From the IMG/VR virus record IMGVR_UViG_3300019776_000324, positions 62,001 to 126,000 of that record: 64,000 bases of DNA; one strand, written 5' to 3'. Under the pieces are notes generated by a model that was not told where the DNA came from, did no database searches, and saw only the letters and a program-made list of their open reading frames with translations. The position numbers and the translations under genes were made by a program. The number at the start of each line of letters is the position of its first letter. The stretch's first letter is position 1. Below are positions 1 through 64,000 of the stretch, one piece after another.

Positions 1-3000
1 GTAGCGCCGTTTACAAATATTTGATTTGGTGCAGATCTAATTTCATACAAATCACCAAAACTCTTTTGTGGGTTTAAAGGAACCAATACTACAGAACTCA
101 CAACATCACCAATGTTTTGATGTATGTAAGCACTCAGTTCACTGAAATAGAATGTGTCGCCAAAGTTCCAAGAATCAAGATTAAAGAATGCATCCATATT
201 AGCCACAACTAAATTCTTAATTGCACTAACGCTAGCAGTACTTTGAGTAGACTGAATAACTTTAATAGTTGCTCGTAATGCAGGCTGTGCCTTTTGTCCA
301 AACAACGGTTGGAAGTCAACACTGTTAAGAATCATGTTATCTGAAATCATTTTATAATCTTGCAATCCTGCATAGGCTGTGTTTAGTTCGTCAATGGTTG
401 GCATCTCAGGCTTCTGTACGGTACCGGTGGTATCTTTCAACCAATTTTGATAGGCTGTATAATAGTCGTTGGTTACTAGGTAAACATCAATGATGTTTGT
501 TGATCCAGGATCAATACGACTAGTCAACGGACTGTTATGGCGATATTGGAAATACAAATTCTGGCGACCTGTTTGCGCAAGATATGAGCTGTCCACAGTT
601 AGTGTAGGGTTGCCTAGATTATCAACACCAAGAACATAAAATACTTGATTTTGGCCAACTGAGTTTGTTTCAGCATAAGCATAAAACACTTGCCCTAATG
701 AGTATTGTGTCTGAACTGCTTGTATCTCAGACAATGTTCCGTAGCTACTGTCAATGGTGCCTTTGGTTCCAGTGTTTGCAACTAGTAGATATCGTTGTAG
801 GTTATCAAAATCCACAGTTGACTGGAAGTACACATATTTGTCAGTGGAGTTAACAGATGGTGCTACGATATCGTCAAAGAAATCTGGATTAACAGGAGTT
901 AGTCCGTTGTTGGCTCTAGCAAAACTAACTTCAACTTGGAAGTCATCTACTAGTCCGTCACTTAAGATTGGCTGATCAATAATAGTTAAAACATTATCTG
1001 TACCCAATGTTACTGCACTGTCAGGGCGACTGTTAATTTTTAAAACATTTACATAGTCACGGATAACTGTGCCTGTTCTGCTATCGTAGATTGGATCGCT
1101 AGTGTAAAAGAAGAATCTTGTTTCTAACACGCTACCAAAATAATAGTTCAATGATCTTGAAACCACAGTATAACTGTATCCGTTGTAGGTGCACTGTATT
1201 AACCAACTAGCATCCTGATTGGTACCAGTAGTGCTTTGTGCATTTTCTAGACTGAATGTCGCATTCTCATCAAGATTGTTCGAAGTAATCACATACCATG
1301 TGCTAGTTAAATTATTGTAACCAATACCAAAATTTTGATTTAAGTAAATCTGATTTACAATAGTTTGTTGCACTGTAGTTGGAATATCTGTGGTAAACAC
1401 AGGAATAACTTGTACAGGAATAGCACCAGTTGGAACAAAAGTATTCAACACCACTGGACCAGATCCGTTAGGAAGATTACCAAGGCCGTCAGCTGTGCCT
1501 GCCAAATATACAGCAGTGGGGCTAGCCCAGATTACTGTTTTTTCGTCTGGTAATGTTGCTGTTCCTGCTACTAATTCGTTTTCTTTATTGAAGTAATACC
1601 CATCAGGCGGAACAAACTTTACTAAACTGCCTACTTGAATATACTTGGCGTTATTACTAGCATAGGTTCCAATCGAAACTGGCTCGCCAGCGGCATTCTG
1701 AAAGTATCCAGTTGTTTCATTTGTAATTACAGTGCTTTGATGCCATGTGTAATTTAATACTGCTAAATTTGGTCTTAAAAAATTAGCATAATAAAATTGT
1801 TGCATGCCAGACTTAAGAACCAATGGATCGATTTGATTTAGTACAGCATCACTGATGTCATTGGTTGTTAACCAGCTGAACTGAAATGCCGGCAAGGTAT
1901 CAACTTCATATAGTGCGCCATCGCTAGCAAAGATGTTTGTACTAGAATATTTGCCAGTACCGTCAACCAAGTCAAGGTATCGGCTAGTACCAATGCTTGC
2001 ACGATTTAGTGCAGTACTTTTAAGAATACTGTTGTATTGAGTGAATGGGAAGTTTGTGTAGTCTTCGCCGTTGACCATACGATTTTGTGTGTAGTACTGC
2101 GCTGGTGCTCGCTGTTTAATTTCGTTAATAGTTTCACGAGCTTGAGCGTTTGTTACTGGAGTTGTAATACCACAAGTAAATGTAATTGTTTCAATTTGTC
2201 CTGTGCGGCTTACATAGCTAATAGGTACCTGAACACTTTGCATCTCTTCAGGATTGATAATGTAAGTTAGACCATTGCTTGCACGAACATAGGTACGGAA
2301 TGTGCCTACTGGTATGGTACTAAAAATACCATCGCCAAAGTTTAATGTAATTTGATCGTTGGTTCTACTGCTGATACTGTAGATATCTCTTGTACCAGGA
2401 GTCAACTGTTCAGCAGCGGCTGTAAACACACTTTGAACTTTTTGCCAGTAGTTGGAAATATTTCCTACATCGTCTAGCTGATATAACCATACATCAGTAT
2501 TGTTAATGCCTTCGATGTTAATACCTACGGCGCGATTACTAATTCGCTCTGGCAAATTAAAATCTTGATTTTGTAATACACCTTGCTTGAACAAGAAGAA
2601 GAATCCTGTGTTAGCACTGGCATAACCTTGTTGATCGTTACGGAACAAAACATTAAATTGTCCATTAGGCAACGGTGCTGGTTCGTAAACATAATTTTGA
2701 CCTACTGAAGTCGCGTTGACAACTTCAAACGGCATGTTTACTGTGTCTACAGTAGCAGTGTAAGGAATAATTGGAAGGAAGCCTGGCACTAAGTTAATAG
2801 TATATTCCTGTGTGTCTACTCCAAGGATAACTTGATCATTTGCAGGTTGTCCAAATTTTTGTGTGTTAACTAAACTAGCATTGATAATGGTAGTGAACTG
2901 TTCTTGCCAATCAAGATTGGTTGGATCGGCCCAGTTAACTGTCAAGTTAGAAAGATTAATGCCGTTGTAGTCTACTAGATTTTCTGTAGTCGAAACAGAA

Positions 3001-3362
3001 AATACTTTAAGATAACCGCTGGATTCAGTGTTACGCTTGGGAGTGTAACTTACTAAATTAGCAAGTTTAACCACAGAATCACGGCGCTCTGCTGTGTCTA
3101 AATAATTTTCACGAGTGTTTAAATCTGTACGGAAGGCCAATGATTGGCCCATAAATGCCATGACATCTAGTAAAGCAATAAACTCACTAGATTCAATGTA
3201 ATCGTTAAATGTTTCTGGATAATACAAGCGTAAGTAGTCTACAAAACTCTTGCGCAAGGTTTCAAAATCATAGCTTTGAAAGTCTGCTTCGCGATAGGTT
3301 TGATAGATTCTTTTCCAATCTTCGACGCCAAATATCGCTGTTTGTCTTGTAGTTGTGGCCAT
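1..3362 (-). CDS. gp6: Baseplate wedge subunit (T4 gp6-like), runs off the window start
   Basis: Missing from the ORF track because it is truncated; N-terminus translated by hand from ATG at 3362: MATTTRQTAIFGVEDWKRIYQTYREADFQSYDFETLRKSFVDYLRLYYPETFNDYIESSEFIALLDVMAFMGQSLAFRTDLNTRENYLDTAERRDSVVKLANLVSYTPKR, the gp6 N-terminal signature. Adjacent to gp25; TAAATA upstream at 3387-3382. Confidence 0.9.
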   Translation of the reverse strand, partial: MATTTRQTAIFGVEDWKRIYQTYREADFQSYDFETLRKSFVDYLRLYYPETFNDYIESSEFIALLDVMAFMGQSLAFRTDLNTRENYLDTAERRDSVVKLANLVSYTPKRNTESSGYLKVFSVSTTENLVDYNGINLSNLTVNWADPTNLDWQEQFTTIINASLVNTQKFGQPANDQVILGVDTQEYTINLVPGFLPIIPYTATVDTVNMPFEVVNATSVGQNYVYEPAPLPNGQFNVLFRNDQQGYASANTGFFFLFKQGVLQNQDFNLPERISNRAVGINIEGINNTDVWLYQLDDVGNISNYWQKVQSVFTAAAEQLTPGTRDIYSISSRTNDQITLNFGDGIFSTIPVGTFRTYVRASNGLTYIINPEEMQSVQVPISYVSRTGQIETITFTCGITTPVTNAQARETINEIKQRAPAQYYTQNRMVNGEDYTNFPFTQYNSILKSTALNRASIGTSRYLDLVDGTGKYSSTNIFASDGALYEVDTLPAFQFSWLTTNDISDAVLNQIDPLVLKSGMQQFYYANFLRPNLAVLNYTWHQSTVITNETTGYFQNAAGEPVSIGTYASNNAKYIQVGSLVKFVPPDGYYFNKENELVAGTATLPDEKTVIWASPTAVYLAGTADGLGNLPNGSGPVVLNTFVPTGAIPVQVIPVFTTDIPTTVQQTIVNQIYLNQNFGIGYNNLTSTWYVITSNNLDENATFSLENAQSTTGTNQDASWLIQCTYNGYSYTVVSRSLNYYFGSVLETRFFFYTSDPIYDSRTGTVIRDYVNVLKINSRPDSAVTLGTDNVLTIIDQPILSDGLVDDFQVEVSFARANNGLTPVNPDFFDDIVAPSVNSTDKYVYFQSTVDFDNLQRYLLVANTGTKGTIDSSYGTLSEIQAVQTQYSLGQVFYAYAETNSVGQNQVFYVLGVDNLGNPTLTVDSSYLAQTGRQNLYFQYRHNSPLTSRIDPGSTNIIDVYLVTNDYYTAYQNWLKDTTGTVQKPEMPTIDELNTAYAGLQDYKMISDNMILNSVDFQPLFGQKAQPALRATIKVIQSTQSTASVSAIKNLVVANMDAFFNLDSWNFGDTFYFSELSAYIHQNIGDVVSSVVLVPLNPQKSFGDLYEIRSAPNQIFVNGA

Positions 3363-3408
3363 AGTTATTCCAATGTTAATGTATTTATTATGTTAATAAA
3401 CTGGGTAG

Positions 3409-3783
3409 TTAAACATAGGTAGCACGACGCTGTTGTTGGTCAAAAAAGATACTCAACAACTGTGCATTTGTGCTTGGAACTACAGCTACGCCTAGTTGAA
3501 TTAATAGGCCGTTTTCTTGAGGAAATAGTTGCATGCCGCTGATATACACTCTAGGATCACCGGCGCAAACTCTTTGTATTTCTTGAGTAATAAGTGCGTG
3601 AGTGTCAGCTGTCTGGTTTTCAAACAAGAAATTCCAGATAACTGTTCCATATCCAGGGCGGCCAACTAGCTCACCTTGGCGAATGTTAAATGCGTTTAGT
3701 AGGTCAATTTTAATTAAATCAAAGTCTACACTAGTAAACTTCTTATTTTGACCAATAGTGTTAAATCCAATGAATGTAGGCAT
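3409..3783 (-). CDS. gp25: Baseplate wedge / sheath initiator (gp25/GPW family)
   Basis: 124 aa with LLNAFNIRQGELVGRPGYGTVIWNFLFE...DPRV gp25 motif; lies between gp5 and gp6. Confidence 0.9.
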   Translation of the reverse strand: MPTFIGFNTIGQNKKFTSVDFDLIKIDLLNAFNIRQGELVGRPGYGTVIWNFLFENQTADTHALITQEIQRVCAGDPRVYISGMQLFPQENGLLIQLGVAVVPSTNAQLLSIFFDQQQRRATYV

Positions 3784-3814
3784 ACTGTATTTACTCTATA
3801 ATAAAAACTCAAGA

Positions 3815-5572
3815 TTATCCAAAAATATTTGCTGCACTGCCTAGTAGCTGACTGCCTTGTGTTCTTAATCCTTGTAAAAAGTTCTGTGCAGCAGTGATAT
3901 CGGCAGAGGCATTTAAAGATGCAGATCCAGGTGCAATATAATCAAATTGTGGCACTGGGATTTTAGAACTACCTAAAATTCGAGTAAATGCTGTGTTAAC
4001 AACTGAACGACTTACAGTATTTGTGAATCCGGCAGCGACTTTTGTAGCACTAACTAGACTGTCACCACCACCGCCAAATAATCCACCCAAACTACCAAGA
4101 CTACCAAGTCCGCCAAAATTTGCCAAACTTGAAAAATTACCTAGACTAGCCAAATTGCTCAAGCCTGGTATTGCAGAAGTTAAACTACTCAAACTGCCTA
4201 GGTTACTTAAATTACCTAGGTTACCTAGACTACTAAGTCCAGGAAGTCCGGCGGTTAAACTGCTCAAACTTGGCAAACTACTTAAATTAAAATTGCCAAG
4301 ATTTGATAAGCTAGTCAATGGATTAGAAAAAGTACTAGCAAATTGTGAAGCTTTACCTAGCACATCAAGATTTTGAATATTTGCAGCCAGGCCAGCCAAG
4401 TTTGGCGGAAGTAAACTGGTTAAGTTGCCGGGCAACGAACCCAAGTTTAAATTTGTTAATTTAGTTATGTCTCCCAAGCCAACTGACTTGGCCCAGCTGG
4501 TTGCAAGGTTAGTTCCAAATTTACTAGCATTAGCTACCAATGCGCCTATGTCGCCAGTGATTGTATTTTTCAACGCACTTGTTATGGCAGGACTAAGATT
4601 TGTTAAATTTGATGCGCCGGTTGCCAACGATCCAGGGTTAGTAAGCGGAGTTGATAATAAATTAGCCAACGGAGTGTTTGCTGCCGATAATCCAGAAGTT
4701 GTTGGAACTGAAATGGCTATTCCTGTGGCTGCACTCACAGCTGATATTGTTTGCAATCCGCTTTGTGTGTAAACATACCCTCGCATTGCGCTGGCTGGTT
4801 GAGTTGCTGGCGGAGTGATTACTCCAGTGGCTGTTAAACTTTCGTAACCATTTCGCATCAATGTTAATTGTGCAGAGTTTTGGTCAGACAATGAAATTAA
4901 AAATTCATCTAGACTATAAATTCCATTGAGCCCTGTCCAAATGCCAGGACTATTCATAGTGCTTACAAAGTCATTAGGATCTATAGCAATAAATCTAAGG
5001 TAAGTTCCGGGCTTAACATAACCAGCTTGTTCAAGTTGCTCGCAGAATAATCCGTAGATACCGATACCAGTTATTTGATTTACAATTGTCTGATTTGCTG
5101 TTGTTGTATTAATTGTAGGAGTAATAATTCCTTGATTTTGTCTTTGCTGACTAGTAAAGTTAGCAACCTGTGCCATGAGTCCTTGCACCTGACTAACATT
5201 GAGTGGCCCTATTTCAGTTGGCGCGAATGTGTTATCGGCATTAATATTAACAAAATCTGCCTGTGTAATTGGATTCTCTAACGGAACATTGATTAGATTT
5301 GGAATACTGCCGCTAATTGTTGGTATGCCGCTGGTAATCGATAATACTACTATATCGTCTACTCCAGCTGTTCCTCGCTCTAATCGACTAAGAGCAAACT
5401 TCACTGCTGCAGAGGGTGCTCCTCCTATACTTTGACCAGGAGCAAACCCTACTAGAGTTCCGCTGGCAACTTGACTATAAAAAATATAATCAGCTTCGGC
5501 CTGGGTAGTTCCTTCTGGAGCTTCTAGGGTAAAGGTTGCGCCCGACGGTAAGGTATATTTAAATTGACTCAT
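3815..5572 (-). CDS. Baseplate-associated protein with possible degenerate lysozyme-like segment and low-complexity L/G/S/N C-terminal half
   Basis: 585 aa, ATGA overlap with gp5; GIYGL..QLEQAGYVKPG..WTGLNGI..LDEFL segment; LGNLGNLSNLGSLSSL tract. Confidence 0.55.
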   Translation of the reverse strand: MSQFKYTLPSGATFTLEAPEGTTQAEADYIFYSQVASGTLVGFAPGQSIGGAPSAAVKFALSRLERGTAGVDDIVVLSITSGIPTISGSIPNLINVPLENPITQADFVNINADNTFAPTEIGPLNVSQVQGLMAQVANFTSQQRQNQGIITPTINTTTANQTIVNQITGIGIYGLFCEQLEQAGYVKPGTYLRFIAIDPNDFVSTMNSPGIWTGLNGIYSLDEFLISLSDQNSAQLTLMRNGYESLTATGVITPPATQPASAMRGYVYTQSGLQTISAVSAATGIAISVPTTSGLSAANTPLANLLSTPLTNPGSLATGASNLTNLSPAITSALKNTITGDIGALVANASKFGTNLATSWAKSVGLGDITKLTNLNLGSLPGNLTSLLPPNLAGLAANIQNLDVLGKASQFASTFSNPLTSLSNLGNFNLSSLPSLSSLTAGLPGLSSLGNLGNLSNLGSLSSLTSAIPGLSNLASLGNFSSLANFGGLGSLGSLGGLFGGGGDSLVSATKVAAGFTNTVSRSVVNTAFTRILGSSKIPVPQFDYIAPGSASLNASADITAAQNFLQGLRTQGSQLLGSAANIFG

Positions 5573-7092
5573 GATGTTTTAGTAATAGTTACCCCAGCTG
5601 GAATTGCTGGAGCATCTGGTGGTAAGCCACCAGCGCCATCTTCCAATGATACAACCGCTTCTACACCTTGATTATGGTACGGGTATGGTTCGTGTGTAGG
5701 CGCTCGTGTGCAAATACTTTCTGTGCCAGTAGGAGAAACAATCCAACCAGAACTAGCGTTAAATTCTGTATTGGGTTGCAGATACTTGGTTAATCCTTTT
5801 GGCGCCGACACCGGTGATCCGCCACCGCTATTAAGCAACAACACAGTACCGCTTAAACTAAGAGATGCCTTGGCGGCCCAACTGCCCATTTGACTATCTA
5901 ATGCTAAACTGCCTGTGGACTTAATGCCCATACTGCCTTGACTGAACAAAGTCATTTTTCCTTTGTTAGCAATATTTAAATCGCCTTCACTTTGTATAGC
6001 TGTAGATTTTTTACCTTTGAGATTTAACTCTCCTCCAGCATACATGTTGATATCTTTGTCAGCATGTAAATTAATAGTACCTTCGCTGCGCAAGTTTACG
6101 CTGTTAGTAGTATATACATCTAAGGTGCCTTCCTGGCCAAGTTCAATCCAGGCTTGCCCGTTTGCATGACAAATATAAAAACAATTACCATCATCACTCA
6201 TGGTAATTTGATGGCCTTTGCTAGTACGAATACGAATTAAATTATCATTGCCGTTAAGATCTCCATCATCCATAACAAAAGTATGCCCACCTCTGCGACC
6301 AATTACCTTTGCAGCAGCAGCTGGTTTATTTGCTAGATCGTTAGGATTGATACTGGCATCGCCAGCAGTTCCTCCGCCAATGCCGCCGGCATAAATTGCT
6401 CGACCCGGAGTGCTTATTCCATAACAACCACTAGGACTTTCTCGTTGACTGCTAGATGCAATAGTTCCGCGGATAGGATCGTTTAATAATCCTTGTTGAA
6501 ATAAAATGCCAGCCACATAACTATGCACTGGTTTTTTCTGATCAAAATATTTTGGATTATCTGCAATTGCATTGTTAGATGGATTGATTTCTGTTACAGG
6601 CAATCTTGTTGCGTTGTTAAAGTACGAAGCTTGATTGCTATTTTGTGTTTGTGCTTCAGATTTATCCACAGCTCCGATTGCTGGAATCATGTGTATGATT
6701 CCTTGATCCGGTATGCACCCAGTATAGTATCCTTGATTTGGATCTCCGCCTACAAAGAAACACAACACCTGTACACCAATATCTGGAGGGGTAAACCACA
6801 TGCCATAACTTTGAGGATTACCTTGTATAAATGATCCTGTTCCTGCACTGCCGCCAGTTGGCGTGCTGCCATAAAATGGTGGGCAATAGTTTACTGTGCG
6901 CCACAGAGTTTGATCGCTAGGATTTGTGCCTCCAAACAATTCAATGTACACTTGTAATCGTCCTGATCTTGTAGGATCAGTATTACTCATTACTCGACCA
7001 ATAAACGGGCCCATTTCCGTTGGCATTCCGCCACGGTCCATTTGGTAATTTTTTGGTTGCCCTTTATTACGATTTAGATTCTCACCTGCCAT
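5569..7092 (-). CDS. gp5: Baseplate central spike (gp5/VgrG-like: OB fold plus beta-helix)
   Basis: DPTRSGRLQVYI, YGMWFTPPDIGVQVLCFF OB-fold motifs; GHTFVMDDG..IRIRTSKGHQITMSD; C-terminal RAPTHEPYPYH spike motif. Confidence 0.88.
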   Translation of the reverse strand: MAGENLNRNKGQPKNYQMDRGGMPTEMGPFIGRVMSNTDPTRSGRLQVYIELFGGTNPSDQTLWRTVNYCPPFYGSTPTGGSAGTGSFIQGNPQSYGMWFTPPDIGVQVLCFFVGGDPNQGYYTGCIPDQGIIHMIPAIGAVDKSEAQTQNSNQASYFNNATRLPVTEINPSNNAIADNPKYFDQKKPVHSYVAGILFQQGLLNDPIRGTIASSSQRESPSGCYGISTPGRAIYAGGIGGGTAGDASINPNDLANKPAAAAKVIGRRGGHTFVMDDGDLNGNDNLIRIRTSKGHQITMSDDGNCFYICHANGQAWIELGQEGTLDVYTTNSVNLRSEGTINLHADKDINMYAGGELNLKGKKSTAIQSEGDLNIANKGKMTLFSQGSMGIKSTGSLALDSQMGSWAAKASLSLSGTVLLLNSGGGSPVSAPKGLTKYLQPNTEFNASSGWIVSPTGTESICTRAPTHEPYPYHNQGVEAVVSLEDGAGGLPPDAPAIPAGVTITKTS

Positions 7093-7094
7093 TA

Positions 7095-8699
7095 TTAATC
7101 ATCCCTTGCTATAATTTGTGGAGTTGACTGTTCGCCGTATATTACTTCCTCGCCTGCGGAAAGAGTAGAAAATACATCTATGTCGCCAGACGATGTAGGA
7201 TCTTCAGGCGGTGGTGATGATTGCGGATTTCCAGTTTCTGATATTATTTCTTCACCCGGTGATAATGTTGATTCAACATCAACTACTACTTCTTCTCCAG
7301 GTGACAATGTCGATTGTACATCTATGTCACTGCCCGATGTACCAGATATACGAGTATTGGTTGCAGTGTTTTGTGTTGGTTGTCTTCCGTTGCTGTTACT
7401 TGTTGGTGTAGTTGCAATGTCAGTTATTAATGATCCAACTAATTCCTGTGTAAATTTTCCTTTGCTGAACATATTCTTACAACTTTTTGCTCGGAAAGCA
7501 AAAGTTTCTTGCGGAGCTCCATTGGAGTTAACATTCATGATACCTGTATTAAAGTTGTAATCAGTTGGTCTGCTAAAGCTAACAGTGAATACTACTTCTT
7601 GACTGTCGTAGTTTATACCGCCATCTGAATTAAACGGTTTAAAATCAAATGTCTGTGCGTTTACTCCAAATGATGCTTCACCTTGTTGCATCCACGCTGG
7701 ATCTCCAACAATGTTCATTTTTACTTCAGTAAAGTCAGACACGCTGTATAAAAAACTTGTTGCACTGTCAGCTGGTTCATTTACATAGTTTGCTTGACCT
7801 TGTCCGCGCACTTCACTGGTAGCCATGTAAGTTTTTTTAAACTGATTAATGCCCTTGGGTGGCGCCACTGCTAACGAACTTGGGTTGCCTGTTAATGTTA
7901 CATAGTATGCATGATTATAATCTTGTTCATAGGACAAAATCTGTGTGTTTAGTCCAGTAAACCAATAGTTAAATGCCTTGTGTGCGCCACGATAGGTGCT
8001 GTCTGGAAAGTATGGGCTAGACATCTGATTGATTGCATATGGACTAATAGTAAAAATCATTCGATACGCATGATCTCTTCTAACCAGGTCATACTTTAAC
8101 TGTTGTGCTGATAGGTTAATCTTGTACCATGCAGCTACTCCGCTGGTGCCAGCAGTTTTATTTTTTGTTTGTTTGCCATCTTCGTCAAAATTAACTTTTT
8201 GTTGACTAGTAATATAGCTACTACTGCGCATGACTTGATCAATTAATTGAACAATCTGTGTTCCAGCTAATACCTGCCAGTTTTGACTTTTGGTGTTTAC
8301 TGAGTCTCGATTTGAGTCAACTACATCCTGAGCAGTTTTAATATTTTTACCAGCTGTGTTTCTGTAAACCAAATCTGGTTGAACCACAGACGAATCACCA
8401 ATGCTTGCAGGAGCAAAATTAATTACATATTCATCTGCTACATATCCTACAAATTGTTTTTCTAATTTTTTCTGATGTTGATTCAACGCTTCGCATAAAC
8501 CTGTGAATATGTTATTTGATCCAGTTGACGGTGCCGAAGTAGCAATAGGAGGCGGATTATTTGTTGTCGGCGGTGCCATTGGACTTTGTCTAACAGCCAA
8601 CGGTGGTGTAGTTTCGCCTGTAATTGGACTAGTTGATGCAACTCTATTTTGAGCATAAGGATCAAAATAAGTGCCGTCGGGTCTTCTAAGTAATGGCAT
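7095..8699 (-). CDS. Baseplate hub-like protein, second part (gp27/gpD-like)
   Basis: Probable start MPLLRR at 8699 via TAATG overlap with the upstream stop; KMNIVGDPAWMQQ and FSKGKFTQELVG motifs typical of hub proteins directly upstream of gp5. Confidence 0.6.
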   Translation of the reverse strand: MPLLRRPDGTYFDPYAQNRVASTSPITGETTPPLAVRQSPMAPPTTNNPPPIATSAPSTGSNNIFTGLCEALNQHQKKLEKQFVGYVADEYVINFAPASIGDSSVVQPDLVYRNTAGKNIKTAQDVVDSNRDSVNTKSQNWQVLAGTQIVQLIDQVMRSSSYITSQQKVNFDEDGKQTKNKTAGTSGVAAWYKINLSAQQLKYDLVRRDHAYRMIFTISPYAINQMSSPYFPDSTYRGAHKAFNYWFTGLNTQILSYEQDYNHAYYVTLTGNPSSLAVAPPKGINQFKKTYMATSEVRGQGQANYVNEPADSATSFLYSVSDFTEVKMNIVGDPAWMQQGEASFGVNAQTFDFKPFNSDGGINYDSQEVVFTVSFSRPTDYNFNTGIMNVNSNGAPQETFAFRAKSCKNMFSKGKFTQELVGSLITDIATTPTSNSNGRQPTQNTATNTRISGTSGSDIDVQSTLSPGEEVVVDVESTLSPGEEIISETGNPQSSPPPEDPTSSGDIDVFSTLSAGEEVIYGEQSTPQIIARDD

Positions 8700-9919
8700 T
8701 AAATGCTCCATCCTGAGTTAGGGTCGTAGCCTGGTGCAAATCCAGTGCCATCATTGAACAAGTCTGCTGTATCAGGTGAATCCGCTTGTATTGGCCACGG
8801 CGCATCTACTCTAGCACCAAAGTCAGTAATATTTGCGCCAACAGCAGCAGGAGTACTTCCTGTTTTAGGAATACCTTGTAAAATTTGTGAGACTGTTTGT
8901 CCCGACAATTGAAAGGCAAAAGGAATAGTTCCTCGAGACTGACTTCCGGCTGTTGAATATGGTATAGACGAAGCAACAACATTATATTCAATGGCATTTG
9001 CTACTGTACGAAAAGTTATGTTTTGTATAATAAATGGATAATATTTTTTAATCACAGCCTGCGGGTTTGTATTGCTTAGTTGTCCGTTGCTACTGTATTG
9101 CCCTGTAGCCGGTGCCACTAAAGTGCCATTGCTATCATATCCGTAAAATTCAATTGTCAGACAATACTGGGCAGCGCCATAGTTGGGTATTCCATTGGTT
9201 TGATTGGACGCAGGAGTACCGGCTGCTGCAAATTGTGAGGCTGATCCAGTAGCAGTTGCTACGCTAGCTGACGAAGAGTTTTTATATGCTGCAACTACAG
9301 CTTTATATAAGTTTTGAATTAGAGTAATACCATTAGGTTCAACTACTTTAAACTTTATTTCCATTCCGTTGGTACTCATGTTAGTACCTTTGCCCATTAA
9401 AAATGTTTCTATTTCAAGATCATCAAGATAGTAATCATCTGGGAAAAATTGATTTCTTTGAGCTGTAGGTGCTCCGCCGCTTTGCATGAGCAAACTCCAA
9501 CTACCGGCGTTAAAGTTTGGAGTCGATAACTGATTATATTGTTCTGGTGTTAGCAAGTACCAGCTGATACCATAGGTATAACTGGCATACTGATCCAGTA
9601 CATTAGGTTGCGAAACAATTTGTTGACCAGCAAAAGTCTGACTAAGTGTCTGTTGTGTTGAATTGCTGGATACTCCTGGGTTATCATCGGCTCCGCGAGT
9701 GTCGTAACCATTGCTACTAGTACCTGCTCCAACTCCAGCTGATGTGGGTGCCACACCGCTACCTTCTTGAATATCCTGTGTGACATATTGATCGTCGGAC
9801 GCTGGTGTAGATTGACTCTGGCTAACAGTTACAGTTGGAGAAGTATCTGCTCCATTTTCTGGAATTGGGTCGCCTGGCTGCCAATCCGGAGGCAGGAATA
9901 TGGTTTCTACGCCTGCCAT
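8699..9919 (-). CDS. Baseplate hub-like protein, first part
   Basis: 406 aa; NVLDQYASYTY, DYYLDDLEIET, IKFKVVEPNGITL, YCLTIEFYGYD motifs; between gp53-like gene and hub/gp5. Confidence 0.6.
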   Translation of the reverse strand: MAGVETIFLPPDWQPGDPIPENGADTSPTVTVSQSQSTPASDDQYVTQDIQEGSGVAPTSAGVGAGTSSNGYDTRGADDNPGVSSNSTQQTLSQTFAGQQIVSQPNVLDQYASYTYGISWYLLTPEQYNQLSTPNFNAGSWSLLMQSGGAPTAQRNQFFPDDYYLDDLEIETFLMGKGTNMSTNGMEIKFKVVEPNGITLIQNLYKAVVAAYKNSSSASVATATGSASQFAAAGTPASNQTNGIPNYGAAQYCLTIEFYGYDSNGTLVAPATGQYSSNGQLSNTNPQAVIKKYYPFIIQNITFRTVANAIEYNVVASSIPYSTAGSQSRGTIPFAFQLSGQTVSQILQGIPKTGSTPAAVGANITDFGARVDAPWPIQADSPDTADLFNDGTGFAPGYDPNSGWSI

Positions 9920-9920
9920 G

Positions 9921-10223
9921 TTAGAATCCTAGTACAGATTTTAGTGTATTGATTTTAGGCAAATATATTACAGTGCCGGCAGAAAAATCAGTTGGCGGAG
10001 CAGTTAATGTATTTGGATTGCGTTGGTAAAACACCCACCATAATCCAGCATCACCGTACAAGTCAAATGCTAGCAGGTCTGGGCGATATTGGAAAGTTGT
10101 ATTGATAGTAAACAAAATATCATCAGATGCTTTGGGTATAGGACGATTAACCATAGTATCTAAAAAGAATTGACTGTAGCCTGTTTGAAAGTATGGACTT
10201 GTTGCGCTGTATTGACCGGCCAT
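9921..10223 (-). CDS. gp53: Baseplate wedge protein (gp53/LysM-like)
   Basis: YRPDLLAFDLYGDAGLWWVF..N.....GTVIYLP gp53/LysM motif. Confidence 0.85.
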   Translation of the reverse strand: MAGQYSATSPYFQTGYSQFFLDTMVNRPIPKASDDILFTINTTFQYRPDLLAFDLYGDAGLWWVFYQRNPNTLTAPPTDFSAGTVIYLPKINTLKSVLGF

Positions 10224-11317
10224 TACCAGAACCCTCCTTTAAGTAAGTTACCGTTGCCAAAATTCTTCAGACTGAATTGTTTACTAATCTGACTGCGGCT
10301 TTGCACTGGCAACAATGTAATTACCATGTCCATCTTAGTAGGCACATAAGTTGGATTGCTTAATAAACTTTGCAGTGGAGCTGGTAAAGCATTTTGAGCT
10401 CCAGGTGGCAGGAACGCATTGGCCAATCTTGATACTGTTGGCGATATAGAATTCACTGTGGTAGAAAATAAATTTTGCAATGGTTGTAAATTTAATCCAA
10501 GATTGTTGGGAGTACCTGAGCTGATATAATCAACATCAGCTGGTAAAGTATAATTGAAACTAGTAACCAAGCATGGATGATTATTAAACTGATAGTCGCC
10601 TAATCCAGACAAATATGTTAAGGGTGGCGGACTGCCTCTCTGTGCATCTTGACCGTAAAACATTTTAGTTACACTACGGAAAAAATGTATAACTGCTAAA
10701 ACATAAGCAGCATCACTGGTGCTTTGTGCTGTAAATGTTGCAGTTAATGTAACTGCATCGGTATAACTGTTTTGATAAAAATATCCACGATAGTTACTGT
10801 GTGTTAAATCATAGTTACTATAGTTGGCTTTGTATGATGTACTAATTGCCGGAGTATATGGAAACACAACTCCGTTGGTAACCTTGAGTGGTTGTAGTAA
10901 TCCAGCGTCTGCTGCATTATACAAATAAGTTGCACCGGGTGCTAGTCTAAGAGTTACACGCCAATCACTGTTAGTTGGAAACTGTGCTAGATCACTTTTG
11001 GTTTGTTGAGTTTGTGCTTGTCCAACTAGTGCTCCAATCTGTCCAGCTGAAATTTGTGCGCGATTTTCATTTTCAAACAAGAATGCATCCGAAATTGTTC
11101 CGCCTTCGCCAGCATCAACTCCATTGGCTGCTGCTAATGCATCTAGTTCAGCAGCAGAATACTTGACATCCGATGCAGGAACCGCAGTATCCTCACCTGC
11201 GCTTACATCTGGATCTACTGCTGGATCTACATCCGCAGGTGCTGTATCGATTTCATTATCGGGTACCTGTGTGAATTCTTCAAATTCGTAACCAGCTGTA
11301 TCGTTAACATCTGCCAT
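10223..11317 (-). CDS. Baseplate tail-tube initiator/cap (gp48/gp54-like) with acidic N-terminal extension
   Basis: VFPYTPAI..Y.ANY..LTHSNY..YFYQNS, GSPPP..YLSGLG..F..HPCLVTSFNYTLP.DVDY motifs; baseplate context. Confidence 0.7.
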   Translation of the reverse strand: MADVNDTAGYEFEEFTQVPDNEIDTAPADVDPAVDPDVSAGEDTAVPASDVKYSAAELDALAAANGVDAGEGGTISDAFLFENENRAQISAGQIGALVGQAQTQQTKSDLAQFPTNSDWRVTLRLAPGATYLYNAADAGLLQPLKVTNGVVFPYTPAISTSYKANYSNYDLTHSNYRGYFYQNSYTDAVTLTATFTAQSTSDAAYVLAVIHFFRSVTKMFYGQDAQRGSPPPLTYLSGLGDYQFNNHPCLVTSFNYTLPADVDYISSGTPNNLGLNLQPLQNLFSTTVNSISPTVSRLANAFLPPGAQNALPAPLQSLLSNPTYVPTKMDMVITLLPVQSRSQISKQFSLKNFGNGNLLKGGFW

Positions 11318-11377
11318 GATTATTTTCCTATCAAGTATTTACCGCAAAAATAAACTACCCAGATTATCATGTAAAGG

Positions 11378-11405
11378 TTGACAACTGGTTGACCTGTGTT
11401 ATAAT
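11378..11405 (+). promoter_or_regulatory. sigma70-type (early/middle) promoter for the gp55-gp47-gp46 operon
   Basis: TTGACA (11378-11383), 16 nt, TATAAT (11400-11405) with extended TG; AGGAG RBS at 11418-11422. Confidence 0.85.
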
Positions 11406-11430
11406 AAGTACATTACTAGGAGATTTGCCA

Positions 11431-12342
11431 TTGGCCACAACATTTGCACCTAAAGTGGTAGTACCTAAAAACTACCTCAATAACAGAGATATCTTAAAAC
11501 AAATACATCTAAGCAAGAACACATATTGTACCTATTTAGATCCAGTTAACGATCACCAATACGATATTATTTTGCCTACTGTGGAGAAAATTAACCAGCG
11601 CACTATTGCTGAAGCTAGACGCAACAAAGCCGATAGACTCAAACGCGAAGGTGTTATTGTAGATCCTAAAAAGATTGCCAATACCGATTTAGTGTTTCGT
11701 ATTACTTGCTGGGAACACATACCAATGGCGCCTAAAAAAGTGCCAAAAACCACAGCTAAAAAGAAAAAAATTGAAGATATATTTGAGCTAGAACTTGAAG
11801 CAGAAGATCCACTAGCAGAGTTATTGGATATTCCTGTGTTGGATGAAAAGCATGTACGCTTGAACTTTCCTCCGTTTTATCACTATCGTTTAGACGAGAA
11901 TAAAGTGCCATTTTTAGTAGGCAAGAGTCACTGGAAAGGCGACTTAGAGCACGGTGAATTCAGCAAGGATCACGGTCAAACTACACGCACCTTAGCTACC
12001 ATGTACATGAAGCTGTGTGAACGCTATGCTACTCGCAGTAACTGGAGAGGATACACTTACAATGAAGAAATGCGTGGACAAGCTCTACTACAACTTAGCC
12101 AAATTGGTCTCCAGTTTGATGAATCAAAGTCTCAAAACCCATTTGCTTATTACACTGCCGCTATCACTAATAGTTTTACTCGTATTCTTAACTTAGAGAA
12201 AAAGAATCAAAACATTCGTGACGATATGCTAGAGCAAGCTGGATTGAATCCTTCATGGACTAGACAAAATGCCGGCAAGAAAGATCCTAATTTTGGATCT
12301 GTTGTTACTATCACAGCAGGCGAAGACTACGAAGCTCAATGA
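11431..12342 (+). CDS. gp55: Late-transcription sigma factor
   Basis: NYLNNRDIL N-terminus; NWRGYTYNEEM..ALLQL..FDESKSQNPFAYYTAAITNSF gp55 signature; TTG start 8 nt after AGGAG. Confidence 0.9.
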   Translation: MATTFAPKVVVPKNYLNNRDILKQIHLSKNTYCTYLDPVNDHQYDIILPTVEKINQRTIAEARRNKADRLKREGVIVDPKKIANTDLVFRITCWEHIPMAPKKVPKTTAKKKKIEDIFELELEAEDPLAELLDIPVLDEKHVRLNFPPFYHYRLDENKVPFLVGKSHWKGDLEHGEFSKDHGQTTRTLATMYMKLCERYATRSNWRGYTYNEEMRGQALLQLSQIGLQFDESKSQNPFAYYTAAITNSFTRILNLEKKNQNIRDDMLEQAGLNPSWTRQNAGKKDPNFGSVVTITAGEDYEAQ

Positions 12343-13484
12343 GTAAAACAGAAGTGTATTGCACTGCTCCTTGGAACGGATTAACCATCCGCGAAGATGG
12401 GCATGTGCGAACTTGCTGTGTAGGTTCAACCTCGTTGGGTAACTTAAACGAACAAACAATTGAATCTATTGAGTCTGGCCCAGTGCTAGCGGAACTACGG
12501 CAAGCAATGTTAAACTCTGAGCCGCATAGTACAAACTGCCAGGCCTGTATATCACACGAAGCTCATTCAGGGCTTGCATCGCTTCGGCAACACTATCTTC
12601 GTTATTATCCAAATACCGAACAATTAAAATTGCAATTTGTAGACATCAGATGGAATAATATTTGTAACCTGGGCTGTATGTATTGCGATTCAACTTTTAG
12701 TAGCACTTGGGCAACTCGAATGCCTGTTGCACAAAAAAATGTTCCAGTAAAGGTATATCAGGATGAATTGCTAGATTGGATACTTGATCGTTCTGCTGAT
12801 GTCAAGGAAATTATGTTAGTGGGTGGCGAACCCATGTTAATGAAACAAAATTATACTTTGTTGGCCAAATTGCCCTTGGATTCAAAAATTAGTATTATAA
12901 CCAACCTAAGCTACGATTTAGAAAATTTGCCTTGTTTGGATGATCTACTTAAACGGCCCAGAAACAATATCATTTGGAATATCAGTTTAGAAAACACTGA
13001 ACAACAATTTGAGTATGTTAGATCTGGTGCACAATGGTCGCAACTTGAAAAGAATTTAAAATATGTGTCTGACAGATGGCCGGTTACTATCAATGCTGTA
13101 TATTCGGTGTTTAGTGCGTTTACTCTAGTTGATACAGTTAAAGTTGCGCATCGTCTTGGTGTACAAAAGATGAATCTTGTACCTATTAATAAAAACACAT
13201 CTATGGACATGTACAACATGCCATTGGAAATAAAGAAAATAGCACTTGAACAACTGACCGAAGCGCAGGACTGGCATCAGAATCAGTTACACCCCGAGGA
13301 TCGATTTTTATATCCGCTTGTTGGGTTTGATGATTTGAAGAACATGTTGCAGGTTAGTCCAAAAAATCCTGTCACTTGGGCCAAATTCTATGACGGCGTT
13401 GAAAATTACGATAAATGGAGCCAAATTAAATTTCAAAATTTATGGCCAGAAGTATTTGAATTAATGAAAAAGTATTTGAAGTAA
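12339..13484 (+). CDS. Radical SAM enzyme with N-terminal SPASM/twitch-like domain
   Basis: CNLGCMYC (CxxxCxxC), GGEP motif; N-terminal CTAPW..TCC..CQAC. Confidence 0.88.
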   Translation: MSKTEVYCTAPWNGLTIREDGHVRTCCVGSTSLGNLNEQTIESIESGPVLAELRQAMLNSEPHSTNCQACISHEAHSGLASLRQHYLRYYPNTEQLKLQFVDIRWNNICNLGCMYCDSTFSSTWATRMPVAQKNVPVKVYQDELLDWILDRSADVKEIMLVGGEPMLMKQNYTLLAKLPLDSKISIITNLSYDLENLPCLDDLLKRPRNNIIWNISLENTEQQFEYVRSGAQWSQLEKNLKYVSDRWPVTINAVYSVFSAFTLVDTVKVAHRLGVQKMNLVPINKNTSMDMYNMPLEIKKIALEQLTEAQDWHQNQLHPEDRFLYPLVGFDDLKNMLQVSPKNPVTWAKFYDGVENYDKWSQIKFQNLWPEVFELMKKYLK

Positions 13485-13490
13485 CATCTC

Positions 13491-13519
13491 TTGCATTTGC
13501 GTTAACAATCGTTTACAAT
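13491..13519 (+). promoter_or_regulatory. sigma70-type promoter for gp47, probably near-leaderless
   Basis: TTGCAT, 17 nt, TACAAT; ATG 8 nt downstream with no SD. Confidence 0.6.
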
Positions 13520-13527
13520 ACACAATT

Positions 13528-14544
13528 ATGACAAATCTATTCCGCAAAACGGCCGTATGTACTGATATCCATTTTGGATTGAAATCAAACAGCCTAGTAC
13601 ACAATCAAGACTGTTCGGACTTTATCGACTGGTTTATTGCCACAGCCAAAGAACAAGGCTGTGAAACTGGCATGTTCCTAGGTGATTGGCATCACCATCG
13701 TGCCAGCATTAACTTGCAAACTCTGCACTTCAGTTTAAAAAGTTTACAGAAACTAAGTGCTGCATTTGATAATTTCTATTTTATTCCAGGAAATCATGAC
13801 TTGTACTACAGAGACAAGCGTGACATCCACGGTGCAGAATGGGCACAACACTTGCCTAATATACATGTCATCAATGATTGGTTCAGTGAAGGCGGAGTAA
13901 CTATTGCCCCATGGCTGGTAGGTGACGATCATAAAAAGATACAAAAACTAAACAGTCAGTATGTGTTTGGACACTTTGAACTGCCACACTTTAAAATGAA
14001 CGCCATGGTAGAGATGCCAGATCACGGTGAGATACATGTGGATCACTTTAGTGGTGTAGGCGAAGTATATTCTGGACACTTCCATTTACGACAAAACAAA
14101 CGCAACATCAACTATATTGGCAACTGCTTTCCGCATAACTTTGCTGACGCAGGTGACAGTAGTCGCGGCATGATGGTCCTAGAGTGGGGCAAGCCAGCAG
14201 AATATCACGCATGGCCAGGACAACCCTTGTATCGTGTGCTTAAACTGAGTCAGGTGATTGACAATGCTCCAAACATGTTGGCCAAGAATATGCATGTCAG
14301 AGTAGAACTAGACATTGATATCAGTTACGAAGAAGCTAACTTTATCAAAGAAACATTTGTTAAAGACTACAACTTAAGAGAAATGGCCTTGCTACCAGTT
14401 AAGAGCACCGCAGTCGATTTGGATCTCGCTCCGGGCGAAATCAAGTTTGAAAGCGTAGATCAAATTGTTACAGACCAAATTACTAATATCGAAAGTGAGT
14501 TTTACGATCCTAAGCTACTGTTAAAAATATATCAAAATCTATAA
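13528..14544 (+). CDS. gp47: Recombination endonuclease subunit (Mre11/SbcD-like)
   Basis: DIHFG, GDWHH, GNHD, GHFE, SGHFH metallophosphoesterase motifs. Confidence 0.95.
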   Translation: MTNLFRKTAVCTDIHFGLKSNSLVHNQDCSDFIDWFIATAKEQGCETGMFLGDWHHHRASINLQTLHFSLKSLQKLSAAFDNFYFIPGNHDLYYRDKRDIHGAEWAQHLPNIHVINDWFSEGGVTIAPWLVGDDHKKIQKLNSQYVFGHFELPHFKMNAMVEMPDHGEIHVDHFSGVGEVYSGHFHLRQNKRNINYIGNCFPHNFADAGDSSRGMMVLEWGKPAEYHAWPGQPLYRVLKLSQVIDNAPNMLAKNMHVRVELDIDISYEEANFIKETFVKDYNLREMALLPVKSTAVDLDLAPGEIKFESVDQIVTDQITNIESEFYDPKLLLKIYQNL

Positions 14545-16118
14545 TGATAGAAGATATCCTGTCAGACTTACAACAAAGATATGATTGCTCTAGTCCTATC
14601 TATTTGTCTGATTTTTTTCAGCCAGGCGGTGATCAACGACTTTACAATAAGTTAAAGGGATTGTATCAGCCGGCGTACGATAATCGATATCGAATAATAG
14701 TCGTACAAGATTGTGCTGACATACATGATTACAAGGATTTGCCTGGAAGAGCTATTGTTGCTCTTCAAAAATATGCCAGCCAAATTGATATTTCTAATTT
14801 TTTTATTTTGTTACTAACCAGTAACAATATGGAATCTGAATTGGAAACAGCCAGAACTCTGTATTCATCTGATGAGTGTGCTATACGCACAGAATTGATT
14901 GATAATTTACCCTTGGTGGAGTTGCCTACAGATGCACAAGATACATTCTGTGTGCTTCCGTGGATGCACTTGTATATTGGGCCCGATGGTAATATTTTAC
15001 CATGCTGTGTTGCTGATCAAAAATTTCCAATTGGCAACATAAAGGATCAGTCTATCACCGATATAGTGACTTCTGATAAATTTAATCGCATTAGATCTAA
15101 TATGATCCAGGGCTTGCGCAGTAAAGAATGCTCGTATTGTTATGACCAAGAAGATTCTAAAATAACAAGCCTGCGCTCACAGCATAATAAAAAATATCCT
15201 TCTATTTCTGCCAAGTCAGTCAAGCATGACGGAACCATTGATCAATTTGAGCCAATTGATCTTGACATACGATTGAACAACATTTGTAATCTTAAATGTC
15301 GCATGTGTAGTGGATATTTTAGTAGTGCTATTGCACAAGAAGAAGCAGAATTGTTCGGCAATACTGATTCTGTTAATGCTTCTTTACGATTACAACAAAG
15401 AAAATCCAAATTTTCTGAAATAGTAGAGTATCTGCCGTCTACTGAAAAAATTTACTTTGCCGGGGGCGAGCCCTTGCTAGCCAGTGAACACTACGAAATT
15501 CTAAAATATCTAATTGACTGCGGTAATACTGATTTGGAAATTGCTTACAATACCAATTTTACTACATTACAATATCGCGATATTAGTGTGCTAGATTTAT
15601 GGAAACACTTTTCCAATGTTACTGTTGGTGCTAGCCTTGATGCCTGTGGCCCGGTTGCTGAGTATGTACGACACGGTACTAATTGGGCAACTATAGAATC
15701 AAATTTAAAATTATTAAAAACTCAATGCCCAACTGTAAATTTTAGAGTAGCATCAACTATAGGATTATTAAATGTCCAAAGTCTGATTGAGTTACAACAA
15801 ACCTGGCACACTAATCAACTGCTTGATATTTCAAAATTTTCAATGACTACCATGATCGAACCTGCGCACTTGACAGTTCGAGTTTTACCCACGCATCATA
15901 AACAACGGCTGGAGGCACTAATTACTGCTCATATCAAATGGTGCCAGAGTAATTCTGCCATTAGTCTTGCAAATCAATGGCAAGACCTGTTAAACTACAT
16001 GTGGTCCGAAGATCACAGTCACTATTTAGATGACTTTAAACGATTGACCATATCACTAGATGCTCATAGAAAAGAGTCTCTGTTGATTGCAGTACCCGAA
16101 CTTAGCGACTTATTATGA
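14544..16118 (+). CDS. Radical SAM enzyme with twitch/SPASM domain and an extra ~130-aa N-terminal domain
   Basis: FCVLPW..PCC..CSYC, then CNLKCRMC, AGGEP, YNTN. Confidence 0.88.
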   Translation: MIEDILSDLQQRYDCSSPIYLSDFFQPGGDQRLYNKLKGLYQPAYDNRYRIIVVQDCADIHDYKDLPGRAIVALQKYASQIDISNFFILLLTSNNMESELETARTLYSSDECAIRTELIDNLPLVELPTDAQDTFCVLPWMHLYIGPDGNILPCCVADQKFPIGNIKDQSITDIVTSDKFNRIRSNMIQGLRSKECSYCYDQEDSKITSLRSQHNKKYPSISAKSVKHDGTIDQFEPIDLDIRLNNICNLKCRMCSGYFSSAIAQEEAELFGNTDSVNASLRLQQRKSKFSEIVEYLPSTEKIYFAGGEPLLASEHYEILKYLIDCGNTDLEIAYNTNFTTLQYRDISVLDLWKHFSNVTVGASLDACGPVAEYVRHGTNWATIESNLKLLKTQCPTVNFRVASTIGLLNVQSLIELQQTWHTNQLLDISKFSMTTMIEPAHLTVRVLPTHHKQRLEALITAHIKWCQSNSAISLANQWQDLLNYMWSEDHSHYLDDFKRLTISLDAHRKESLLIAVPELSDLL

Positions 16119-17878
16119 TACAAATTAAAAATTTAACTGTTCGTAACTTTATGAGTGTAGGTAACGCTACACAAGCTGTGGACTTTGATCGTAACGATCT
16201 TACACTGGTACTAGGCGAGAACTTGGACTTAGGCGGTGACGGAAGTCGTAACGGAACAGGTAAAACTACAATTATCAATGCTCTTAGTTACGCCTTGTAC
16301 GGACAAGCATTAAGTAATATTCGCAAAGACAATCTAGTTAACAAGACCAACGGCAAAGGCATGTTGGTAAGTTTGGATTTTGTTGTTGGCAATCAAGAAT
16401 ATAAGATTGAGCGTGGTCGCAAGCCCAATGTACTTAGGTTCTATGTCAACAACAAAGAACAAGAAATTACAGATGATGCACAAGGCGATTCAAGAGAAAC
16501 ACAAGAAGCTATTGAACATACCCTAGGGCTTAGTCATGACATGTTCAAGCATATCCTAGCACTCAATACTTACACAGAACCGTTTTTAAGTTTAAAAGCC
16601 AACGATCAGCGTACAATTATTGAGCAGTTGTTAGGTATTACCATGCTGTCAGAACGGGCAGACAAGATCAAAGAGCTTAATAAATCTACTAAAGATGGAA
16701 TAACACAAGAAGAGTTTCGTATTCGTGCTGTGCAAGAAGCTAACAAGCGCATTGAAGAACAAATTACGGCACTCAAGCGTAGACAAACAATGTGGACCGA
16801 CAAGCATGAGCAAGATATCAAGGAACTTGAGAAGGCCTTATCGTCGTTACAGAATATACAGATTGAAGACGAGATTAGAGCGCACAAAGATCATAAGGAA
16901 TGGGATCAAAAGCGCAAGGACATCAATGAACTTTCGTCGCAGATCAGCAGAACGAAACTGGACATCAGCCGGGAGGAAAAGCTGGTTGCCAAACTATCTA
17001 AAGAACTCGAGACGCTTTCAAAACACGAATGTCATACATGCGGTCAGTCCTTTCACGACAGTAAGCACCAACAAGTTTTGGAAGCGAAACAGAAGGATCT
17101 GGCAGTGGCAAGAGAAAACTGCCAAGCTCATAGCACCCTGTTATCAGAACTACAGGTTGCCCACGACTCCCTGGGCCCGTTAGGAAAACCTCCTACCATG
17201 TTCTACGACAAAGAAGAAGATGCAATACATCATCAGGCTACTTTAACCAACTTAGAAAAACAAATTGCTGAAAAATCCACAGAGGTAGACCCTTATGGAG
17301 AGCAAATTGAAGAAATGCAACAGCAAGCCCTACAGGAGGTAACATATGACACACTTAATGAACTTACTCGCTTACAAGAACATCAAGAGTTCTTGCTCAA
17401 ACTACTCACAAGCAAAGACTCGTTTATCCGTAAAAAAATTATTGAACAAAATCTTAGCTATCTAAATGCTAGACTAACACACTACTTAGATCGTGTGGGC
17501 TTGCCGCATACTGTGGTATTCCAAAACGATCTGACTGTCAGCATCGAAGAGCTAGGTCGTGAGCTGGACTTTGATAACTTATCTAGAGGTGAACGCAATC
17601 GTTTGATCTTGAGTATGAGCTGGGCATTCCGTGATGTGTTTGAAAGCCTGTATCAGCCTATTAACTTGTTGTTTATAGATGAAATGATTGACAACGGATT
17701 GGATACACAAGGTGTTGAAAGCAGTCTAGCATTACTAAAACAAATGAGCCGTGAACGACACAAGAGTATTTGGCTAGTAAGTCACAGAGATGAACTTGCT
17801 GGTCGTGTAGAGAACATACTCAAAGTTGTTAAGGAAAACGGCTTTACAAGTTACAACACGGATGTAGAAATAGCGTGA
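16115..17878 (+). CDS. gp46: Recombination ATPase subunit (Rad50/SbcC-like)
   Basis: Walker A NGTGKTT, CHTC zinc hook in coiled coil, LSRGE signature, FIDE Walker B, VSH. Confidence 0.95.
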   Translation: MIQIKNLTVRNFMSVGNATQAVDFDRNDLTLVLGENLDLGGDGSRNGTGKTTIINALSYALYGQALSNIRKDNLVNKTNGKGMLVSLDFVVGNQEYKIERGRKPNVLRFYVNNKEQEITDDAQGDSRETQEAIEHTLGLSHDMFKHILALNTYTEPFLSLKANDQRTIIEQLLGITMLSERADKIKELNKSTKDGITQEEFRIRAVQEANKRIEEQITALKRRQTMWTDKHEQDIKELEKALSSLQNIQIEDEIRAHKDHKEWDQKRKDINELSSQISRTKLDISREEKLVAKLSKELETLSKHECHTCGQSFHDSKHQQVLEAKQKDLAVARENCQAHSTLLSELQVAHDSLGPLGKPPTMFYDKEEDAIHHQATLTNLEKQIAEKSTEVDPYGEQIEEMQQQALQEVTYDTLNELTRLQEHQEFLLKLLTSKDSFIRKKIIEQNLSYLNARLTHYLDRVGLPHTVVFQNDLTVSIEELGRELDFDNLSRGERNRLILSMSWAFRDVFESLYQPINLLFIDEMIDNGLDTQGVESSLALLKQMSRERHKSIWLVSHRDELAGRVENILKVVKENGFTSYNTDVEIA

Positions 17879-18888
17879 CATTAGCAACCTGGCACTTCCA
17901 TATTGAGATATCAAGCAAGTGTACCTTGCGTTGTCCTCGGTGCGCACGACAAGAAGTGCCAGACAGTTTGATCAATACCGAATTAGATTTAGAGTTTTTC
18001 AAACGCAACTTTACTGAAAAATTTATTTTGGATAATGTTGAGAAGATCACATTCTGCGGCGATGACGGTGATCCTATCTATGCACACGATCTTATTCCTG
18101 TAATTGATTATATCAAACGCATTAAGCCTGTACAAATTGTTATTATTACCAACGGTTCACACAAAAAGCCAGAATGGTGGCGTGGACTTGGTAGTGTATT
18201 AACTTCTCAAGATACTGTACATTTTAGTATAGATGGCTGGGATAACGAATCCAACAATCTGTATAGGGTCAACAGTGATTTTAACAGCATACTCGAAGGT
18301 GTAGCCAATCTGCGTTCAACTAGTAGTTGCAGAACAGTTTGGGCTGCTATTGCATTCAAGTTTAACGAAGATCATATCACCAACATAGTATCTATGGCGC
18401 AAAGCTACGGGTTTGATGCTGTACAGTTTACAAAGAGTACTAAGTTTGGTAGTGTATATCCAAGTTATGGCAACGATGATCCGCTTGAACCTAGTAGAAA
18501 GTTTGTTAGCAGCTCGCATAGATTTGAAAGAGATGTTATACTGTTAAGCTCGCGTGGGTTACATCCATCTGTAGATGTAAAGAATATTGAACTGTATAAA
18601 TCAGTTAAAGAAGTAAATGGCGTTAAACCGCTATGTGAGATTGGAAACAAAGGACTGTATATTGATGCTCGCGGTAGATTGTTTCCGTGTTGCTGGGTAG
18701 CTAATCGTTACGCACACAATACAGAATGGCAACAGCTTGCTAATCAATTTGACCTCAATCAAAGAACATTAACAGATGTATTAGTAGATCCGTTTTGGAC
18801 AACAGAATTTAAAACATTTAAGTGGCAAGAGTGTCAAAACAAGTGTAATGCCAAGAAAGTGGACGAAAAATATGCAACTCAGTGGTGA
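17875..18888 (+). CDS. Radical SAM enzyme with C-terminal SPASM-like Cys cluster
   Basis: CTLRCPRC, GDDGDP, ITNG; C-terminal C..FPCCW..CQNKC. Confidence 0.88.
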   Translation: MTLATWHFHIEISSKCTLRCPRCARQEVPDSLINTELDLEFFKRNFTEKFILDNVEKITFCGDDGDPIYAHDLIPVIDYIKRIKPVQIVIITNGSHKKPEWWRGLGSVLTSQDTVHFSIDGWDNESNNLYRVNSDFNSILEGVANLRSTSSCRTVWAAIAFKFNEDHITNIVSMAQSYGFDAVQFTKSTKFGSVYPSYGNDDPLEPSRKFVSSSHRFERDVILLSSRGLHPSVDVKNIELYKSVKEVNGVKPLCEIGNKGLYIDARGRLFPCCWVANRYAHNTEWQQLANQFDLNQRTLTDVLVDPFWTTEFKTFKWQECQNKCNAKKVDEKYATQW

Positions 18889-18906
18889 GATGATAACTAT
18901 AAGTCC

Positions 18907-19335
18907 ATGGTATGGCTGTATGAAAACACTCAAATTGAAACTTTACCCGAAGATTGTGTCGGCTTTGTTTATTTGATCACAAATAACATCTCTGGCAGAA
19001 AGTATATTGGAAAGAAATTAGCAAAATTTAGTAAGACAACATACAAAGTAGTAAAATTAAAGAACGGCAACAAGAAGCGCAAGAAAATTAAAAGTAAAAT
19101 AGATTCAGACTGGCAGCTATACTATGGAAGCAACGATCAACTCAACAAAGACATTGCAGAGCTAGGCTCAGACAACTTCACAAGAGAAATATTATTTTAT
19201 TGTAAATCAAAAGCAGAATGCAGTTATGTAGAAGCTAGAGAACAATTTAATCATAGAGTATTAGAATCAGATGACTATTACAATGGGCAGATAGTTTGCC
19301 GCATACACGGTAGTCACATAAAAAACAAAATTTAG
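18907..19335 (+). CDS. Compact GIY-YIG (Seg-like) endonuclease
   Basis: GFVYLITN..GRKYIGKK, YYGS, FTREIL, EAREQ, YYNG; strongly basic insert KLKNGNKKRKKIKSK; 142 aa. Confidence 0.85.
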   Translation: MVWLYENTQIETLPEDCVGFVYLITNNISGRKYIGKKLAKFSKTTYKVVKLKNGNKKRKKIKSKIDSDWQLYYGSNDQLNKDIAELGSDNFTREILFYCKSKAECSYVEAREQFNHRVLESDDYYNGQIVCRIHGSHIKNKI

Positions 19336-19777
19336 ATAGGCAGCTTTACTGACTCTGTGGTAAGTGTATATGGCTTACCCCCATCGAAGAACGGTGTGAT
19401 ACCCGGTCTGGAAAACTTTGGGCGTCAAAGGCAATTGCTAACTTAAGGCAACAAATGGTTTGAGCTCTGTAGAAAAAGATACAACTCATGCTTATAGGAC
19501 TTGGATTTATTATCGGGTCACTAGGGTTCCGTTGATTTGTGAAGCTAGAGTAAGGGGTACCGGTCAACCGCCTCTGCGTAGGAAACTACAATCTCTTTAT
19601 AATAAATGACTGCTGTCACTCGGATAATGTGAAAAGAAGTCAATTCACCGTGGCACGGTGAATTGTGACCACATAATCTGGATAATGCTAAAGAAAAGCA
19701 ATTATGTTCTAATTAAAACATTATGTCTGAGCTTTAGCGAAAGACATAGATTAGCGTAGCTAATCTTTCAATGACAC
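19336..19777 (+). ncRNA. Putative large structured RNA (or structured ssDNA/origin element) directly after the GIY-YIG gene
   Basis: Longest non-coding gap in the window; more than 10 helices found by eye, including a GAAA-tetraloop hairpin (19578-19589), a perfect long-range 9-bp pair (19505-19513/19599-19607) and a 12-bp inverted repeat (19641-19665). Strand inferred from the GNRA loop and G-U pairs. Confidence 0.6.
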
Positions 19778-20113
19778 TCAGAATGTATCAGGCCAATCAC
19801 GAAACAGTGCATGTTGTATGTCTCCAGCAACAAACTGATTAAATGATTTATGTTTCACTTCGAGTTCTCCTTCTAATGGAGCAACACGACGGAAAGCACT
19901 ATCCATCTGTGCCATGTCTTTGAATTCCATAAGTATCATCCATTCAGGCATGTCAGCGATACTACGAAAACCCATCTTGCAACGAGTAATTCTGTATGAT
20001 TCCATTTTGCCTTCGCTGATCAAATGATCAAAGAAACTGCGCATGCCATTGGTCCATTCCAGATCAGAAATGTCGCCTTCTTTGTTTGCCCAGATTGTGT
20101 ATAAGTCTGCCAT
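19778..20113 (-). CDS. DUF6614-like protein
   Basis: MADLYTIWAN..SDLEW..FFDHL..GKMESYRITRCKMGF..PEWMILMEF..MAQMDSAF..V..H pattern recalled for DUF6614. Confidence 0.6.
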   Translation of the reverse strand: MADLYTIWANKEGDISDLEWTNGMRSFFDHLISEGKMESYRITRCKMGFRSIADMPEWMILMEFKDMAQMDSAFRRVAPLEGELEVKHKSFNQFVAGDIQHALFRDWPDTF

Positions 20114-20114
20114 G

Positions 20115-20546
20115 TTATATAGGTCCTAAGAGTTCAAAGCCCGTGATGCCTTGTTTGTATAAGTGTGCTTGATCTAAGTACAAATACTTAAATCCTCTTT
20201 CACGGTAGATAGCACATTCGGTTTTTAAACTTTCTATGCCCAGTCTCAGCTTGGGCTTTTTATAGTTCCAAGCAAACTGAGCACACAAAGCATTCTCATT
20301 GTCGTATCGTTTAATAAGACTAAACGCTACAAGTAAATCATTGTCGTAATAGCCAATTACATCAGTGTCAGGGTCTGTGTACTGACTGTCAAAGATTGGC
20401 ATAACACTGGCAAAGTGTTTGTAGATACAGTAGGTTCTGTAGATATCATTGAGTACAGCAATATCTGGATCTTTGATGTACGCCCAAGCTACACTGACTT
20501 GATCAGTATTCTTGGCAAGATCTATTCTGGCAAATTGATAAGTCAT
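20115..20546 (-). CDS. Aminoacyl-tRNA:protein transferase C-terminal-like (ATE_C/Bpt) GNAT-fold protein
   Basis: YYDNDLLVAFS..FAWNY..PKLRLG..SL..E....RERGFKYLYL....YK....FELL parallels the Bpt/ATE1 C-terminus (LVAV..YDPD..SLG..IE.AR..G..Y.YLG..YK..F...E.L). Confidence 0.65.
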   Translation of the reverse strand: MTYQFARIDLAKNTDQVSVAWAYIKDPDIAVLNDIYRTYCIYKHFASVMPIFDSQYTDPDTDVIGYYDNDLLVAFSLIKRYDNENALCAQFAWNYKKPKLRLGIESLKTECAIYRERGFKYLYLDQAHLYKQGITGFELLGPI

Positions 20547-21049
20547 TTGCGTGGATCCTGTCTGTGCTGAAATAGTGCCTCAAGATACTCTTCTGGCCAT
20601 GTATCGTAAAAGCCTTTGTCTGCCATGATCTTGGCCTTGGCATTCAAGTCACTAAGACTTTGTACCAGAGCCAATGCATAAGTGCCTTGATTCATTGAAA
20701 CACCGTTGACAATCTCAGGATCGCCGGGATGATCTTCTAAGGCTAATATATCATTGCGTAGTAACCACGATCCATTGGCTAACTTTAGTTTGTAGCTGAA
20801 TTCGTTATAATCAAACTCTTTAGGGTCGTAGGCTAAAACAACAACGCTTTTGCCACCCAGTCCGTGAACAGCAATATCTACCAAGTCGTAATATGGATCT
20901 CGGCCAATGCGAACTTCAAAATCTTTTTCTAGTCTAGCCTTGCGAGCATACGGACAAGGAGGCCAGCCACCTAGGGCAGGATTCTTGACTTCTACAAAGT
21001 CTACAATCCATTTTTCTATATCAGTTTGTACAGTTGCTAGGTCTAACAT
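20543..21049 (-). CDS. DUF1415-like protein
   Basis: W..DFV...N.....PCPYARKA and DHP motifs as recalled for DUF1415. Confidence 0.55.
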   Translation of the reverse strand: MLDLATVQTDIEKWIVDFVEVKNPALGGWPPCPYARKARLEKDFEVRIGRDPYYDLVDIAVHGLGGKSVVVLAYDPKEFDYNEFSYKLKLANGSWLLRNDILALEDHPGDPEIVNGVSMNQGTYALALVQSLSDLNAKAKIMADKGFYDTWPEEYLEALFQHRQDPRK

Positions 21050-21225
21050 TAGAAGAAGGGTAATCCGGTTTTCTTGGTTGTTTCTAAATTTTCTTTGATT
21101 AGTTCACTGATACCAGTGCGTTCGCTGACACTGAGTTGTAGTGCTTGGTCGTAGCTAACACCACCTCTCATGTACCACGCAATTTTAATAGCCTCTTGCC
21201 TTATACTAACAGTTTCCTCGTCCAT
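21049..21225 (-). CDS. gp51: Baseplate hub assembly / tail chaperone (gp51-like); probably also made as the -1 frameshift extension of gp26
   Basis: WYMRGGVSYDQALQLSVSER..I.ELI motif; the frame stays open upstream through the slippery site at 21285-21279. Confidence 0.75.
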   Translation of the reverse strand: MDEETVSIRQEAIKIAWYMRGGVSYDQALQLSVSERTGISELIKENLETTKKTGLPFF

Positions 21226-21263
21226 CTTGTCAACTATGTTAGCAATCTGGTCAGAGTCCAAGA

Positions 21264-22097
21264 CTAAGAGGCGGGTCCGAAAAAACTGGACATGTCCAAG
21301 GTAATGATCTGCTCGTATTCGTGCTGGCAAGCAGGACACTGAATCTTAAGCGGTTGCATTTCACTTTGTTCACGCAGTTTGATAACATGATCTCTAATTT
21401 GGTCAAACAGTTTGCGGTCGCAATTTTTTAAGAAGTCGTTAATATATTCAAATTCACTAACCAACGCCTGCGGAGTTTTGATAGCACTAATGCTTAATGC
21501 TAAGGATTGTACAGTAATATCGGTTAATTTTTTAAATGCCGCAGTTAACGCAGTCATTTTGTCAGCTTCGGAAACTGTAGCATCAGGAATAACTTGTAAC
21601 AGTTTTTGTTGCTCAAACTGTAGCTGATTGTTATCGTTCAAGTGTTTGTAGTTCAGTGGACGGAAATAAATTTCTAAATCACCATGACGAACACTGGCGC
21701 TATAATCAGCACCTCTTAGGGTGTCTAGCACTGATCTAAGATCTAACTTGCGCTCACTGGTATCGCTACATTTTGGACAATTACTCATAAACTCCATGTC
21801 ATGCCCGTAACTAGCAATTCTAATAGCTATTAAAATAGTATCTAAATCGATACTAGGAACTACCCAAGCATCTCTGATTGCAGGAACACAGCTTTGGATT
21901 ACATTAACTGTGGCTTGCCCATTAAACAGTGCGTCTGGAGTTCTATAAGTAATCTCATCAATTGCAGTCATTGGGTAAACTGGAAGTTCGCCGTTTGCAG
22001 GCATAGCTAATGTACCGTTAGGGTAATTTTGGCCCTGACTGGGTAATTTGATGTAGATGCTGGGTTGTCTAAAGTACTGACTTAAAGGATTGGTCAT
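21264..22097 (-). CDS. gp26: Baseplate hub assembly chaperone (gp26-like)
   Basis: NPL..YFRQP.IYIKLPS.G, PMTAIDEI, IAIRIASYG, CPKC and CPAC Zn motifs, C-terminal SSFF. Confidence 0.85.
   Translation of the reverse strand: MTNPLSQYFRQPSIYIKLPSQGQNYPNGTLAMPANGELPVYPMTAIDEITYRTPDALFNGQATVNVIQSCVPAIRDAWVVPSIDLDTILIAIRIASYGHDMEFMSNCPKCSDTSERKLDLRSVLDTLRGADYSASVRHGDLEIYFRPLNYKHLNDNNQLQFEQQKLLQVIPDATVSEADKMTALTAAFKKLTDITVQSLALSISAIKTPQALVSEFEYINDFLKNCDRKLFDQIRDHVIKLREQSEMQPLKIQCPACQHEYEQIITLDMSSFFGPAS
21279..21285 (-). other. -1 ribosomal frameshift slippery heptamer U UUU UUC
   Basis: Minus strand AGT TTT TTC GGA CCC GCC TCT TAG, in phase with gp26; the -1 frame reads FFRTRLLVLDSDQ... into the gp51-like ORF. 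Confidence 0.7.
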
Positions 22098-22107
22098 TTT
22101 TTCACCA

Positions 22108-22127
22108 TAAATATTGTTTACTACTTA
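22108..22127. promoter_or_regulatory. Face-to-face late promoters for the tape-measure-like gene (+) and the gp26 operon (-)
   Basis: TAAATA on + at 22108-22113; TAAGTA on - at 22127-22122; enclosed by a CCATAA/TTATGG inverted repeat. Confidence 0.55.
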
Positions 22128-22139
22128 TGGCGCATATAC

Positions 22140-24197
22140 ATGGATGAAAATGATTTAAAAGCTGTTTCGGAGGCAATGAACGAACTCAGAGAATCTGGGA
22201 CTCTCAGCGCCGATACTCTGAACAAATTAAGCGATTCGACAAAAAAATCATCTGAAGCACAGAAAAAATTTGCAAACGATCTAGCCCAATATGGTCGCCA
22301 AGTGTCGGGTGCCCTGTCTGGTCTAGCATCTGGTGGTGGATCATTTAAAAGTTTAGCTGGTGCCATTGATGTTACTGCTACTGCAATTTCTAAAGTAGCT
22401 GGTCAATTTGGAATAGTTGGCAAAATTCTTGGAGGTCTTGCTACCGGTCTTGGGGAAGCTGCTAAAGTTGCATTAAACACATTAGACGATGTTTCTAAGA
22501 ACTATGAAGCATTAGGTGATGCTAGTGCCGGAGCAGCAGACGGCATTGATGGATTGTACCGACAATTTAACCAGCTGGGCAATTACAGCTTACCTGCATT
22601 TACTAAAGCAGTTAAAGGAAATACACTAGGCCTGGCCGCACTTCAAGGAACAGCTGCACAAGGTGCAGAGGAATTAAGTAAAGTTTCTGGAGTTCTAACA
22701 ACAGGAAACATGGCTGGCAGATTCCTTAAGTTAGGAATAAGTTTAGATTCAGTCGGCGACGCTACAACTGAATACTTGGCAACTAGCGCACGATACGGAA
22801 TACTTCAAGGTGCAACCACAGAGGAATTAACTAAAAAAACTCAAAACTATATTGAAGAAGTAGATAAGATTGCTCGATTAACCGGCCAAACTCGTGAAGC
22901 ACAGGCCAAAGAAGCTCAAAAAAGTTTAGTTGATGCTCGTTTCCGTGCCAAGCTGGCAGACATGCAATCCAGTGGCCAAGGAGCAGCAGCCGAGGAATTA
23001 AGAAAATATGTTGAAGGCCTAGGTGGTGCCGCTGGAGACGCGGCTCGTGCATTGGTTACAGGCATTCCGTTAACTAAAGAAGCCGCGGCAGCTAACTTGT
23101 TTGCTAACGATGCTATTAGACAAAATACATTAGCTGTACAAGAAGGTAGAAAAGCAACAGAAGCAATTGTAAACACTCAGGATGCGTTAAGAGATGGTAC
23201 TGTTAGATTTGGTAAACAAATCATGTATGCTGGAGACCAGTTTGGTGGTATAGCTGTACAAGCATACGATACCAGAGCTATTCTTGAGTCTGAAGGAAAG
23301 ACTCGCGAAGAACGATTATCTGATGTAGAGCAAGCGCAAAATAAACAAGCAACGGCATCAGGAAAGTTAACAGAAAATATTACAGACGCTCAATTAGCTG
23401 CTGCTAACACCAGTAAAAATTTACAAAGTCTGTCATTTAGTTTTGCATCACTAGCAAGTGGCCCAATAAAATCATTTGCAGAGCAGTTAGAAAAAGCCAC
23501 CGGTGTTATAAACAAGATTGCTGGAGTAGGCGGTACTGCAACAACCCCGTCAGGAGTAAATCGTGGCCTGCCTGGTGGCGCTGCAATAAGTGGTAATAAA
23601 TCAGTTACCATTGGCGATCAAGTACGAAGCGGCGGTGACAGAAACTGGCGTAACAACAATCCTGGAAACATTGAATACGGACCATTTGCACAGAGTATGG
23701 GTGCCATTGGTAGCGATGGCAGATTTGCTATATTCCCTACTGAAGAAATGGGTCGCAAGGCCGCTGACACTTTACTAAAAGGCAAAGCCTACGCTAACTT
23801 ATCAGCAGCTCAAGCAATTAATAAATGGGCTCCATCTAACGAAAACGATCCAAAGGCCTACGCAGCAAGCATAGCCAAACAAACCGGCTTAGACATGAGC
23901 AAGCGTTATAGTGATATGTCGCCTGCAGAACAATCTAAATTCTTAGATGCAATGAACAAAGTTGAAGGCGGCCGTGCTGGTACAATTAGTGGACCAAATG
24001 GCGGATACAAGTCAGCTGACATTCCAACTGCATCATCAGCTGGAGCCGAAACAACAGCAAAGAGTAACTCAGCTGCACCTGCACAACAGGCCAGCGACGA
24101 GTTCAAAACTCAAACTCAATTGTTAAAAGAACAAAACGATCTGCTACGACAAAACAATGCGCAGAACGCTAAATTAATACAGCAAGGCAAGGCGTAA
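22140..24197 (+). CDS. Tape-measure / baseplate hub (gp29-like) protein with C-terminal lysozyme-like domain
   Basis: Ala/Gly/Leu/Gln-rich helical 685 aa; RNNNPGNI..F.T.E.G..A..I.KWAP..END..Y motif of virion muralytic domains; next to gp26/gp51. Confidence 0.7.
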   Translation: MDENDLKAVSEAMNELRESGTLSADTLNKLSDSTKKSSEAQKKFANDLAQYGRQVSGALSGLASGGGSFKSLAGAIDVTATAISKVAGQFGIVGKILGGLATGLGEAAKVALNTLDDVSKNYEALGDASAGAADGIDGLYRQFNQLGNYSLPAFTKAVKGNTLGLAALQGTAAQGAEELSKVSGVLTTGNMAGRFLKLGISLDSVGDATTEYLATSARYGILQGATTEELTKKTQNYIEEVDKIARLTGQTREAQAKEAQKSLVDARFRAKLADMQSSGQGAAAEELRKYVEGLGGAAGDAARALVTGIPLTKEAAAANLFANDAIRQNTLAVQEGRKATEAIVNTQDALRDGTVRFGKQIMYAGDQFGGIAVQAYDTRAILESEGKTREERLSDVEQAQNKQATASGKLTENITDAQLAAANTSKNLQSLSFSFASLASGPIKSFAEQLEKATGVINKIAGVGGTATTPSGVNRGLPGGAAISGNKSVTIGDQVRSGGDRNWRNNNPGNIEYGPFAQSMGAIGSDGRFAIFPTEEMGRKAADTLLKGKAYANLSAAQAINKWAPSNENDPKAYAASIAKQTGLDMSKRYSDMSPAEQSKFLDAMNKVEGGRAGTISGPNGGYKSADIPTASSAGAETTAKSNSAAPAQQASDEFKTQTQLLKEQNDLLRQNNAQNAKLIQQGKA

Positions 24198-24211
24198 CTA
24201 AATATACAACC

Positions 24212-26041
24212 ATGGCAGATAACGATAATAACCGTAAACGCGGTTGGAAAAAGTATTTTAAAGTCGCTAATACAGGCGGACAACTAAGTCCAATTAGTGG
24301 ACAAAATCAATTTGGCTTACCAAATTACGATCGCCAACAAGGCGGTGATTTTACAGGTGGCACGCCAAACGACTTTGCGTTCCGTAACTATGCTAGCCGT
24401 TTGCCAGAAGTTTATAGCGGACATCCTAATCGTATTGAGCGTTACAACCAATATGAAAACATGGACTGCGACTCAGAAGTTAATGCTTGCTTGGATATTA
24501 TCAGCGAGTTTAGTACACAAATCAACGATGATAATCTAACACCGTTTGATATTAACTTTACTGACAAACCCACAGACCACGAAACTGAAATTATCAAAAA
24601 GCAGTTACAGCAGTGGACCAAACTAAACAAATTAGATCAGCGTATTTTTAAATTATTCCGCAATGTAATCAAGTACGGCGATCAAGTATTCCTGCGTGAT
24701 CCAGAAACATTTGAAATGTACTGGGTTGACATGGTCAAAGTTGCCCGTGTTATTGTTAACGAATCAGAAGGCAAACGCCCTGAGCAATACATTATCCGCG
24801 ACATCAATCCTAACTTCCAAAACATGAGTGTGGCTAGTAAAACTACCCAGGACTATTATGTAAGCCGTGCTACTGGAAGCGTTGGACAGAACAACTACAC
24901 AGCACCTAACGGTGGTGGCTATGGTGGTGCAGGTGGCGGAACAGGCAACAGCCGTTTCACACAGGCCATGAACGAAAGCTGTATTGATGCTCGTCATATT
25001 GTGCATTTGACACTAAACGAAGGCTTGGATTACTTCTGGCCATTTGGACAAAGTATTCTAGAAAACATTTTCAAAGTTTACAAACAAAAAGAATTGTTAG
25101 AAGATTCTGTATTGATCTATCGTGTACAACGAGCTCCAGAGCGTCGTGTGTTTAAGATTGATGTGGGCAACATGCCAAGTCATATGGCCATGCAGTTTGT
25201 TGAGCGTGTCAAAAACGAAATGCACCAACGCCGTATTCCTACTACCACAGGCGGCGGTGCCAACATGATGGATAGCAGTTATAATCCATTAAGTATTAAC
25301 GAAGATTACTTCTTTCCACAAACAGCTGAAGGCCGCGGTAGTAGCGTTGATGTGCTTAGAGGCGGTGAAAACCTAGGCGAAATTGACGATTTAAAATACT
25401 TTAATAACAAAATGGCCCGCGGTTTGCGTGTGCCAAGTAGTTACTTGCCAACAGGTCCAGACGATAGCAACCTAGCTATGAACGACGGACGAGTAGGCAC
25501 AGCATTGATCCAAGAATACCGTTTTAACCAGTACTGCGAACGCTTACAAGCGTTGATTATGCAGAAGCTAGACGATGAATTTAAGATGTTTATGCGTTGG
25601 AGAGGCTTTAATATTGACTCAGGATTGTTCAATATTAGCTTGTGTGCTCCGCAAAACTTTGCCAGCTATCGTCAAGCAGAAATGGACAAAGACCGCATTG
25701 GGTCATACATGCAATTAGAACAGTTGCCTTATATGAGTAAGCGATTCATGATGAAGCGTTACTTGGGCTTAACTGAAGAAGAGATCCTTGAGAACGAAGT
25801 TGCCTGGCGTGAAGAGCGTGAGGAACCAGAACTTGAAACTACACAAGGACAAGATTTGCGTTCAATCGGTATTACACCTGCTGGTCTTGACAGCGATATT
25901 CAAACTGGAGAAGAGCTTGCATCTGCTGAAATTATGGGAGATCAAGCAGGCATTCCTCCAATTCCTAGCGTAGCAGCTCAAGGTGCTCCGCAAGGCCAAG
26001 GCGCTCCTAGTGCAGGTGCTCCTGGTGTGCCAGGTGTATAA
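24212..26041 (+). CDS. gp20: Portal vertex protein
   Basis: LLEDSVLIYRVQRAPERRVFKIDVGNMP, EDYFFP..EGRGS.V..L.GG.NLGEIDDLKYF..K..RGLRVP.S. Confidence 0.97.
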   Translation: MADNDNNRKRGWKKYFKVANTGGQLSPISGQNQFGLPNYDRQQGGDFTGGTPNDFAFRNYASRLPEVYSGHPNRIERYNQYENMDCDSEVNACLDIISEFSTQINDDNLTPFDINFTDKPTDHETEIIKKQLQQWTKLNKLDQRIFKLFRNVIKYGDQVFLRDPETFEMYWVDMVKVARVIVNESEGKRPEQYIIRDINPNFQNMSVASKTTQDYYVSRATGSVGQNNYTAPNGGGYGGAGGGTGNSRFTQAMNESCIDARHIVHLTLNEGLDYFWPFGQSILENIFKVYKQKELLEDSVLIYRVQRAPERRVFKIDVGNMPSHMAMQFVERVKNEMHQRRIPTTTGGGANMMDSSYNPLSINEDYFFPQTAEGRGSSVDVLRGGENLGEIDDLKYFNNKMARGLRVPSSYLPTGPDDSNLAMNDGRVGTALIQEYRFNQYCERLQALIMQKLDDEFKMFMRWRGFNIDSGLFNISLCAPQNFASYRQAEMDKDRIGSYMQLEQLPYMSKRFMMKRYLGLTEEEILENEVAWREEREEPELETTQGQDLRSIGITPAGLDSDIQTGEELASAEIMGDQAGIPPIPSVAAQGAPQGQGAPSAGAPGVPGV

Positions 26042-26049
26042 ATACTAGT

Positions 26050-26271
26050 ATGATCCTCAGCGAAATCTATAATCGTAGCCCTGAAGCTTATCAAGATGTA
26101 AGTCAAGATAACAGTCAGCCTACGCTTAATGACACAAGAAAAACTCGTTTAACTCTGCGTCAATTAAACAAATTGCGCCAGATGAACGATGTTCGTACCT
26201 ACGAATATAAAGAAAAACTTAAACTAGTTAAAAAGCAATACGCACCTCCTCCTGCTGCTCCAGCAATGTAA
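26050..26271 (+). CDS. Small head-module protein
   Basis: 73 aa between portal and prohead core; DTRKTRLTLRQLNKLR..QY; TAAATA 5 nt upstream. Confidence 0.7.
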   Translation: MILSEIYNRSPEAYQDVSQDNSQPTLNDTRKTRLTLRQLNKLRQMNDVRTYEYKEKLKLVKKQYAPPPAAPAM

Positions 26272-26385
26272 TATAGACCTTAGTCTATATTTTTCATTCA
26301 AAAACACCCAGTTTTCTGCCTCAAAAGTACCGAGTTTATAGATAATATGTAAATATATCTACGAGCCATACCTTAAGGAGAAATT

Positions 26386-27201
26386 ATGACATCGAAATTT
26401 GAACAGTTGATCGAATATGTGATCAATGATGAAGAAGCAAAAGCTCAAGAGCTTTTCCACGACATCGTGGTAGAAAAATCTCGTGAAATCTACGAGAATT
26501 TAATGAACGAAGAAGAAGCCGAAGAAGAGTTAGACGAAGCAGCCGAAGAAGAGTCTGAAGAAGAATTAGACGAAGACTTTGGTGGCGATGCTAGCGACGA
26601 CTTAATCGACGACGTTGAAGCTGAAGAACAAGGCATGCAAGAAGCTGAAGAAGCTGATGCAGAATTTGACGACGAAGCTGAAGAAGACGGTGAAGAATTA
26701 ACTCATGACATCGAAGCTGGTCACGACGAAGGCGATATCGAAGATCGCGTTGTTGACTTGGAAGACAAGTTAGACGAATTAATGGCCGAGTTTGAGTCAT
26801 TGATGGGTGCTGAACAAGCTGAACACGGTGACGAAGTTGCTGATATCGACGGCGGTGACGCTTTAGAAATGGACGACACAGATACCGAAGAGTTCATGCC
26901 AGAAATGATGGAAGAAGGCATTGAGTTAACTAAAGTTGCTGCTGTACAACACGGCGACAACGGTGCTAATGCAAAAAGCCCTGTAACATTTAACTCAGGC
27001 GCAACAGGCATGGCAGGCAGTCCAGTTAAAGCAACCGGTACAGAAGCTAAAGGCCGTCCAGCTCCAACAGCTGGTAATGTGTCTAGCGACAAGTTCCAAA
27101 ACACACCGGCAAGTGGAAGCAAGAAATTGTCTTCTGCACCAAAGCCAGTGACAGCCCAAGCAGCTGGTGTTAATACAAAAACACCATTTCCAAAAGGCTA
27201 A
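26386..27201 (+). CDS. Acidic prohead core protein
   Basis: Very D/E-rich; AAGGAG RBS; directly upstream of the prohead protease. Confidence 0.7.
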   Translation: MTSKFEQLIEYVINDEEAKAQELFHDIVVEKSREIYENLMNEEEAEEELDEAAEEESEEELDEDFGGDASDDLIDDVEAEEQGMQEAEEADAEFDDEAEEDGEELTHDIEAGHDEGDIEDRVVDLEDKLDELMAEFESLMGAEQAEHGDEVADIDGGDALEMDDTDTEEFMPEMMEEGIELTKVAAVQHGDNGANAKSPVTFNSGATGMAGSPVKATGTEAKGRPAPTAGNVSSDKFQNTPASGSKKLSSAPKPVTAQAAGVNTKTPFPKG

Positions 27202-27210
27202 TTTAGAGAT

Positions 27211-27861
27211 ATGGCTCGATATCTACAAGAACATCTAAGCTTCACTCAAGCACAGGCGCAAGTCTTGCTTGAGGAAGCCGCTGATGGCTCTGGTCAGAAA
27301 ACCATGAAGTTAAAAGGTATCTGCATCGAGGGCGGCGTTCGTAACGCCAATGAGCGAGTATATCCTGTTAGTGAAATTGCCAATGCAGTAGACACCATCA
27401 ATGAACAAATTAAAACTGGTCATTCAGTACTGGGCGAAGTTGATCACCCAGATGATTTAAAAATTAATTTGGATCGTGTAAGCCACATGATTGAAAAAAT
27501 GTGGATGGATGGCCCTGCTGGAATGGGCACATTAAAGATACTACCTACACCGATGGGCGAACTAGTGAAAACTATGTTGCAATCTGGTGTTAAATTAGGG
27601 GTTTCAAGTCGTGGATCAGGAAATGTCGACGATAGAACCGGACATGTCAGTGACTTTGAAATAGTTACTGTAGATGTGGTTGCTCAGCCAAGTGCTCCAA
27701 ATGCATATCCAACAGCAATTTATGAAGGTCTCTTAAATCATAGAGGCGGTCAAAAATTGTTAGATATGTTCAAAGACCCAGCGCAGAGCAGCAAAGCACA
27801 GAGATTTGTAAAAAGCGAAGTGATTCGTTTGATACAAGGTCTCAAGATTGAAGGGAAATAA
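27211..27861 (+). CDS. gp21: Prohead core protease
   Basis: NANERVYP, GEVDHP, INLDRVSH, GVSSRGSG, DVVAQPSAPNA. Confidence 0.96.
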   Translation: MARYLQEHLSFTQAQAQVLLEEAADGSGQKTMKLKGICIEGGVRNANERVYPVSEIANAVDTINEQIKTGHSVLGEVDHPDDLKINLDRVSHMIEKMWMDGPAGMGTLKILPTPMGELVKTMLQSGVKLGVSSRGSGNVDDRTGHVSDFEIVTVDVVAQPSAPNAYPTAIYEGLLNHRGGQKLLDMFKDPAQSSKAQRFVKSEVIRLIQGLKIEGK

Positions 27862-27862
27862 T

Positions 27863-28963
27863 ATGCTAGATGCTATTAAACCGTTACTAGATAGCGAACT
27901 TATTAACGAAGAAGCTCAACAGCAGATCTCCGAAGCATGGGAATCAAAGTTGAACGAAGCTCGTGAACAAGTCCGTGCAGAACTCCGCGAAGAGTTTGCA
28001 CAACGCTATGAGCATGATAAACAAGTGATGGTGGAAGCCCTAGATCGTATGGTAACAGATGGTCTTACCGCAGAGATCCAAGCAGTTGCAGCTGAAAAAG
28101 CTCAATTAGCTGAAGATCGTGTTAAGTTCCAAGGCAAGATGAAAGAGTCAGCTACAAAGTTCAACAACTTTATGGTTACTAAACTTGCTGAAGAAATTGG
28201 CGAATTGCGTAAAGATCGCAAAATGCACAGTGAAGGTATTTCAAAGCTAGAAGGCTTTGTAGTACATGCACTTGCTCGTGAGATTCAAGAATTTGCACAA
28301 GACAAACAAGATGTTGTTGAAACTAAAGTTCGTTTGGTGCGTGAAGCTCGCGCTCAGTTAGAAACACTCAAAGCTAAGTTCGTAACAGAATCTGCTAAGA
28401 AATTGTCTAACTCTGTTAGCACACATCTAAAGGGTGAACTAGGCCAGTTGAAAGAAGACATTAAAGTTGCTCGTGAGAACAATTTTGGTCGTCGTATTTT
28501 TGAAGCGTATGCAAGTGAATTTGGTGCAACTCATTTAAATGAGAAGCAAGAAGTTCGTAAGTTGCATGATACAATCGCTGCCAAAGATGCTAAACTGTCT
28601 GAAGCCATCAAATTCGCCGAGAAAGCAAAAGTTCTCGTAGAATCCAAAGAACGCGAAATGCGTATCCTTAAAGAATCTAATCAGCGTGAAGCTGCGTTAG
28701 AGGAATTGCTTGCTCCTTTAAACAAGGAAAAAGCAGAAGTGATGCGTAATTTGCTCGAAAGCGTACAGACAGCTCGTTTGTCTAATGCTTTTGAAAAGTA
28801 TCTACCAGCAGTTTTGGAAGATCGTTCTGCAAAAGCCCCAAAGGTGATTGTAGAATCATTATCCGAAGCAACTGGCGATAAATCTGCCCGCAGTCCAGAT
28901 GCAGATCAAATTGCTGAAAACCAAAGCAATGTGATCGATCTAAAGCGTTTGGCAGGGCTGTAA
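27863..28963 (+). CDS. gp22: Prohead scaffolding protein
   Basis: Coiled coil between gp21 and gp23; ARENNFGRRIFEAY; ends KRLAGL. Confidence 0.88.
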   Translation: MLDAIKPLLDSELINEEAQQQISEAWESKLNEAREQVRAELREEFAQRYEHDKQVMVEALDRMVTDGLTAEIQAVAAEKAQLAEDRVKFQGKMKESATKFNNFMVTKLAEEIGELRKDRKMHSEGISKLEGFVVHALAREIQEFAQDKQDVVETKVRLVREARAQLETLKAKFVTESAKKLSNSVSTHLKGELGQLKEDIKVARENNFGRRIFEAYASEFGATHLNEKQEVRKLHDTIAAKDAKLSEAIKFAEKAKVLVESKEREMRILKESNQREAALEELLAPLNKEKAEVMRNLLESVQTARLSNAFEKYLPAVLEDRSAKAPKVIVESLSEATGDKSARSPDADQIAENQSNVIDLKRLAGL

Positions 28964-28989
28964 AAAGATATAATTAAAAGGAGACTTAA

Positions 28990-30186
28990 ATGTCACAAGA
29001 ATTATTAGAAGGTCGTTGGACCGAAACTAAAGATGCATTGCTAGAAGGCCTACAAGGTTCAAAGCGTACATCGATGTCAGTAATCCTCGAAAACACAAAG
29101 AAGTATTTGAAAGAGAACGCAAGTTCTGGTTCAACTGCATCTGGTAACATCGCTACATTAAACCGTGTGATTCTTCCAGTTATCCGTCGTGTTATGCCAA
29201 CTGTTATTGCTAACGAGTTGGTTGGTGTTCAGCCTATGACTGGCCCAGTTGGTCAAATCCATACTTTGCGTGTTCGTTACGCACAGTCATTGAATGATCA
29301 ATCTGCTGCTGCAACTTCTGTTGCTGCTGGTTCAGAAGCATTGAGCCCATTCAATATTGCAACTGCATATTCCACAGTACCACAAAATACTACTACAGCT
29401 ACTGGCTATACTGGTAACAATACTGCTACTATGGAAGGTACAGGCGGTAAGCAAATTTCCGTACAGATCTTGAAACAAGCTGTTGAAGCTAAGACACGCA
29501 AGTTACAAGCTCGTTGGACATTTGAATCTGCTCAAGATGCACAAGCTATGCACGGTATCGATGTAGAAGCTGAAATCATGGCTGCTCTTGCACAAGAGAT
29601 CACAGCTGAGATCGATCAAGAGATCCTCTTGAGCTTGTCTACATTGGCTGCTACTGAGTACACATACAACCAAGCTACTGTATCTGGTACTGCTACATTC
29701 GTTGGTGACGAACACGCTGCTTTAGCTGTTCTTATCAACCGTGTTGCTAACTTGATCGCTCAGCGTACACGTCGTGGCGCTGGTAACTGGGCTGTTGTTT
29801 CTCCAGCTTCATTGACAGTATTGCAATCTGCAACAACTTCAGCTTTTGCTCGCACAACAGAAGGCACTTTCGAAGCACCTACAAACACTAAGTTTGTTGG
29901 TACATTGAACGGCGCAATGCGTGTGTTTGTAAACAGCTACGCTCAAGATACAGCGTCTGTATTGGTTGGTTACAAAGGTACATCAGAAGCTGATGCTCCT
30001 GCGTTCTATTGCCCATACATTCCTTTGATGAGCTCAGGCGTTGTATTAGATCCATCAACTTTCGAACCAGTAGTGTCATTCATGACACGCTACGGTTTCG
30101 TAGAGTTAACCAACACAGCATCAAGCTTCGGTAACGCAGCTGACTATGTTGGCGAGATCGCAGTACAAAACTTGTCATTCTCTTAA
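28990..30186 (+). CDS. gp23: Major capsid protein
   Basis: RRVMPTVIANELVGVQPMTGPVGQI, VEAKTRKLQARWT.E.AQD, FYCPYIPL, TFEP..SFMTRYG. Confidence 0.97.
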   Translation: MSQELLEGRWTETKDALLEGLQGSKRTSMSVILENTKKYLKENASSGSTASGNIATLNRVILPVIRRVMPTVIANELVGVQPMTGPVGQIHTLRVRYAQSLNDQSAAATSVAAGSEALSPFNIATAYSTVPQNTTTATGYTGNNTATMEGTGGKQISVQILKQAVEAKTRKLQARWTFESAQDAQAMHGIDVEAEIMAALAQEITAEIDQEILLSLSTLAATEYTYNQATVSGTATFVGDEHAALAVLINRVANLIAQRTRRGAGNWAVVSPASLTVLQSATTSAFARTTEGTFEAPTNTKFVGTLNGAMRVFVNSYAQDTASVLVGYKGTSEADAPAFYCPYIPLMSSGVVLDPSTFEPVVSFMTRYGFVELTNTASSFGNAADYVGEIAVQNLSFS

Positions 30187-30230
30187 TCCGAGAAGAAAAG
30201 AATCATCCTACCCTTTGGGATGGGAAGAGC

Positions 30231-30256
30231 AAAAAAGCACCGCAAGGTGCTTTTTT
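30231..30256. terminator. Bidirectional intrinsic terminator after gp23
   Basis: AAAAAAGCACC-GCAA-GGTGCTTTTTT between convergent genes. Confidence 0.9.
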
Positions 30257-30273
30257 GTTGACTACATTTTTGT

Positions 30274-31422
30274 TTAAATTTTATACCAGCTTAGATATTT
30301 GTGTACCTTTTCGGTTACACTTGCCCAATCGTCCATTTTGGGTTGGCGGAACAATCTAGCAGTAGTGTACCAAGGGCTTGAATCGCGATCAAGTAACCAG
30401 CGCCAATCTAATCCATATTGATTTAGCATGACCCAGACTGGACGACCTAATGCGCCAGCTAAGTGCGCTACAGCGGTATCTACACTTAAAACAACATCCA
30501 AGTGATGCAATAATCCAGCAGTGTCTGAAAAATCTTTTATACTGCCAGGATAGGCTTTTACACCTGCAGAAACTAAAGTAGCTTCCTCTTCTGCAGTACA
30601 ATCAGTTTGCAAATTAATCCACTCATAGTCAGGATTGCGTTTGATCAACTTTAACATGGTTTCAAATGGCATGGCCTTGTGCAAGTTAATCCAAGTATCT
30701 CTACGACCAGACCAACAAAATCCTACACGCAATCTTTTTTTAGGACCTAGTGTTTCTTGCCACCGTTTAATTTTTCCAGGATCGGCTTCAATGTAATATT
30801 GTACATGACTAAGGTTATCCAGTGTGCAACCAATGATTCCTGGAATACTCATAATTGGAGTCCAGTAATCAAAAGGTGGTATATTATTACCGTCAATTGA
30901 AATATGTGAAATAGCTTTCAATGATCTAAACAATGGTTCTAGACTAGGGTTAACATTTAAAACTACCCGAGCACCTCTAGAAGTAAGGTCTCCAATGAAT
31001 CGTACAAACTGTATGTTGTCGCCATGCCCTTGTTCAGCAATGACCAAGATAGTTTTATCCTTGAGATCCTCGCCGGACCAGCGCGGCTGTGAAAAATTAG
31101 GTAATGCTCCTGCTAAGTGTTCATAATTCCAGCGAGTTTCGTATTGCCGCCAGCCTAATTCATAATTTCCACTTAACAGATAAGCCACAGCAAGATTGAA
31201 GTTAGCAGTAGCATTGGTTGGGTCAAGTGTAAGAGCTCTTTGCAAAAACGGAATAGCACCTGCTGGCTCGCCGCACTCGCGCAGGACATTACCATAGTTG
31301 TTAAATGCGCCAGGATGCTGGCGGTCTTGAATCATTGCTTGTGCGTAGTAGGCTAGTGCGCCTTCGGGATTGCGATCGGCACGACATTGATTGCCGTGTG
31401 CTATTAATAATTCTGTATCCAT
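30274..31422 (-). CDS. TPR-repeat glycosyltransferase (GT9/heptosyltransferase-like C-terminal domain)
   Basis: N-terminal TPRs; EQGHGDNIQFVRF, DFSDTAGL..LDVVLSVDTAVAHLAGALG.P.W, WRW....SPWY; start at 31422 is 5 nt after TAAATA. Confidence 0.85.
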   Translation of the reverse strand: MDTELLIAHGNQCRADRNPEGALAYYAQAMIQDRQHPGAFNNYGNVLRECGEPAGAIPFLQRALTLDPTNATANFNLAVAYLLSGNYELGWRQYETRWNYEHLAGALPNFSQPRWSGEDLKDKTILVIAEQGHGDNIQFVRFIGDLTSRGARVVLNVNPSLEPLFRSLKAISHISIDGNNIPPFDYWTPIMSIPGIIGCTLDNLSHVQYYIEADPGKIKRWQETLGPKKRLRVGFCWSGRRDTWINLHKAMPFETMLKLIKRNPDYEWINLQTDCTAEEEATLVSAGVKAYPGSIKDFSDTAGLLHHLDVVLSVDTAVAHLAGALGRPVWVMLNQYGLDWRWLLDRDSSPWYTTARLFRQPKMDDWASVTEKVHKYLSWYKI

Positions 31423-31477
31423 GATCATATTTAATTACAAGCTAACCGCCCAAAATATTTGTGTAACCATAAATACT

Positions 31478-31560
31478 TGTCAACGCAATAAGGCGTTTTA
31501 TGCAGGTATTAAACCCCCTGCGTAGCGGCTAAAACCCGCATAGGACTTCTTTAAGGAGAA
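31478..31560 (+). promoter_or_regulatory. Structured late 5' leader with three hairpins
   Basis: After TAAATA (31470-31475): AACGC/GCGTT, TATGCAGG/CCTGCGTA and GCGG-CTAAAAC-CCGC stems, then AAGGAG RBS. Confidence 0.5.
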
Positions 31561-31566
31561 AACAAA

Positions 31567-32418
31567 ATGGGTCGTCCACTTAAAATTCAAAAATATTCTG
31601 CGATGTCTGGTATCTTTTATGATAACAACAATCAAGGAACAACAGCTCAAGCTGTAGCAATCGATCAGGGATATCCTCCGTTTGCAGCTCCAACTTCATT
31701 GGATACACCAACAGTAGTACTACCACAACCAGTAACAACTCCAGTTCCGTTTACTGGCGTAGTTGGCGGCCTTCGTGGCGGTGCTGTAAGCGCAACATAT
31801 CCAGTTGTTGAGTGCCAAGTTAATATCGCTAAACCAGATGGTACTGGCTTTGGTGTACACAACGGCGCAATCATCCGTCAAAAAGGTGCTCGCAAGTTTA
31901 TGGTAGTTGACTATACAAGTATTGCTGACGAAGCAATTATTCTTGGCGCAACTTACATGATTGCTAGTTTAGGTAGTACTAATTGGCAGTTATTTGGTGC
32001 TCCTGCTGGTGCAGCAGTTGGTACAATTTTTACTGCTACAGCCGCTGGCTCTAACTCAGGTAACGGAACTGCTTATGCAGTTGGTACTTGTGTATTAGTT
32101 AATGATGGCAGTCCAACAGTTGGTAATATGAGTGTCACTATGGCAGTTGGTGGTGATAGTACTGCTGTTTATATCAGTAAGTTAACTAACAAGTTCGTAC
32201 AAGACTTCAATGGTGGTGAAACAGGCGGCAACGCTAACACCGGTGATGTTTGGGCCGAGACTGATGTTATTGACAACATTGAGTATGCAGCTAACTTCTT
32301 TACAGACGAAAGCACATTTGCTAAATCAGGCGCTGAAGTTGACACATGGGTTGGCACACAACAACCTGGTAGCAACGGTACTCTTGAATTGGCACAAGTT
32401 GAGAAGTATACTTCTTAA
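31567..32418 (+). CDS. Probable abundant virion structural protein (decoration-type)
   Basis: MGRPLK start, IIRQKGARKFMV and ISKLTNK motifs; own late promoter, strong RBS and terminator. Confidence 0.6.
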   Translation: MGRPLKIQKYSAMSGIFYDNNNQGTTAQAVAIDQGYPPFAAPTSLDTPTVVLPQPVTTPVPFTGVVGGLRGGAVSATYPVVECQVNIAKPDGTGFGVHNGAIIRQKGARKFMVVDYTSIADEAIILGATYMIASLGSTNWQLFGAPAGAAVGTIFTATAAGSNSGNGTAYAVGTCVLVNDGSPTVGNMSVTMAVGGDSTAVYISKLTNKFVQDFNGGETGGNANTGDVWAETDVIDNIEYAANFFTDESTFAKSGAEVDTWVGTQQPGSNGTLELAQVEKYTS

Positions 32419-32436
32419 TCTTAGTTGCACTCAAAC

Positions 32437-32466
32437 AATCCCCACTAAGTACTGTGGGGATTTTTT
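32437..32466 (+). terminator. Intrinsic terminator whose loop contains TAAGTA
   Basis: AATCCCCAC-TAAGTACT-GTGGGGATT followed by a T run. Confidence 0.75.
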
Positions 32467-33054
32467 ATGACTAGAGCATTCGTAATAGGCAACGGAATCA
32501 GCAGACAGGAAGTTGATTTACATCAACTGCGACCGCTTGGCACTATCTACGGATGTAATGCACTTTACAGAGAATTTGTACCTGAGGTGTTAGTGGCCAC
32601 AGATAAACCTATTGCTGCACAAATACAGCACAGTGGTTACCCATTGACAAATAAGTTTTACACCAGAAGACCAGAATCAAATACAGGAGCACTACAACTT
32701 CCGCCTGAATACTTTGGATACAGTTCTGGACCAAATGCCTGCGGTCTAGCAGCCCAGACCGGTCATACACAAATCTATTTGCTAGGATTTGATATGGGAC
32801 CAACTGTAGATCAGCGATTTAACAACATTTATGCTGGAACAGAATTTTACAAAACACCAGATTCAAAACCCACTTACACTGGAAATTGGGTTAAACAAAT
32901 AACAAAAATTACAAAAGATTACCCTAATACAAATTTTATTCGAGTATGCGGACCCACAACTGCCAGGATAGCCGAGCTAGAATCGGTTAAAAACCTGGAA
33001 CATCAAGACTTATCAACCTTCTTAGACCGCATAAATAACAAAAAGGATCTATAG
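32467..33054 (+). CDS. Maf/DUF115-like (sialyltransferase-fold) protein
   Basis: AFVIGNGISR, YGCNALYR..P..LVATD, SSGPNA..LA...GH..IYLLGFD motif series. Confidence 0.6.
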   Translation: MTRAFVIGNGISRQEVDLHQLRPLGTIYGCNALYREFVPEVLVATDKPIAAQIQHSGYPLTNKFYTRRPESNTGALQLPPEYFGYSSGPNACGLAAQTGHTQIYLLGFDMGPTVDQRFNNIYAGTEFYKTPDSKPTYTGNWVKQITKITKDYPNTNFIRVCGPTTARIAELESVKNLEHQDLSTFLDRINNKKDL

Positions 33055-33675
33055 ATGTCTACATACAAGAATACCAGTGGCGATTTAACTCTAACCGGCG
33101 ACAGCGGAAATGCCACCCTTACGATTAACTATGCTAATACTGTGTTTAACGGTAGTTTTACCTATACAGGTAACTTGACCACAGTTGATGATTTTATTGT
33201 TGTGGCAGCTAACAATACTGGCACTGTACAAGACATGGGCTTGCTAGTGGGCATTAATGTTACAACTGATACCTATGCTGGATTTAGATTTGACACAGTA
33301 GCAAACACCTGGCAGGTTAGTTCTAGTGTATATGGCAACGGCGCACCACGAACAGCATACGCTAACATTGGTGGTATAGCACTTGGGTCAAACACACAGG
33401 TGCAATACAACAATAACGGTTCTCTTGCTGGCAGTTCAGGATTTACATTTAATCAAACTTCTAATGCAGTAGCAATAGGCGGAGCACTAACAGTTCGCGG
33501 AGTTGAGGTATTAAGTAATGTTGGGACCGCACCAGTTGCAGTAGCTAATTCAGTATCAATCTATAACAATGCACCTGGAACCGGACAGACAGGTTTGTAT
33601 GTAACTGGCAACACTATTGCCACCGACGAAGTCATTAGTGCGACCCGTGCAAAACTTTACAGTATTATATTTTAA
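33055..33675 (+). CDS. Virion structural protein (fibre/baseplate-associated)
   Basis: T/N/G-rich beta protein; GSNTQVQYNNNG module shared with the fibres. Confidence 0.65.
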   Translation: MSTYKNTSGDLTLTGDSGNATLTINYANTVFNGSFTYTGNLTTVDDFIVVAANNTGTVQDMGLLVGINVTTDTYAGFRFDTVANTWQVSSSVYGNGAPRTAYANIGGIALGSNTQVQYNNNGSLAGSSGFTFNQTSNAVAIGGALTVRGVEVLSNVGTAPVAVANSVSIYNNAPGTGQTGLYVTGNTIATDEVISATRAKLYSIIF

Positions 33676-33684
33676 GGAACAAAT

Positions 33685-33996
33685 ATGGCAATTTCAACAG
33701 TAAGCGTTACAACCGTAGGTAACACCGTTTATACTAGTACTGGCAATACAGCCATTACTTGGCTCAGTCTGAACAACTGGGGCCCATCAAATGTAACAGC
33801 AAATGTTTTTGCAGTGCCTAACGGCAATGCCGCAGGAACAACCAATCAGGTTGCGTATGCGTTGTTATTACAAAGTGGTGATACATATCAAATTTATGTT
33901 GGTAATGAAAAATTACTATTAAGCAACGGCGACTTCATTAAAGTTAACGCCACAGCAAACACTGTCAGCGCAGTGACTTCTTATACTTCGGTGTAA
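33685..33996 (+). CDS. Small virion structural protein
   Basis: 103 aa beta-sandwich-like, EKLLLSNGD motif; AAGGA RBS. Confidence 0.65.
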   Translation: MAISTVSVTTVGNTVYTSTGNTAITWLSLNNWGPSNVTANVFAVPNGNAAGTTNQVAYALLLQSGDTYQIYVGNEKLLLSNGDFIKVNATANTVSAVTSYTSV

Positions 33997-34394
33997 TGGG
34001 TTACTTCTTAAAAAATCGTCAGTTACAGTCTGGCAGTAGTGGTGTGGTCTTGCCCACAGGCGGATCGGCTACTCGACCAGACAATGCAGCCTTTGGTATG
34101 ATTCGATATAATACCGATACTGGTTTCTGTGAATTTTTTAATGGATCGTTGTGGCAAAACATGGGTGTTGGTGGCGCAGTTAATTATGTAGTCGATGACT
34201 TCACCGGAAACGGATCACAAACAGTATTCACAATGAGTATTGCCGAAAGCTCCGCCGAACAAATTATTGTATTTGTAGGATCGATATATCAAATTCCAGT
34301 AATCAATTACACAGTTGATGGCGGATACGATATTACCTTTATGAGCGCACCTCCGATTGGTGTTCCAATCAACGTTATACATACCAGTAACTAA
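33996..34394 (+). CDS. Virion structural protein (fibre adaptor modules)
   Basis: LPTG..A.RP....GMIRYNT and FTGNGSQTVF..V.V..IYQ.P..Y modules. Confidence 0.65.
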   Translation: MGYFLKNRQLQSGSSGVVLPTGGSATRPDNAAFGMIRYNTDTGFCEFFNGSLWQNMGVGGAVNYVVDDFTGNGSQTVFTMSIAESSAEQIIVFVGSIYQIPVINYTVDGGYDITFMSAPPIGVPINVIHTSN

Positions 34395-34416
34395 CCAAGG
34401 TATCTAGGAATAATTT

Positions 34417-35871
34417 ATGGCAATCAGTAAAATAGCAGGGCAAATGCTTCAAAGCACTCTTGCAAGAGATGGCAATAACCTCGCGTTCACTGATACTGCA
34501 AATACAACTCCAACTCTTTATTTAGATATTGCCAATACTCGTGTCGGCATCAACACAAACAATCCCAGTGTAGCATTAGAAGTTATTGGCAATATCAAAG
34601 CTAATAATCTTTTCAGCACAAACACAGCATCAATCACAGGCAATGTGATTGTTGGCAATTTGAGTACTGCTGGCAATGTTACGGCTGCTAACTTTTATGG
34701 CAACATCAGTAACACAGCCAATGTTGTAACTAGTGCTAAAATTTTATATGTGGCAACAAACGGCAATGATTCAAATACTGGATCAATTACTGCACCGTAC
34801 TTGACAATCAAGGCCGCAATGGCCGCTGCCACTGCAGGTACTTCTGTGCATGTTGCTCCCGGCACATATACCGAAGTATGCCCAATTACCATTCCTGCTA
34901 ATGTTTCGTTAATGGGCGACAATCTACGCAATGTTGTTATTCAGCCAACTGTGTCGACTGCAGATATGTTTTATGTCGGTGGCGGCAGCTATGTATGGGG
35001 TATAACAATCAAAGGTTACACTGGTAACGGATTCAGTTATGATCCTAGCACAGTAACTACTGCTTTTGTTAGCCCGTACATTCAAAATTTAACATCCAGC
35101 ACTACAACTGGTACTGCTGTTTATATTGACGGTGATAAGTGTACAGGAACCAAAGCTATGATTGTTGGTTTTTTTACAATCATTAACCAAGGCGGCAAGG
35201 GTATACATCTTTTAAATTCTGCATACAGTCAGTTGGTCAACATTTATACTATTGCTTGTGATATTGGTATTCAAGTTGAGTCCGGCGGATTCTGTACACT
35301 CAACGGTAGTGATTGCTCCATTGGCAATTATGGATTGGTTGCTGATGGCTATGGACCATTACAAACCTCCGGAAACATTATAAGTCAGTCGCAAGGAACA
35401 TTTGTAATTGGTACTTTGACAGGCGGACAACCACATGTTAATACTGTTATGGTTATTGCTGGAGATCCTTCATATTACACCATTGACACAATTTTGCCAA
35501 ATGTTCCAGCTGTTGGTAATAGCACAGTGGTAGTTCAAGAAATTTATACAGGCAACGCTGCACCCGGTACCGGCGTAAGTTTTTACACTCGTAGCAGTAT
35601 TATTGCCAGCGCCCATACATTTGAATATGTTGGAGCAGGAACTAATCCAGCTACAGCACTACCGCAATATGGCGGAATACCAATTGAAGCCAACGAAGTT
35701 GTAGCAACCAACGGTGGTGTCGTAACTTATACTGCTACTGATCAAAAAGGTAATTTTAAAGTGGGCGAACAATTTATTGTTAATCAAGCAACAGCAACCA
35801 TCACTGGTGATGCGTTTTATAAGAGTTTGTTTGCTCAAATGACGCCATACATTTTGGCCCTTAGCACATAA
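34417..35871 (+). CDS. Tail spike/fibre with pectate-lyase-like beta-helix
   Basis: LYVATNGNDSNTG....PYLTIKAA, VAPGTYTE..PITIP..VSLMGDNLR, SPYIQN. Confidence 0.7.
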   Translation: MAISKIAGQMLQSTLARDGNNLAFTDTANTTPTLYLDIANTRVGINTNNPSVALEVIGNIKANNLFSTNTASITGNVIVGNLSTAGNVTAANFYGNISNTANVVTSAKILYVATNGNDSNTGSITAPYLTIKAAMAAATAGTSVHVAPGTYTEVCPITIPANVSLMGDNLRNVVIQPTVSTADMFYVGGGSYVWGITIKGYTGNGFSYDPSTVTTAFVSPYIQNLTSSTTTGTAVYIDGDKCTGTKAMIVGFFTIINQGGKGIHLLNSAYSQLVNIYTIACDIGIQVESGGFCTLNGSDCSIGNYGLVADGYGPLQTSGNIISQSQGTFVIGTLTGGQPHVNTVMVIAGDPSYYTIDTILPNVPAVGNSTVVVQEIYTGNAAPGTGVSFYTRSSIIASAHTFEYVGAGTNPATALPQYGGIPIEANEVVATNGGVVTYTATDQKGNFKVGEQFIVNQATATITGDAFYKSLFAQMTPYILALST

Positions 35872-35898
35872 ACATAAGTAATACACAAGGAAAAAAAC

Positions 35899-36234
35899 AT
35901 GTCAGGCGCATTAAACGTATTTAAAACAGTAACAGCAAATGTAACCACTACTCCTACTAGTGTGTATAGTACTCCTATTGGGTATTCATCAGTTGTACTA
36001 ATGGCGCAGATCAGTAATATTGATGTGGCAAATACTATACAGGTAAGTGGTAGTTTGGTAAGATCCGGCAACACCACAGCATTTGTAAAAAATGCCAGTA
36101 TTCCAACCACTGATGCAATTAGCCTTATTACTGGACGACTGATCATGAACTACGGTGATAGTTTTCAAGTAAGCGCCAGTGCTAATGCCAGCGCACAGTT
36201 AACTTTGAGTTTGTTAGAAACATTGACAGGATAA
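35899..36234 (+). CDS. Small virion structural protein (resembles 33685-33996)
   Basis: LNVFKT.., GRLIMNYGD, LSLLET. Confidence 0.65.
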   Translation: MSGALNVFKTVTANVTTTPTSVYSTPIGYSSVVLMAQISNIDVANTIQVSGSLVRSGNTTAFVKNASIPTTDAISLITGRLIMNYGDSFQVSASANASAQLTLSLLETLTG

Positions 36235-36235
36235 C

Positions 36236-36976
36236 ATGGGCGTAAACACCACAAACCTTCTTAGTGGTCGTGCGCAGTTAGTTCCGTATGCTAATCTTAC
36301 TGCCGACAGATATCAGTTTTTAAATTTAAATCAAGCTGAGCCAAGTCTTGGCGCAGGTACTACGGGCAATATACTAACTCTAGGCACCAGTAATTCAAGA
36401 GTTTGGACAAATATTTTAAGTGTGGCATCTGTATCAGCCACGGGCAATGTCACTGGAAATTATATTCTAGGCAACGGTAGCTTCCTTACCGGAGTAGTTA
36501 CTAGTGTGGCCAACATTACTAATGGTACTAGTAATGTTAACATTGCCACAGCCAATGGCAACATTACCATGTCAGTTAATGGCACAAGCAACATAGTTAT
36601 AATCAGCAATATTGCACAATTTACAGGCAATGCAGGAGTTGTAATACCTTATGGAAATACAGCCCAGCGTCCTAGTCCAGCATTAACTGGCACTATACGA
36701 GTCAACACAGAGCTAGCCCAAATTGAGGGATACGACGGCACTGCTTGGGTAGCTGGCGCTACCCTGTCTATTACCAATCAAACATTGAACGGCGATGGAT
36801 CAAACACAACATTTACACTGGATAGATCAACTACTACTGCGGCTGCGCTAGTCATGTTAAACGGTGTTGTGCAGGTACCCGGAGTTGCATATAATGTGAG
36901 TCCTAACCCTAGTACTAATTTAGTGTTTACAGAAGCTCCTGCTGTGTCAGACAGAATAGACATTAGATTCCTATAA
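36236..36976 (+). CDS. Fibre-associated structural protein
   Basis: YILGNGSFLTG, PYGNTAQRP..G.IR.N and GDGSNTTF..NGVVQ.P modules shared with the long fibre. Confidence 0.65.
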   Translation: MGVNTTNLLSGRAQLVPYANLTADRYQFLNLNQAEPSLGAGTTGNILTLGTSNSRVWTNILSVASVSATGNVTGNYILGNGSFLTGVVTSVANITNGTSNVNIATANGNITMSVNGTSNIVIISNIAQFTGNAGVVIPYGNTAQRPSPALTGTIRVNTELAQIEGYDGTAWVAGATLSITNQTLNGDGSNTTFTLDRSTTTAAALVMLNGVVQVPGVAYNVSPNPSTNLVFTEAPAVSDRIDIRFL

Positions 36977-37069
36977 TATTACTTGCAGTTTAAGAAACTT
37001 TTGGGTTACGATAAATAAGTCATAGCCCTGGATTACCACGGCTTTAAGACCCATTAACCGGAGAATATA

Positions 37070-40000
37070 ATGGCCGTAACAAGAATTAATAATAACCAGA
37101 TAACTGATGCATCAGCAGGAAATGCCTATGTTGGTGTAAATGCTGCGGTAAAATTACAGAATTATACAATTACTTCTCAGAAAATTGCAAATAATTTAAA
37201 CTATGGGTCCGATTTAACAATTGCAGGAAATTTAACAGTTAACGGTACAACCACAACAGTTGATACAGTTAATGTGCTAGTTAAAGATCCATTAATTACA
37301 TTAGCTGATGGCCAAACATCTGGCACACCAACACTTGATATCGGTACTATCGGCCTCCGCGGTAGTCAACTATCAGCAGTTATGGCTTGGAAAGAAAGCC
37401 AATTAGAATTCGTTACAGCACTCAGTAACACAACTGTTTCAAACACAACATTTAATATTAGTAGCTACGCCAATCTCCATACTGGTAACTTTATTGTGCA
37501 AGGCACAACCAGTTTAGTTGGAAACATGATTGGAGCAGTTAATGCCACAGGAACAATCACAGGTGGAAACCTAGCTACCCCTGGTACAGTAAGTTCTGGT
37601 GGCAACATCACAGGCGGCAATTTATTAACAGGTGGACTAGTAAGTTCAACTGGTACAATCACTGGTGGCAATTTGGCCACAGGTGGCACTGTAAGTGCTA
37701 CAGGTAACATTACCACTGCTGGATTCTTTGTTGGAACTTTTGCTGGTAGTATCAGTGGCAACGTTACAGCAGCAGGTGCAAATACTCAAGTACAATACAA
37801 CAACAGCGGCAACTTGGCTGCTTCGTCTGCATTTACTTTCAATTCAGCAACCAATGTATTAAGTTTAACAGGCAATGTCCAAGGTGGAAACTTATTAACA
37901 GGTGGACTAGTAAGTTCAACTGGCACAATCACTGGTGGCAATTTGGCCACAGGTGGAACAGCAAGTGCAACAGGAACAATCACTGGTGGCAATTTGGCCA
38001 CAGGTGGAACAGCAAGTGCAACAGGAAATATCACCGGCGGCAACTTGTTAACAGGTGGATTAATATCAGCAACTAGCAATGTTACTTCGGCAGCAAATAT
38101 ATCAGGTGGAAACTTATTAACAGGTGGACTAGTAAGTTCAACTGGCACAATCACTGGTGGCAATTTGGCCACTGGCGGCACAATTAGTTCCACTGGTAAC
38201 ATTACAGGTGGTAACATTTCAGCAACAAACCACACAGGTACAGCAGTTAGCGTAACAGGTGGCGTAACAGCCGCAAGTGTTAGTGGTGGTGTTATTACTG
38301 GAACAAGTACAAGTGTCACTGGCACACAAACTGCCGCTTCAACAGTAGGTGGCGTAATTACTGGAACAAGTACAAGTGTCACTGGCACACAAACTGCCGC
38401 TTCAACAGTTGGTGGAGTAATTACCGGCTCAAGCACAAGTGTTAGTGGTACACAAACTGCTGCAAGTACAGTAGGTGGAGTAATTACTGGATCAAGTTCT
38501 AGTGTTACTGGAAATGTCACTGGTGGCAATGTTAATACAGCAGGCAACATTAGTGCTACAGCTAATATTACAGCTAGTTATTATTTTGGTAACGGTAGTC
38601 AATTAACTGGCGTTACAGCTAGTACTTCTGGTTTCCCGGTCACAGCTGGCACTTCAAATATTGCCGCTGCAACCAACGGCAGCATTGGTATTACTGTAGC
38701 TGGAACAAGTAATGTATTAACCGTTGCTAGTACAGGAACAGTTACAACTGGCACAGCAAGCGTCACTGGTAATATTACGGGTGGTAATATTTCAGCAACA
38801 AATCATACAGGTACCAATGTAAGTGTAACTGGTACACAGACTGCTGCAAGTACAGTAGGTGGTGTAATTACTGGTTCAAGTGTATCAGTAACAGGAAATA
38901 TCACCGGCGGCAACTTAAATTCTGCACAAGTGTACAATGCCACTGCAATGACTATTACTACTAGTGCTGGTAACATTAATCTTAGCCCAGCAGGTAATCT
39001 TGTACTAAACAGCGATTACATTAATAATGTGTTGGATCCAGTTCAACCACAAGATGTGGCAACCAAGGCCTATGTTGACAACTTTGCTACAACCGGCATC
39101 GCGTTCCACACACCAGTTGTTGCTGCTACAACAACCACATTGGCTTCGGCCACGGGTGGTACAATTACTTACACTCAACCCAACGGTGTAGCCAACGGTA
39201 TTGGTGCGTTGTTAACAACAACCGGATCATTTAACTTAATTGATACTGCCAATGTGCAAACAGTTGGCACTCGTATTCTTGTTAAGAACGAAGGCAATGC
39301 TGTGTTCAACGGTATATACACCTGGGCCAATGCTACAAACATTGTTCGTTCAACAGATGCTGACACCTATGGTCCAGACAGTACAACAGACTTGAGTGTA
39401 AACGATTACTTCTTTGTATCCAGCGGTAATGTCAACAGTGGTAGTGCGTATATTGTAAATGCTCCTACAGGCACAATCACATTTGGTACAAGCAACATTA
39501 CATTTGCTCAGTTTAGTCAAGCTCAAACTTACACAGCCAATACACAAGCTGGTTTAAGTTTAACAGGTACTGTATTCAGTGCCAAGATAGATAACAACAC
39601 TACAGCATTTGACGGTAACGGTAATATTATTGTTAAAGCTGGCGCAAATTTAACCACACCTAACATTGGTGCAGCCACTGGTACTAGTCTTAGTGTTACA
39701 GGTACAGTAACAGCTGCTAGTACAGTAGGTGGTGTAATTACAGGTTCAAGTTCTAGTGTTACTGGAAATATAACTGGTGGTAATATTGCTACTGGTGGAA
39801 CAATTAGCGCAACTGGCAACATCACTTCTTCTGGTAATGTTTCAGCTGCTACCCATATTGGTACCGCAGTTAGTGTCACTGGTGGTGTAACAGCCTCATC
39901 AGTTGCAGGCGGTGTTATTACAGGAACAAGTACAAGCGTTACCGGTTCACAAACAGCCGCTAGTACTGTGGGTGGTGTAATCACTGGTAGTTCTGTTTCA

Positions 40001-43000
40001 GTAAGCGGCGGCGTAACAGCCGCGTCGGTAGCTGGCGGAGTTATTACTGGTACAAGTACAAGTGTTACAGGTTCACAAACTGCTGCAAGTACAGTAGGTG
40101 GAGTTATCACTGGATCAAGTTCTAGTGTAACTGGTACACAAACTGCTGCAAGTACTGTAGGTGGAGTAATTACAGGTTCAAGTTCTAGCGTATCTGGTGC
40201 AGTAACAGGTGGCAGTATTGCTACAGGCGGAACAATTAGTGCTACTGGTAACATTACCGGTGGTAATGTATCAGCTACTACTTACACAGGTACCAATGTT
40301 TCGGTAACAGGTACTGTAACAGCTGCTTCAACAGTAGGTGGTGTAATTACTGGCACATCAGCATCAGTAAGTGGCGGAGTAACTGCTGCATCAGTAGCTG
40401 GTGGCGTAATCACAGGAACCAGTACAAGTGTATCTGGTACACAAACCGCAGCAAGTACTGTTGGTGGTGTAATTACAGGATCAAGCGTGTCGGTAAGTGG
40501 TGGCGTAACTGCTGCATCAGTTGCTGGCGGTGTTATTACCGGTACAAGTTCTAGTGTATCTGGTGCAGTCACTGGCGGCAGTTTAGCTACTGGTGGAACT
40601 ATTAGCGGCACCGGCAATATCACAGGCGGTAATATATTAACAGGCGGACTGATTTCAGCTGCTGGAAATATTATAGCTAACCCAAGTAGTTTCTTTATTG
40701 GTAATGGTAGTCAGTTAACAGGTGTTGCGGCATCCAGCGCAGGATTCCCAGTTTCAGCAGGCACAACAAACATTTCTGCTGCAACCAACGGTAATATTGG
40801 ATTTACAATTGGCGGTACAAGTAACGTAGTAACCATGGCAACAACTGGCGAATATGTAACTGGTGTGGTAAGTGCCAGCGGCAACATCACAGGTGGCAAT
40901 GTCTTAACAGGTGGATTAATATCAGCTACAGGCAATATCAACGGCGGTAATGTTCAAGGTGGCAACATTGTATTAACTGGCAACAGTATCAATGAAGCAG
41001 CCGCTGGCGGAACTATTACTATCAATGGTAATAATTCTAACACAAACTTTGCTGTCAACGGCGATGTTGGTTCTAATGTGTTCTTTGTAAATGCAACAAC
41101 AGAAACAGCTAGTTTTGGTAACGCTACTCAAACAACCAATGCCGTTGTTGCATTTAACGCAACCAACTCAATTAAACTACCGGTAGGTAACATTGGTCAA
41201 CGCCCTGCAACTGGCGTTACTGGTATGGTGCGTTTCAACACAACCAATAACAACTTAGAAGTATATGACAACAGTCAATGGTCAGCAGTTGGTGTTCCTA
41301 GCTTTACGATCATTGCTGATCAACAGTTTAACGGCGACGGAACCACAGTTGCATTTACATTAAATTCAACACAAACAACTAACAGTTGTATTGTAAGTAT
41401 CAACGGTATTGTTCAGATTCCAACTATTGCATATAGTGTAGCTGGTACAAATCCAACTTGTGTGCTTACATTTACAGAAGCTCCGTCTGCTGGTGATATC
41501 ATTGATGTTCGCGAACTTACAACTACTACCACAGTTACAAGTATTAGTAATGCTAGTGGTAACGCTGTAGTAGCAGTAAGTGATACAGCACCATTGGTCA
41601 ATGTCACAGGCGACCTAAGCGTTACTGGAACTATTTTAGGCGGCAACATTAACAGCACCGCTATCACTAACGGAACAAGTAATGTGTCAGTTGCTAGTTC
41701 TGGTGGCAATGTACGATTTAATATTGGTGGCACAAGTAATGTGATGGTTGTTGGCACAGGTAACTTAGTAACAATCAATGGCGATTTAACTGTAACCGGC
41801 AATGCTACATTGAGTGGAAACATTTTAGGTGATCGCATACAAAACGGTACAACAAGTTTTGATATTCAAACACCGAGCGGTAATGCCAATATTACGATTG
41901 GCGCCACAAGCAACACAGCGGTCTTCAGCACAACAGCATTGACTTTAGCAACTAACTTATTGCCAGCTGCTAATATTACCTATGATTTAGGTAGCACAAC
42001 ACAGCGTTGGAAAGATTTATGGTTAAGCAACAGCACTATCTACATGGGCAATGCTCAAATTAGTGCCAATGCAACATCGTTGATCTTTACAAACCCACAA
42101 GGTGGTCAAACTGTATTAGCAGGCGCTACTGCAAGTATAACTGGCGCATCAGTGAGTGTAACAGGAAATGTCACTGGTGGTAATGTCAACACAGGCGGTA
42201 TTGTTAGTTCCACTGGCAATATCTACATGGGATCTGCTGCCAATTTACAAATTGGTATGTTCAATTCCAACATACACTTCCAGCATAATACTGCGTCTGG
42301 TAACATTACCTTATTGACAAACTTTGGTGGTGCAGGTGTAGTTGAAGTATTCAAAGTACTTGGTCAAGGAACACAAGGTATATTTGCCAACGGTACTGCA
42401 AGTGTTAGTGGTAACATCACTGGTGGTAATGTCAACACAACTTCAGTAAGTGCAAGTGGCACAGTAACAGCTGCTTCAACTGTAGGCGGTGTAATTACTG
42501 GCTCAAGTGTAAGTGTATCTGGTGGTATAACTGGTTCTGGTATAACAGGTTCAAGTGTTGCAGGCGGAGTAATTACAGGTTCAAGCACAAGTGTTACTGG
42601 AACAACAACAGCCGCCAGTGTGGTAGGTGGTGTTATTACTGGTAGTTCTGTTTCAGTAAGTGGCGGTGTAACTGCTGTATCGGTAGTAGGTGGAGTTATT
42701 ACTGGATCAAGCACAAGTGTTAGTGGTACAACAACAGCAGCCAATTTTACTACTGCTGGCGTACTTACAGTAAACTCAGGTGCAGCTGCTACAGCAATTG
42801 TTAACGGTGCAACAACAGGTGTAGGTAATATTGGCTCAAGCACAACTACATTTAATACCGTGTTTGCTAAAGCAACTACAGCACAATACGCTGACTTGGC
42901 AGAGAAATACACAGCTGACGCAAGTTATGTTCCTGGAACTGTGTTGGTATTTGGTGGCAATCAAGAAGTTACTGTAAATGCTGTAGATTCAGATCACCGA

Positions 43001-43261
43001 GTAGCTGGTGTAGTTTCTACCAATCCTGGTTTTGTAATGAATGAAGGATTAGACAGTGAATTTGCTGTAGCTATTGCACTTACAGGTCGTGTACCATGTT
43101 TTGTTATTGGACCAGTACGCAAGGGTGACTTAATGGTTGCGGCAGGACTAGGTCGTGCTAGAGCAGAAGCTAATCCTAAGCCAGGTACAATAATTGGTAA
43201 AGCACTAGAAGATTTTGATGGTGCCGAAGGTACAATAGAAGTGGTAGTTGGACGCTTCTAA
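37070..43261 (+). CDS. Long tail fibre (2063 aa) with 17- and 21-aa repeats and C-terminal intramolecular chaperone (peptidase G2/S74-like)
   Basis: TGGNLATGGTASATGTI and TAASTVGGVITGTSTSVTGTQ repeats; AQYADLAEKY..GVVSTNP..ALTGRVPC..KGDL..IGKALE. Confidence 0.85.
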   Translation: MAVTRINNNQITDASAGNAYVGVNAAVKLQNYTITSQKIANNLNYGSDLTIAGNLTVNGTTTTVDTVNVLVKDPLITLADGQTSGTPTLDIGTIGLRGSQLSAVMAWKESQLEFVTALSNTTVSNTTFNISSYANLHTGNFIVQGTTSLVGNMIGAVNATGTITGGNLATPGTVSSGGNITGGNLLTGGLVSSTGTITGGNLATGGTVSATGNITTAGFFVGTFAGSISGNVTAAGANTQVQYNNSGNLAASSAFTFNSATNVLSLTGNVQGGNLLTGGLVSSTGTITGGNLATGGTASATGTITGGNLATGGTASATGNITGGNLLTGGLISATSNVTSAANISGGNLLTGGLVSSTGTITGGNLATGGTISSTGNITGGNISATNHTGTAVSVTGGVTAASVSGGVITGTSTSVTGTQTAASTVGGVITGTSTSVTGTQTAASTVGGVITGSSTSVSGTQTAASTVGGVITGSSSSVTGNVTGGNVNTAGNISATANITASYYFGNGSQLTGVTASTSGFPVTAGTSNIAAATNGSIGITVAGTSNVLTVASTGTVTTGTASVTGNITGGNISATNHTGTNVSVTGTQTAASTVGGVITGSSVSVTGNITGGNLNSAQVYNATAMTITTSAGNINLSPAGNLVLNSDYINNVLDPVQPQDVATKAYVDNFATTGIAFHTPVVAATTTTLASATGGTITYTQPNGVANGIGALLTTTGSFNLIDTANVQTVGTRILVKNEGNAVFNGIYTWANATNIVRSTDADTYGPDSTTDLSVNDYFFVSSGNVNSGSAYIVNAPTGTITFGTSNITFAQFSQAQTYTANTQAGLSLTGTVFSAKIDNNTTAFDGNGNIIVKAGANLTTPNIGAATGTSLSVTGTVTAASTVGGVITGSSSSVTGNITGGNIATGGTISATGNITSSGNVSAATHIGTAVSVTGGVTASSVAGGVITGTSTSVTGSQTAASTVGGVITGSSVSVSGGVTAASVAGGVITGTSTSVTGSQTAASTVGGVITGSSSSVTGTQTAASTVGGVITGSSSSVSGAVTGGSIATGGTISATGNITGGNVSATTYTGTNVSVTGTVTAASTVGGVITGTSASVSGGVTAASVAGGVITGTSTSVSGTQTAASTVGGVITGSSVSVSGGVTAASVAGGVITGTSSSVSGAVTGGSLATGGTISGTGNITGGNILTGGLISAAGNIIANPSSFFIGNGSQLTGVAASSAGFPVSAGTTNISAATNGNIGFTIGGTSNVVTMATTGEYVTGVVSASGNITGGNVLTGGLISATGNINGGNVQGGNIVLTGNSINEAAAGGTITINGNNSNTNFAVNGDVGSNVFFVNATTETASFGNATQTTNAVVAFNATNSIKLPVGNIGQRPATGVTGMVRFNTTNNNLEVYDNSQWSAVGVPSFTIIADQQFNGDGTTVAFTLNSTQTTNSCIVSINGIVQIPTIAYSVAGTNPTCVLTFTEAPSAGDIIDVRELTTTTTVTSISNASGNAVVAVSDTAPLVNVTGDLSVTGTILGGNINSTAITNGTSNVSVASSGGNVRFNIGGTSNVMVVGTGNLVTINGDLTVTGNATLSGNILGDRIQNGTTSFDIQTPSGNANITIGATSNTAVFSTTALTLATNLLPAANITYDLGSTTQRWKDLWLSNSTIYMGNAQISANATSLIFTNPQGGQTVLAGATASITGASVSVTGNVTGGNVNTGGIVSSTGNIYMGSAANLQIGMFNSNIHFQHNTASGNITLLTNFGGAGVVEVFKVLGQGTQGIFANGTASVSGNITGGNVNTTSVSASGTVTAASTVGGVITGSSVSVSGGITGSGITGSSVAGGVITGSSTSVTGTTTAASVVGGVITGSSVSVSGGVTAVSVVGGVITGSSTSVSGTTTAANFTTAGVLTVNSGAAATAIVNGATTGVGNIGSSTTTFNTVFAKATTAQYADLAEKYTADASYVPGTVLVFGGNQEVTVNAVDSDHRVAGVVSTNPGFVMNEGLDSEFAVAIALTGRVPCFVIGPVRKGDLMVAAGLGRARAEANPKPGTIIGKALEDFDGAEGTIEVVVGRF
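37530..40640 (+). repeat. 51-bp and 63-bp coding tandem repeat arrays in the long fibre (two blocks with a non-repetitive spacer)
   Basis: A 53-nt stretch at 38294-38346 repeats exactly 63 nt downstream; 51-nt units at about 37927 and 37978. Confidence 0.85.
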
Positions 43262-43274
43262 ACAGGAAACTGTT

Positions 43275-43306
43275 AAAATAGGACTCTTTATGGGTCCTAT
43301 TTTTTT
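43275..43306 (+). terminator. Intrinsic terminator after the long fibre gene
   Basis: AAAATAGGACTC-TTTAT-GGGTCCTATTTTTTT; new TAAATA at 43310. Confidence 0.85.
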
Positions 43307-43336
43307 GACTAAATATGTGATATTATTGGATAAACA

Positions 43337-46300
43337 ATGGCACTAACCAGACCTCGCGCTGCGCAAATTTACGATATAGATTACAAACAGGCTACGCGAG
43401 TAGTTACGATTTCCAACATCACTTTAGCAGGCAGTGCCCCTAGTAGTGTCGACGGGGTGAGTTTAAGTCTTAACGATCGTATTTTGGTAACAGGGCAAAG
43501 CACAGCCAGTCAAAACGGTATCTATTATGTGACCACAGTCGGAACAGGATCAAACGGAACCTGGGCTCGCAGTCAAGATACAAACTCCACAGGAGAATTG
43601 TTAGGCGGTACAATTGTCATGGTTACTGAGGGTACAGTGTATGCTGATACTCAATGGAAATTAACCACAAACGATCCAATTACAATTGGATCAACTGCAT
43701 TAACATTTGTACAAAACTATTCAGCAAATTCGATTAGTGCTGGCACAAGCAATGTTTCAGTAACATCAAATGCTAATGTAACAATCAGTTCGGCTGGCAC
43801 ACCAAATGTGTTAACTGTTAGTTCAACTGGCGTAGTGGTATCTGGAACTGCTAGTGCTACAGGTAACATTACTGGAAATTATTTCTTTGGAAATGGTAGT
43901 CAGTTAACTGGAATAGCACCAAGCTCAACCTACAGTAACTCAAATGTAAGTGCATTTTTAGCAACCTTTGGTAGCAACACAATATCTACCACTGGAACTG
44001 TAACCGCAGGCAATATAACTGGCGGCAATCTACTAACAAGTGGGTTGATTAGTGCCACGGGTAATATCAGCACAGCTGCTCAATTAGTATCAACTGTAGC
44101 CACAGGTACAGCACCCTTTGTTATCAGTTCGACTACTAAAGTTTCTGGATTAAATGTAGAACAGGTTGACGGATTTGATGCTAGCCAATCAGCAGTTGCC
44201 AACACCATAGTGGTACGAGATGCTGGTGGTAATATCAACACCGCTGTATTATCAGCAAGTGGTAATGTCACCGGCGGCAATATTGTAGCTACCACAGCAT
44301 TGACCAATGGCAACATTACAATTACAGGTGCTAACATTGTTAGTACAGGTACAACAATATACATTGATCCAAACGGTACAGGCGGCACAGATGGTAATGT
44401 AATTATTACAGGTAACCTAAGTGTCACCGGCAATGCAACCTATATCAACAGTAACAACATTACCACAAATGACTTGACCATTAACATGGCCAACAACGCG
44501 GCCACTGCCGCTGCTGCCAACGGTGGCGGTATTGAAGTTGGACCAGTGGGTGCACCATATGTTACTTTAACCTACAACAGCACATCTAATATTTGGGTAG
44601 CAAGCAACGGGTTGAATGTACAAGGAATTTTAAGTGCTAGTGGTAACATTACCGGTGGCAATATTTCGGCAACAAATCATACAGGCACCAATGTAAGTGT
44701 CACTGGTACAGTAACAGCTGCAAGTACAGTAGGTGGCGTAATTACTGGCTCAAGTTCTAGTGTTACTGGCACACAGACAGCTGCCTCAACTGTAGGTGGT
44801 GTAATTACTGGCACATCTACATCAGTAAGTGGCGCAGTAACGGCTGGCAGTATAGCCACAAGCGGAACAATTAGTACCACTGGTAATATATACACCGGTA
44901 ATATTTTAACTAACGGCTACTATTATGCCAATGGTGTAGCATTCACAGGCAGTGGTGGCGGCGGTGGCACCCCCGGTGGCGCAAATACCTACATTCAATT
45001 TAATGATGGCGGAGCATTTAACGGCACCGCCGGACTAACTTTTGACAAGACTACAAATGCCGTAGTAGCAACCGGTAATGTTACTGGCGGAAATATCATT
45101 GCTTCAAACGATGTATATGCTGGTCCTGGTGCAACTACAGCAGGATTTACTACAGCTCCGGTATTTGTAGGTCGAGACACTGCTGGAACTTATGTACAAT
45201 CTGCTCTTCAAAATGCGTCTGGTAACGGATCTGCAGACTTTACAGCCTATGCCAACAACGGTACAGAGGCAGCGGGATGGGTTGACATAGGATTTACTGG
45301 AAACACATTCAACGATGGCAACTATACAGTAACTGGTGCCAATGACGGATATTTAATTTCTCAAGGTAATGCCAGCTTTGGCGGTAACTTGGTTATTGCT
45401 ACAGGCGCTATTGGTACTACTAAAGATATTGTATTTGCTACTGGCGGATTCTTAACAGGAAATATCAAAGCCAGATTGTTCAATTCAACTGGTCAATTCA
45501 GTGTGACCGGTAACATCAATGGCGGCAACCTTACAACCACAGGAAAATTACTAGCGGGCACAGCAAATATTACCCCAGCCTCTCAAGGATTTGGTACAGG
45601 TCTTAATGTAACCAGTGGAGATATTACTGTTTTCCGTGGGGATGCCTCTGGCGCCATTTATGTTGGAAATTCTCAAGCTACTTACATATATTATGATGGC
45701 ACAAGTTGGAGTATAGCAGGCGGCACGGGTGTAGCTGTTAGCAATTTAACCACTACTGGAACTGTGAGTGCCACTGGTAACATCACTGGTGGTAACTTAA
45801 GAACCGCTGGACAAGTAAGTGCTACCGGTAACATTACTAGTGCTGCTAATATAGCAGGCGCCAATGCCAACATCACTACACAAATTAATACCACCAGCGT
45901 AAGCGCCAGTGGTAATATTAGAACTGCTGGAACTATTAGTGCTACTTCTTCAGTTACTGCTGCCTCAACAGTAGGTGGCGTAATTACCGGCTCAAGTGTA
46001 AGTGTCACTGGTGCACAGACAGCTGCTTCAACAGTTGGTGGAGTAATTACCGGCTCAAGTGTAAGTGTCACTGGTGCACAGACAGCTGCTTCAACAGTTG
46101 GTGGAGTAATTACTGGAACAAGTGTATCAGTTAGTGGGTCAGTTACTGGAGGAGCACACAACGGTACCAGTGTATCAGTAAGTGGTGGTGTAACTGCCGC
46201 TAGTGTTAGTGGTGGAGTAATTACCGGAACAAGTGTATCAGTCAGTGGTAACGTAACAGCTGGCGGGCATGTTGGAACTGTTTACACCAACAGTATTATT

Positions 46301-46771
46301 AACACTGGTGCCAACGCAACAGGTAATATTGGTAGCGCAACACTATATTTTAATACGGCATTTATCAAAGCAACATCAGCACAGTACGCTGACTTGGCCG
46401 AGATGTATACCGCTGATGATAACTATGTTCCGGGTACTGTAGTTGAGTTTGGTGGCGATCAAGAAGTTACAATTAGTAGTTCAAATCATTGCACACAAGT
46501 AGCTGGTATTATTTCAACTAATCCAAGTTACTTGATGAACAGCGCACAAGAAGGTGAACATGTGTTGCCAGTTGCGCTAACTGGTCGAGTTCCTTGTCAA
46601 GTAGTTGGAACTATACGCAAAGGTGATCGATTAGTGTCAAGCGATTTACCTGGTGTTGCTATGGCATTAGATATGAAACACTACGAGCCGGGCTGTATCA
46701 TTGGCAAAGCATTGGAAAATTACAATTCTATTGCCACTGGAGTAATTGAAGTAGCAGTCGGACGATTCTAA
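43337..46771 (+). CDS. Second tail fibre (1144 aa), same repeat family, with C-terminal chaperone
   Basis: DGVSLSLNDRILVTGQS.A.QNGIY head domain; 21-aa repeats; AQYADLAEMY..ALTGRVPC..KGD..IGKALE. Confidence 0.85.
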   Translation: MALTRPRAAQIYDIDYKQATRVVTISNITLAGSAPSSVDGVSLSLNDRILVTGQSTASQNGIYYVTTVGTGSNGTWARSQDTNSTGELLGGTIVMVTEGTVYADTQWKLTTNDPITIGSTALTFVQNYSANSISAGTSNVSVTSNANVTISSAGTPNVLTVSSTGVVVSGTASATGNITGNYFFGNGSQLTGIAPSSTYSNSNVSAFLATFGSNTISTTGTVTAGNITGGNLLTSGLISATGNISTAAQLVSTVATGTAPFVISSTTKVSGLNVEQVDGFDASQSAVANTIVVRDAGGNINTAVLSASGNVTGGNIVATTALTNGNITITGANIVSTGTTIYIDPNGTGGTDGNVIITGNLSVTGNATYINSNNITTNDLTINMANNAATAAAANGGGIEVGPVGAPYVTLTYNSTSNIWVASNGLNVQGILSASGNITGGNISATNHTGTNVSVTGTVTAASTVGGVITGSSSSVTGTQTAASTVGGVITGTSTSVSGAVTAGSIATSGTISTTGNIYTGNILTNGYYYANGVAFTGSGGGGGTPGGANTYIQFNDGGAFNGTAGLTFDKTTNAVVATGNVTGGNIIASNDVYAGPGATTAGFTTAPVFVGRDTAGTYVQSALQNASGNGSADFTAYANNGTEAAGWVDIGFTGNTFNDGNYTVTGANDGYLISQGNASFGGNLVIATGAIGTTKDIVFATGGFLTGNIKARLFNSTGQFSVTGNINGGNLTTTGKLLAGTANITPASQGFGTGLNVTSGDITVFRGDASGAIYVGNSQATYIYYDGTSWSIAGGTGVAVSNLTTTGTVSATGNITGGNLRTAGQVSATGNITSAANIAGANANITTQINTTSVSASGNIRTAGTISATSSVTAASTVGGVITGSSVSVTGAQTAASTVGGVITGSSVSVTGAQTAASTVGGVITGTSVSVSGSVTGGAHNGTSVSVSGGVTAASVSGGVITGTSVSVSGNVTAGGHVGTVYTNSIINTGANATGNIGSATLYFNTAFIKATSAQYADLAEMYTADDNYVPGTVVEFGGDQEVTISSSNHCTQVAGIISTNPSYLMNSAQEGEHVLPVALTGRVPCQVVGTIRKGDRLVSSDLPGVAMALDMKHYEPGCIIGKALENYNSIATGVIEVAVGRF

Positions 46772-47433
46772 TGCAAGCGAGGTATAGATCAGACTATCCA
46801 GGAGAATTTGTTGTACTCGAAAGTCGTTGGGCCGGCAACAAAAAAGAAGAAACCAGAGAATGGGTAGCCAATCCAATTGAGAATCAACATATCTCAGGCC
46901 GCGCTGCATGTATAGCCAGCAACAACAATCGAGAACGATTTGATTACACTATACTGCAAAGACATCGCGGCGGCCTACTTGGAAGTAAAAAATTACAAAC
47001 CTACGGAACAGGCACAATTGCAGGTGACATGCGTTTAGATTTTACTGTGGAAACTGATACTGCAAGACTAGCACAACTAAAAGAATCTAAATATTCTGAA
47101 AATAACATTGTATATACAACGCCAAGGAATTGTATTGCCAATCCAGGAGAATTTTATCTAATACCTCAAAATCCCAGAGTACTTGATGTTTCTCAAATTA
47201 TCTATTTGGCTGCATTTGATGGCCACCAAGAAATATTCATGCTAGGATACAACAACGAAACTCCAGTAGACCACCCAACTTGGCAAGATCAGATCAGGAT
47301 GATTATGGATGCATATCCAGGAGTATTATTTTATTTTGTAGGCGAACCAACAAATATGTTTGATGTTTGGTTAGACGCCGATAATGCTAGAACTTTGACC
47401 TATAGAGATTTTATAGGTTATTGTGATGTCTAA
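46771..47433 (+). CDS. Hypothetical protein, divergent Maf/DUF115-like
   Basis: YLAAFDGHQEIFMLGY parallels LAAQTGHTQIYLLGFD of 32467-33054; W..QI..I...YP...F..V also shared. Confidence 0.5.
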   Translation: MQARYRSDYPGEFVVLESRWAGNKKEETREWVANPIENQHISGRAACIASNNNRERFDYTILQRHRGGLLGSKKLQTYGTGTIAGDMRLDFTVETDTARLAQLKESKYSENNIVYTTPRNCIANPGEFYLIPQNPRVLDVSQIIYLAAFDGHQEIFMLGYNNETPVDHPTWQDQIRMIMDAYPGVLFYFVGEPTNMFDVWLDADNARTLTYRDFIGYCDV

Positions 47434-47868
47434 TTAGCCAGCAACTAACTTTTCAATAGTTTGAATTTTATCTCGAACAGCATCAAAATTTACAGTACTC
47501 CATAAACCCGGATGCATTGGCCTTGGCCAAACACCAGTATTGATCCATGCCCAACCGTTGTGTTCTTCATTTAATTTGGGAACGAACTCTGTAGCTACAC
47601 TGCAAAAGAATGTGTGATATTCAAACCCAGAGTCAGATGTGGTAAATTTTTCCAAGGGTACCAGTTTTAAATAATCGGGCATATATCCTAATTCTTCAGA
47701 ACACTCGCGTTGTATGCCGTCAATTAAGGTTTCGCCAGACTCAATTTTACCACCAGGCAATCCCCAGCAGTTTGGATTCTTTGGATCATTGCGCATGAGA
47801 TAAAGATATCGTTGCGTATCTATACTATAGAACCAAACACCAACAGCAGTTATAATACTAGACTCCAT
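47434..47868 (-). CDS. NUDIX hydrolase
   Basis: Nudix box GGKIESGETLIDGIQRECSEELG; LNEEH..WAW. Confidence 0.92.
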   Translation of the reverse strand: MESSIITAVGVWFYSIDTQRYLYLMRNDPKNPNCWGLPGGKIESGETLIDGIQRECSEELGYMPDYLKLVPLEKFTTSDSGFEYHTFFCSVATEFVPKLNEEHNGWAWINTGVWPRPMHPGLWSTVNFDAVRDKIQTIEKLVAG

Positions 47869-49265
47869 TGGCCTCCTGGATACAGTCCTTGATAACTCTT
47901 AACCCATGCACGACCGGTCCAACGATATTGCAATTCTGTTGTTAAGTTTGTTACATATTGCATGTTATCCGGACTGCTGGTACTGTCAAATGCTACAAAC
48001 CAATAAGATCCATTGTATTCTACGATATCATTGGCATTGGCTATCAACGGTTGAAGACCAGTACCTTCCCAGGCATCTGGATTGGTTGTGCCAGGGTTAG
48101 ACCAAGATCCAGTGGCCTGTGTAAGCAAATATCTTTGACCAGCTGCTGGCGCCGCTAGCCCATTGTTAGGACCGCTTACCAATGGATTAATAACCGCATT
48201 GATAGGAGACAGTGTATTTGGTGGCACAGTTCCAGCATTTATAGTAAACAATAAGAATCGATCGTCAGTTGGATCATAGGCTACTGTACCAGTAACATCA
48301 GTTCCGTCAGGTTGCTCAAGAGAAATATAACTGATTCCAGGTCTGAGTGTGCCATACATGTTGACAACATTATGCCATAACAAATTACTTGCAGGACTAT
48401 CTGCTGGAGTTAAACTAGTGTTGGGTTGATCAACTACCTGCTCTACCCTAAGAGCTTGTAACTTGTTGTCAATCAATAATACTTGGTAACCAAATGGTGT
48501 AAATTTTTGTCTAGTTCCTAACAATAAATCACTATCAGCTAATGCATTTACCAGATCGCCTTGTGCATCATATACACTGGCAATAATGCGCTCAATAACA
48601 CCCAGCTTCTTGACCTTGGCAGGAGGAGTAATCCACATAGGCAAAGTAAAAGTTAGTGTAGCAACATCAATTGGGTTTTCAGTACCGATTGGGATAACAC
48701 GACTTGTCCATTTAACATCTTTGAGATACAACACAGTTAAACTGGTCCAGTCAATATAGTTGTCAGTGCTTTGTATTTCTAGACTAGGATTGAATAGTGT
48801 AAGAATTTGTTCCAACAACTGCATCTTTTGATTGGTGTTGCTGGTCCAAATGTCTAAGTTAATAGTCATCTCATACGGAACAGGCATTAACCTCTCAATA
48901 GTAAATGCGTTACCTTGTGTAGTTTCGTAAGTGTCAGTGTCAGAATCGTAAGTGCGTTGTCGAACTTGAATGTTACTAATAAAGTTTGGTTCTTGAATTC
49001 TTGGTCTATCGTATTTTAAATCAGTGATATAAAAAGTCATCAATGGTGTACTAGGCATATTACTTGCCGAGTTATTTTGCAAGATAGTCTGCGCTTGTCG
49101 ACTTGAATCACCGTAACGAACAGGAACTCGAATCAAAGTATCTACAGTAGATCCCGGACCTTGCCCTGCTTCGTTAGTACCATACTCAACATCAAAGTTA
49201 CTAAAGATTCTAGCAAACTGTAGTAAGAATCGTCGAAGTTGTTCGTCATAAAAATATTGAGCCAT
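47850..49265 (-). CDS. gp15: Tail sheath stabiliser/terminator with C-terminal extension
   Basis: YFYDEQLRRFLLQF.RIFSNF, VPVRYG, PVPYEMT..LDIW....QKMQLLEQIL.LFNP, FTLP.WITPP. Confidence 0.88.
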   Translation of the reverse strand: MAQYFYDEQLRRFLLQFARIFSNFDVEYGTNEAGQGPGSTVDTLIRVPVRYGDSSRQAQTILQNNSASNMPSTPLMTFYITDLKYDRPRIQEPNFISNIQVRQRTYDSDTDTYETTQGNAFTIERLMPVPYEMTINLDIWTSNTNQKMQLLEQILTLFNPSLEIQSTDNYIDWTSLTVLYLKDVKWTSRVIPIGTENPIDVATLTFTLPMWITPPAKVKKLGVIERIIASVYDAQGDLVNALADSDLLLGTRQKFTPFGYQVLLIDNKLQALRVEQVVDQPNTSLTPADSPASNLLWHNVVNMYGTLRPGISYISLEQPDGTDVTGTVAYDPTDDRFLLFTINAGTVPPNTLSPINAVINPLVSGPNNGLAAPAAGQRYLLTQATGSWSNPGTTNPDAWEGTGLQPLIANANDIVEYNGSYWFVAFDSTSSPDNMQYVTNLTTELQYRWTGRAWVKSYQGLYPGGQWSLVL

Positions 49266-50614
49266 TATCGTCCTGGTGGTCTTGGATGAGGCGGAAGATT
49301 ACCACCTTGGTCACCGTTATCTGGTTTAATTTCTAAAATTTCACTGAGACTCTGACGACTTGGAATATTACCAACATCAGTAGTAGGCACAGTGTAAGTG
49401 TTATTTACAAAGCTGGCTCGCTGAGTCAACGCATCTGCTGCGTAGTCAAGATCAGTGCGAACATTATCGCTGATAGCTAGCCATGCTCTTCCGCTGTAAC
49501 GGAATAAACGATTAGGAAAATAGTCTAAACGCAAACAATAATCGCCTGCTACCGGAGTTGGAGGAAACTGTACACCTGGTGTAACAGGTAACCCATTGGG
49601 AGCAGTAGTTGATCCTGTTAAGTATCCGCGAACATAGCCAAATCCGTTTGGAGTAATACCTTCTCCAGTTTGGGTGCCGTCAACAGTAGGTGCCGTTTCG
49701 TCAGCAGTTAATCCAGCACCGCCTGGTTGCCCACTTGGTGTAGTTGGCAGTATGTAAAATTTAACATTATCGTAACCACTTACAGGAACATCTTGATAGG
49801 CTTGGGTTAAGATAGCATCATTAATTTGTAAGTCCTTGGGACGAGTACTTTGCTTGTCGCCAACTGTATCAGGATCTGTAATAACTTCCCAATAATCAGT
49901 ATTGGTAATTTCGGTACCAGGCGGCACAGGTTGCTTGGCTTGGTAATAAGTACCGCCGTTGTTTACAATTTCGTTAGTTGGGTAATAGTTACCCGGATCC
50001 CAGATATTTTCAGGCATGAATGGTTGATTAATAATCTGACTGTATTCCTGCGCATTAACCAAGGGCGTTGCTTTGATACGCCACAGGTGCGGCAACCAAG
50101 TAACACTGAATCCTTCTTGTGCAAAGTTAGCATCTTGAATAACATAGTAGCGTGGTAGTGCCTTGACAAGAGCAGTATCCAAGGGATTGTAATCTTTTAA
50201 GTTTGGTAGTTCAATAACATCACCGGTCATTAACTTACGACCAAAGGTGTCAATCATGTTGTTGTAGTGGAATGTAATAAACAGTGTATCGTTGTTTAAA
50301 AACAAACCAAATTGTGTTAGATCAAAGTCTACATCCTGCTGGCGATAAACACCACGCATGATAAAAATGTCTGGATCGTAAACACGATCGCGGTTTTCCA
50401 ACAATAGTAAATCTTCAATGAACAAGGGGTTGGTACTATCGTAATTAGGAATAGTAGCGTCATTGTTACCGTTGTCTGTACCTGCGCCTTGCGGACCCAA
50501 ATATTTGTGGACATAGATGTCAAGCCCGCCAACTGTGTACATTTCTGAAATTGTGCGGTCTAAAAATTGATAATCGTTGGTTCGATTTGGGCGGTATAGC
50601 GATAAGCGTGGCAT
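49265..50614 (-). CDS. gp14: Neck protein / head closure
   Basis: LLENRDRVY, FDLTQFGLF..D.LFITFH, GDVIELP; adjacent to gp15; probable start MPRLS 7 nt after TAAATA. Confidence 0.8.
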   Translation of the reverse strand: MPRLSLYRPNRTNDYQFLDRTISEMYTVGGLDIYVHKYLGPQGAGTDNGNNDATIPNYDSTNPLFIEDLLLLENRDRVYDPDIFIMRGVYRQQDVDFDLTQFGLFLNNDTLFITFHYNNMIDTFGRKLMTGDVIELPNLKDYNPLDTALVKALPRYYVIQDANFAQEGFSVTWLPHLWRIKATPLVNAQEYSQIINQPFMPENIWDPGNYYPTNEIVNNGGTYYQAKQPVPPGTEITNTDYWEVITDPDTVGDKQSTRPKDLQINDAILTQAYQDVPVSGYDNVKFYILPTTPSGQPGGAGLTADETAPTVDGTQTGEGITPNGFGYVRGYLTGSTTAPNGLPVTPGVQFPPTPVAGDYCLRLDYFPNRLFRYSGRAWLAISDNVRTDLDYAADALTQRASFVNNTYTVPTTDVGNIPSRQSLSEILEIKPDNGDQGGNLPPHPRPPGR

Positions 50615-50636
50615 AGTCATGTATTTAGCGGTTAGA

Positions 50637-50665
50637 TTGACTATAAAATCAAAAGCTGGTATAAT
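50637..50665 (+). promoter_or_regulatory. sigma70 promoter, leaderless
   Basis: TTGACT, 17 nt, TATAAT; ATG 6 nt later. Confidence 0.8.
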
Positions 50666-50671
50666 TACAAA

Positions 50672-50923
50672 ATGGACGAGTTATTTCAACGCTTAGATCG
50701 TGCAGAAAAAGCTATTGCTACTGTTAAACACAAAGTAGCTCGCAGAGATCTATTAAAAATGGTAAAAACCATTGATGTTGCCATTGTGGCTGCAGATATG
50801 GAAAGTGTAGAATGCCGTAGGGTGCATAAAGAAACACCCAAGTATAGAGAGTTAGTAAAAAAAACTGAAGATCTAATAACTAATTTGGAACAACATATTA
50901 CCTTTGCCAATCTACTAGGTTGA
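50672..50923 (+). CDS. Hypothetical early protein (helical)
   Basis: 83-aa ORF directly behind a near-consensus promoter. Confidence 0.7.
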   Translation: MDELFQRLDRAEKAIATVKHKVARRDLLKMVKTIDVAIVAADMESVECRRVHKETPKYRELVKKTEDLITNLEQHITFANLLG

Positions 50924-50947
50924 CATTACAAAAATTTAATATACAAT
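50920..50947 (+). promoter_or_regulatory. sigma70 promoter, leaderless
   Basis: TTGACA, 16 nt, TACAAT; ATG 6 nt later. Confidence 0.7.
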
Positions 50948-50953
50948 AAGACT

Positions 50954-52099
50954 ATGGCTAAATCAAACGAAATTAAAAGACTGAACCCTAAGGGTGCTGA
51001 AACCAAATATGTTGGCTTTGAACCTGAGTGGAAATTCCAACCCACAGAAGAAAATCGTGTTAGCAGTCTTGCTAATGCATTTCAATGGTACAACTATCAC
51101 TATGGCAAAAAAGATGCCAAAGAAATGTTGTGCCATTATCTAGAACACAATGGCCGTAAAGTGGATGCCAAGACCATGCGTGGTATTCCAGACAGTCAAA
51201 TTCGTGTGACGCCAGCTTGGGTTTGTCGTATGACATTGATTGGACTAGTGCTCAATGAACACGAGCAGAGCATCATTGACGAACAAATTAGTGCCATGCT
51301 TAAAGTCAAGCAAGAAAAGAAAAAAGAACAGTCCGAAGTTGATGCCGACAATGCTGTGGCAAAATTAACAATTCAAGATCACCTGCGTGAAAAGATCAGT
51401 GAATGTTGTGGCGAACTAGAAGGCATGTTTGATGATTTTGTTGTAGCTGGCGCTAAAATGTCAGCAGACTTTAAGCCTATTGCACTCATGCGCGGCATGA
51501 ATATCAGTCCCAACATGATTGGCACAGTATCTAAAGTTTGGGAATTGCGCCTGGAAGAATTCAATGAAGTATTAACTGGCGAAGATGATCAACTAGTAGA
51601 AGGGTATAGCCACCTCTCTAAGAATCAATTAAAGCAGTGCGTTAAGTTTTGCGAAACAGTAATTAACGATTGCAACAGCTATGTTCAGCTCAAGAAAGTA
51701 GAGCGCAAACCTCGTGCTAAGAAAGCAGTAAGCCCAGAAAAACTCACACGCAAATTCAAGTTCTTGAAAGAGTTTGATGAACTTAAACTTAAATCCGAAC
51801 CAGTTACCAAGCTAGTTAATGCATCAGAGGCTTGGCTTTATGACACAGCCAAGCGTAAACTAATACATGTCATGGCAGATAGTCATATTGGAACATTCAC
51901 AGTCAAGGGCAGTGCTATTGTAGGATTTGATGCACAAACAACAGTACAAAAAACCCTACGCAAGCCAGCAGAATCGATTAAAGCAGTTACAGGTGGAGGC
52001 AAGCCAGCGGCTCGTAAAGCATTTGCTGAAATCAAAGCTACGGAAACCAAGTACAACGGGCGAGGCAACGAAAACTTAATCATACTATGGGCTTGGTAA
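50954..52099 (+). CDS. T4-like phage hypothetical protein
   Basis: 381 aa; WYNY N-terminus; C-terminal LYDT.KRKL..Y/H.A....VKG....FD...QKTLRKP....NGR.N...IIL pattern recalled from T4-like phages. Confidence 0.7.
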   Translation: MAKSNEIKRLNPKGAETKYVGFEPEWKFQPTEENRVSSLANAFQWYNYHYGKKDAKEMLCHYLEHNGRKVDAKTMRGIPDSQIRVTPAWVCRMTLIGLVLNEHEQSIIDEQISAMLKVKQEKKKEQSEVDADNAVAKLTIQDHLREKISECCGELEGMFDDFVVAGAKMSADFKPIALMRGMNISPNMIGTVSKVWELRLEEFNEVLTGEDDQLVEGYSHLSKNQLKQCVKFCETVINDCNSYVQLKKVERKPRAKKAVSPEKLTRKFKFLKEFDELKLKSEPVTKLVNASEAWLYDTAKRKLIHVMADSHIGTFTVKGSAIVGFDAQTTVQKTLRKPAESIKAVTGGGKPAARKAFAEIKATETKYNGRGNENLIILWAW

Positions 52100-52110
52100 C
52101 TAAGTAGTTG

Positions 52111-52992
52111 ATGTACCAAATTCCTACCAAAGTAGATTTTTATATAACCAATGTTTGTAATCTAACCTGCCAAAATTGTAATAGATTTAATAATTTTAAT
52201 TTTAAAGGCTGGCAGGATTGGAAAGAATATGAGCCCATTTATGAACAATGGGGACAACTAGTTGGGCTCCGTGCTATTACAATCATGGGCGGAGAGCCGT
52301 TTCTTAACCCTACTCTCAAAGAATGGATCTCTGGGTTAAATCGTATATTTGGCATAGAAGTACAAGTGCTAACCAACGGCACTAGATTCCTACAAACTCC
52401 TGGAGTGTACGATAGTATGCTTTGGAAAAACCCTACCAATCAAATGCAAAATCACATAGGAGTTAGTTTACATACTCCAGAGGATTTTGAACAAATTAGA
52501 TCAGACATACACGAGTTCCTTCAAGGTACTGTAACAGAATACAGCAAGGATGAAAATCCCTGGGGAGCTGATTGGCAATTTCAAGATAGCAATGGTGTAA
52601 TGATCAATGTTTATACTGTGGATGAATTTTTTGATTCAGCAGTAACATCCAACAACGGTGTATATACCCTACACAATAACGATCCAGAACAAGCTCACAA
52701 TAATTGCGCTTTTGTAAAATGGAAAAGTTATCATTTTATTCGTGGAAAATTTTACAAGTGCGGCCCTAGTGCGTTACTACCGGAGTTTGACACCCAATAT
52801 CAACTAGATATTTCAGACGAAGATCGAAAGATACTGCACTCGTACCAGCCATTATCTGTGGACAATTTTAGCGAATACCACGAAGAATTTTTTGCTAATC
52901 TGGATAATCCTATTGCACAATGTAAGTTTTGTTCAGTAAACACAAGCAAAGCAAAAATCTATCCTATCAGGAAAGGTTCTAAATCTAACTAA
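52111..52992 (+). CDS. Radical SAM enzyme (fourth in the window)
   Basis: CNLTCQNC, GGEPFLNP, LTNG, C-terminal C..YKC..CKFC; ATG 4 nt after TAAGTA. Confidence 0.85.
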   Translation: MYQIPTKVDFYITNVCNLTCQNCNRFNNFNFKGWQDWKEYEPIYEQWGQLVGLRAITIMGGEPFLNPTLKEWISGLNRIFGIEVQVLTNGTRFLQTPGVYDSMLWKNPTNQMQNHIGVSLHTPEDFEQIRSDIHEFLQGTVTEYSKDENPWGADWQFQDSNGVMINVYTVDEFFDSAVTSNNGVYTLHNNDPEQAHNNCAFVKWKSYHFIRGKFYKCGPSALLPEFDTQYQLDISDEDRKILHSYQPLSVDNFSEYHEEFFANLDNPIAQCKFCSVNTSKAKIYPIRKGSKSN

Positions 52993-53016
52993 ATATTAGA
53001 TCGCAAGGAACACTAT

Positions 53017-53787
53017 ATGGGCATTGAACAACAAAACAGCTTAGACTCACTAAAACAGAATTTATTTGAATATGTTCGCTATCAACTAGGCGATCAAATC
53101 ATTGATCTTGAATTAGATGCTGAACACTTTGAAACTGCTTACCGCGGTACAATTGGGACCTATCGTCAGCGAGCACAAAACGCTTACGAAGAAAGTTATA
53201 CTTTCATGGAGTTGGTTACCAATGTTAACATCTATGAATTACCTCAAGAAGTTCAATCAGTGCGTCAAATTTTCCGTAGAACTTTTGGCGATAGCACAGG
53301 TCCATTTGCTAGTAACTTTGACCCATTCAGTCAAGCAAGTTTAAATGTCTACTTGATGAACTTTAATGTGGCAGGTGGTCTTGCTACTTACGATTTCTAT
53401 TCACAATATGTAGAGCTCGCAGGCCGTATGTTTGGCGCCTACATGAACTACACATTCAATCCTGTAACTAAAAAGCTACAACTAATCCGTGACCCAAAAG
53501 GCACTGGCGAAAATGTCCTGCTTTGGACCTACAACTTTAAACCAGAATTCAACATGCTGAGCGATCCATTGATTGCACAGTGGATTCGTAATTATATGGT
53601 TGGCAACTGCAAACTTATAATCGGTGAAGCCCGTGAAAAGTTTGGTACAATTGCTGGCCCACAAGGTGGCGGCACTCTAAACGGCACAGCAATGAAGTCT
53701 GAAGGCATGGCAATCATGCAACAGGGCATTGAAGATCTTAAGAACTATGTAGATGGTTCACAGCCGTTGACCTGGGTAATTGGTTAA
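53017..53787 (+). CDS. gp13: Neck protein
   Basis: LG..IIDLELD..H, WIRNY....K..IGEAREKF..I.GP.GG.TLNG..M. Confidence 0.9.
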   Translation: MGIEQQNSLDSLKQNLFEYVRYQLGDQIIDLELDAEHFETAYRGTIGTYRQRAQNAYEESYTFMELVTNVNIYELPQEVQSVRQIFRRTFGDSTGPFASNFDPFSQASLNVYLMNFNVAGGLATYDFYSQYVELAGRMFGAYMNYTFNPVTKKLQLIRDPKGTGENVLLWTYNFKPEFNMLSDPLIAQWIRNYMVGNCKLIIGEAREKFGTIAGPQGGGTLNGTAMKSEGMAIMQQGIEDLKNYVDGSQPLTWVIG

Positions 53788-53794
53788 CGCACAC

Positions 53795-53823
53795 TAGACT
53801 TTTATCTTTTTCCATGCTATACT
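53795..53823 (+). promoter_or_regulatory. sigma70 promoter with extended -10, leaderless
   Basis: TAGACT, 17 nt, TATACT preceded by TG; ATG 6 nt later. Confidence 0.7.
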
Positions 53824-53829
53824 TACAGC

Positions 53830-54351
53830 ATGGACTTAATGATCGATCTTGAAGGTTTGGGCACTGGCCCTGATACAACTATTCTAACCATTGCCGCACA
53901 GGCATTTGATCCATTTGGTGAACTAGATTTCAAGCAACAGTATTATGCTAGAGTCACTTTAGAAAGCCAAGAAAATCGTAGTATTCAACAAGGCACCATT
54001 GACTGGTGGGCTACTCAACCTGCTGCTGCTAGAGACGAAGCATTTAACGAAGAAGGCCGCATACCGTTGGATCAAGCCCTAGACGAACTAGGCAAGTTGA
54101 TCTGGCACAGCAAACGCATCTGGGCACAAGGTCCGACCTACGACATGAACATATTAGAGCATGCATATAAGAGTTACGGAAAACCTATTCCTTGGCAATT
54201 TTATGCTGTTCGTGATAGTCGTACCGTGTTTAGCTTGTGGCCCGGCTTGCCAAAACCCCCTACAAGTCACCATGCGTTAGAAGACTGTCGTAGACAGATT
54301 GGCCTGTTGCAAACAACTTTAAAACATTTCAACATCAGGGAATTAGGGTGA
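53830..54351 (+). CDS. DEDDh 3'-5' exonuclease (DexA/Rv2179c-like)
   Basis: MIDLE, TIDWW..Q, WAQG..YD..ILE.A, PW.F..VRDSRT, HHALEDC..Q. Confidence 0.88.
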   Translation: MDLMIDLEGLGTGPDTTILTIAAQAFDPFGELDFKQQYYARVTLESQENRSIQQGTIDWWATQPAAARDEAFNEEGRIPLDQALDELGKLIWHSKRIWAQGPTYDMNILEHAYKSYGKPIPWQFYAVRDSRTVFSLWPGLPKPPTSHHALEDCRRQIGLLQTTLKHFNIRELG

Positions 54352-55094
54352 TTGTTTACAGCAACTCCTGTAGCTTTGGTGCGACTACGACTTATCCAGT
54401 GTATTCAGAATGGGTCGCTAAACATTTTGATTGCGAGTTAGTAAACAAAGGCAAGCCAAGCGCATGTAATCGCCGCATCATACGAACTAGCGTACGAGAT
54501 CTACTAGAACTAAAAAAACAGCATAGTGACATTGTTTGTCTGATTGGGTTGACTTTTATTACTCGTACCGAATTATGGCAACCAAACATTCCAGCCGATT
54601 CCAATGATGGAAATTTTCACAGCATTACTGTTGATTTTAAAAAATTAAACTGGGCCCAGGGTATAGCCAACGCGGTAGTTCCAAACATACATCAGTATGC
54701 TAACGATGATGTGCAAGAATACTACAAACAGTGGCTATTGCACATGAACAAAGAAGCAATCCTAACAGACTTGATTGCAGACATTATTATGTTTTTGAAT
54801 TTTTGTCAAGCTCAAAACATCAAACTATTGTTATGGAGTAACACACAGACTTGGCCAGCCAGCCCTGAAATAGCAGTTGATGATGTATTTTTTCAAACAT
54901 TTTATCAAACACTTATAAGCAGTTCGATGGTTATCAATCCTTGGCAATTCTCCTTTAGAGATTATGCATTACAACAAGGTTGCAGACCAATCGATGAAGA
55001 GCAGTACGGACTTGACGGACATCCTGGCGGTCAGGCTCATGAATTTTTTGCACAACATCTATTAAAATATATAAAAGAAAAGGAACTAGCATGA
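54348..55094 (+). CDS. SGNH/GDSL-hydrolase-like protein
   Basis: NSCSF block I, N.G....CN.RI.R block II, terminal GHP...AH. Confidence 0.65.
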   Translation: MIVYSNSCSFGATTTYPVYSEWVAKHFDCELVNKGKPSACNRRIIRTSVRDLLELKKQHSDIVCLIGLTFITRTELWQPNIPADSNDGNFHSITVDFKKLNWAQGIANAVVPNIHQYANDDVQEYYKQWLLHMNKEAILTDLIADIIMFLNFCQAQNIKLLLWSNTQTWPASPEIAVDDVFFQTFYQTLISSSMVINPWQFSFRDYALQQGCRPIDEEQYGLDGHPGGQAHEFFAQHLLKYIKEKELA

Positions 55095-55756
55095 TCATTG
55101 GAATTTGTGGATTAATCGGCAGCGGCAAAGACACTATAGCAGATTACTTACAAAATATTCACCAATTTCGAAGAGAAAGTTTTGCGCATACTCTTAAAGA
55201 TGCAGTAGCTCACATATTTGGTTGGGACCGCGAACTGATAGAAGGCCGCACTAGAGAAAGCAGAGAGTGGCGAGAACAAGTTGATCCATGGTGGGCAGAA
55301 CGCTTGGGCATGCCCGATTTAACTCCCAGATATGTGTTACAAGTATGGGGCACAGAAGTTGCTCGCCGAAGTTTTCACGATGATATTTGGATTGCCAGTT
55401 TAGAAAACAAACTGCGCAAAACTACAGATGATGTTGTTATTAGCGATTGTCGTTTTCCTAACGAAATCCGTGCTATTAAACAAGCCGGCGGCATTGTTAT
55501 CCGTGTTGTGCGTGGCCCAGAGCCTGTGTGGTATGAGCTTGCTGAAACTGTAAACCGTGGCCCTGGAAAAAATATTGAATGGCGCTTGAGTAAAAATCAG
55601 CTAGAAACATATGGTATTCATGCTAGCGAAACTGGCTGGATTGGCACTGAGTTTGATGCAGTTATTGACAACAATGCTGATGGATTAGATAACCTGTACC
55701 GCCAAGTTAAAGATCTGGTTCAAGGTCTCCAGGACGCCAAAGCTGATCACTCTTAG
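55091..55756 (+). CDS. gp1: Deoxynucleoside monophosphate kinase
   Basis: GLIGSGKDT P-loop, SFA..LKD, TPR.VLQ.WGTE, ISDCRFPNE, HASE. Confidence 0.93.
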   Translation: MIIGICGLIGSGKDTIADYLQNIHQFRRESFAHTLKDAVAHIFGWDRELIEGRTRESREWREQVDPWWAERLGMPDLTPRYVLQVWGTEVARRSFHDDIWIASLENKLRKTTDDVVISDCRFPNEIRAIKQAGGIVIRVVRGPEPVWYELAETVNRGPGKNIEWRLSKNQLETYGIHASETGWIGTEFDAVIDNNADGLDNLYRQVKDLVQGLQDAKADHS

Positions 55757-56051
55757 CAATTTCCACTACACAGTTTTGACAAACTGTTTTTAAGTTTCTA
55801 AGCCCAGTGTTGTGTAAATTACCATCAACATGATACACTAGTAATTGTGCTGAAAATTTAGCTCTAAACCCACATCGATCACATGTGGGTTTTTTCTTAT
55901 ATCCAGAGGTTTTCCATCTAGGCTCAGCTGGCTTGATACGGCGCCCACGACGAATACAATATTCACACAATCTGCGATATTGAATTGAGTCTTCTCGGTG
56001 GTATGCTACTGCTCTTGGCCGTTGATTACAGGCTAAACATATAGGTCTCAT
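55707..56051 (-). CDS. Zn-finger / HNH-like protein
   Basis: CxxC pairs, CDRCGF, HVDGNLHN....NLKTVCQNC; TAAATA 5 nt upstream. Confidence 0.75.
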   Translation of the reverse strand: MRPICLACNQRPRAVAYHREDSIQYRRLCEYCIRRGRRIKPAEPRWKTSGYKKKPTCDRCGFRAKFSAQLLVYHVDGNLHNTGLRNLKTVCQNCVVEIAKSDQLWRPGDLEPDL

Positions 56052-56148
56052 GCAAATATTTAGTAAAAAACCTACTAAGTAGGGGTGCGATCTACCGTTC
56101 TTTTTATCATAACCGATAAATATCTTTATTAATAAAAAGGAATTTGTT

Positions 56149-59100
56149 ATGGCCTTACTATCCCCAGGTGTACAAGTCAGTGTAATTGACCAAAGTAATT
56201 ATACTCCAGCTCCAGCGAGCTCGGTACCATTTATTTTATTGGCTACAGCCTCTAATAAAGTTTCTGGCGCAGGTACTGGAATTGCTCCAGGCACGCTAGA
56301 TGCTAATGCTAATAAAGTATTTTTAATGACAAGCCAAAGAGATTTACTCTCTACATATGGCGTGCCATTCTTTTACAATACTACAGCTGGTACTCCGATC
56401 AACGGATACGAACTTAACGAATACGGTTTATTAGCCGCTTATTCAGCACTTGGTGTAAGTAACCAGTGTTATGTACAGCGAGTTGATATCGATTTGGCTG
56501 CACTTACAGCTAGTTTAACTCGCCCAACTGGTAACCCTGCTAACGGTACTTACTGGTTAGATACAACAAGTACAACATGGGGTGTTAATCAGTGGAATCA
56601 AACAACTGGTGCCTTTACAAACCAAACACCATTGGTAATTAACACCACAGCAGATTTAGAACCTAGTTCAACAGTACCATTGCAAACCATTGGTAGTATT
56701 GGCAATTATGCTGTAGTAACAACAGATACACACTTGCCAATGTACTACAAGCGTGGCGGTCCTACTGACTCTCAAGCTCCAAACTGGGATCAAGACAGCT
56801 TCACAGCTAGCGATCTTTACAATACTTGGGTATTAGTTGGCAGCAACGAATGGAAAACTTCATGGCCTACAATTCAAGGCACAAGCGCACCTACTAGTTT
56901 AGTAGCTGGCAACACCATTGACATTAACGGAACTACCATTACAGTTCCTAACAGTCCAAATAACACAGTTACAGGATTAGTAGGGTTAATTAACTCAACT
57001 GGTATCAATGGTGTATATGCCGCTAATATCAGCGGAAAATTATTCTTGTATGCCGATAAGACTGCTACCAATGACGGAAGCACTGAAGGCACAGGCGTTA
57101 TTGCAATTAATAACTTGTCTGGTACAGCATTGTCTGTATTGGGTATAACATCTGGCAACTATGCTGCTCCAGCTTACACAGTAGGAACTAACTATCAAGC
57201 ACCAAGATGGCGCACTACTGATACACAACCAGAACCAACTGGCAGTGTATTCCAGCAAACTAATGCAGTTAATCAAGGTACGAATATTGTTATTAAAAAA
57301 TACAATTCTACTCTTGGAACATTTGTTGCACAAAATTGCCCGGTATTTGTTAGCGATACTCAAGCTGATTACGATTTGGATCCAACAGGCGGCGGCCAAA
57401 ATATTCCAGCTGGAACTACCTATGCCCGTAGTGAACCAACAAATAATGGTCAAGCAGGATATGAAATTTTCCAACGATATGCAACTGGCCCAACTGTAGT
57501 TACTGGTAGTTATACAGATCCATCATTTACTGCCAATGACACCTTTACTATTCAGGCCACAGCTCCTGGATCTCCAATTGCGTTAGTATATACAGCTACC
57601 ATGCTTGGAACAACCGCAGCAGACTATGTTGCAGCAGTTTCAGCTGCAAATGTACCGTATGTTTCGGCTAGTATTAACAGCTCTGGCGCTATTGTTTACA
57701 CACATTCAGCAGGTGGTGATATCTACTTAACTGATACTAGCGGTACACCAACCGGTGATGCTGGCTTTACAGACGAAACTTTATTCTGCCGTCCAAGATA
57801 TCAAAATGGCGTAGTTACTGGACTAATTTTAGCTAACTGGGTTGATGCTCCGTTGTTTACATACACACCAAGCGACACAGCACCAGACCAAGATCCAGCA
57901 AGCGGAACATACTGGTACTATAGTGACGCTACTGTAGCTGACATCATGATTCAGAATAATGGCGTATGGTTTGGTTATCAACAAGTTACTAACGATGTTC
58001 GTGGTTACAACTTGAGTCAAACAAATGCTACTGGCCCTATTTTTAGTGCAACAGCACCAACAACACAAACCAACACAGCACAAAGCCCGTTAGTTTACGG
58101 CGATTTATGGATTGACACTAGTGATCTAGAAAATTATCCACAGTTGTATCGTTGGGAAAATGTCAGCGGACAAAATCAATGGGTAGCTATCAACAATACC
58201 GATCATACTACAAGTAATGGTATTATATTTGAAGATGCTCGTTGGGCACCAAACGGTACTACTAACCCAGTAAGTGGTGCATTGCCAACAATTACTAGTT
58301 TACTAACAAGCAACTATGTAGATTTAGATGCACCAAACCCACAACTATATCCACAAGGAACATTGTTATGGAACACTCGCCGCAGCGGCTTTAATGTTAA
58401 GCAATTTGAATTTAACTATTTTAATGCTACTAACTTCCCTGATTCAGAGTTACCAGAACAGACAAGTACTTGGGTAACTGCTAGTGCTAATCGTGTTGAC
58501 GGTAGTCCTAACATGGGTCGCCAAGCACAACGATCTATTATTGTAGCGGCTCTAAGAGCTGGTATTGATAGTAACACACAGATTCGTGAAAATCAAGCAC
58601 AGTTCAACTTGTTGGCTTGCCCACAATATCCAGAGCTAGCACCTAACATGATTGTGCTTAACAACGATCGTGGAGACACAGGATTTAGCGTGGTTGATAC
58701 ACCGTTGCGTTTATCACCTGATGAGATTGTTACTTGGGCTACTAATAATAATGGACTAGGACTTCCTTCAGGGGACGGCAATCTTGCCAGCGGTGATGCA
58801 TATTCTGCTGCATTCTACCCAAGCTGTACTACTACAGATTTAAGTGGTAATGTTGTTGTGACTGCACCAAGTCACATGATGATTCGTACAATTATTCGTA
58901 GCGACTCAGTAAGTTATCCATGGTTTGCTCCAGCTGGCTTACGCCGCGGTGTTGTGGATAATGCTACACAAATTGGTTATGTTAACGCTGTTAACGGAAC
59001 ATTTGTACCACTAGGTGTAAATCAAGGCTTGCGTGATACATTGTACAGCAATGATGTAAACCCAATTACATTTATTCCAGGTACAGGTATTACTAACTTT

Positions 59101-59463
59101 GGTAACCACACACTACAAGGTGCAAGTACAGCACTAGATCGTATTAATGTGGCTCGTTTGGTAGCATACTTGCGTGGTCGTTTAGAAATCATTGGTAATC
59201 AGTACTTGTTTGAACCAAATGATTCAATTACTCGTCAGTCTATTGTTAATCAGATCACAAGTTTAATGACTGATTTAGTAGCCAAGCGCGGTATCTATGA
59301 CTACTTGGTTGTTTGTGATCTTACAAATAATACACCAGCTACTATCGATGCTAACGAATTATTTGTTGATATTGCAATTGAGCCAGTTAAAGCAATTGAG
59401 TTCATCTACATACCAATGCGTATACAGAACACAGGAACTATTGCATCACAGCAAGCAGCGTAA
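56149..59463 (+). CDS. gp18: Contractile tail sheath protein with large insertion domains
   Basis: LSPGVQVSVID start; PWFAPAGLRRG, RDTLY...VNPI, SALDRINVARL, FEPND..TR, IEPVKAIEFIYI. Confidence 0.96.
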   Translation: MALLSPGVQVSVIDQSNYTPAPASSVPFILLATASNKVSGAGTGIAPGTLDANANKVFLMTSQRDLLSTYGVPFFYNTTAGTPINGYELNEYGLLAAYSALGVSNQCYVQRVDIDLAALTASLTRPTGNPANGTYWLDTTSTTWGVNQWNQTTGAFTNQTPLVINTTADLEPSSTVPLQTIGSIGNYAVVTTDTHLPMYYKRGGPTDSQAPNWDQDSFTASDLYNTWVLVGSNEWKTSWPTIQGTSAPTSLVAGNTIDINGTTITVPNSPNNTVTGLVGLINSTGINGVYAANISGKLFLYADKTATNDGSTEGTGVIAINNLSGTALSVLGITSGNYAAPAYTVGTNYQAPRWRTTDTQPEPTGSVFQQTNAVNQGTNIVIKKYNSTLGTFVAQNCPVFVSDTQADYDLDPTGGGQNIPAGTTYARSEPTNNGQAGYEIFQRYATGPTVVTGSYTDPSFTANDTFTIQATAPGSPIALVYTATMLGTTAADYVAAVSAANVPYVSASINSSGAIVYTHSAGGDIYLTDTSGTPTGDAGFTDETLFCRPRYQNGVVTGLILANWVDAPLFTYTPSDTAPDQDPASGTYWYYSDATVADIMIQNNGVWFGYQQVTNDVRGYNLSQTNATGPIFSATAPTTQTNTAQSPLVYGDLWIDTSDLENYPQLYRWENVSGQNQWVAINNTDHTTSNGIIFEDARWAPNGTTNPVSGALPTITSLLTSNYVDLDAPNPQLYPQGTLLWNTRRSGFNVKQFEFNYFNATNFPDSELPEQTSTWVTASANRVDGSPNMGRQAQRSIIVAALRAGIDSNTQIRENQAQFNLLACPQYPELAPNMIVLNNDRGDTGFSVVDTPLRLSPDEIVTWATNNNGLGLPSGDGNLASGDAYSAAFYPSCTTTDLSGNVVVTAPSHMMIRTIIRSDSVSYPWFAPAGLRRGVVDNATQIGYVNAVNGTFVPLGVNQGLRDTLYSNDVNPITFIPGTGITNFGNHTLQGASTALDRINVARLVAYLRGRLEIIGNQYLFEPNDSITRQSIVNQITSLMTDLVAKRGIYDYLVVCDLTNNTPATIDANELFVDIAIEPVKAIEFIYIPMRIQNTGTIASQQAA

Positions 59464-59469
59464 TTGACA

Positions 59470-59496
59470 GCCGAGCAGACCAAAAATTTGCTCGGC
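59470..59496 (+). other. Strong hairpin between sheath and tube genes (processing, stability or attenuation)
   Basis: GCCGAGCAGA-CCAAAAA-TTTGCTCGGC with no U tract; TAAATA follows at 59507. Confidence 0.5.
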
Positions 59497-59535
59497 ACAA
59501 ATACCATAAATAAAGTATATTAGGAGATTAAACAA

Positions 59536-60159
59536 ATGGCAACAGCCTCATTAACAAAACTGACCGTACCGTTGGCTAACGATCAAAGCAACCCAACACA
59601 GGGTCTGCTGATGCCAAAGTTACAGTACCGCTTTCGCGTTACTTTTTTAGGTTTGGGTATTTCTCAACCTACAACAGAATTAACCAAGCAAGTAATGGAC
59701 TTTAACCGTCCACAGGTTACTTTTGAAAATATTGATCTTCCTATCTACAACAGTACAATTCGTTTAGCTGGTAAACACAGCTGGCAAGATATTAGCTGTA
59801 AAGTTCGTGATGATGCTGGCGGCAATGTAAGTCGTTTAGTTGGCGAACAATTACAGAAACAATTAGACTTTATGGAACAGTCAAGTGCTGCTTCTGGTAT
59901 TGACTATAAATTTACCACAGTGTTTGAAGTTCTTGACGGTGGTAACGGTGCCAATGCTCCTGTTGCATTAGAAACTTGGACAATTTATGGTTGCTATTTG
60001 CGTGATGTAAACTACGATGCTGCTAGTTATGCAAGTAACGAAGTAATGACAGTTACAATGAGTATTCGTTACGATAACGCACTACAAACAACTGACGGAG
60101 CCGATGTTGGTGTTGGCGCTACAATTCCATTAACAGTTAATAATGTAGCTACAGGCTAA
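59536..60159 (+). CDS. gp19: Tail tube protein
   Basis: PKLQYRFRV, LAGKHSW..I...RDD, ETW.IYGC....VNY, YDNA; follows the sheath gene. Confidence 0.92.
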   Translation: MATASLTKLTVPLANDQSNPTQGLLMPKLQYRFRVTFLGLGISQPTTELTKQVMDFNRPQVTFENIDLPIYNSTIRLAGKHSWQDISCKVRDDAGGNVSRLVGEQLQKQLDFMEQSSAASGIDYKFTTVFEVLDGGNGANAPVALETWTIYGCYLRDVNYDAASYASNEVMTVTMSIRYDNALQTTDGADVGVGATIPLTVNNVATG

Positions 60160-60167
60160 TACAGCCT

Positions 60168-61379
60168 ATGACACTGCAAGCCTTTCCTCCCGGCGAAGGA
60201 TTACGAGATTATACACACGCTTCTAAGACCTTTAGAAGCAACAACTATAATCTCGCCCCGCGAAATAAATTTTTATTTTATGTTTATTTTAATGTAAACT
60301 TAAACATACCGGCTCTGGCAAACTTATTTTCTGGTGGTAAATTATCTACTCTAGGACTGCTGGTTAAAACAGCACAACTACCTAGCTACGAAATTGATAC
60401 TACAACAATGAATCAATACAATCGTAAGCGATTGGTTCAAACCAAGATTAATTATAATCCAGCACAAATTGTATTCAATGACGATACCAGCGACCTAGTT
60501 CGTAACATGTGGTATCAATACTACCAATACTATTACAGCGATCCTACTTACAAATATGGTAATGTGCCTAATCAAAATGGCGCACTTGGGGTACTGAGTA
60601 GCCCGGTACCAATTATTGGAACAGGATACAATACCAACGATGTGTACAGTCCTAACCGTCAATGGGAACATTGGGGTCTTAGTGGCCAAGGATATAACAA
60701 TCCAACGCTTAACAGTTTATCAAGTTCTTTGCTAACTGGTCCTGCTAGCGGACAATTGCCATTCTTCAATGACATTACTATCTACGGCATGAGTCAAAAA
60801 ACTTTTGCTCAGTATACTATGATCAATCCGTTGATCACCAGCTGGCAACACGACACTTATGATTACAGCCAAGGTAATCAAGTTATGACAAATGTCATGA
60901 CTATCAAATATGAAGCAGTAAAATACTACTCTGGCAACATTGGCGGAGACACTCCAAGCGAAGCAGTACCAGGATTTGCAGATCCATCACATTACGACAC
61001 TACAAAGAGTCCAATTGCAGCTCCTGGCAGTACTTACATACCTCAAACAAATGTGCAAGACTTACAAGCATTAAACACTGGACAAAATACACTGCAAAAT
61101 GTTTTAGGAGCAGTAGGACAAGGTTTAGTTCCAACTGCTGCAGGATTCCTAGGATCAGCATTGGCTGGCCCAGCCGACAGCTTATCACAGAGAATGTTAT
61201 CTGCCTTTGCTCCTAACCTAGCTGGCGGAACACCCGAGGCATCTGGCCAGGCAGCTACATCCAGTGCTCCAACATCGCGAGGTGGATTCTTTTTCCCAAC
61301 ACCACCAGTTATTACAGCTAGCTATAATCCAGATGGCACAGTTAATGCCAATGATGCTAATTCGTATGGAGAAGGATAA
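60168..61379 (+). CDS. Tail-tube-like baseplate protein (gp19/gp54 paralogue)
   Basis: LVKTAQLPSY, NQYNRKR..QTKINY.P..I.F.DD, NP.ITSW.HD..DY. Confidence 0.7.
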   Translation: MTLQAFPPGEGLRDYTHASKTFRSNNYNLAPRNKFLFYVYFNVNLNIPALANLFSGGKLSTLGLLVKTAQLPSYEIDTTTMNQYNRKRLVQTKINYNPAQIVFNDDTSDLVRNMWYQYYQYYYSDPTYKYGNVPNQNGALGVLSSPVPIIGTGYNTNDVYSPNRQWEHWGLSGQGYNNPTLNSLSSSLLTGPASGQLPFFNDITIYGMSQKTFAQYTMINPLITSWQHDTYDYSQGNQVMTNVMTIKYEAVKYYSGNIGGDTPSEAVPGFADPSHYDTTKSPIAAPGSTYIPQTNVQDLQALNTGQNTLQNVLGAVGQGLVPTAAGFLGSALAGPADSLSQRMLSAFAPNLAGGTPEASGQAATSSAPTSRGGFFFPTPPVITASYNPDGTVNANDANSYGEG

Positions 61380-61738
61380 TGAGTTCAGTTAATGTAGCAA
61401 ATCCAAGCACGGATCTAACAGTTAGAATTTTTGATCAATTTTACAAGTATCAACAAAATGTTGATGCAGTTGAATATGATGCGGTGCTTAGTTATTTTAA
61501 ATCTATTTTTAAAAACAAGTCAGCAGCTGAAAATTTTACAGTATCAGTTTTCAGAATAGCTTTCCTATCAAAGATTCCGGTCATGGATCTGTTGCAACAG
61601 TTTCAAGGTCAAAGTGCTCCACAAATTACAGCCACTCTGGCATACTATTTAAATGGTATTCGTAGTCCGAGTACTTTGCTAGGATTAAATGTTCCAACAC
61701 AACCTAACTACTATGTAGCTAGGAACATCAAGGCCTAA
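61379..61738 (+). CDS. Hypothetical virion-module protein
   Basis: 119 aa, TAATG-coupled; YYLN..R..STLLG motif. Confidence 0.65.
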   Translation: MSSVNVANPSTDLTVRIFDQFYKYQQNVDAVEYDAVLSYFKSIFKNKSAAENFTVSVFRIAFLSKIPVMDLLQQFQGQSAPQITATLAYYLNGIRSPSTLLGLNVPTQPNYYVARNIKA

Positions 61739-61740
61739 TC

Positions 61741-62178
61741 GTGGCTAAATTTGCACAAGGCGCTTACACAGTAAAAAATGCAGCCAAATATGTAGGTCGT
61801 GGCGCTCCCCGTTATCGCAGTAGTTGGGAGTGGGCTTTTATGAATTTCTGTGACACCAACGAAAACATTGTGCAGTGGGCTAGCGAACCTGTGCGTATTC
61901 CTTATCGTCACCCTCTTACTGGCAAACACACTACCTATGTTCCTGATTTTATTGTAACTTATCGCGGACCCAACAATACAACTCGTGCAGAATTAATCGA
62001 AATCAAACCCAAAAGTCAAAGCATTATTGAAGATAAAATGAAGTCTAGAGATCGTGCTATTGTAGCAATTAACTACGCCAAGTGGGATGCTGCTCAAAAA
62101 TGGGCCAAAGCAAACGGGCTACACTTTAGAATTATCACCGAAGATCAAATCTTCCATCAAGGCGGCAAGAAAAAGTAG
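61741..62178 (+). CDS. gp4: Head completion nuclease (TnsA-like)
   Basis: YRSSWE..FM.FCD....I.QWASE...IPY, YVPDF, IEIKP, N.AKW.AA, F.IITE. Confidence 0.92.
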   Translation: MAKFAQGAYTVKNAAKYVGRGAPRYRSSWEWAFMNFCDTNENIVQWASEPVRIPYRHPLTGKHTTYVPDFIVTYRGPNNTTRAELIEIKPKSQSIIEDKMKSRDRAIVAINYAKWDAAQKWAKANGLHFRIITEDQIFHQGGKKK

Positions 62179-62204
62179 TCAATCCAAATGCCGCTAAATA
62201 TGGT

Positions 62205-62708
62205 ATGACAAAAAAATTAGAAGAAATTTTTGGTTTTAACGAGTTAGAAACAGAAGACACTGTGTCCGATGATGCTCCTAAAACCACGGAAGAAACTAAA
62301 ACAGCCATAGTAGAAATTGATGCTACTATTGATAAAATTGATGCAGCTCTACCAGCTATCCGTGACTTAGATGCTAGTGATAACGAGCTAGACGAAATAG
62401 CCGAAATGGCCAAAGAAAGCTACCAAAATTTATCAGATCTAGGATTCAATGTTGATAGTCGTTATGCTAGCGAGTTATTTGCTGTAGCAAGCACCATGCT
62501 TGGACATGCACTAACAGCCAAGACTACTAAACTAAACAAAAAATTAAAAATGCTTGATCTACAAATGAAAAAACTTAAATTGGATCAAGATGCGGCAAAA
62601 AATGCTCCAGAAGAGCCTCCTGTAGGCGAAGGACGAGTATTAAACACTATGAATCGCAATGAATTACTAGAACGCTTAATTGGGTCAAGAGACCAAAAAA
62701 ACAATTAA
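62205..62708 (+). CDS. gp16: Probable terminase small subunit
   Basis: MTKKLEE.F, helical core with F.VA..ML..A..AK, C-terminal RNELL; follows gp4. Confidence 0.65.
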   Translation: MTKKLEEIFGFNELETEDTVSDDAPKTTEETKTAIVEIDATIDKIDAALPAIRDLDASDNELDEIAEMAKESYQNLSDLGFNVDSRYASELFAVASTMLGHALTAKTTKLNKKLKMLDLQMKKLKLDQDAAKNAPEEPPVGEGRVLNTMNRNELLERLIGSRDQKNN

Positions 62709-62734
62709 GCATAAATATGATATAGGGAATTAAC

Positions 62735-63343
62735 ATGAAAAATTTTAAAGACTACCTCACCGAATCCGAGCGCACTTACAACTACAGAATTAAACTTGTA
62801 GGTGACATACCTTCTACTCTTATTAAAGATTTAGAAGGTAAACTAAAGCAATTTGACATTGTCAAGATTTCTGCTCCAAAGACTACACCAGTTCAAACTA
62901 ATCCTGCAGATTTTCCTGCATTTTCAAATGAGCGTGTAACACATGTGGATGTAGAATTCCGCTATCCAGCAATTGAACCACAAATTCAACAAATTGTACA
63001 ATTGTTAGGAGTTGATCCTAATTGTGTGCGTATGTTGACAACACCATACGAAGAAGGTATGAATGTTGAGCGTGACAAGATTGAAGATCAAAACAAAGAT
63101 TTGTTAGCTGATACAGATTACCCTGCACCAGATGCAGAACAAAAAGCTCTCAGCAAAGACTACTCAGCTGATCCATATCAGCATGCTGTATTGAAAAATG
63201 CTTACAAGAGTGACTTTACTGTAGCTGGTGGAAAGACACCTGCTGCACAAACAACAAACGATTTGCCAATGGGTAATACTAGTCCAATGACAAAGATGAC
63301 CCGCAAACCAAAACCAGCTACTGGTGCAAACCCAAAAGGATAA
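62735..63343 (+). CDS. Probable prohead/internal head protein
   Basis: MKNFKDYLTES start resembles the T4-type capsid-targeting / gp21 cleavage leader. Confidence 0.6.
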   Translation: MKNFKDYLTESERTYNYRIKLVGDIPSTLIKDLEGKLKQFDIVKISAPKTTPVQTNPADFPAFSNERVTHVDVEFRYPAIEPQIQQIVQLLGVDPNCVRMLTTPYEEGMNVERDKIEDQNKDLLADTDYPAPDAEQKALSKDYSADPYQHAVLKNAYKSDFTVAGGKTPAAQTTNDLPMGNTSPMTKMTRKPKPATGANPKG

Positions 63344-63347
63344 CAAA

Positions 63348-64000
63348 ATGAGTTTTTTTTACGACCTAAACAAAAGATTAGCCGCATTGGCTAGCAAGCA
63401 AGATCAGCAACTTACTGAAAGTAAGGCCGCTGTTGAAGAAAGCAAGTTCAGTAAACTTGCTAAAGAGATTGGTAAAAATCCAAAGGTTAAAAATCCTGCA
63501 GCAGTTGCAGCCACAATTGGTCGTGAAAAGGATGGTCAAAAGGCCATGACTGCCAAGGCAGTTGCTGGTAAGAAAAAAGCCAATGAAGAAGAATTAGATG
63601 AAGCTGGTTACTCTGCTAAAGCTGGCCGTGCTGGTAAAGACTTAGGCAAGCCAGGCAAGAACTTTGCTAAGATTGCCAAAGGTGCTGCTGAGCGTTATGG
63701 CTCTAAAGAAGCTGGCGAGCGAGTTGCAGGCGCAGTACTAAATAAACTCCGTCATCCAAAAGAAGACATTGCCGATGAAGGCAACGCATTCACAGGCCAA
63801 TTAGCTAAGACACCAAAAGGTGGCAAGTTCAAAGTAGGCAACAAAGAATTTACAGATACAAGTAGTATTGAAGAAAGTGCATGCCCAACATGCGACTGTG
63901 CTCCATGCAAGTGCAACGAAGGTAATGCATTTACCGGCGCATTGGCCAAGACACCAAAGGGTGGCAAGTTCAAAGTAGGCAACAAAGAATTTACAGACAA
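63348..64000 (+). CDS. Modular internal head protein, truncated at the window end
   Basis: Missing from the ORF track; hand translation MSFFYDLNKRLAALASKQDQQLTESKAAVEESKF...EELDEAGYSAKAGRAGKDLGKPGKNFAKIAK...EGNAFTGQLAKTPKGGKFKVGNKEFTD; AAGGA RBS. Confidence 0.75.
   Translation, partial: MSFFYDLNKRLAALASKQDQQLTESKAAVEESKFSKLAKEIGKNPKVKNPAAVAATIGREKDGQKAMTAKAVAGKKKANEEELDEAGYSAKAGRAGKDLGKPGKNFAKIAKGAAERYGSKEAGERVAGAVLNKLRHPKEDIADEGNAFTGQLAKTPKGGKFKVGNKEFTDTSSIEESACPTCDCAPCKCNEGNAFTGALAKTPKGGKFKVGNKEFTD
63777..63997 (+). repeat. ~80-bp direct repeat encoding EGNAFTG(Q/A)LAKTPKGGKFKVGNKEFTD twice
   Basis: Copies at about 63777-63856 and 63918-63997; 3' halves identical (ggtggcaagttcaaagtaggcaacaaagaatttacaga). 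Confidence 0.85.

What the first reader, a model, noticed from the sequence alone, without database searches (positions are those of the whole stretch)
21049..22097. Lambda G/GT-style programmed -1 frameshift fusing T4 gp26-like and gp51-like proteins
Seen: gp26 ends ...AGT TTT TTC GGA CCC GCC TCT TAG. The in-phase heptamer T TTT TTC (21285-21279) fits X XXY YYZ and lies four sense codons before the stop. The -1 frame is open (FFRTRLLVLDSDQIANIVDKMDEE...) into the gp51-like domain, whose own ATG has no convincing SD. The locus abuts the tape-measure-like gene. Known: tail assembly chaperones of many long-tailed phages are made as G/GT pairs by frameshifting, whereas T4 gp26 and gp51 are treated as separate genes. 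Inference: this lineage makes a ~350-aa gp26-gp51 fusion, supporting equivalence of gp26/gp51 with G/T chaperones.
Basis: partly seen in the sequence, partly recalled or inferred. Interest (0 to 1): 0.7.

Follow-up and report, generated by a model that had tools for sequence, protein, structure and literature searches.

The report
Frameshifted tail chaperone gene, jumbo phage
A T4-related giant phage makes a short and a long version of its tail/baseplate-hub assembly chaperone from one gene by slipping back one base on a run of six T's, doing with one gene what phage T4 does with two (gp26 and gp51); the signal is real and very widely conserved, but the principle was published for T4-like phages in 2022.

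Summary
The minus-strand gene 21264-22097 (277 aa, Pfam PF12322, the T4 gp26/gp51 family) ends AGT TTT TTC GGA CCC GCC TCT TAG. It carries an in-phase T_TTT_TTC at 21285-21279, and the -1 frame stays open for 78 codons to 21049.

The heptamer, its phase and the -1 extension recur in all 37 complete related IMG/VR junctions and in 9 named jumbo phages. They also recur in 97 of 97 cyanophage-like and other T4-like junctions and in 3 named T4-like phages. Codon periodicity switches to the -1 frame exactly at the heptamer.

About 20 divergent lineages encode body plus extension as one ORF with no T run, so the long protein exists in nature. The extension is homologous to the C-terminal domain of T4 gp51 (hhalign E 1.2e-5; controls 0.04 or worse). 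T4 gp26 and gp51 are themselves paralogs.

The short product is therefore gp26-like and the long product (about 349 aa) gp51-like, which is the G/GT logic. Ribosomal slippage versus RNA-polymerase slippage is not resolved.

Vladimirov, Gautam and Davidson (Virology 2022) already described this for T4-like phages, so the window is a new member of a known kind.

The parts
21264..22097 (-). 0-frame ORF, 277 aa: the short chaperone form (TAC-N; gp26-type architecture) with two CxxC zinc-ribbon-like motifs. It ends ..LDMSSFFGPAS*.
   Evidence: PF12322 T4_baseplate E 1.5e-16 and phrog_150 baseplate hub. AF2 model has pLDDT 84 and pTM 0.78. Foldseek finds BFVD 'baseplate hub assembly protein' models at E 1e-24 and TM 0.90. 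It is the only PF12322 gene in the 344-kb genome.
21279..21285 (-). Slippery heptamer T_TTT_TTC in X_XXY_YYZ phase (0-frame codons AGT TTT TTC).
   Evidence: Sequence. Invariant in 37/37 complete window-clade junctions, 9/9 named jumbo phages, 97/97 other T4-like IMG/VR loci and 3 named T4-like phages. Entropy is zero at three consecutive wobble positions.
21049..21285 (-). -1 frame extension: 78 codons plus TAA, FFRTRLL...WYMRGG...TTKKTGLPFF. It is the C-terminal domain of the long form (TAC-NC; gp51-type architecture).
   Evidence: -1 frame purifying selection starts at the first codon after the heptamer. An HMM finds 406 relatives, about 20 of them C-terminal parts of 319-351-aa single ORFs. 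hhalign against the gp51 C-terminus gives E 1.2e-5, versus 0.038 or worse in controls. AF2 predicts a helical fold, pLDDT 82.
21266..21272 (-). 5' arm (GCCUCUU) of a candidate long-range stem that starts 6 nt after the heptamer.
   Evidence: RNAalifold consensus on 30 sequences; 95% of cells paired; one covarying pair, UA 14 / CG 9 / UG 1 / CA 5. The evidence is weak and specific to this clade.
21191..21197 (-). 3' arm (AAGAGGC) of the candidate long-range stem.
   Evidence: Both arms also encode conserved residues (R-L and Q-E-A), so the conservation is confounded.
22140..24197 (+). Divergently transcribed 685-aa protein. Probably the tape measure protein with a C-terminal cell-wall-lytic domain, i.e. 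the presumed client of the chaperone.
   Evidence: phrog_873 endolysin-like at residues 500-665. Atlas feature look-alikes include PF10145 tape-measure clusters at 0.93. It is the divergent neighbour in 18/18 window-clade loci that reach it. No detectable similarity to T4 gp29.
20543..21049 (-). Downstream 168-aa gene whose ATG overlaps the TAA of the -1 extension (TAATG).
   Evidence: Sequence; phrog_28122, function unknown. The stop/start overlap is with the -1 frame, not the 0 frame.

Best explanation
The gene at 21264-22097 encodes the tail/hub assembly chaperone of a T4-superfamily jumbo phage and is decoded in two ways. Most ribosomes terminate at TAG (21266-21264) and release a 277-aa short form with the architecture of T4 gp26. 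A fraction of ribosomes slip back one base while tRNA-Phe sits on UUU (P site) and UUC (A site) of U_UUU_UUC. They continue in the -1 frame for 76 more codons and release a ~349-aa long form. Its extra helical domain is homologous to the C-terminal domain of T4 gp51. The two nested proteins correspond to lambda gpG/gpGT (TAC-N/TAC-NC): the shared body is expected to hold the tape measure protein during hub and tube initiation, and the extra domain to recruit another tail component. What is shown here: the heptamer, its phase, selection on the -1 frame from the heptamer onward, natural single-ORF versions of the long protein, and homology of the extension to the gp51 C-terminus. What is inferred: that the shift is ribosomal, its efficiency, the binding partners, and any stimulatory RNA element.
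For: Sequence and ORFs come; family assignment.

Conservation:
- The heptamer, its phase and the -1 ORF are conserved in 37/37 window-clade loci at 56-81% protein identity.
- The same holds in Atu_ph07, Phosso, Xoo-sp13, PA5oct, Serratia BF, Munch, XacN1, CBB and EJP2 at about 28-34% identity.
- It also holds in S-WAM1, OLIVR5 and LPCS28 and in 97/97 further IMG/VR T4-like junctions.
- The codon before the run always ends in T although it encodes S, N, T, H, A, G or D.

Selection on the -1 frame:
- The most variable codon position moves from 0-frame position 3 (entropy 1.37) to -1-frame position 3 (1.25) at the first codon after the heptamer. The same switch occurs in the cyanophage-like set.
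- The stop codon varies (TAG/TGA/TAA) while the overlapping -1 Leu is kept.
- No start codon is conserved in the first 20 codons of the extension, although R3, R5, L6, L7 and I14 are invariant.

The long protein exists elsewhere:
- About 20 cluster representatives are single ORFs of body plus extension. Their junction DNA has no T run (AGT AGT TTC AGA..; AAT CTC TTT CGT..).
- T4 gp51 is PF12322 plus a C-terminal domain, and T4 gp26 is PF12322 only.
- The extension aligns to the gp51 C-terminus at E 1.2e-5, versus 0.31 (reversed) and 0.038 or worse (40 column shuffles).
- The genome has only one such gene.

Literature.
Against: There is no direct evidence of the long protein or of ribosomal slippage in this phage, and no RNA run holds the window. 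No convincing stimulatory structure was found. The only consensus element is a 7-bp long-range stem with a single covarying pair in the window clade. Nothing is conserved in the cyanophage-like clade, and there is no conserved upstream SD-like element. An in-phase T_TTT_TTC can occur without a -1 ORF: the paralog g1 in L058 ends AAT TTT TTC ACT.. with immediate -1 stops. So the heptamer partly reflects the conserved F-F motif. The title of Vladimirov et al. [quoted passage not shown] The gene is not in the canonical TAC position: it is divergent from the tape-measure-like gene, and the tube gene lies 38 kb away. The complex prediction of extension with tube protein gave no answer.
Confidence: 0.68

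Rival explanations
1. Transcriptional slippage. RNA polymerase adds one extra U on the T6 run, so that a subset of mRNAs carries the body and the extension in one frame. The protein products are identical to those of -1 ribosomal frameshifting.
For: A homopolymeric T run is the conserved element. No conserved downstream RNA structure or upstream SD-like stimulator was found across clades. Xoo-sp13 and XacN1 have T7. The title of Vladimirov et al. [quoted passage not shown] PMC10885494 explains that phrase as separate short and long genes.
Against: The run is only 6 T in more than 140 sequences and is never lengthened. To my knowledge, efficient bacterial RNA polymerase slippage needs about 8-9 or more A/T (established knowledge, not tested here). 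The run is always in exact X_XXY_YYZ phase, although that is confounded by the conserved F-F residues.
Confidence: 0.22
2. The downstream frame is a separate small gene (the 'mini-gp51' annotated in many genomes), translated by its own initiation or by termination-reinitiation. No fusion protein is made.
For: Annotators-75-aa ORFs here, for example OLIVR5 gp159c 'baseplate hub assembly catalyst' and Serratia BF gp247. The Met at extension position 21 is about 90% conserved in the window clade. Atu_ph07 and Phosso have an ATG overlapping the 0-frame TGA (ATGA). Sullivan et al. 2010 treat cyanophage gp51 as a short protein.
Against: Protein-level conservation and -1 codon periodicity start at the heptamer, 20 codons upstream of that Met. 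The Met is missing in L026 and Phosso. There is no SD sequence before it. Called ORF starts differ from genome to genome. Single-ORF homologs join body and extension exactly at this point, as T4 gp51 does.
Confidence: 0.06
3. Sequencing or assembly error in a homopolymer, or a decaying gene: the true gene is a single 349-aa ORF, or the extension is dead.
For: Homopolymer runs are error-prone, and single-ORF relatives exist.
Against: The same T6 and the same frame arrangement occur in about 150 independent contigs and isolate genomes from many studies. The extension is under purifying selection.
Confidence: 0.01

Closest known systems
Tail assembly chaperones of T4-like phages (TAC-N/TAC-NC), Vladimirov, Gautam & Davidson, Virology 2022; 566:9-15. 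Known to me only through citing text in PMC10885494 and PMC12846349.
   Same: It concerns the same protein family and the same logic. A short and a long form share the N-terminal body. Citing text reports poly-T slippery sequences at the 3' end of TAC-N genes in T4-like phages. Some T4-like phages instead carry one short gene and one long fused gene, which matches T4 gp26 and gp51 as analysed here.
   Different: The window is an uncultured 344-kb freshwater jumbo phage, in the half of the family tree that also holds Atu_ph07, PA5oct, the Rak2-like enterobacterial jumbo phages and XacN1. I could not check whether that paper covered this half. The extension here is longer (78 aa versus about 50-65 aa). 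The gene sits divergent to the tape-measure-like gene.
Lambda gpG/gpGT and the conserved -1 frameshift of tail assembly genes (Levin 1993; Xu, Hendrix & Duda 2004; from established knowledge)
   Same: There are two nested products from a -1 shift on an X_XXY_YYZ heptamer a few codons before the 0-frame stop. The gene is associated with the tape measure gene.
   Different: There is no sequence or fold similarity to lambda G/T or to Pfam TAC families. The body is much larger (277 aa versus about 140 aa) and has zinc-ribbon motifs. The gene is not between the tube and tape-measure genes. The heptamer is U_UUU_UUC rather than G_GGA_AAG.
T4 gp26 and gp51 (baseplate hub assembly chaperone / catalyst)
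   Same: All belong to PF12322. The 0-frame product ends with the same F-F motif as gp26 (..KEFFELL*). The long product has the gp51 architecture, including F-[RK]-x-x-L-[LI]..P-[DE]-E-I and the ..ER..L[IV]E motifs.
   Different: T4 uses two divergently transcribed paralogous genes and has no slippery run (FF = TTC TTT). In the tree, gp26 and gp51 are sisters nested among single-gene, heptamer-bearing lineages.
Cyanophage / vibriophage 'mini-gp51' (Sullivan et al. 2010, PMC3037559)
   Same: It is the same -1 extension, annotated as a stand-alone ORF that lacks the first ~200 aa of gp51. In 97/97 such loci it lies in the -1 frame behind an in-phase T_TTT_TTC at the end of the gp26-type gene.
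   Different: That paper did not link it to recoding. The extension in the window clade is too diverged to be recognised by Pfam or PHROGs.

Membership tests
Pfam PF12322 T4_baseplate (gp26/gp51 family) | Significant match to the family HMM above the gathering score | tested here: met
   61.2 bits against a cut-off of 24.5, E 1.5e-16. T4 gp26 (E 8.8e-64) and T4 gp51 (E 3.9e-52) both match the same model.
T4 gp51-type architecture (PF12322 body + C-terminal domain) | A C-terminal domain homologous to gp51 residues ~195-249 directly follows the body | tested here: met
   This holds for the -1 product only. Extension profile (37 sequences) versus gp51 C-terminus profile (23 sequences): E 1.2e-5, probability 81%. 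Reversed control 0.31; best of 40 column shuffles 0.038. The full-length alignment of single-ORF relatives to gp51 runs through the extension. The extension has no hit in the local Pfam or PHROGs copies.
G/GT-type tail assembly chaperone recoding (TAC-N/TAC-NC) | [quoted passage not shown] | tested here: met
   Met at the sequence level. The protein products were not observed.
G/GT-type tail assembly chaperone recoding (TAC-N/TAC-NC) | Gene lies immediately upstream of, and co-oriented with, the tape measure gene, downstream of the tube gene | tested here: not met
   The gene is adjacent to the tape-measure-like gene but divergent from it. Sheath and tube genes are at 56149-60159, 34-38 kb away. 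T4 gene 26 is likewise divergent from the 51-27-28-29 operon.
G/GT-type tail assembly chaperone recoding (TAC-N/TAC-NC) | Body binds the tape measure protein; extra domain binds the tube or another tail protein | tested here: inconclusive
   The complex prediction of extension plus tube protein returned 'no answer'. Body plus tape measure was not tried.
G/GT-type tail assembly chaperone recoding (TAC-N/TAC-NC) | Sequence or fold similarity to characterised TACs (lambda gpG, Pfam TAC families, solved TAC structures) | tested here: not met
   No Pfam TAC family matches. There are no PDB sequence hits, and Foldseek against PDB gives no match with E <= 0.001.
Transcriptional slippage sites | Long homopolymeric A/T run (about 8-9 or more in bacteria, from established knowledge) and heterogeneous transcripts | tested here: inconclusive
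   The run is T6 (T7 in two phages). Transcripts could not be examined because no RNA run holds the window.
-1 PRF with a stimulatory element | A stable hairpin or pseudoknot 5-9 nt downstream, or an SD-like element upstream, supported by covariation | tested here: inconclusive
   The only candidate is a 7-bp long-range stem (21272-21266 with 21197-21191) with one covarying pair. Nothing is shared across clades.

The most novel reading that the evidence does not exclude
A single recoded gene is the ancestral state of the gp26/gp51 chaperone across the whole T4 superfamily, jumbo phages included. It has been replaced at least twice independently by gene duplication and subfunctionalisation. One replacement gave T4's gp26 plus gp51, which are sisters nested among heptamer-bearing single genes. 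The other occurred in a jumbo-phage lineage with a tandem short paralog (g1) followed by a long single-ORF paralog (g2). The 'mini-gp51' ORFs annotated in hundreds of cyanophage and jumbo-phage genomes would then be mis-annotated -1 extensions. I could not read Vladimirov et al. 2022. If that paper did not cover the jumbo half, or did not show independent duplications, this part would be new. The clade-specific long-range stem would also be a new stimulator if it is real.
Probability: 0.3. Interest if true: 0.45.

Novelty: new member of a known kind. Interest (0 to 1): 0.33.

Why it matters
The finding corrects the annotation of this genome and of many others. The small 'hypothetical' or 'gp51-like' ORF after the baseplate-hub gene is the -1 extension of that gene. 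The gene itself is a tail assembly chaperone rather than a structural hub subunit.

It also gives a clean natural comparison of two solutions to one problem. Making a short and a long chaperone at a set ratio is achieved by recoding in most of the T4 superfamily and by duplicated genes in T4 itself. The jumbo-phage lineages offer a testable system for U_UUU_UUC slippage that appears to work with little or no RNA stimulator.

Tried and rejected
- Pfam, PHROGs and NCBIfam on the 78-aa extension gave no hit. BLASTP of the extension against T4 gp51 gave nothing significant (E 1.2; no hit). Only profile-profile comparison with diverse alignments showed the relation.
- hhalign of the shallow window-clade alignments (A2, A3) against single T4 sequences or T4 families was uninformative.
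- PDB sequence and fold searches for the body found nothing.
- Local hairpins downstream of the heptamer: single-sequence folds were not better than shuffles (z = +1.8 to -2.2). Hairpins seen by eye in Atu_ph07 and Phosso start about 20 nt downstream, too far for a classical stimulator.
- RNA evidence: the look-up of sequencing runs returned only DNA metagenomes with 17% or less of the sampled words. Older RNA runs are kept only as contigs, which drop rare variants, so they could not have settled transcriptional slippage anyway.
- Complex prediction of extension plus tail tube gave no answer.
- tblastn of the tape-measure-like protein against the neighbours in named jumbo phages and against T4 gp29 found no similarity.
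- The primary paper (PubMed 34826709) is not held.
- I did not build or fold the fused 349-aa sequence, because the tools take only unaltered sequences.
Full report
WHAT IS THERE

On the minus strand, ORF 21264-22097 encodes a 277-aa protein. Its 3' end reads ...ACC TTG GAC ATG TCC AGT TTT TTC GGA CCC GCC TCT TAG. The heptamer T TTT TTC occupies 21285-21279 in X_XXY_YYZ phase, four sense codons before the TAG at 21266-21264.

The -1 frame is open from the heptamer for 78 codons (FFRTRLLVLDSDQIANIVDKMDEETVSIRQEAIKIAWYMRGGVSYDQALQLSVSERTGISELIKENLETTKKTGLPFF) and ends at TAA 21051-21049. That TAA overlaps the ATG of the next gene (TAATG; ORF 20543-21049).

The 277-aa protein matches Pfam PF12322 'T4_baseplate' (E 1.5e-16) and phrog_150 'baseplate hub'. 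The extension matches nothing in Pfam, PHROGs or NCBIfam.

The window is bases 62001-126000 of a 344,244-bp viral genome with direct terminal repeats. It carries a T4-type portal, prohead protease, major capsid protein, sheath, tube, gp5-like hub/lysozyme and late sigma factor. Its gp26-family protein finds jumbo phages such as Atu_ph07, Phosso, PA5oct and the Rak2-like enterobacterial phages at 28-34% identity.

IS IT MORE THAN CHANCE?

I collected junctions from relatives.

- Window clade. Forty IMG/VR loci have 56-81% protein identity. All 37 with a complete junction have NNT TTT TTC in the same phase, four codons, a stop that varies among TAG/TGA/TAA, and a 78-codon -1 ORF ending ..TTKK[ST]GLPFF.
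- Named jumbo phages. Nine of them (Atu_ph07, Phosso, Xoo-sp13, PA5oct, Serratia BF, Munch, XacN1, CBB, EJP2) have the in-phase T_TTT_TTC, or T_TTT_TTT in the two Xanthomonas phages. They have 1-14 further 0-frame codons and a 75-81-codon -1 ORF beginning FF[RQY]...
- Periodicity. In 30 unique window-clade sequences the most variable codon position is 0-frame position 3 upstream of the heptamer (mean entropy 1.37 versus 0.76 and 0.44). From the very first codon after the heptamer it becomes -1-frame position 3 (1.25 versus 0.33 and 0.59). The three wobble positions inside NNT TTT TTC never vary.
- Chance expectation. Given the residues x-F-F, codon usage elsewhere in these genes predicts NNT TTT TTC with probability about 0.09 per independent lineage.

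The first 20 residues of the extension are conserved (R3, R5, L6, L7 and I14 are invariant). They contain no conserved start codon, and the Met at position 21 is absent in some members.

THE LONG PROTEIN EXISTS ELSEWHERE AS ONE ORF

An HMM of the extension was searched against 1.84 billion representative proteins and found 406 relatives. Most are 40-100-aa ORFs with ragged N-termini, as expected if gene callers pick arbitrary starts. About 20 are proteins of 319-351 aa with the extension at their C-terminus.

Their sequences run ...C-x-x-C...LDLDxSxxF-R-x-K-L-I..EE-I...W[YF]MRG.... The DNA at two such junctions has no T run (AGT AGT TTC AGA TCA; AAT CTC TTT CGT GCT). They are therefore genuine in-frame genes, not homopolymer errors.

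In those two loci a second PF12322 paralog lies immediately upstream. It lacks both the Cys motifs and the extension. These phages thus carry one short and one long gene. The window genome has a single PF12322 gene. Its body is about equally similar to both paralogs (E 2e-39 and 4e-34), whereas the paralogs are far from each other (1e-10).

RELATION TO T4

In T4, gene 26 is followed by gene 25 (TAATG overlap), and gene 51 is transcribed divergently. So gp51 is not 'downstream of gp26' there.

T4 gp26 ends ..KEFFELL* with FF encoded TTC TTT, which gives no slippery run and no -1 ORF. T4 gp51 also matches PF12322 (E 3.9e-52, residues 1-201) and then has about 50 further residues. In the precomputed annotations its relatives carry a second family, PF28602, which my Pfam copy did not report for T4 gp51.

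Profile-profile comparison gave these results:

- Single-ORF long proteins versus the gp51 family aligned end to end, extension included (E 5.4e-5).
- Extension-only profile (37 diverse sequences) versus gp51 C-terminus-only profile (23 sequences): E 1.2e-5, probability 81%.
- Controls: reversed template 0.31; best of 40 column shuffles 0.038.

Motifs shared by eye are F-[RK]-x-x-L-[LI]-x-x-[PS]-[DE]-E-I and ..ER..L-[IV]-E.

The 0-frame product therefore has the gp26 architecture and the -1 product (273 + 76 = 349 aa) has the gp51 architecture.

HOW WIDE IS IT?

The cyanophage S-WAM1, Agrobacterium phage OLIVR5 and the straboviridae member Cronobacter phage LPCS28 all end their gp26-type gene with in-phase T_TTT_TTC. 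A 59-67-codon -1 ORF follows that is plainly gp51-C-terminus-like (..YYKTNFALMQHHKYSLSELEDMMPWERDVYVNLL..). In OLIVR5 a 46-aa piece of it is annotated 'baseplate hub assembly catalyst'.

In two further IMG/VR scans, 97 of 97 complete junctions had the heptamer in phase. The preceding codon was TCT, AGT, AAT, GCT, GGT or GAT, and the same periodicity switch was seen. This explains the observation of Sullivan et al. 2010 that cyanophage and vibriophage 'gp51' lacks the first ~200 residues (PMC3037559).

A maximum-likelihood tree of 58 bodies was built. I left out most near-duplicates and used every third row of the gp26 and gp51 alignments. It splits into a jumbo half and a T4-like half (100/99). 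T4 gp26 and gp51 are sisters (99/94), nested among heptamer-bearing single genes. The short and long paralogs of the two-gene jumbo lineage fall in the other half. If the root lies outside the gp26+gp51 clade, the single recoded gene is ancestral and duplication replaced recoding at least twice. The deep branches are long (OLIVR5 was flagged), so this is suggestive only.

MECHANISM

U_UUU_UUC allows tandem re-pairing of two tRNA-Phe in the -1 frame, and the product would read ..S-F-F-R-T-R-L-L...

I looked for stimulators. RNAalifold finds only a long-range 7-bp stem: GCCUCUU, starting 6 nt after the heptamer (21272-21266), pairs with AAGAGGC (21197-21191). It is 95% paired in 29 distinct sequences and has one covarying pair (UA 14, CG 9, UG 1, CA 5). 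It beats shuffles and slid controls, but both arms also encode conserved residues. Nothing comparable is conserved in the cyanophage-like clade, and there is no conserved upstream SD-like element.

Insertion of one U by RNA polymerase on the T run would give the same protein. The run length (6) argues against efficient slippage on general knowledge, but I could not test it. No RNA run holds the window.

I put ribosomal -1 frameshifting at about two thirds, transcriptional slippage at about one fifth, and a separately initiated small protein at about one in twenty.

FUNCTION

The T4 tail review lists gp26 and gp51 as hub assembly chaperones that are not needed in the finished particle (PMC3004832).

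The neighbouring, divergently transcribed 685-aa protein has a lytic-enzyme-like C-terminal part (phrog_873). Its feature-based look-alikes include tape measure clusters. It is the neighbour in 18/18 window-clade loci that reach it. No sequence similarity to T4 gp29 was detectable.

The body model is confident (pLDDT 84). It has no solved relative, but it matches many predicted 'baseplate hub assembly' proteins. The extension is predicted as a helical domain. A predicted complex of extension with tube protein gave no answer. The G/GT-like division of labour is therefore inferred from architecture and literature, not shown.

WHAT IS KNOWN

[quoted passage not shown] - PMC12846349 says that poly-T sequences are known -1 signals in 'TAC-N genes of T4-like phages'.

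I could not read the paper itself. My other searches found no paper describing the frameshift for gp26/gp51, for cyanophages or for jumbo phages.

The principle is thus published. The window adds a member from an abundant freshwater jumbo-phage lineage: more than 7,700 protein clusters matched at E <= 1e-5.

VERDICT

This is a new member of a known kind, of modest interest.

Noticed in passing
L058:411-1295 (and L059:51-1040): In the two-gene jumbo lineage the upstream short paralog ends AAT TTT TTC ACT GAT AAC AAA TAA. This is an in-phase T_TTT_TTC, but the -1 frame stops almost at once. It may be a relic of the ancestral slippery site or simply the F-F motif in an AT-rich genome. Either way, it shows that the heptamer alone is not diagnostic.
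   Followed up: partly
window 12339-13484, 14544-16118, 17875-18888: Three radical-SAM-domain proteins (phrog_14086, phrog_21308) are interleaved with SbcD-like (13528-14544) and SbcC-like (16115-17878) nuclease subunits. They lie just upstream of the chaperone locus, which is an unusual cluster for a structural region.
   Followed up: no
window 20115-20546 (-): A 143-aa ORF has a weak Pfam hit to the arginine-tRNA-protein transferase C-terminal domain (PF04377, E 0.011). This is a GNAT-like fold, and no PHROG matches.
   Followed up: no
window 37070-43261 and 43337-46771 (+): Two very large proteins (2063 and 1144 aa) share a C-terminal module (phrog_22593) and have tail-fibre-like parts. They are probably fibres or whiskers like those of Rak2/CBB-type jumbo phages.
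   Followed up: no
window 60168-61379 (+): A 403-aa protein directly after the tube gene has two separate tube-protein-like segments (phrog_13438 at residues 54-155, phrog_4542 at residues 202-256). It may be a duplicated tube or tube-initiator protein.
   Followed up: no
L001:3001-3013 and L002:3001-3013: In Atu_ph07 and Phosso the 0-frame stop overlaps a -1 frame ATG (..TTC GCA TGA / ..TTC GAA TGA, i.e. ATGA). In these two phages termination-reinitiation could add to, or replace, slippage.
   Followed up: partly
window 19336-19777: A gap of about 440 bp has no ORF of 130 aa or more on either strand. No tRNA was found anywhere in the window. The gap was not scanned for other RNA families.
   Followed up: partly
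(gp51 relatives P0271-P0362): Precomputed annotations list a Pfam family PF28602 on T4-type gp51 proteins that my hmmscan copy of Pfam did not report for T4 gp51. It probably models the gp51 C-terminal domain. Scanning the jumbo-phage extensions against it would be a quick independent test.
   Followed up: no

What the first reader, a model, noticed from the sequence alone, without database searches (positions are those of the whole stretch)
30274..47868. Fibre gene cluster bracketed by glycosyltransferase-like genes: candidate virion glycosylation system
Seen: a TPR-GT9-like gene under a late promoter (30274-31422). Two mutually similar Maf/DUF115-like genes sit immediately before (32467) and after (46771) a block of extremely Ser/Thr/Asn-rich fibre genes, and a NUDIX gene follows. 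An SGNH-like gene lies at 54348. Known: Maf proteins O-glycosylate flagellin Ser/Thr with nonulosonic acids, and TPR-GT fusions typically act on protein substrates. Inference: the phage glycosylates its fibres or capsid, or remodels the host surface for superinfection exclusion.
Basis: inference. Interest (0 to 1): 0.6.

Follow-up and report, generated by a model that had tools for sequence, protein, structure and literature searches.

The report
Glycosyltransferase-like genes around jumbo-phage fibres
A 344-kb freshwater jumbo phage carries two probable sugar-transferring enzymes and one degenerate copy among its head and fibre genes, so a sugar coat on the virion is plausible but unproven, and the three genes are not one fixed system.

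Summary
The genes exist, but several details of the finding are wrong. The TPR-GT9-like gene (30274-31428) lies on the minus strand. The late-promoter-like motif beside it (ATAAATA, 31469) faces the other way and drives a 283-aa gene (p283) and gene A.

- **Gene A (32467-33054):** a minimal GT42/Maf-fold protein. Its family profile hits only CstII/Cst-I-type sialyltransferases in the PDB (E 2e-8). The model's best structural match is Maf (Z 13.3). The four donor-nucleotide motifs are invariant, but no conserved histidine takes the place of CstII His188.
- **Gene B (46771-47433):** a true but distant paralogue of A (hhalign 96.9%) that has replaced all four motifs. Its start overlaps the stop of the last fibre gene.
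- **Fibre genes:** repetitive, 34-38% Ser/Thr/Asn. One carries a capsid-decoration-like N-terminus.

Comparative data split the "system". A follows p283 and the head genes; in distant relatives it sits between portal and protease. B travels with the fibre block and NUDIX. TPR-GT9 is an optional insert. A 93%-complete relative has A alone.

The genome lacks NeuB and CMP-sugar synthetase genes but encodes other nucleotide-sugar enzymes. Virion glycosylation is my preferred reading (about 0.4). Host-envelope remodelling is a serious rival.

The parts
30274..31428 (-). TPR-GT9-like protein (384 aa): three TPR hairpins (about residues 5-103), then a two-Rossmann GT-B-like part. It carries a GT9-type 'GHGD' stretch (134-137) and 'VDTAVAHLAGALGRP' (316-330).
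   Evidence: Pfam TPR families E 6e-11. PF01075 scores 21.4 bits against a cut-off of 22, at residues 300-331. Most of more than 7700 homologues carry PF01075. Atlas feature score 0.97 to GT9 clusters. AF2 model pLDDT 75; Foldseek hits SPY, OGT, XcOGT and WaaF 1psw. Motif residues are invariant in 29 homologues.
31454..31483 (-). Sigma-70-like promoter candidate for the TPR-GT9 gene (TTGACA-18-AATATT).
   Evidence: Consensus scan, 10 of 12 matches. A similar site occurs in 16 of 33 distinct homologous intergenic regions. Its TTGACA is the reverse complement of sequence adjoining the late motif, so it may be coincidental.
31469..31475 (+). Late-promoter-like motif ATAAATA, 98 nt upstream of the 283-aa gene.
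   Evidence: In the window, 9 sites, 8 of them within 100 nt upstream of a same-strand gene start. Genome-wide, 33 of 46 sites lie within 100 nt upstream of a same-strand ORF start, against 7-33% for eight composition-matched heptamers.
31567..32418 (+). p283: a 283-aa Thr/Gly/Ala-rich protein of unknown family. I take it to be an abundant virion (capsid-surface?) protein.
   Evidence: No Pfam, PHROG or NCBIfam hit. It has the late motif upstream, an AAGGAGA ribosome-binding site and a hairpin plus T-run directly downstream. It sits directly upstream of A in 49 of 51 close-clade loci.
32437..32462 (+). Terminator-like hairpin (9 bp stem, 5 GC pairs) followed by TTTT, ending 4 nt before gene A's ATG.
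32467..33054 (+). Gene A: a minimal (195 aa) GT42/Maf-fold protein and probable nucleotide-sugar transferase.
   Evidence: AF2 model pLDDT 82. Foldseek top hits are sialyltransferases 9c08, CstII and Cst-I, and Maf 5mu5. VIA Z 13.3 to Maf, 10.9 to CstII, 9.8 to MptE. Family profile against the PDB hits only GT42 chains, E 2e-8 to 3.5e-7. Motifs align to CstII residues 2-36 and 130-155. Invariant across the family: N9 G10 R13 N31 G88 G107 D109.
33055..36976 (+). Six small to medium fibre-like genes (206, 103, 132, 484, 111 and 246 aa). A late motif lies at 33031, inside the 3' end of A.
   Evidence: Ser+Thr+Asn 24-38%. The 484-aa protein matches tail-fibre PHROGs (E 5.5e-72) and Pfam DUF1565; the others match fibre-associated PHROGs. 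Late motif.
37070..43261 (+). F2063: a 2063-aa repetitive fibre protein with GNITGGN and SVTGxQTAASTVGGVITG repeats. A late motif lies at 37011.
   Evidence: Ser+Thr+Asn 38%, Gly 16%. Repeats seen. The C-terminal domain matches phrog_22593 and a tail-fibre PHROG.
43337..46771 (+). F1144: a 1144-aa repetitive fibre protein with a capsid-decoration-like N-terminal domain. It may be a head fibre.
   Evidence: The N-terminal 150 aa hit the solved 'capsid decoration protein' 9nx3_A (E 3.3e-6) and phrog_2647 'head decoration' (E 5e-26). Same repeats and C-terminal domain as F2063.
46771..47433 (+). Gene B: a 220-aa divergent paralogue of A with all four donor-nucleotide motifs replaced. Its start overlaps the stop of F1144 (ATGA).
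   Evidence: hhalign against A: probability 96.9%. No family or PDB hit of its own. Nearest Pfam-bearing Atlas cluster is MptE-like at 0.88, a lead only. Mean column identity is 75% over 28 homologues. Start and stop overlap in 54 of 78 related loci.
47434..47868 (-). NUDIX hydrolase (144 aa), the last gene of the convergent tail operon (451-aa virion protein, 471-aa sheath-associated protein, NUDIX).
   Evidence: Pfam NUDIX E 1.3e-15; PHROG MutT/NUDIX E 1e-22. It lies immediately downstream of B in 80 of 80 related loci.

Best explanation
The window is the head, fibre and tail module of a 344-kb freshwater jumbo myophage with direct terminal repeats.

Inside the late structural gene block sits gene A, a minimal GT42/Maf-fold enzyme. 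It keeps the donor-nucleotide pocket of CMP-sugar sialyltransferases. A is read from the late promoter of the abundant 283-aa protein p283, probably at a low level through a terminator-like hairpin.

I propose that A transfers an acidic sugar of the Kdo/nonulosonate type, or another nucleotide-activated sugar supplied by the host or by the phage's own sugar genes. The acceptor would be a virion surface protein made at the same time: p283 and/or the Ser/Thr/Asn-rich fibres, or a glycan already on them.

The TPR-GT9-like protein is a second, optional transferase. It has the architecture of protein-directed glycosyltransferases: a TPR acceptor-binding arm plus a GT-B catalytic part with the GT9 signature. 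It is transcribed divergently and not from the late motif. It may prime the same proteins or may act on a host target.

B is a degenerate paralogue of A. It can no longer bind the donor in the same way, and it is translationally coupled to the last fibre gene. I take it for a fibre-associated non-catalytic or re-purposed protein.

Shown here: the folds, the motifs, the paralogy, the strands, the promoter motif and the synteny. Inferred: the donor, the acceptor and any glycosylation at all.
For: - **Lineage.** The major capsid protein is 65% identical to those of jumbo phages such as Vibrio phage 2.275.O and PA5oct. The genome is 344,244 bp with terminal repeats.
- **Gene A identity.** Family profile against the PDB gives only GT42 sialyltransferases (E 2e-8, next hit E>1). 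Fold Z 13.3 to Maf and 10.9 to CstII, with a gap to unrelated folds at Z 7. The GNGxS, CN, SG and GxD motifs align with CstII 2-36 and 130-155 and are invariant across 49 sequences of 30-55% identity.
- **TPR-GT9 identity.**
- **Late co-expression.** Genome-wide, 33 of 46 ATAAATA sites lie within 100 nt upstream of same-strand ORF starts. Sites at 31469, 33031 and 37011 precede p283, the first fibre gene and F2063.
- **Conserved adjacency.** p283-A in 49 of 51 close loci. In 38 of 48 of those loci the next gene downstream is a + strand gene with at least 27% Ser+Thr+Asn. In distant relatives A lies inside the head module.
- **Capsid link.** F1144 carries a capsid-decoration-like anchor.
- **Sugar supply.** The phage encodes GalE, an RmlB-like dehydratase, a PseC/WecE-like aminotransferase, a sugar C-methyltransferase and GT1/GT2-like genes elsewhere.
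- **Precedents.** The TPR arm of FlmG binds its flagellin substrate (PMC7591256). Maf-1 uses a TPR domain and Maf-2 needs a separate specificity factor (bioRxiv 10.1101/2023.12.03.569772). A Maf enzyme accepts CMP-Kdo (PMC11339370). Mycobacteriophage virions are glycosylated (Freeman et al. 2023, as cited in PMC12619734).
Against: - There are no protein-chemistry data.
- No conserved histidine corresponds to the CstII catalytic His188.
- A has no acceptor-binding domain. Its closest characterised relatives (CstI, CstII) act on lipooligosaccharide glycans, not on proteins.
- GT9 enzymes are classically LPS-core heptosyltransferases.
- The phage has no NeuB and no CMP-sugar synthetase gene.
- TPR-GT9 is on the opposite strand without the late motif. 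It is absent from 3 of 27 close loci and all 14 more distant loci.
- A relative that is 93% complete has A but neither B nor TPR-GT9.
- In Pelagibacter phage HTVC008M the three A-family genes sit among replication, carbamoyltransferase and dioxygenase genes, not by fibres.
- The excess of Asn-x-Ser/Thr sites in the fibres (z 2.4-3.7) comes from the GNITGGN repeat itself.
Confidence: 0.4

Rival explanations
1. Host-envelope remodelling. The TPR-GT9-like enzyme and A act on the host's LPS or LOS core, capsule or a surface protein. This would block superinfection, or stop progeny from sticking to debris of lysed cells. The virion itself stays unmodified.
For: - The characterised members of both families work on LPS or LOS: GT9 on inner-core heptose, GT42 CstI/II on LOS sialylation. 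These are the only significant PDB sequence hits of A, and WaaF is among the TPR-GT9 fold hits.
- TPR-GT9 is divergently transcribed, has a sigma-70-like promoter candidate and no late motif, and behaves as an optional insert.
- Aquatic phages with many GT and sugar-nucleotide genes are usually read this way (PMC12801897).
- A has no acceptor-protein domain.
Against: - A and B are embedded in late structural operons. In distant relatives A lies between portal and prohead protease, an odd place for a host-surface enzyme.
- The TPR arm suggests a protein partner.
- Neither enzyme has a membrane anchor noted in the models, although LPS-core enzymes are also peripheral proteins.
Confidence: 0.27
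2. A and B are not glycosyltransferases in this phage. The shared fold also houses pyrophosphokinases (MptE HPPK, thiamin pyrophosphokinase). A could phosphorylate or pyrophosphorylate a small molecule or a protein. B could be a fibre assembly or attachment factor that only keeps the scaffold.
For: - MptE HPPK scores Z 9.8 and thiamin pyrophosphokinase Z 8.1 against the A model.
- Pfam MptE-like is the only (weak) Pfam hit of A, and 9 of 49 family members hit it, as many as hit CST-I.
- No CstII-type catalytic histidine is present.
- B lacks all donor motifs, yet it is more conserved than A (75% against 68% mean column identity) and is translationally coupled to the last fibre gene, the classical place of a fibre chaperone.
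- The genome has GTP cyclohydrolase I, the first pterin-pathway enzyme.
Against: - Significant sequence hits in the PDB are to GT42 sialyltransferases only, not to MptE.
- Maf and CstII align over 165-172 residues, against 131 for MptE.
- B stays conserved while the upstream fibre gene varies widely (222-1701 aa, or unrelated proteins in 17 loci), which does not fit a fibre-specific chaperone.
Confidence: 0.18
3. A is a head-packaged enzyme that is delivered into the cell with the DNA and acts on a host target at the start of infection, in the manner of T4 Alt.
For: - In the most distant clade A lies between portal and prohead protease.
- There it carries a conserved 46-58-aa basic, helical N-terminal extension that the window's copy lacks.
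Against: - No targeting signal or protease site was tested.
- In this window A has no extension and lies after the capsid gene.
- Packaged glycosyltransferases have, to my knowledge, not been described.
Confidence: 0.07

Closest known systems
GT42 sialyltransferases CstII and Cst-I of Campylobacter jejuni, and the Pasteurella multocida LOS sialyltransferase (PDB 1ro7, 2p2v, 9c08)
   Same: They are the only significant sequence matches of the A family in the PDB (E 2e-8). The single-domain Rossmann-type fold is the same (Z 10-11 over about 170 residues). The N-terminal G-N-G-x-S, C-N, S-G and G-x-D donor-nucleotide motifs fall at equivalent positions.
   Different: A is about 65 residues shorter. 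It has no conserved histidine at or near CstII His188. It is encoded in a phage late structural operon rather than an LOS locus. The known enzymes sialylate glycolipid glycans. No CMP-sialic-acid pathway is present in the phage.
Maf flagellin nonulosonic-acid transferases (Magnetospirillum Maf, PDB 5mu5; Shewanella Maf-1 and Maf-2/GlfM)
   Same: Maf is the best structural match of A (Z 13.3, rmsd 3.0 over 165 residues). Maf enzymes O-glycosylate Ser/Thr of a polymerising surface protein in the cytoplasm. Some need a TPR domain or a separate specificity factor (bioRxiv 10.1101/2023.12.03.569772), which recalls the separate TPR protein and the paralogue B.
   Different: Maf proteins are about three times longer, with flanking acceptor-binding domains. 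A scores below the Pfam threshold for MptE-like/DUF115 (14.3 bits against 34.6). There is no flagellin and no nonulosonate genes.
TPR plus GT-B protein glycosyltransferases (OGT/GT41, SPINDLY, Xanthomonas OGT, Caulobacter FlmG)
   Same: The order of domains is the same: an N-terminal TPR superhelix, then a two-Rossmann GT-B part. These are the top Foldseek matches of the whole model (E 3e-9 to 1e-6). The TPR domain of FlmG binds the substrate protein (PMC7591256).
   Different: There are only three TPR hairpins. The catalytic part carries the GT9 signature, not GT41. Overall TM-scores are low (about 0.3) because the domains are oriented differently.
GT9 heptosyltransferases (WaaC, WaaF) and the autotransporter heptosyltransferases TibC/AAH
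   Same: The Pfam GT9 match covers the C-terminal nucleotide-binding signature. WaaF (1psw) is among the fold hits. A weak phage homologue is annotated 'tibC'. From my own knowledge, TibC/AAH put heptose on Ser of repetitive beta-helical adhesins, a substrate type much like these fibres.
   Different: The score is just below the Pfam cut-off for this protein. No TPR arm is known in WaaC, WaaF or TibC. The donor is untested. No direct similarity to TibC itself was shown here.
Mycobacteriophage virion glycosylation (Freeman et al. 2023, as cited in PMC12619734)
   Same: Phage-encoded glycosyltransferase genes lie next to capsid and tail genes, with capsid and tail-tube subunits as substrates.
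   Different: The enzyme families, the hosts (Actinobacteria) and the small siphoviruses are all different. There the modification was demonstrated by mass spectrometry; here nothing has been measured.

Membership tests
GT42 (CAZy; Pfam CST-I PF06002) | Significant sequence similarity to characterised GT42 enzymes | tested here: met
   The profile of 49 A-family sequences against all PDB chains finds nine GT42 sequences at E 2.2e-8 to 3.5e-7, and nothing else below E 1. The window protein alone gives only E 0.7. Pfam CST-I is hit by 9 of 49 family members, best E 8.6e-5, but not by the window protein.
GT42 (CAZy; Pfam CST-I PF06002) | Single Rossmann-type sialyltransferase fold with a lid region | tested here: met
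   AF2 model pLDDT 82. CstII Z 10.9 (172 residues, rmsd 3.9) and Cst-I Z 10.8. The low-confidence segment 112-127 lies where the CstII lid lies.
GT42 (CAZy; Pfam CST-I PF06002) | Donor (CMP) binding motifs: G-N-G-x-S, C-N, S-G, G-x-D | tested here: met
   HMMER aligns A 2-36 with CstII 2-36 and A 85-110 with CstII 130-155. N9, G10, N31, G88, G107 and D109 are invariant and G8, S12 and C30 nearly so in 49 sequences. That these positions contact CMP in CstII is from my knowledge of the 1RO7 structure, not tested here.
GT42 (CAZy; Pfam CST-I PF06002) | Catalytic general base His188 (CstII numbering) | tested here: not met
   No histidine is invariant or nearly invariant anywhere in the A family. 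In the profile alignment His188 falls on a variable position near T138. The alignment is uncertain in the lid.
GT42 (CAZy; Pfam CST-I PF06002) | CMP-nonulosonate donor available | tested here: inconclusive
   The 344-kb genome has no NeuB (PF03102) and no CMP-sugar synthetase (PF02348). The host is unknown, so host supply (including CMP-Kdo) cannot be judged.
Maf / DUF115 (Pfam MptE-like PF01973) | Pfam family score above the gathering threshold | tested here: not met
   A scores 14.3 bits against a cut-off of 34.6 (E 0.036). B has no hit.
Maf / DUF115 (Pfam MptE-like PF01973) | Fold of the central catalytic domain | tested here: met
   Maf 5mu5 is the best VIA match: Z 13.3, rmsd 3.0, 165 residues, chain residues 272-513.
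Maf / DUF115 (Pfam MptE-like PF01973) | Flanking N- and C-terminal acceptor (flagellin) binding domains and a flagellar or nonulosonate gene context | tested here: not met
   A has 195 aa and matches only the central third of the 632-residue Maf chain. Its neighbours are capsid and fibre genes.
GT9 (Pfam Glyco_transf_9 PF01075) | Pfam family score above the gathering threshold | tested here: inconclusive
   The window protein scores 21.4 bits against a cut-off of 22.0. Most close homologues carry PF01075 in precomputed annotation. 26 of 30 nearest Atlas clusters are GT9, score 0.97.
GT9 (Pfam Glyco_transf_9 PF01075) | GT-B fold with two Rossmann halves and the C-terminal D-x-x-x-x-H-L-A-x-A-L-G-x-P signature | tested here: met
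   The model shows two beta/alpha/beta halves (126-195 and 234-361). Foldseek hits GT-B enzymes including WaaF 1psw (E 2.7e-6). D317, T318, A319, H322, L323, G325, L327, G328, R329 and P330, and also G136 and D137, are invariant in 29 homologues. The Pfam match covers residues 300-331.
GT9 (Pfam Glyco_transf_9 PF01075) | ADP-heptose as donor and LPS core as acceptor | not testable with these tools
   This needs enzyme assays.
TPR-GT protein glycosyltransferases (GT41 OGT/SPY; FlmG type) | N-terminal TPR array fused to a C-terminal GT-B domain | tested here: met
   TPR Pfam hits at residues 18-98. TPR matches at Z 17 over residues 1-104. SPY aligns over 293 residues and XcOGT over 312.
TPR-GT protein glycosyltransferases (GT41 OGT/SPY; FlmG type) | Sequence membership of GT41 | tested here: not met
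   No GT41 family appears among the Pfam or NCBIfam hits. PDB sequence hits to OGT and SPY are confined to the TPR part (query residues 18-101).
NUDIX hydrolases | Pfam NUDIX domain | tested here: met
   PF00293 at 58 bits against a cut-off of 21.1. The substrate is unknown; the best NCBIfam hits are weak and MutT- or NudI-like.
SGNH/GDSL hydrolases (gene at 54348-55094) | Family match with the catalytic blocks | tested here: not met
   Only DUF6071 at E 0.0024, below its cut-off. No PHROG or NCBIfam hit. The sequence has 'YSNSCSFG' and 'LDGHPG' instead of the GDS and DxxH blocks.

The most novel reading that the evidence does not exclude
A very abundant lineage of freshwater jumbo phages coats its capsid surface protein and its hair-like head and tail fibres with sugars drawn from the host's LPS-precursor pool (CMP-Kdo-type and ADP-heptose-type donors) or from the phage's own deoxy-amino-sugar genes. 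It would do this with a stripped-down GT42/Maf-type enzyme that has been part of the head gene module since before these clades split. A catalytically dead paralogue (B) would act as an adaptor on the fibres. That would be the first Maf/GT42-type protein glycosylation system in a virus.
Probability: 0.15. Interest if true: 0.75.

Novelty: new variant of a known kind. Interest (0 to 1): 0.45.

Why it matters
Virion glycosylation has been shown experimentally only for a few phages (mycobacteriophages) and for giant eukaryotic viruses. If a GT42/Maf-type enzyme decorates capsid or fibre proteins in this lineage, a bacterial flagellin/LOS chemistry would extend to phage particles. The lineage is abundant: more than 1300 clusters at 50% identity for gene A alone.

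Such a coat would bear on adsorption, grazing resistance and particle stability in fresh water. It would also supply a very small (195 aa) transferase for glyco-engineering.

Even without that, the pairing of an intact enzyme with a motif-less paralogue at the two borders of a hypervariable fibre cassette is a clean system for studying how pseudo-enzymes arise in viruses.

Tried and rejected
- **DNA search.** Megablast of 30000-37000 against 50,697 phage records found nothing.
- **tblastn of A, B and TPR-GT9 against cultured phages.**
  - A is found only in Pelagibacter phages HTVC008M and Mosig.
  - B is found nowhere.
  - TPR-GT9 gives only weak hits.
- **PDB searches that failed.** The narrow A profile (A1) found nothing useful; only the wider profile A4 worked. 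The C-terminal part of TPR-GT9 alone, as a single sequence, found nothing. The full-length profile was swamped by TPR hits, and so was the VIA re-alignment.
- **Possible third paralogue.** A gene at genome 199271-199822 has hmmsearch E 1.3e-3 but hhalign probability only 44%. I do not count it.
- **N-glycosylation sequons.** Asn-x-Ser/Thr sites are enriched in the big fibres (z 2.4-3.7), but this is explained by the GNITGGN repeat, so I do not use it as evidence.
- **T4 late promoter.** The exact TATAAATA occurs once in the window, and not near these genes.
- **Moraphage paper.** PMC12619734 describes a different lineage (genomes up to 307 kb, Bacteroidota hosts), so it is not applicable.
- **Vibrio phage 2.275.O.** Its 236-aa gene between portal and protease is not an A homologue, and its genome has none.
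- **Complex prediction.** No result exists.
- **Sequencing runs.** Only one freshwater metagenome holds 6% of the sampled words, and there are no RNA runs.
- **Cellular genomes.**
  - The narrow one found only a same-lineage phage contig binned in a Haliscomenobacter MAG and a weak archaeal hit.
  - Cellular contexts of the family therefore remain unexplored.

Full report
**What the window is.** The window is bases 62001-126000 of a single 344,244-bp viral contig with direct terminal repeats. Its major capsid protein (28990-30186) belongs to the T4 gp23 type. It is 65% identical to the capsid proteins of jumbo myophages such as Vibrio phage 2.275.O, PA5oct and Serratia phage BF.
- Upstream lie portal, prohead protease and scaffold-like genes. 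Downstream, on the minus strand, lie sheath-associated and virion genes, and further on an 1104-aa tail sheath.
- The only public run holding part of the region is a freshwater metagenome.
- A contig of the same lineage has been binned with a Haliscomenobacter MAG. That is at most a weak host lead.

**Check of the observation.** Three points need correction.
- The TPR-GT9-like ORF (30274-31428) is on the minus strand.
- The promoter-like element next to it belongs to the opposite strand.
- The 'SGNH-like' gene at 54348 has no supported family assignment.

The fibre block is real. Eight + strand genes lie between 33055 and 46771 with 24-38% Ser+Thr+Asn. Two are giants of 2063 and 1144 aa, built of GNITGGN and SVTGxQTAASTVGGVITG repeats with a shared C-terminal domain. 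The N-terminal 150 residues of the 1144-aa protein match a solved capsid decoration protein (9nx3_A, E 3.3e-6) and a 'head decoration' PHROG (E 5e-26). At least this 'fibre' may therefore be anchored on the head rather than the tail.

**The TPR-GT9-like protein.**
- Residues 1-104 are a three-hairpin TPR array (Pfam E 6e-11; Z 17 to TPR structures).
- The rest folds into two Rossmann-like halves.
- Pfam GT9 scores 21.4 bits against a cut-off of 22.0, on residues 300-331. These hold the signature VDTAVAHLAGALGRP, invariant in 29 homologues, as is a GHGD stretch in the first half.
- Most of more than 7700 environmental homologues carry PF01075. The language-model search places the catalytic part among GT9 clusters (0.97).
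- As a whole the model matches TPR plus GT-B protein glycosyltransferases (SPINDLY, OGT, Xanthomonas OGT; E 3e-9 to 1e-6) and WaaF (E 2.7e-6).
- My reading: a GT9-signature transferase with the architecture of a protein-directed enzyme.

**Gene A.**
- Alone it gives only hints: MptE-like E 0.036, a PHROG called 'alpha-2,3-sialyltransferase' at E 1.8e-6, and CstII at E 0.7.
- The family is large. It has 1937 clusters at 90% identity and 1317 clusters at 50% identity with E up to 1e-3. I ran the large search because the family scans had left the protein open.
- A profile of 49 members (30-55% identical to A) hits nine GT42 sialyltransferase sequences in the PDB at E 2e-8 to 3.5e-7, and nothing else below E 1.
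- The AlphaFold model (pLDDT 82) is closest to Maf (Z 13.3, 165 residues, rmsd 3.0), then CstII and Cst-I (Z 10-11), then the archaeal pyrophosphokinase MptE (Z 9.8). Unrelated Rossmann folds start at Z 7.
- HMMER aligns A 2-36 with CstII 2-36 and A 85-110 with CstII 130-155.
- The aligned G-N-G-x-S, C-N, S-G and G-x-D positions are the invariant columns of the whole family, together with R13, D46, N120, Y122, T125, Y128 and N176.
- No histidine is conserved, so the CstII base His188 has no counterpart.
- My reading: A is a minimal member of the GT42/Maf fold group with an intact donor-nucleotide pocket and an unknown catalytic base.

**Gene B.**
- B is homologous to A (hhalign 96.9%, E 1.7e-10; reciprocal hmmsearch E 1.7e-6).
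- At the four motif positions it reads RAACI(G/A)S, YG(V/T)G, a proline-rich loop and LGYN.
- It has a 44-residue N-terminal extension and invariant residues of its own. It is more conserved than A.
- It has no family or PDB hit. Its nearest Pfam-bearing Atlas cluster is MptE-like at 0.88, which is only a lead.

**Transcription signals.**
- The heptamer ATAAATA is rare in the genome (46 sites). Of these, 33 lie within 100 nt upstream of a same-strand ORF start, against 7-33% for eight composition-matched heptamers and about 11% expected by position.
- In the window it precedes the 685-aa gene, p283, the first fibre gene, F2063, the sheath and others. I read it as the late promoter core, akin to T4's TATAAATA. 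That comparison is my own knowledge.
- The site at 31469 faces p283, which has a strong ribosome-binding site. A hairpin plus T-run follows p283 and ends four bases before A's ATG. p283 should therefore be abundant, and A should be made at a lower level by read-through.
- B's ATG overlaps the stop of F1144.
- TPR-GT9 has no such motif on its strand. It has a sigma-70-like candidate (10 of 12), whose -35 hexamer is the reverse complement of sequence adjoining the late motif, so its meaning is open.

**Comparative anatomy.** I labelled the neighbours of A in 80 IMG/VR loci and of B in 80 others.
- *Close clade* (A at least 52% identical; 51 loci): the order is capsid gene, TPR-GT9 (minus strand), p283, A, fibres.
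  - p283 is directly upstream of A in 49 of 51 loci.
  - TPR-GT9 is present in 24 of the 27 loci that cover the interval.
- *A 45-52% identical*: the order is capsid gene, a small or p283-like protein, A, then the same small fibre genes. TPR-GT9 is present in 0 of 7.
- *A below 45% identical*: A often lies between portal and prohead protease (8 loci). It often carries a basic 46-58-residue N-terminal extension. TPR-GT9 is never present (0 of 7).
- *B*: it always precedes the convergent NUDIX gene (80 of 80) and follows a + strand gene.
  - That gene is F1144-like in 59 of 78 loci, and its stop overlaps B's start in 54.
  - It otherwise varies from 222 to 1701 aa, or is unrelated to F1144.
- One locus (L051) has p283, A and then NUDIX, with neither the fibre block nor B.
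- A 93%-complete 330-kb relative has A but neither B nor TPR-GT9.
- Vibrio phage 2.275.O has none of the three genes.
- Pelagibacter phage HTVC008M has three A-family genes. One lies between uvsY and uvsW; two lie beside a carbamoyltransferase and dioxygenase genes.

So A, B and TPR-GT9 have separate histories. A and B mark the conserved borders of a hypervariable fibre cassette rather than forming an operon-like system.

**Sugar supply.** The genome has no NeuB and no CMP-sugar synthetase. Elsewhere it has:
- a GalE scoring above the NCBIfam cut-off;
- an RmlB-like 4,6-dehydratase and a further SDR;
- a PseC/WecE-like aminotransferase;
- an NDP-hexose C-methyltransferase-type protein;
- GT1-like and GT2-like genes.

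The phage thus invests in unusual nucleotide sugars, but 60-200 kb away from this locus. Their acceptor could equally be host envelope or DNA.

**Most likely mechanism and rivals.**
- *Preferred, about 0.4.* A, made with the structural proteins, glycosylates a virion surface protein (p283, or the fibres) or extends a glycan on it. TPR-GT9, where present, is a second, protein-directed transferase. B is a donor-blind paralogue attached to the fibre operon.
- *Main rival, about 0.27.* The target is the host envelope. The characterised relatives of both enzymes act on LPS or LOS, and TPR-GT9 looks like an optional, separately transcribed insert.
- *Third reading, about 0.18.* A is a pyrophosphokinase-like enzyme and B a fibre factor.
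- *Fourth reading, about 0.07.* A is packaged in the head and injected.

None of these can be settled without biochemistry. NUDIX is constantly next to B, but that is explained by its position at the end of the convergent tail operon, so I draw no functional link from it.

**Relation to what is known, and novelty.**
- Phage genes annotated as sialyltransferase-like exist in PHROGs.
- TPR-GT fusions are known in bacteria (PMC7591256).
- Virion glycosylation is known in mycobacteriophages (as cited in PMC12619734).
- What I consider new:
  - a GT42/Maf-fold gene rooted in the head module of an abundant jumbo-phage lineage;
  - its motif-less paralogue at the other border of the fibre cassette;
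  - the GT9-signature enzyme with a TPR arm.
- I therefore file the locus as a new variant of a known kind, of moderate interest, with the functional claim still open.

**Housekeeping.**
- No genetic code other than table 11 was used.
- No step needed referral.

Noticed in passing
window 22107, 26038, 31469, 33031, 37011, 56116, 59506, 62711 (+) and 3388 (-); whole genome: The heptamer ATAAATA behaves as a late-promoter core. Genome-wide, 33 of 46 sites lie within 100 nt upstream of a same-strand ORF start, and the motif is several-fold rarer than composition-matched heptamers.
   Followed up: partly
window 43337-43786 (N-terminus of the 1144-aa fibre protein): It matches a solved 'capsid decoration protein' (9nx3_A, E 3.3e-6) and a head-decoration PHROG. 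The long repetitive protein may therefore be a head fibre, not a tail fibre.
   Followed up: partly
L077-L090 (IMG/VR loci), e.g. L079:7863-8588: In the most distant clade the gene A homologue lies between portal and prohead protease. It carries a conserved 46-58-residue basic N-terminal extension (KIDKSxYTK...RR.AKK), which may be a head-targeting or scaffold-binding segment.
   Followed up: partly
genome 20-24 kb and 298-310 kb (L009:7109-9122; L008:5394-8223 and 14310-16567): Nucleotide-sugar genes lie far from the finding: GalE (above the NCBIfam cut-off), an RmlB-like dehydratase, another SDR, a PseC/WecE-like aminotransferase (plus a short DegT-like fragment), a sugar C-methyltransferase-type protein and a GT1-like protein. 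A GT2-like gene lies at genome 140520-141257.
   Followed up: partly
L008:8294-9091 (genome about 301.3-302.1 kb) and window 52108-52992: There is a GTP cyclohydrolase I gene, and in the window a radical-SAM protein with weak viperin, MoaA and QueE-like matches. They may belong to a nucleotide or 7-deazaguanine-type modification pathway. I did not pursue this.
   Followed up: no
L010:3271-3822 (genome 199271-199822): A 183-aa ORF shows weak similarity to the N-terminal 70 residues of the A family (hmmsearch E 1.3e-3, hhalign probability 44%). It lacks the GNG motif, so it is a doubtful third paralogue.
   Followed up: partly
KC465899.1 (Pelagibacter phage HTVC008M) 752-1309, 4180-4983, 77489-78319: There are three A-family genes in one 147-kb pelagimyophage. 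Two have an insertion of about 90 residues. Two flank a putative carbamoyltransferase and phytanoyl-CoA-dioxygenase-domain genes. All are annotated as hypothetical.
   Followed up: partly
window 53830-54351, 55091-55756, 56149-59463: These genes encode an Rv2179c-like 3'-5' exoribonuclease (E 3e-33), a dNMP kinase-like protein, and an unusually long (1104 aa) tail sheath.
   Followed up: no
L178 (NZ_JBBAKG010000003.1, 148-kb contig of a Haliscomenobacter MAG): This is a contig of the same phage lineage (capsid protein 91% identical, same gene order including TPR-GT9, p283 and A) filed inside a bacterial MAG. It is either a binning artefact or a hint at a Saprospiraceae host.
   Followed up: partly
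L051 (IMGVR_UViG_3300027749_001410): In this relative p283 and A are followed almost directly by the NUDIX and tail operon. The whole fibre cassette and B are missing. It is either a natural deletion variant or an assembly artefact.
   Followed up: no
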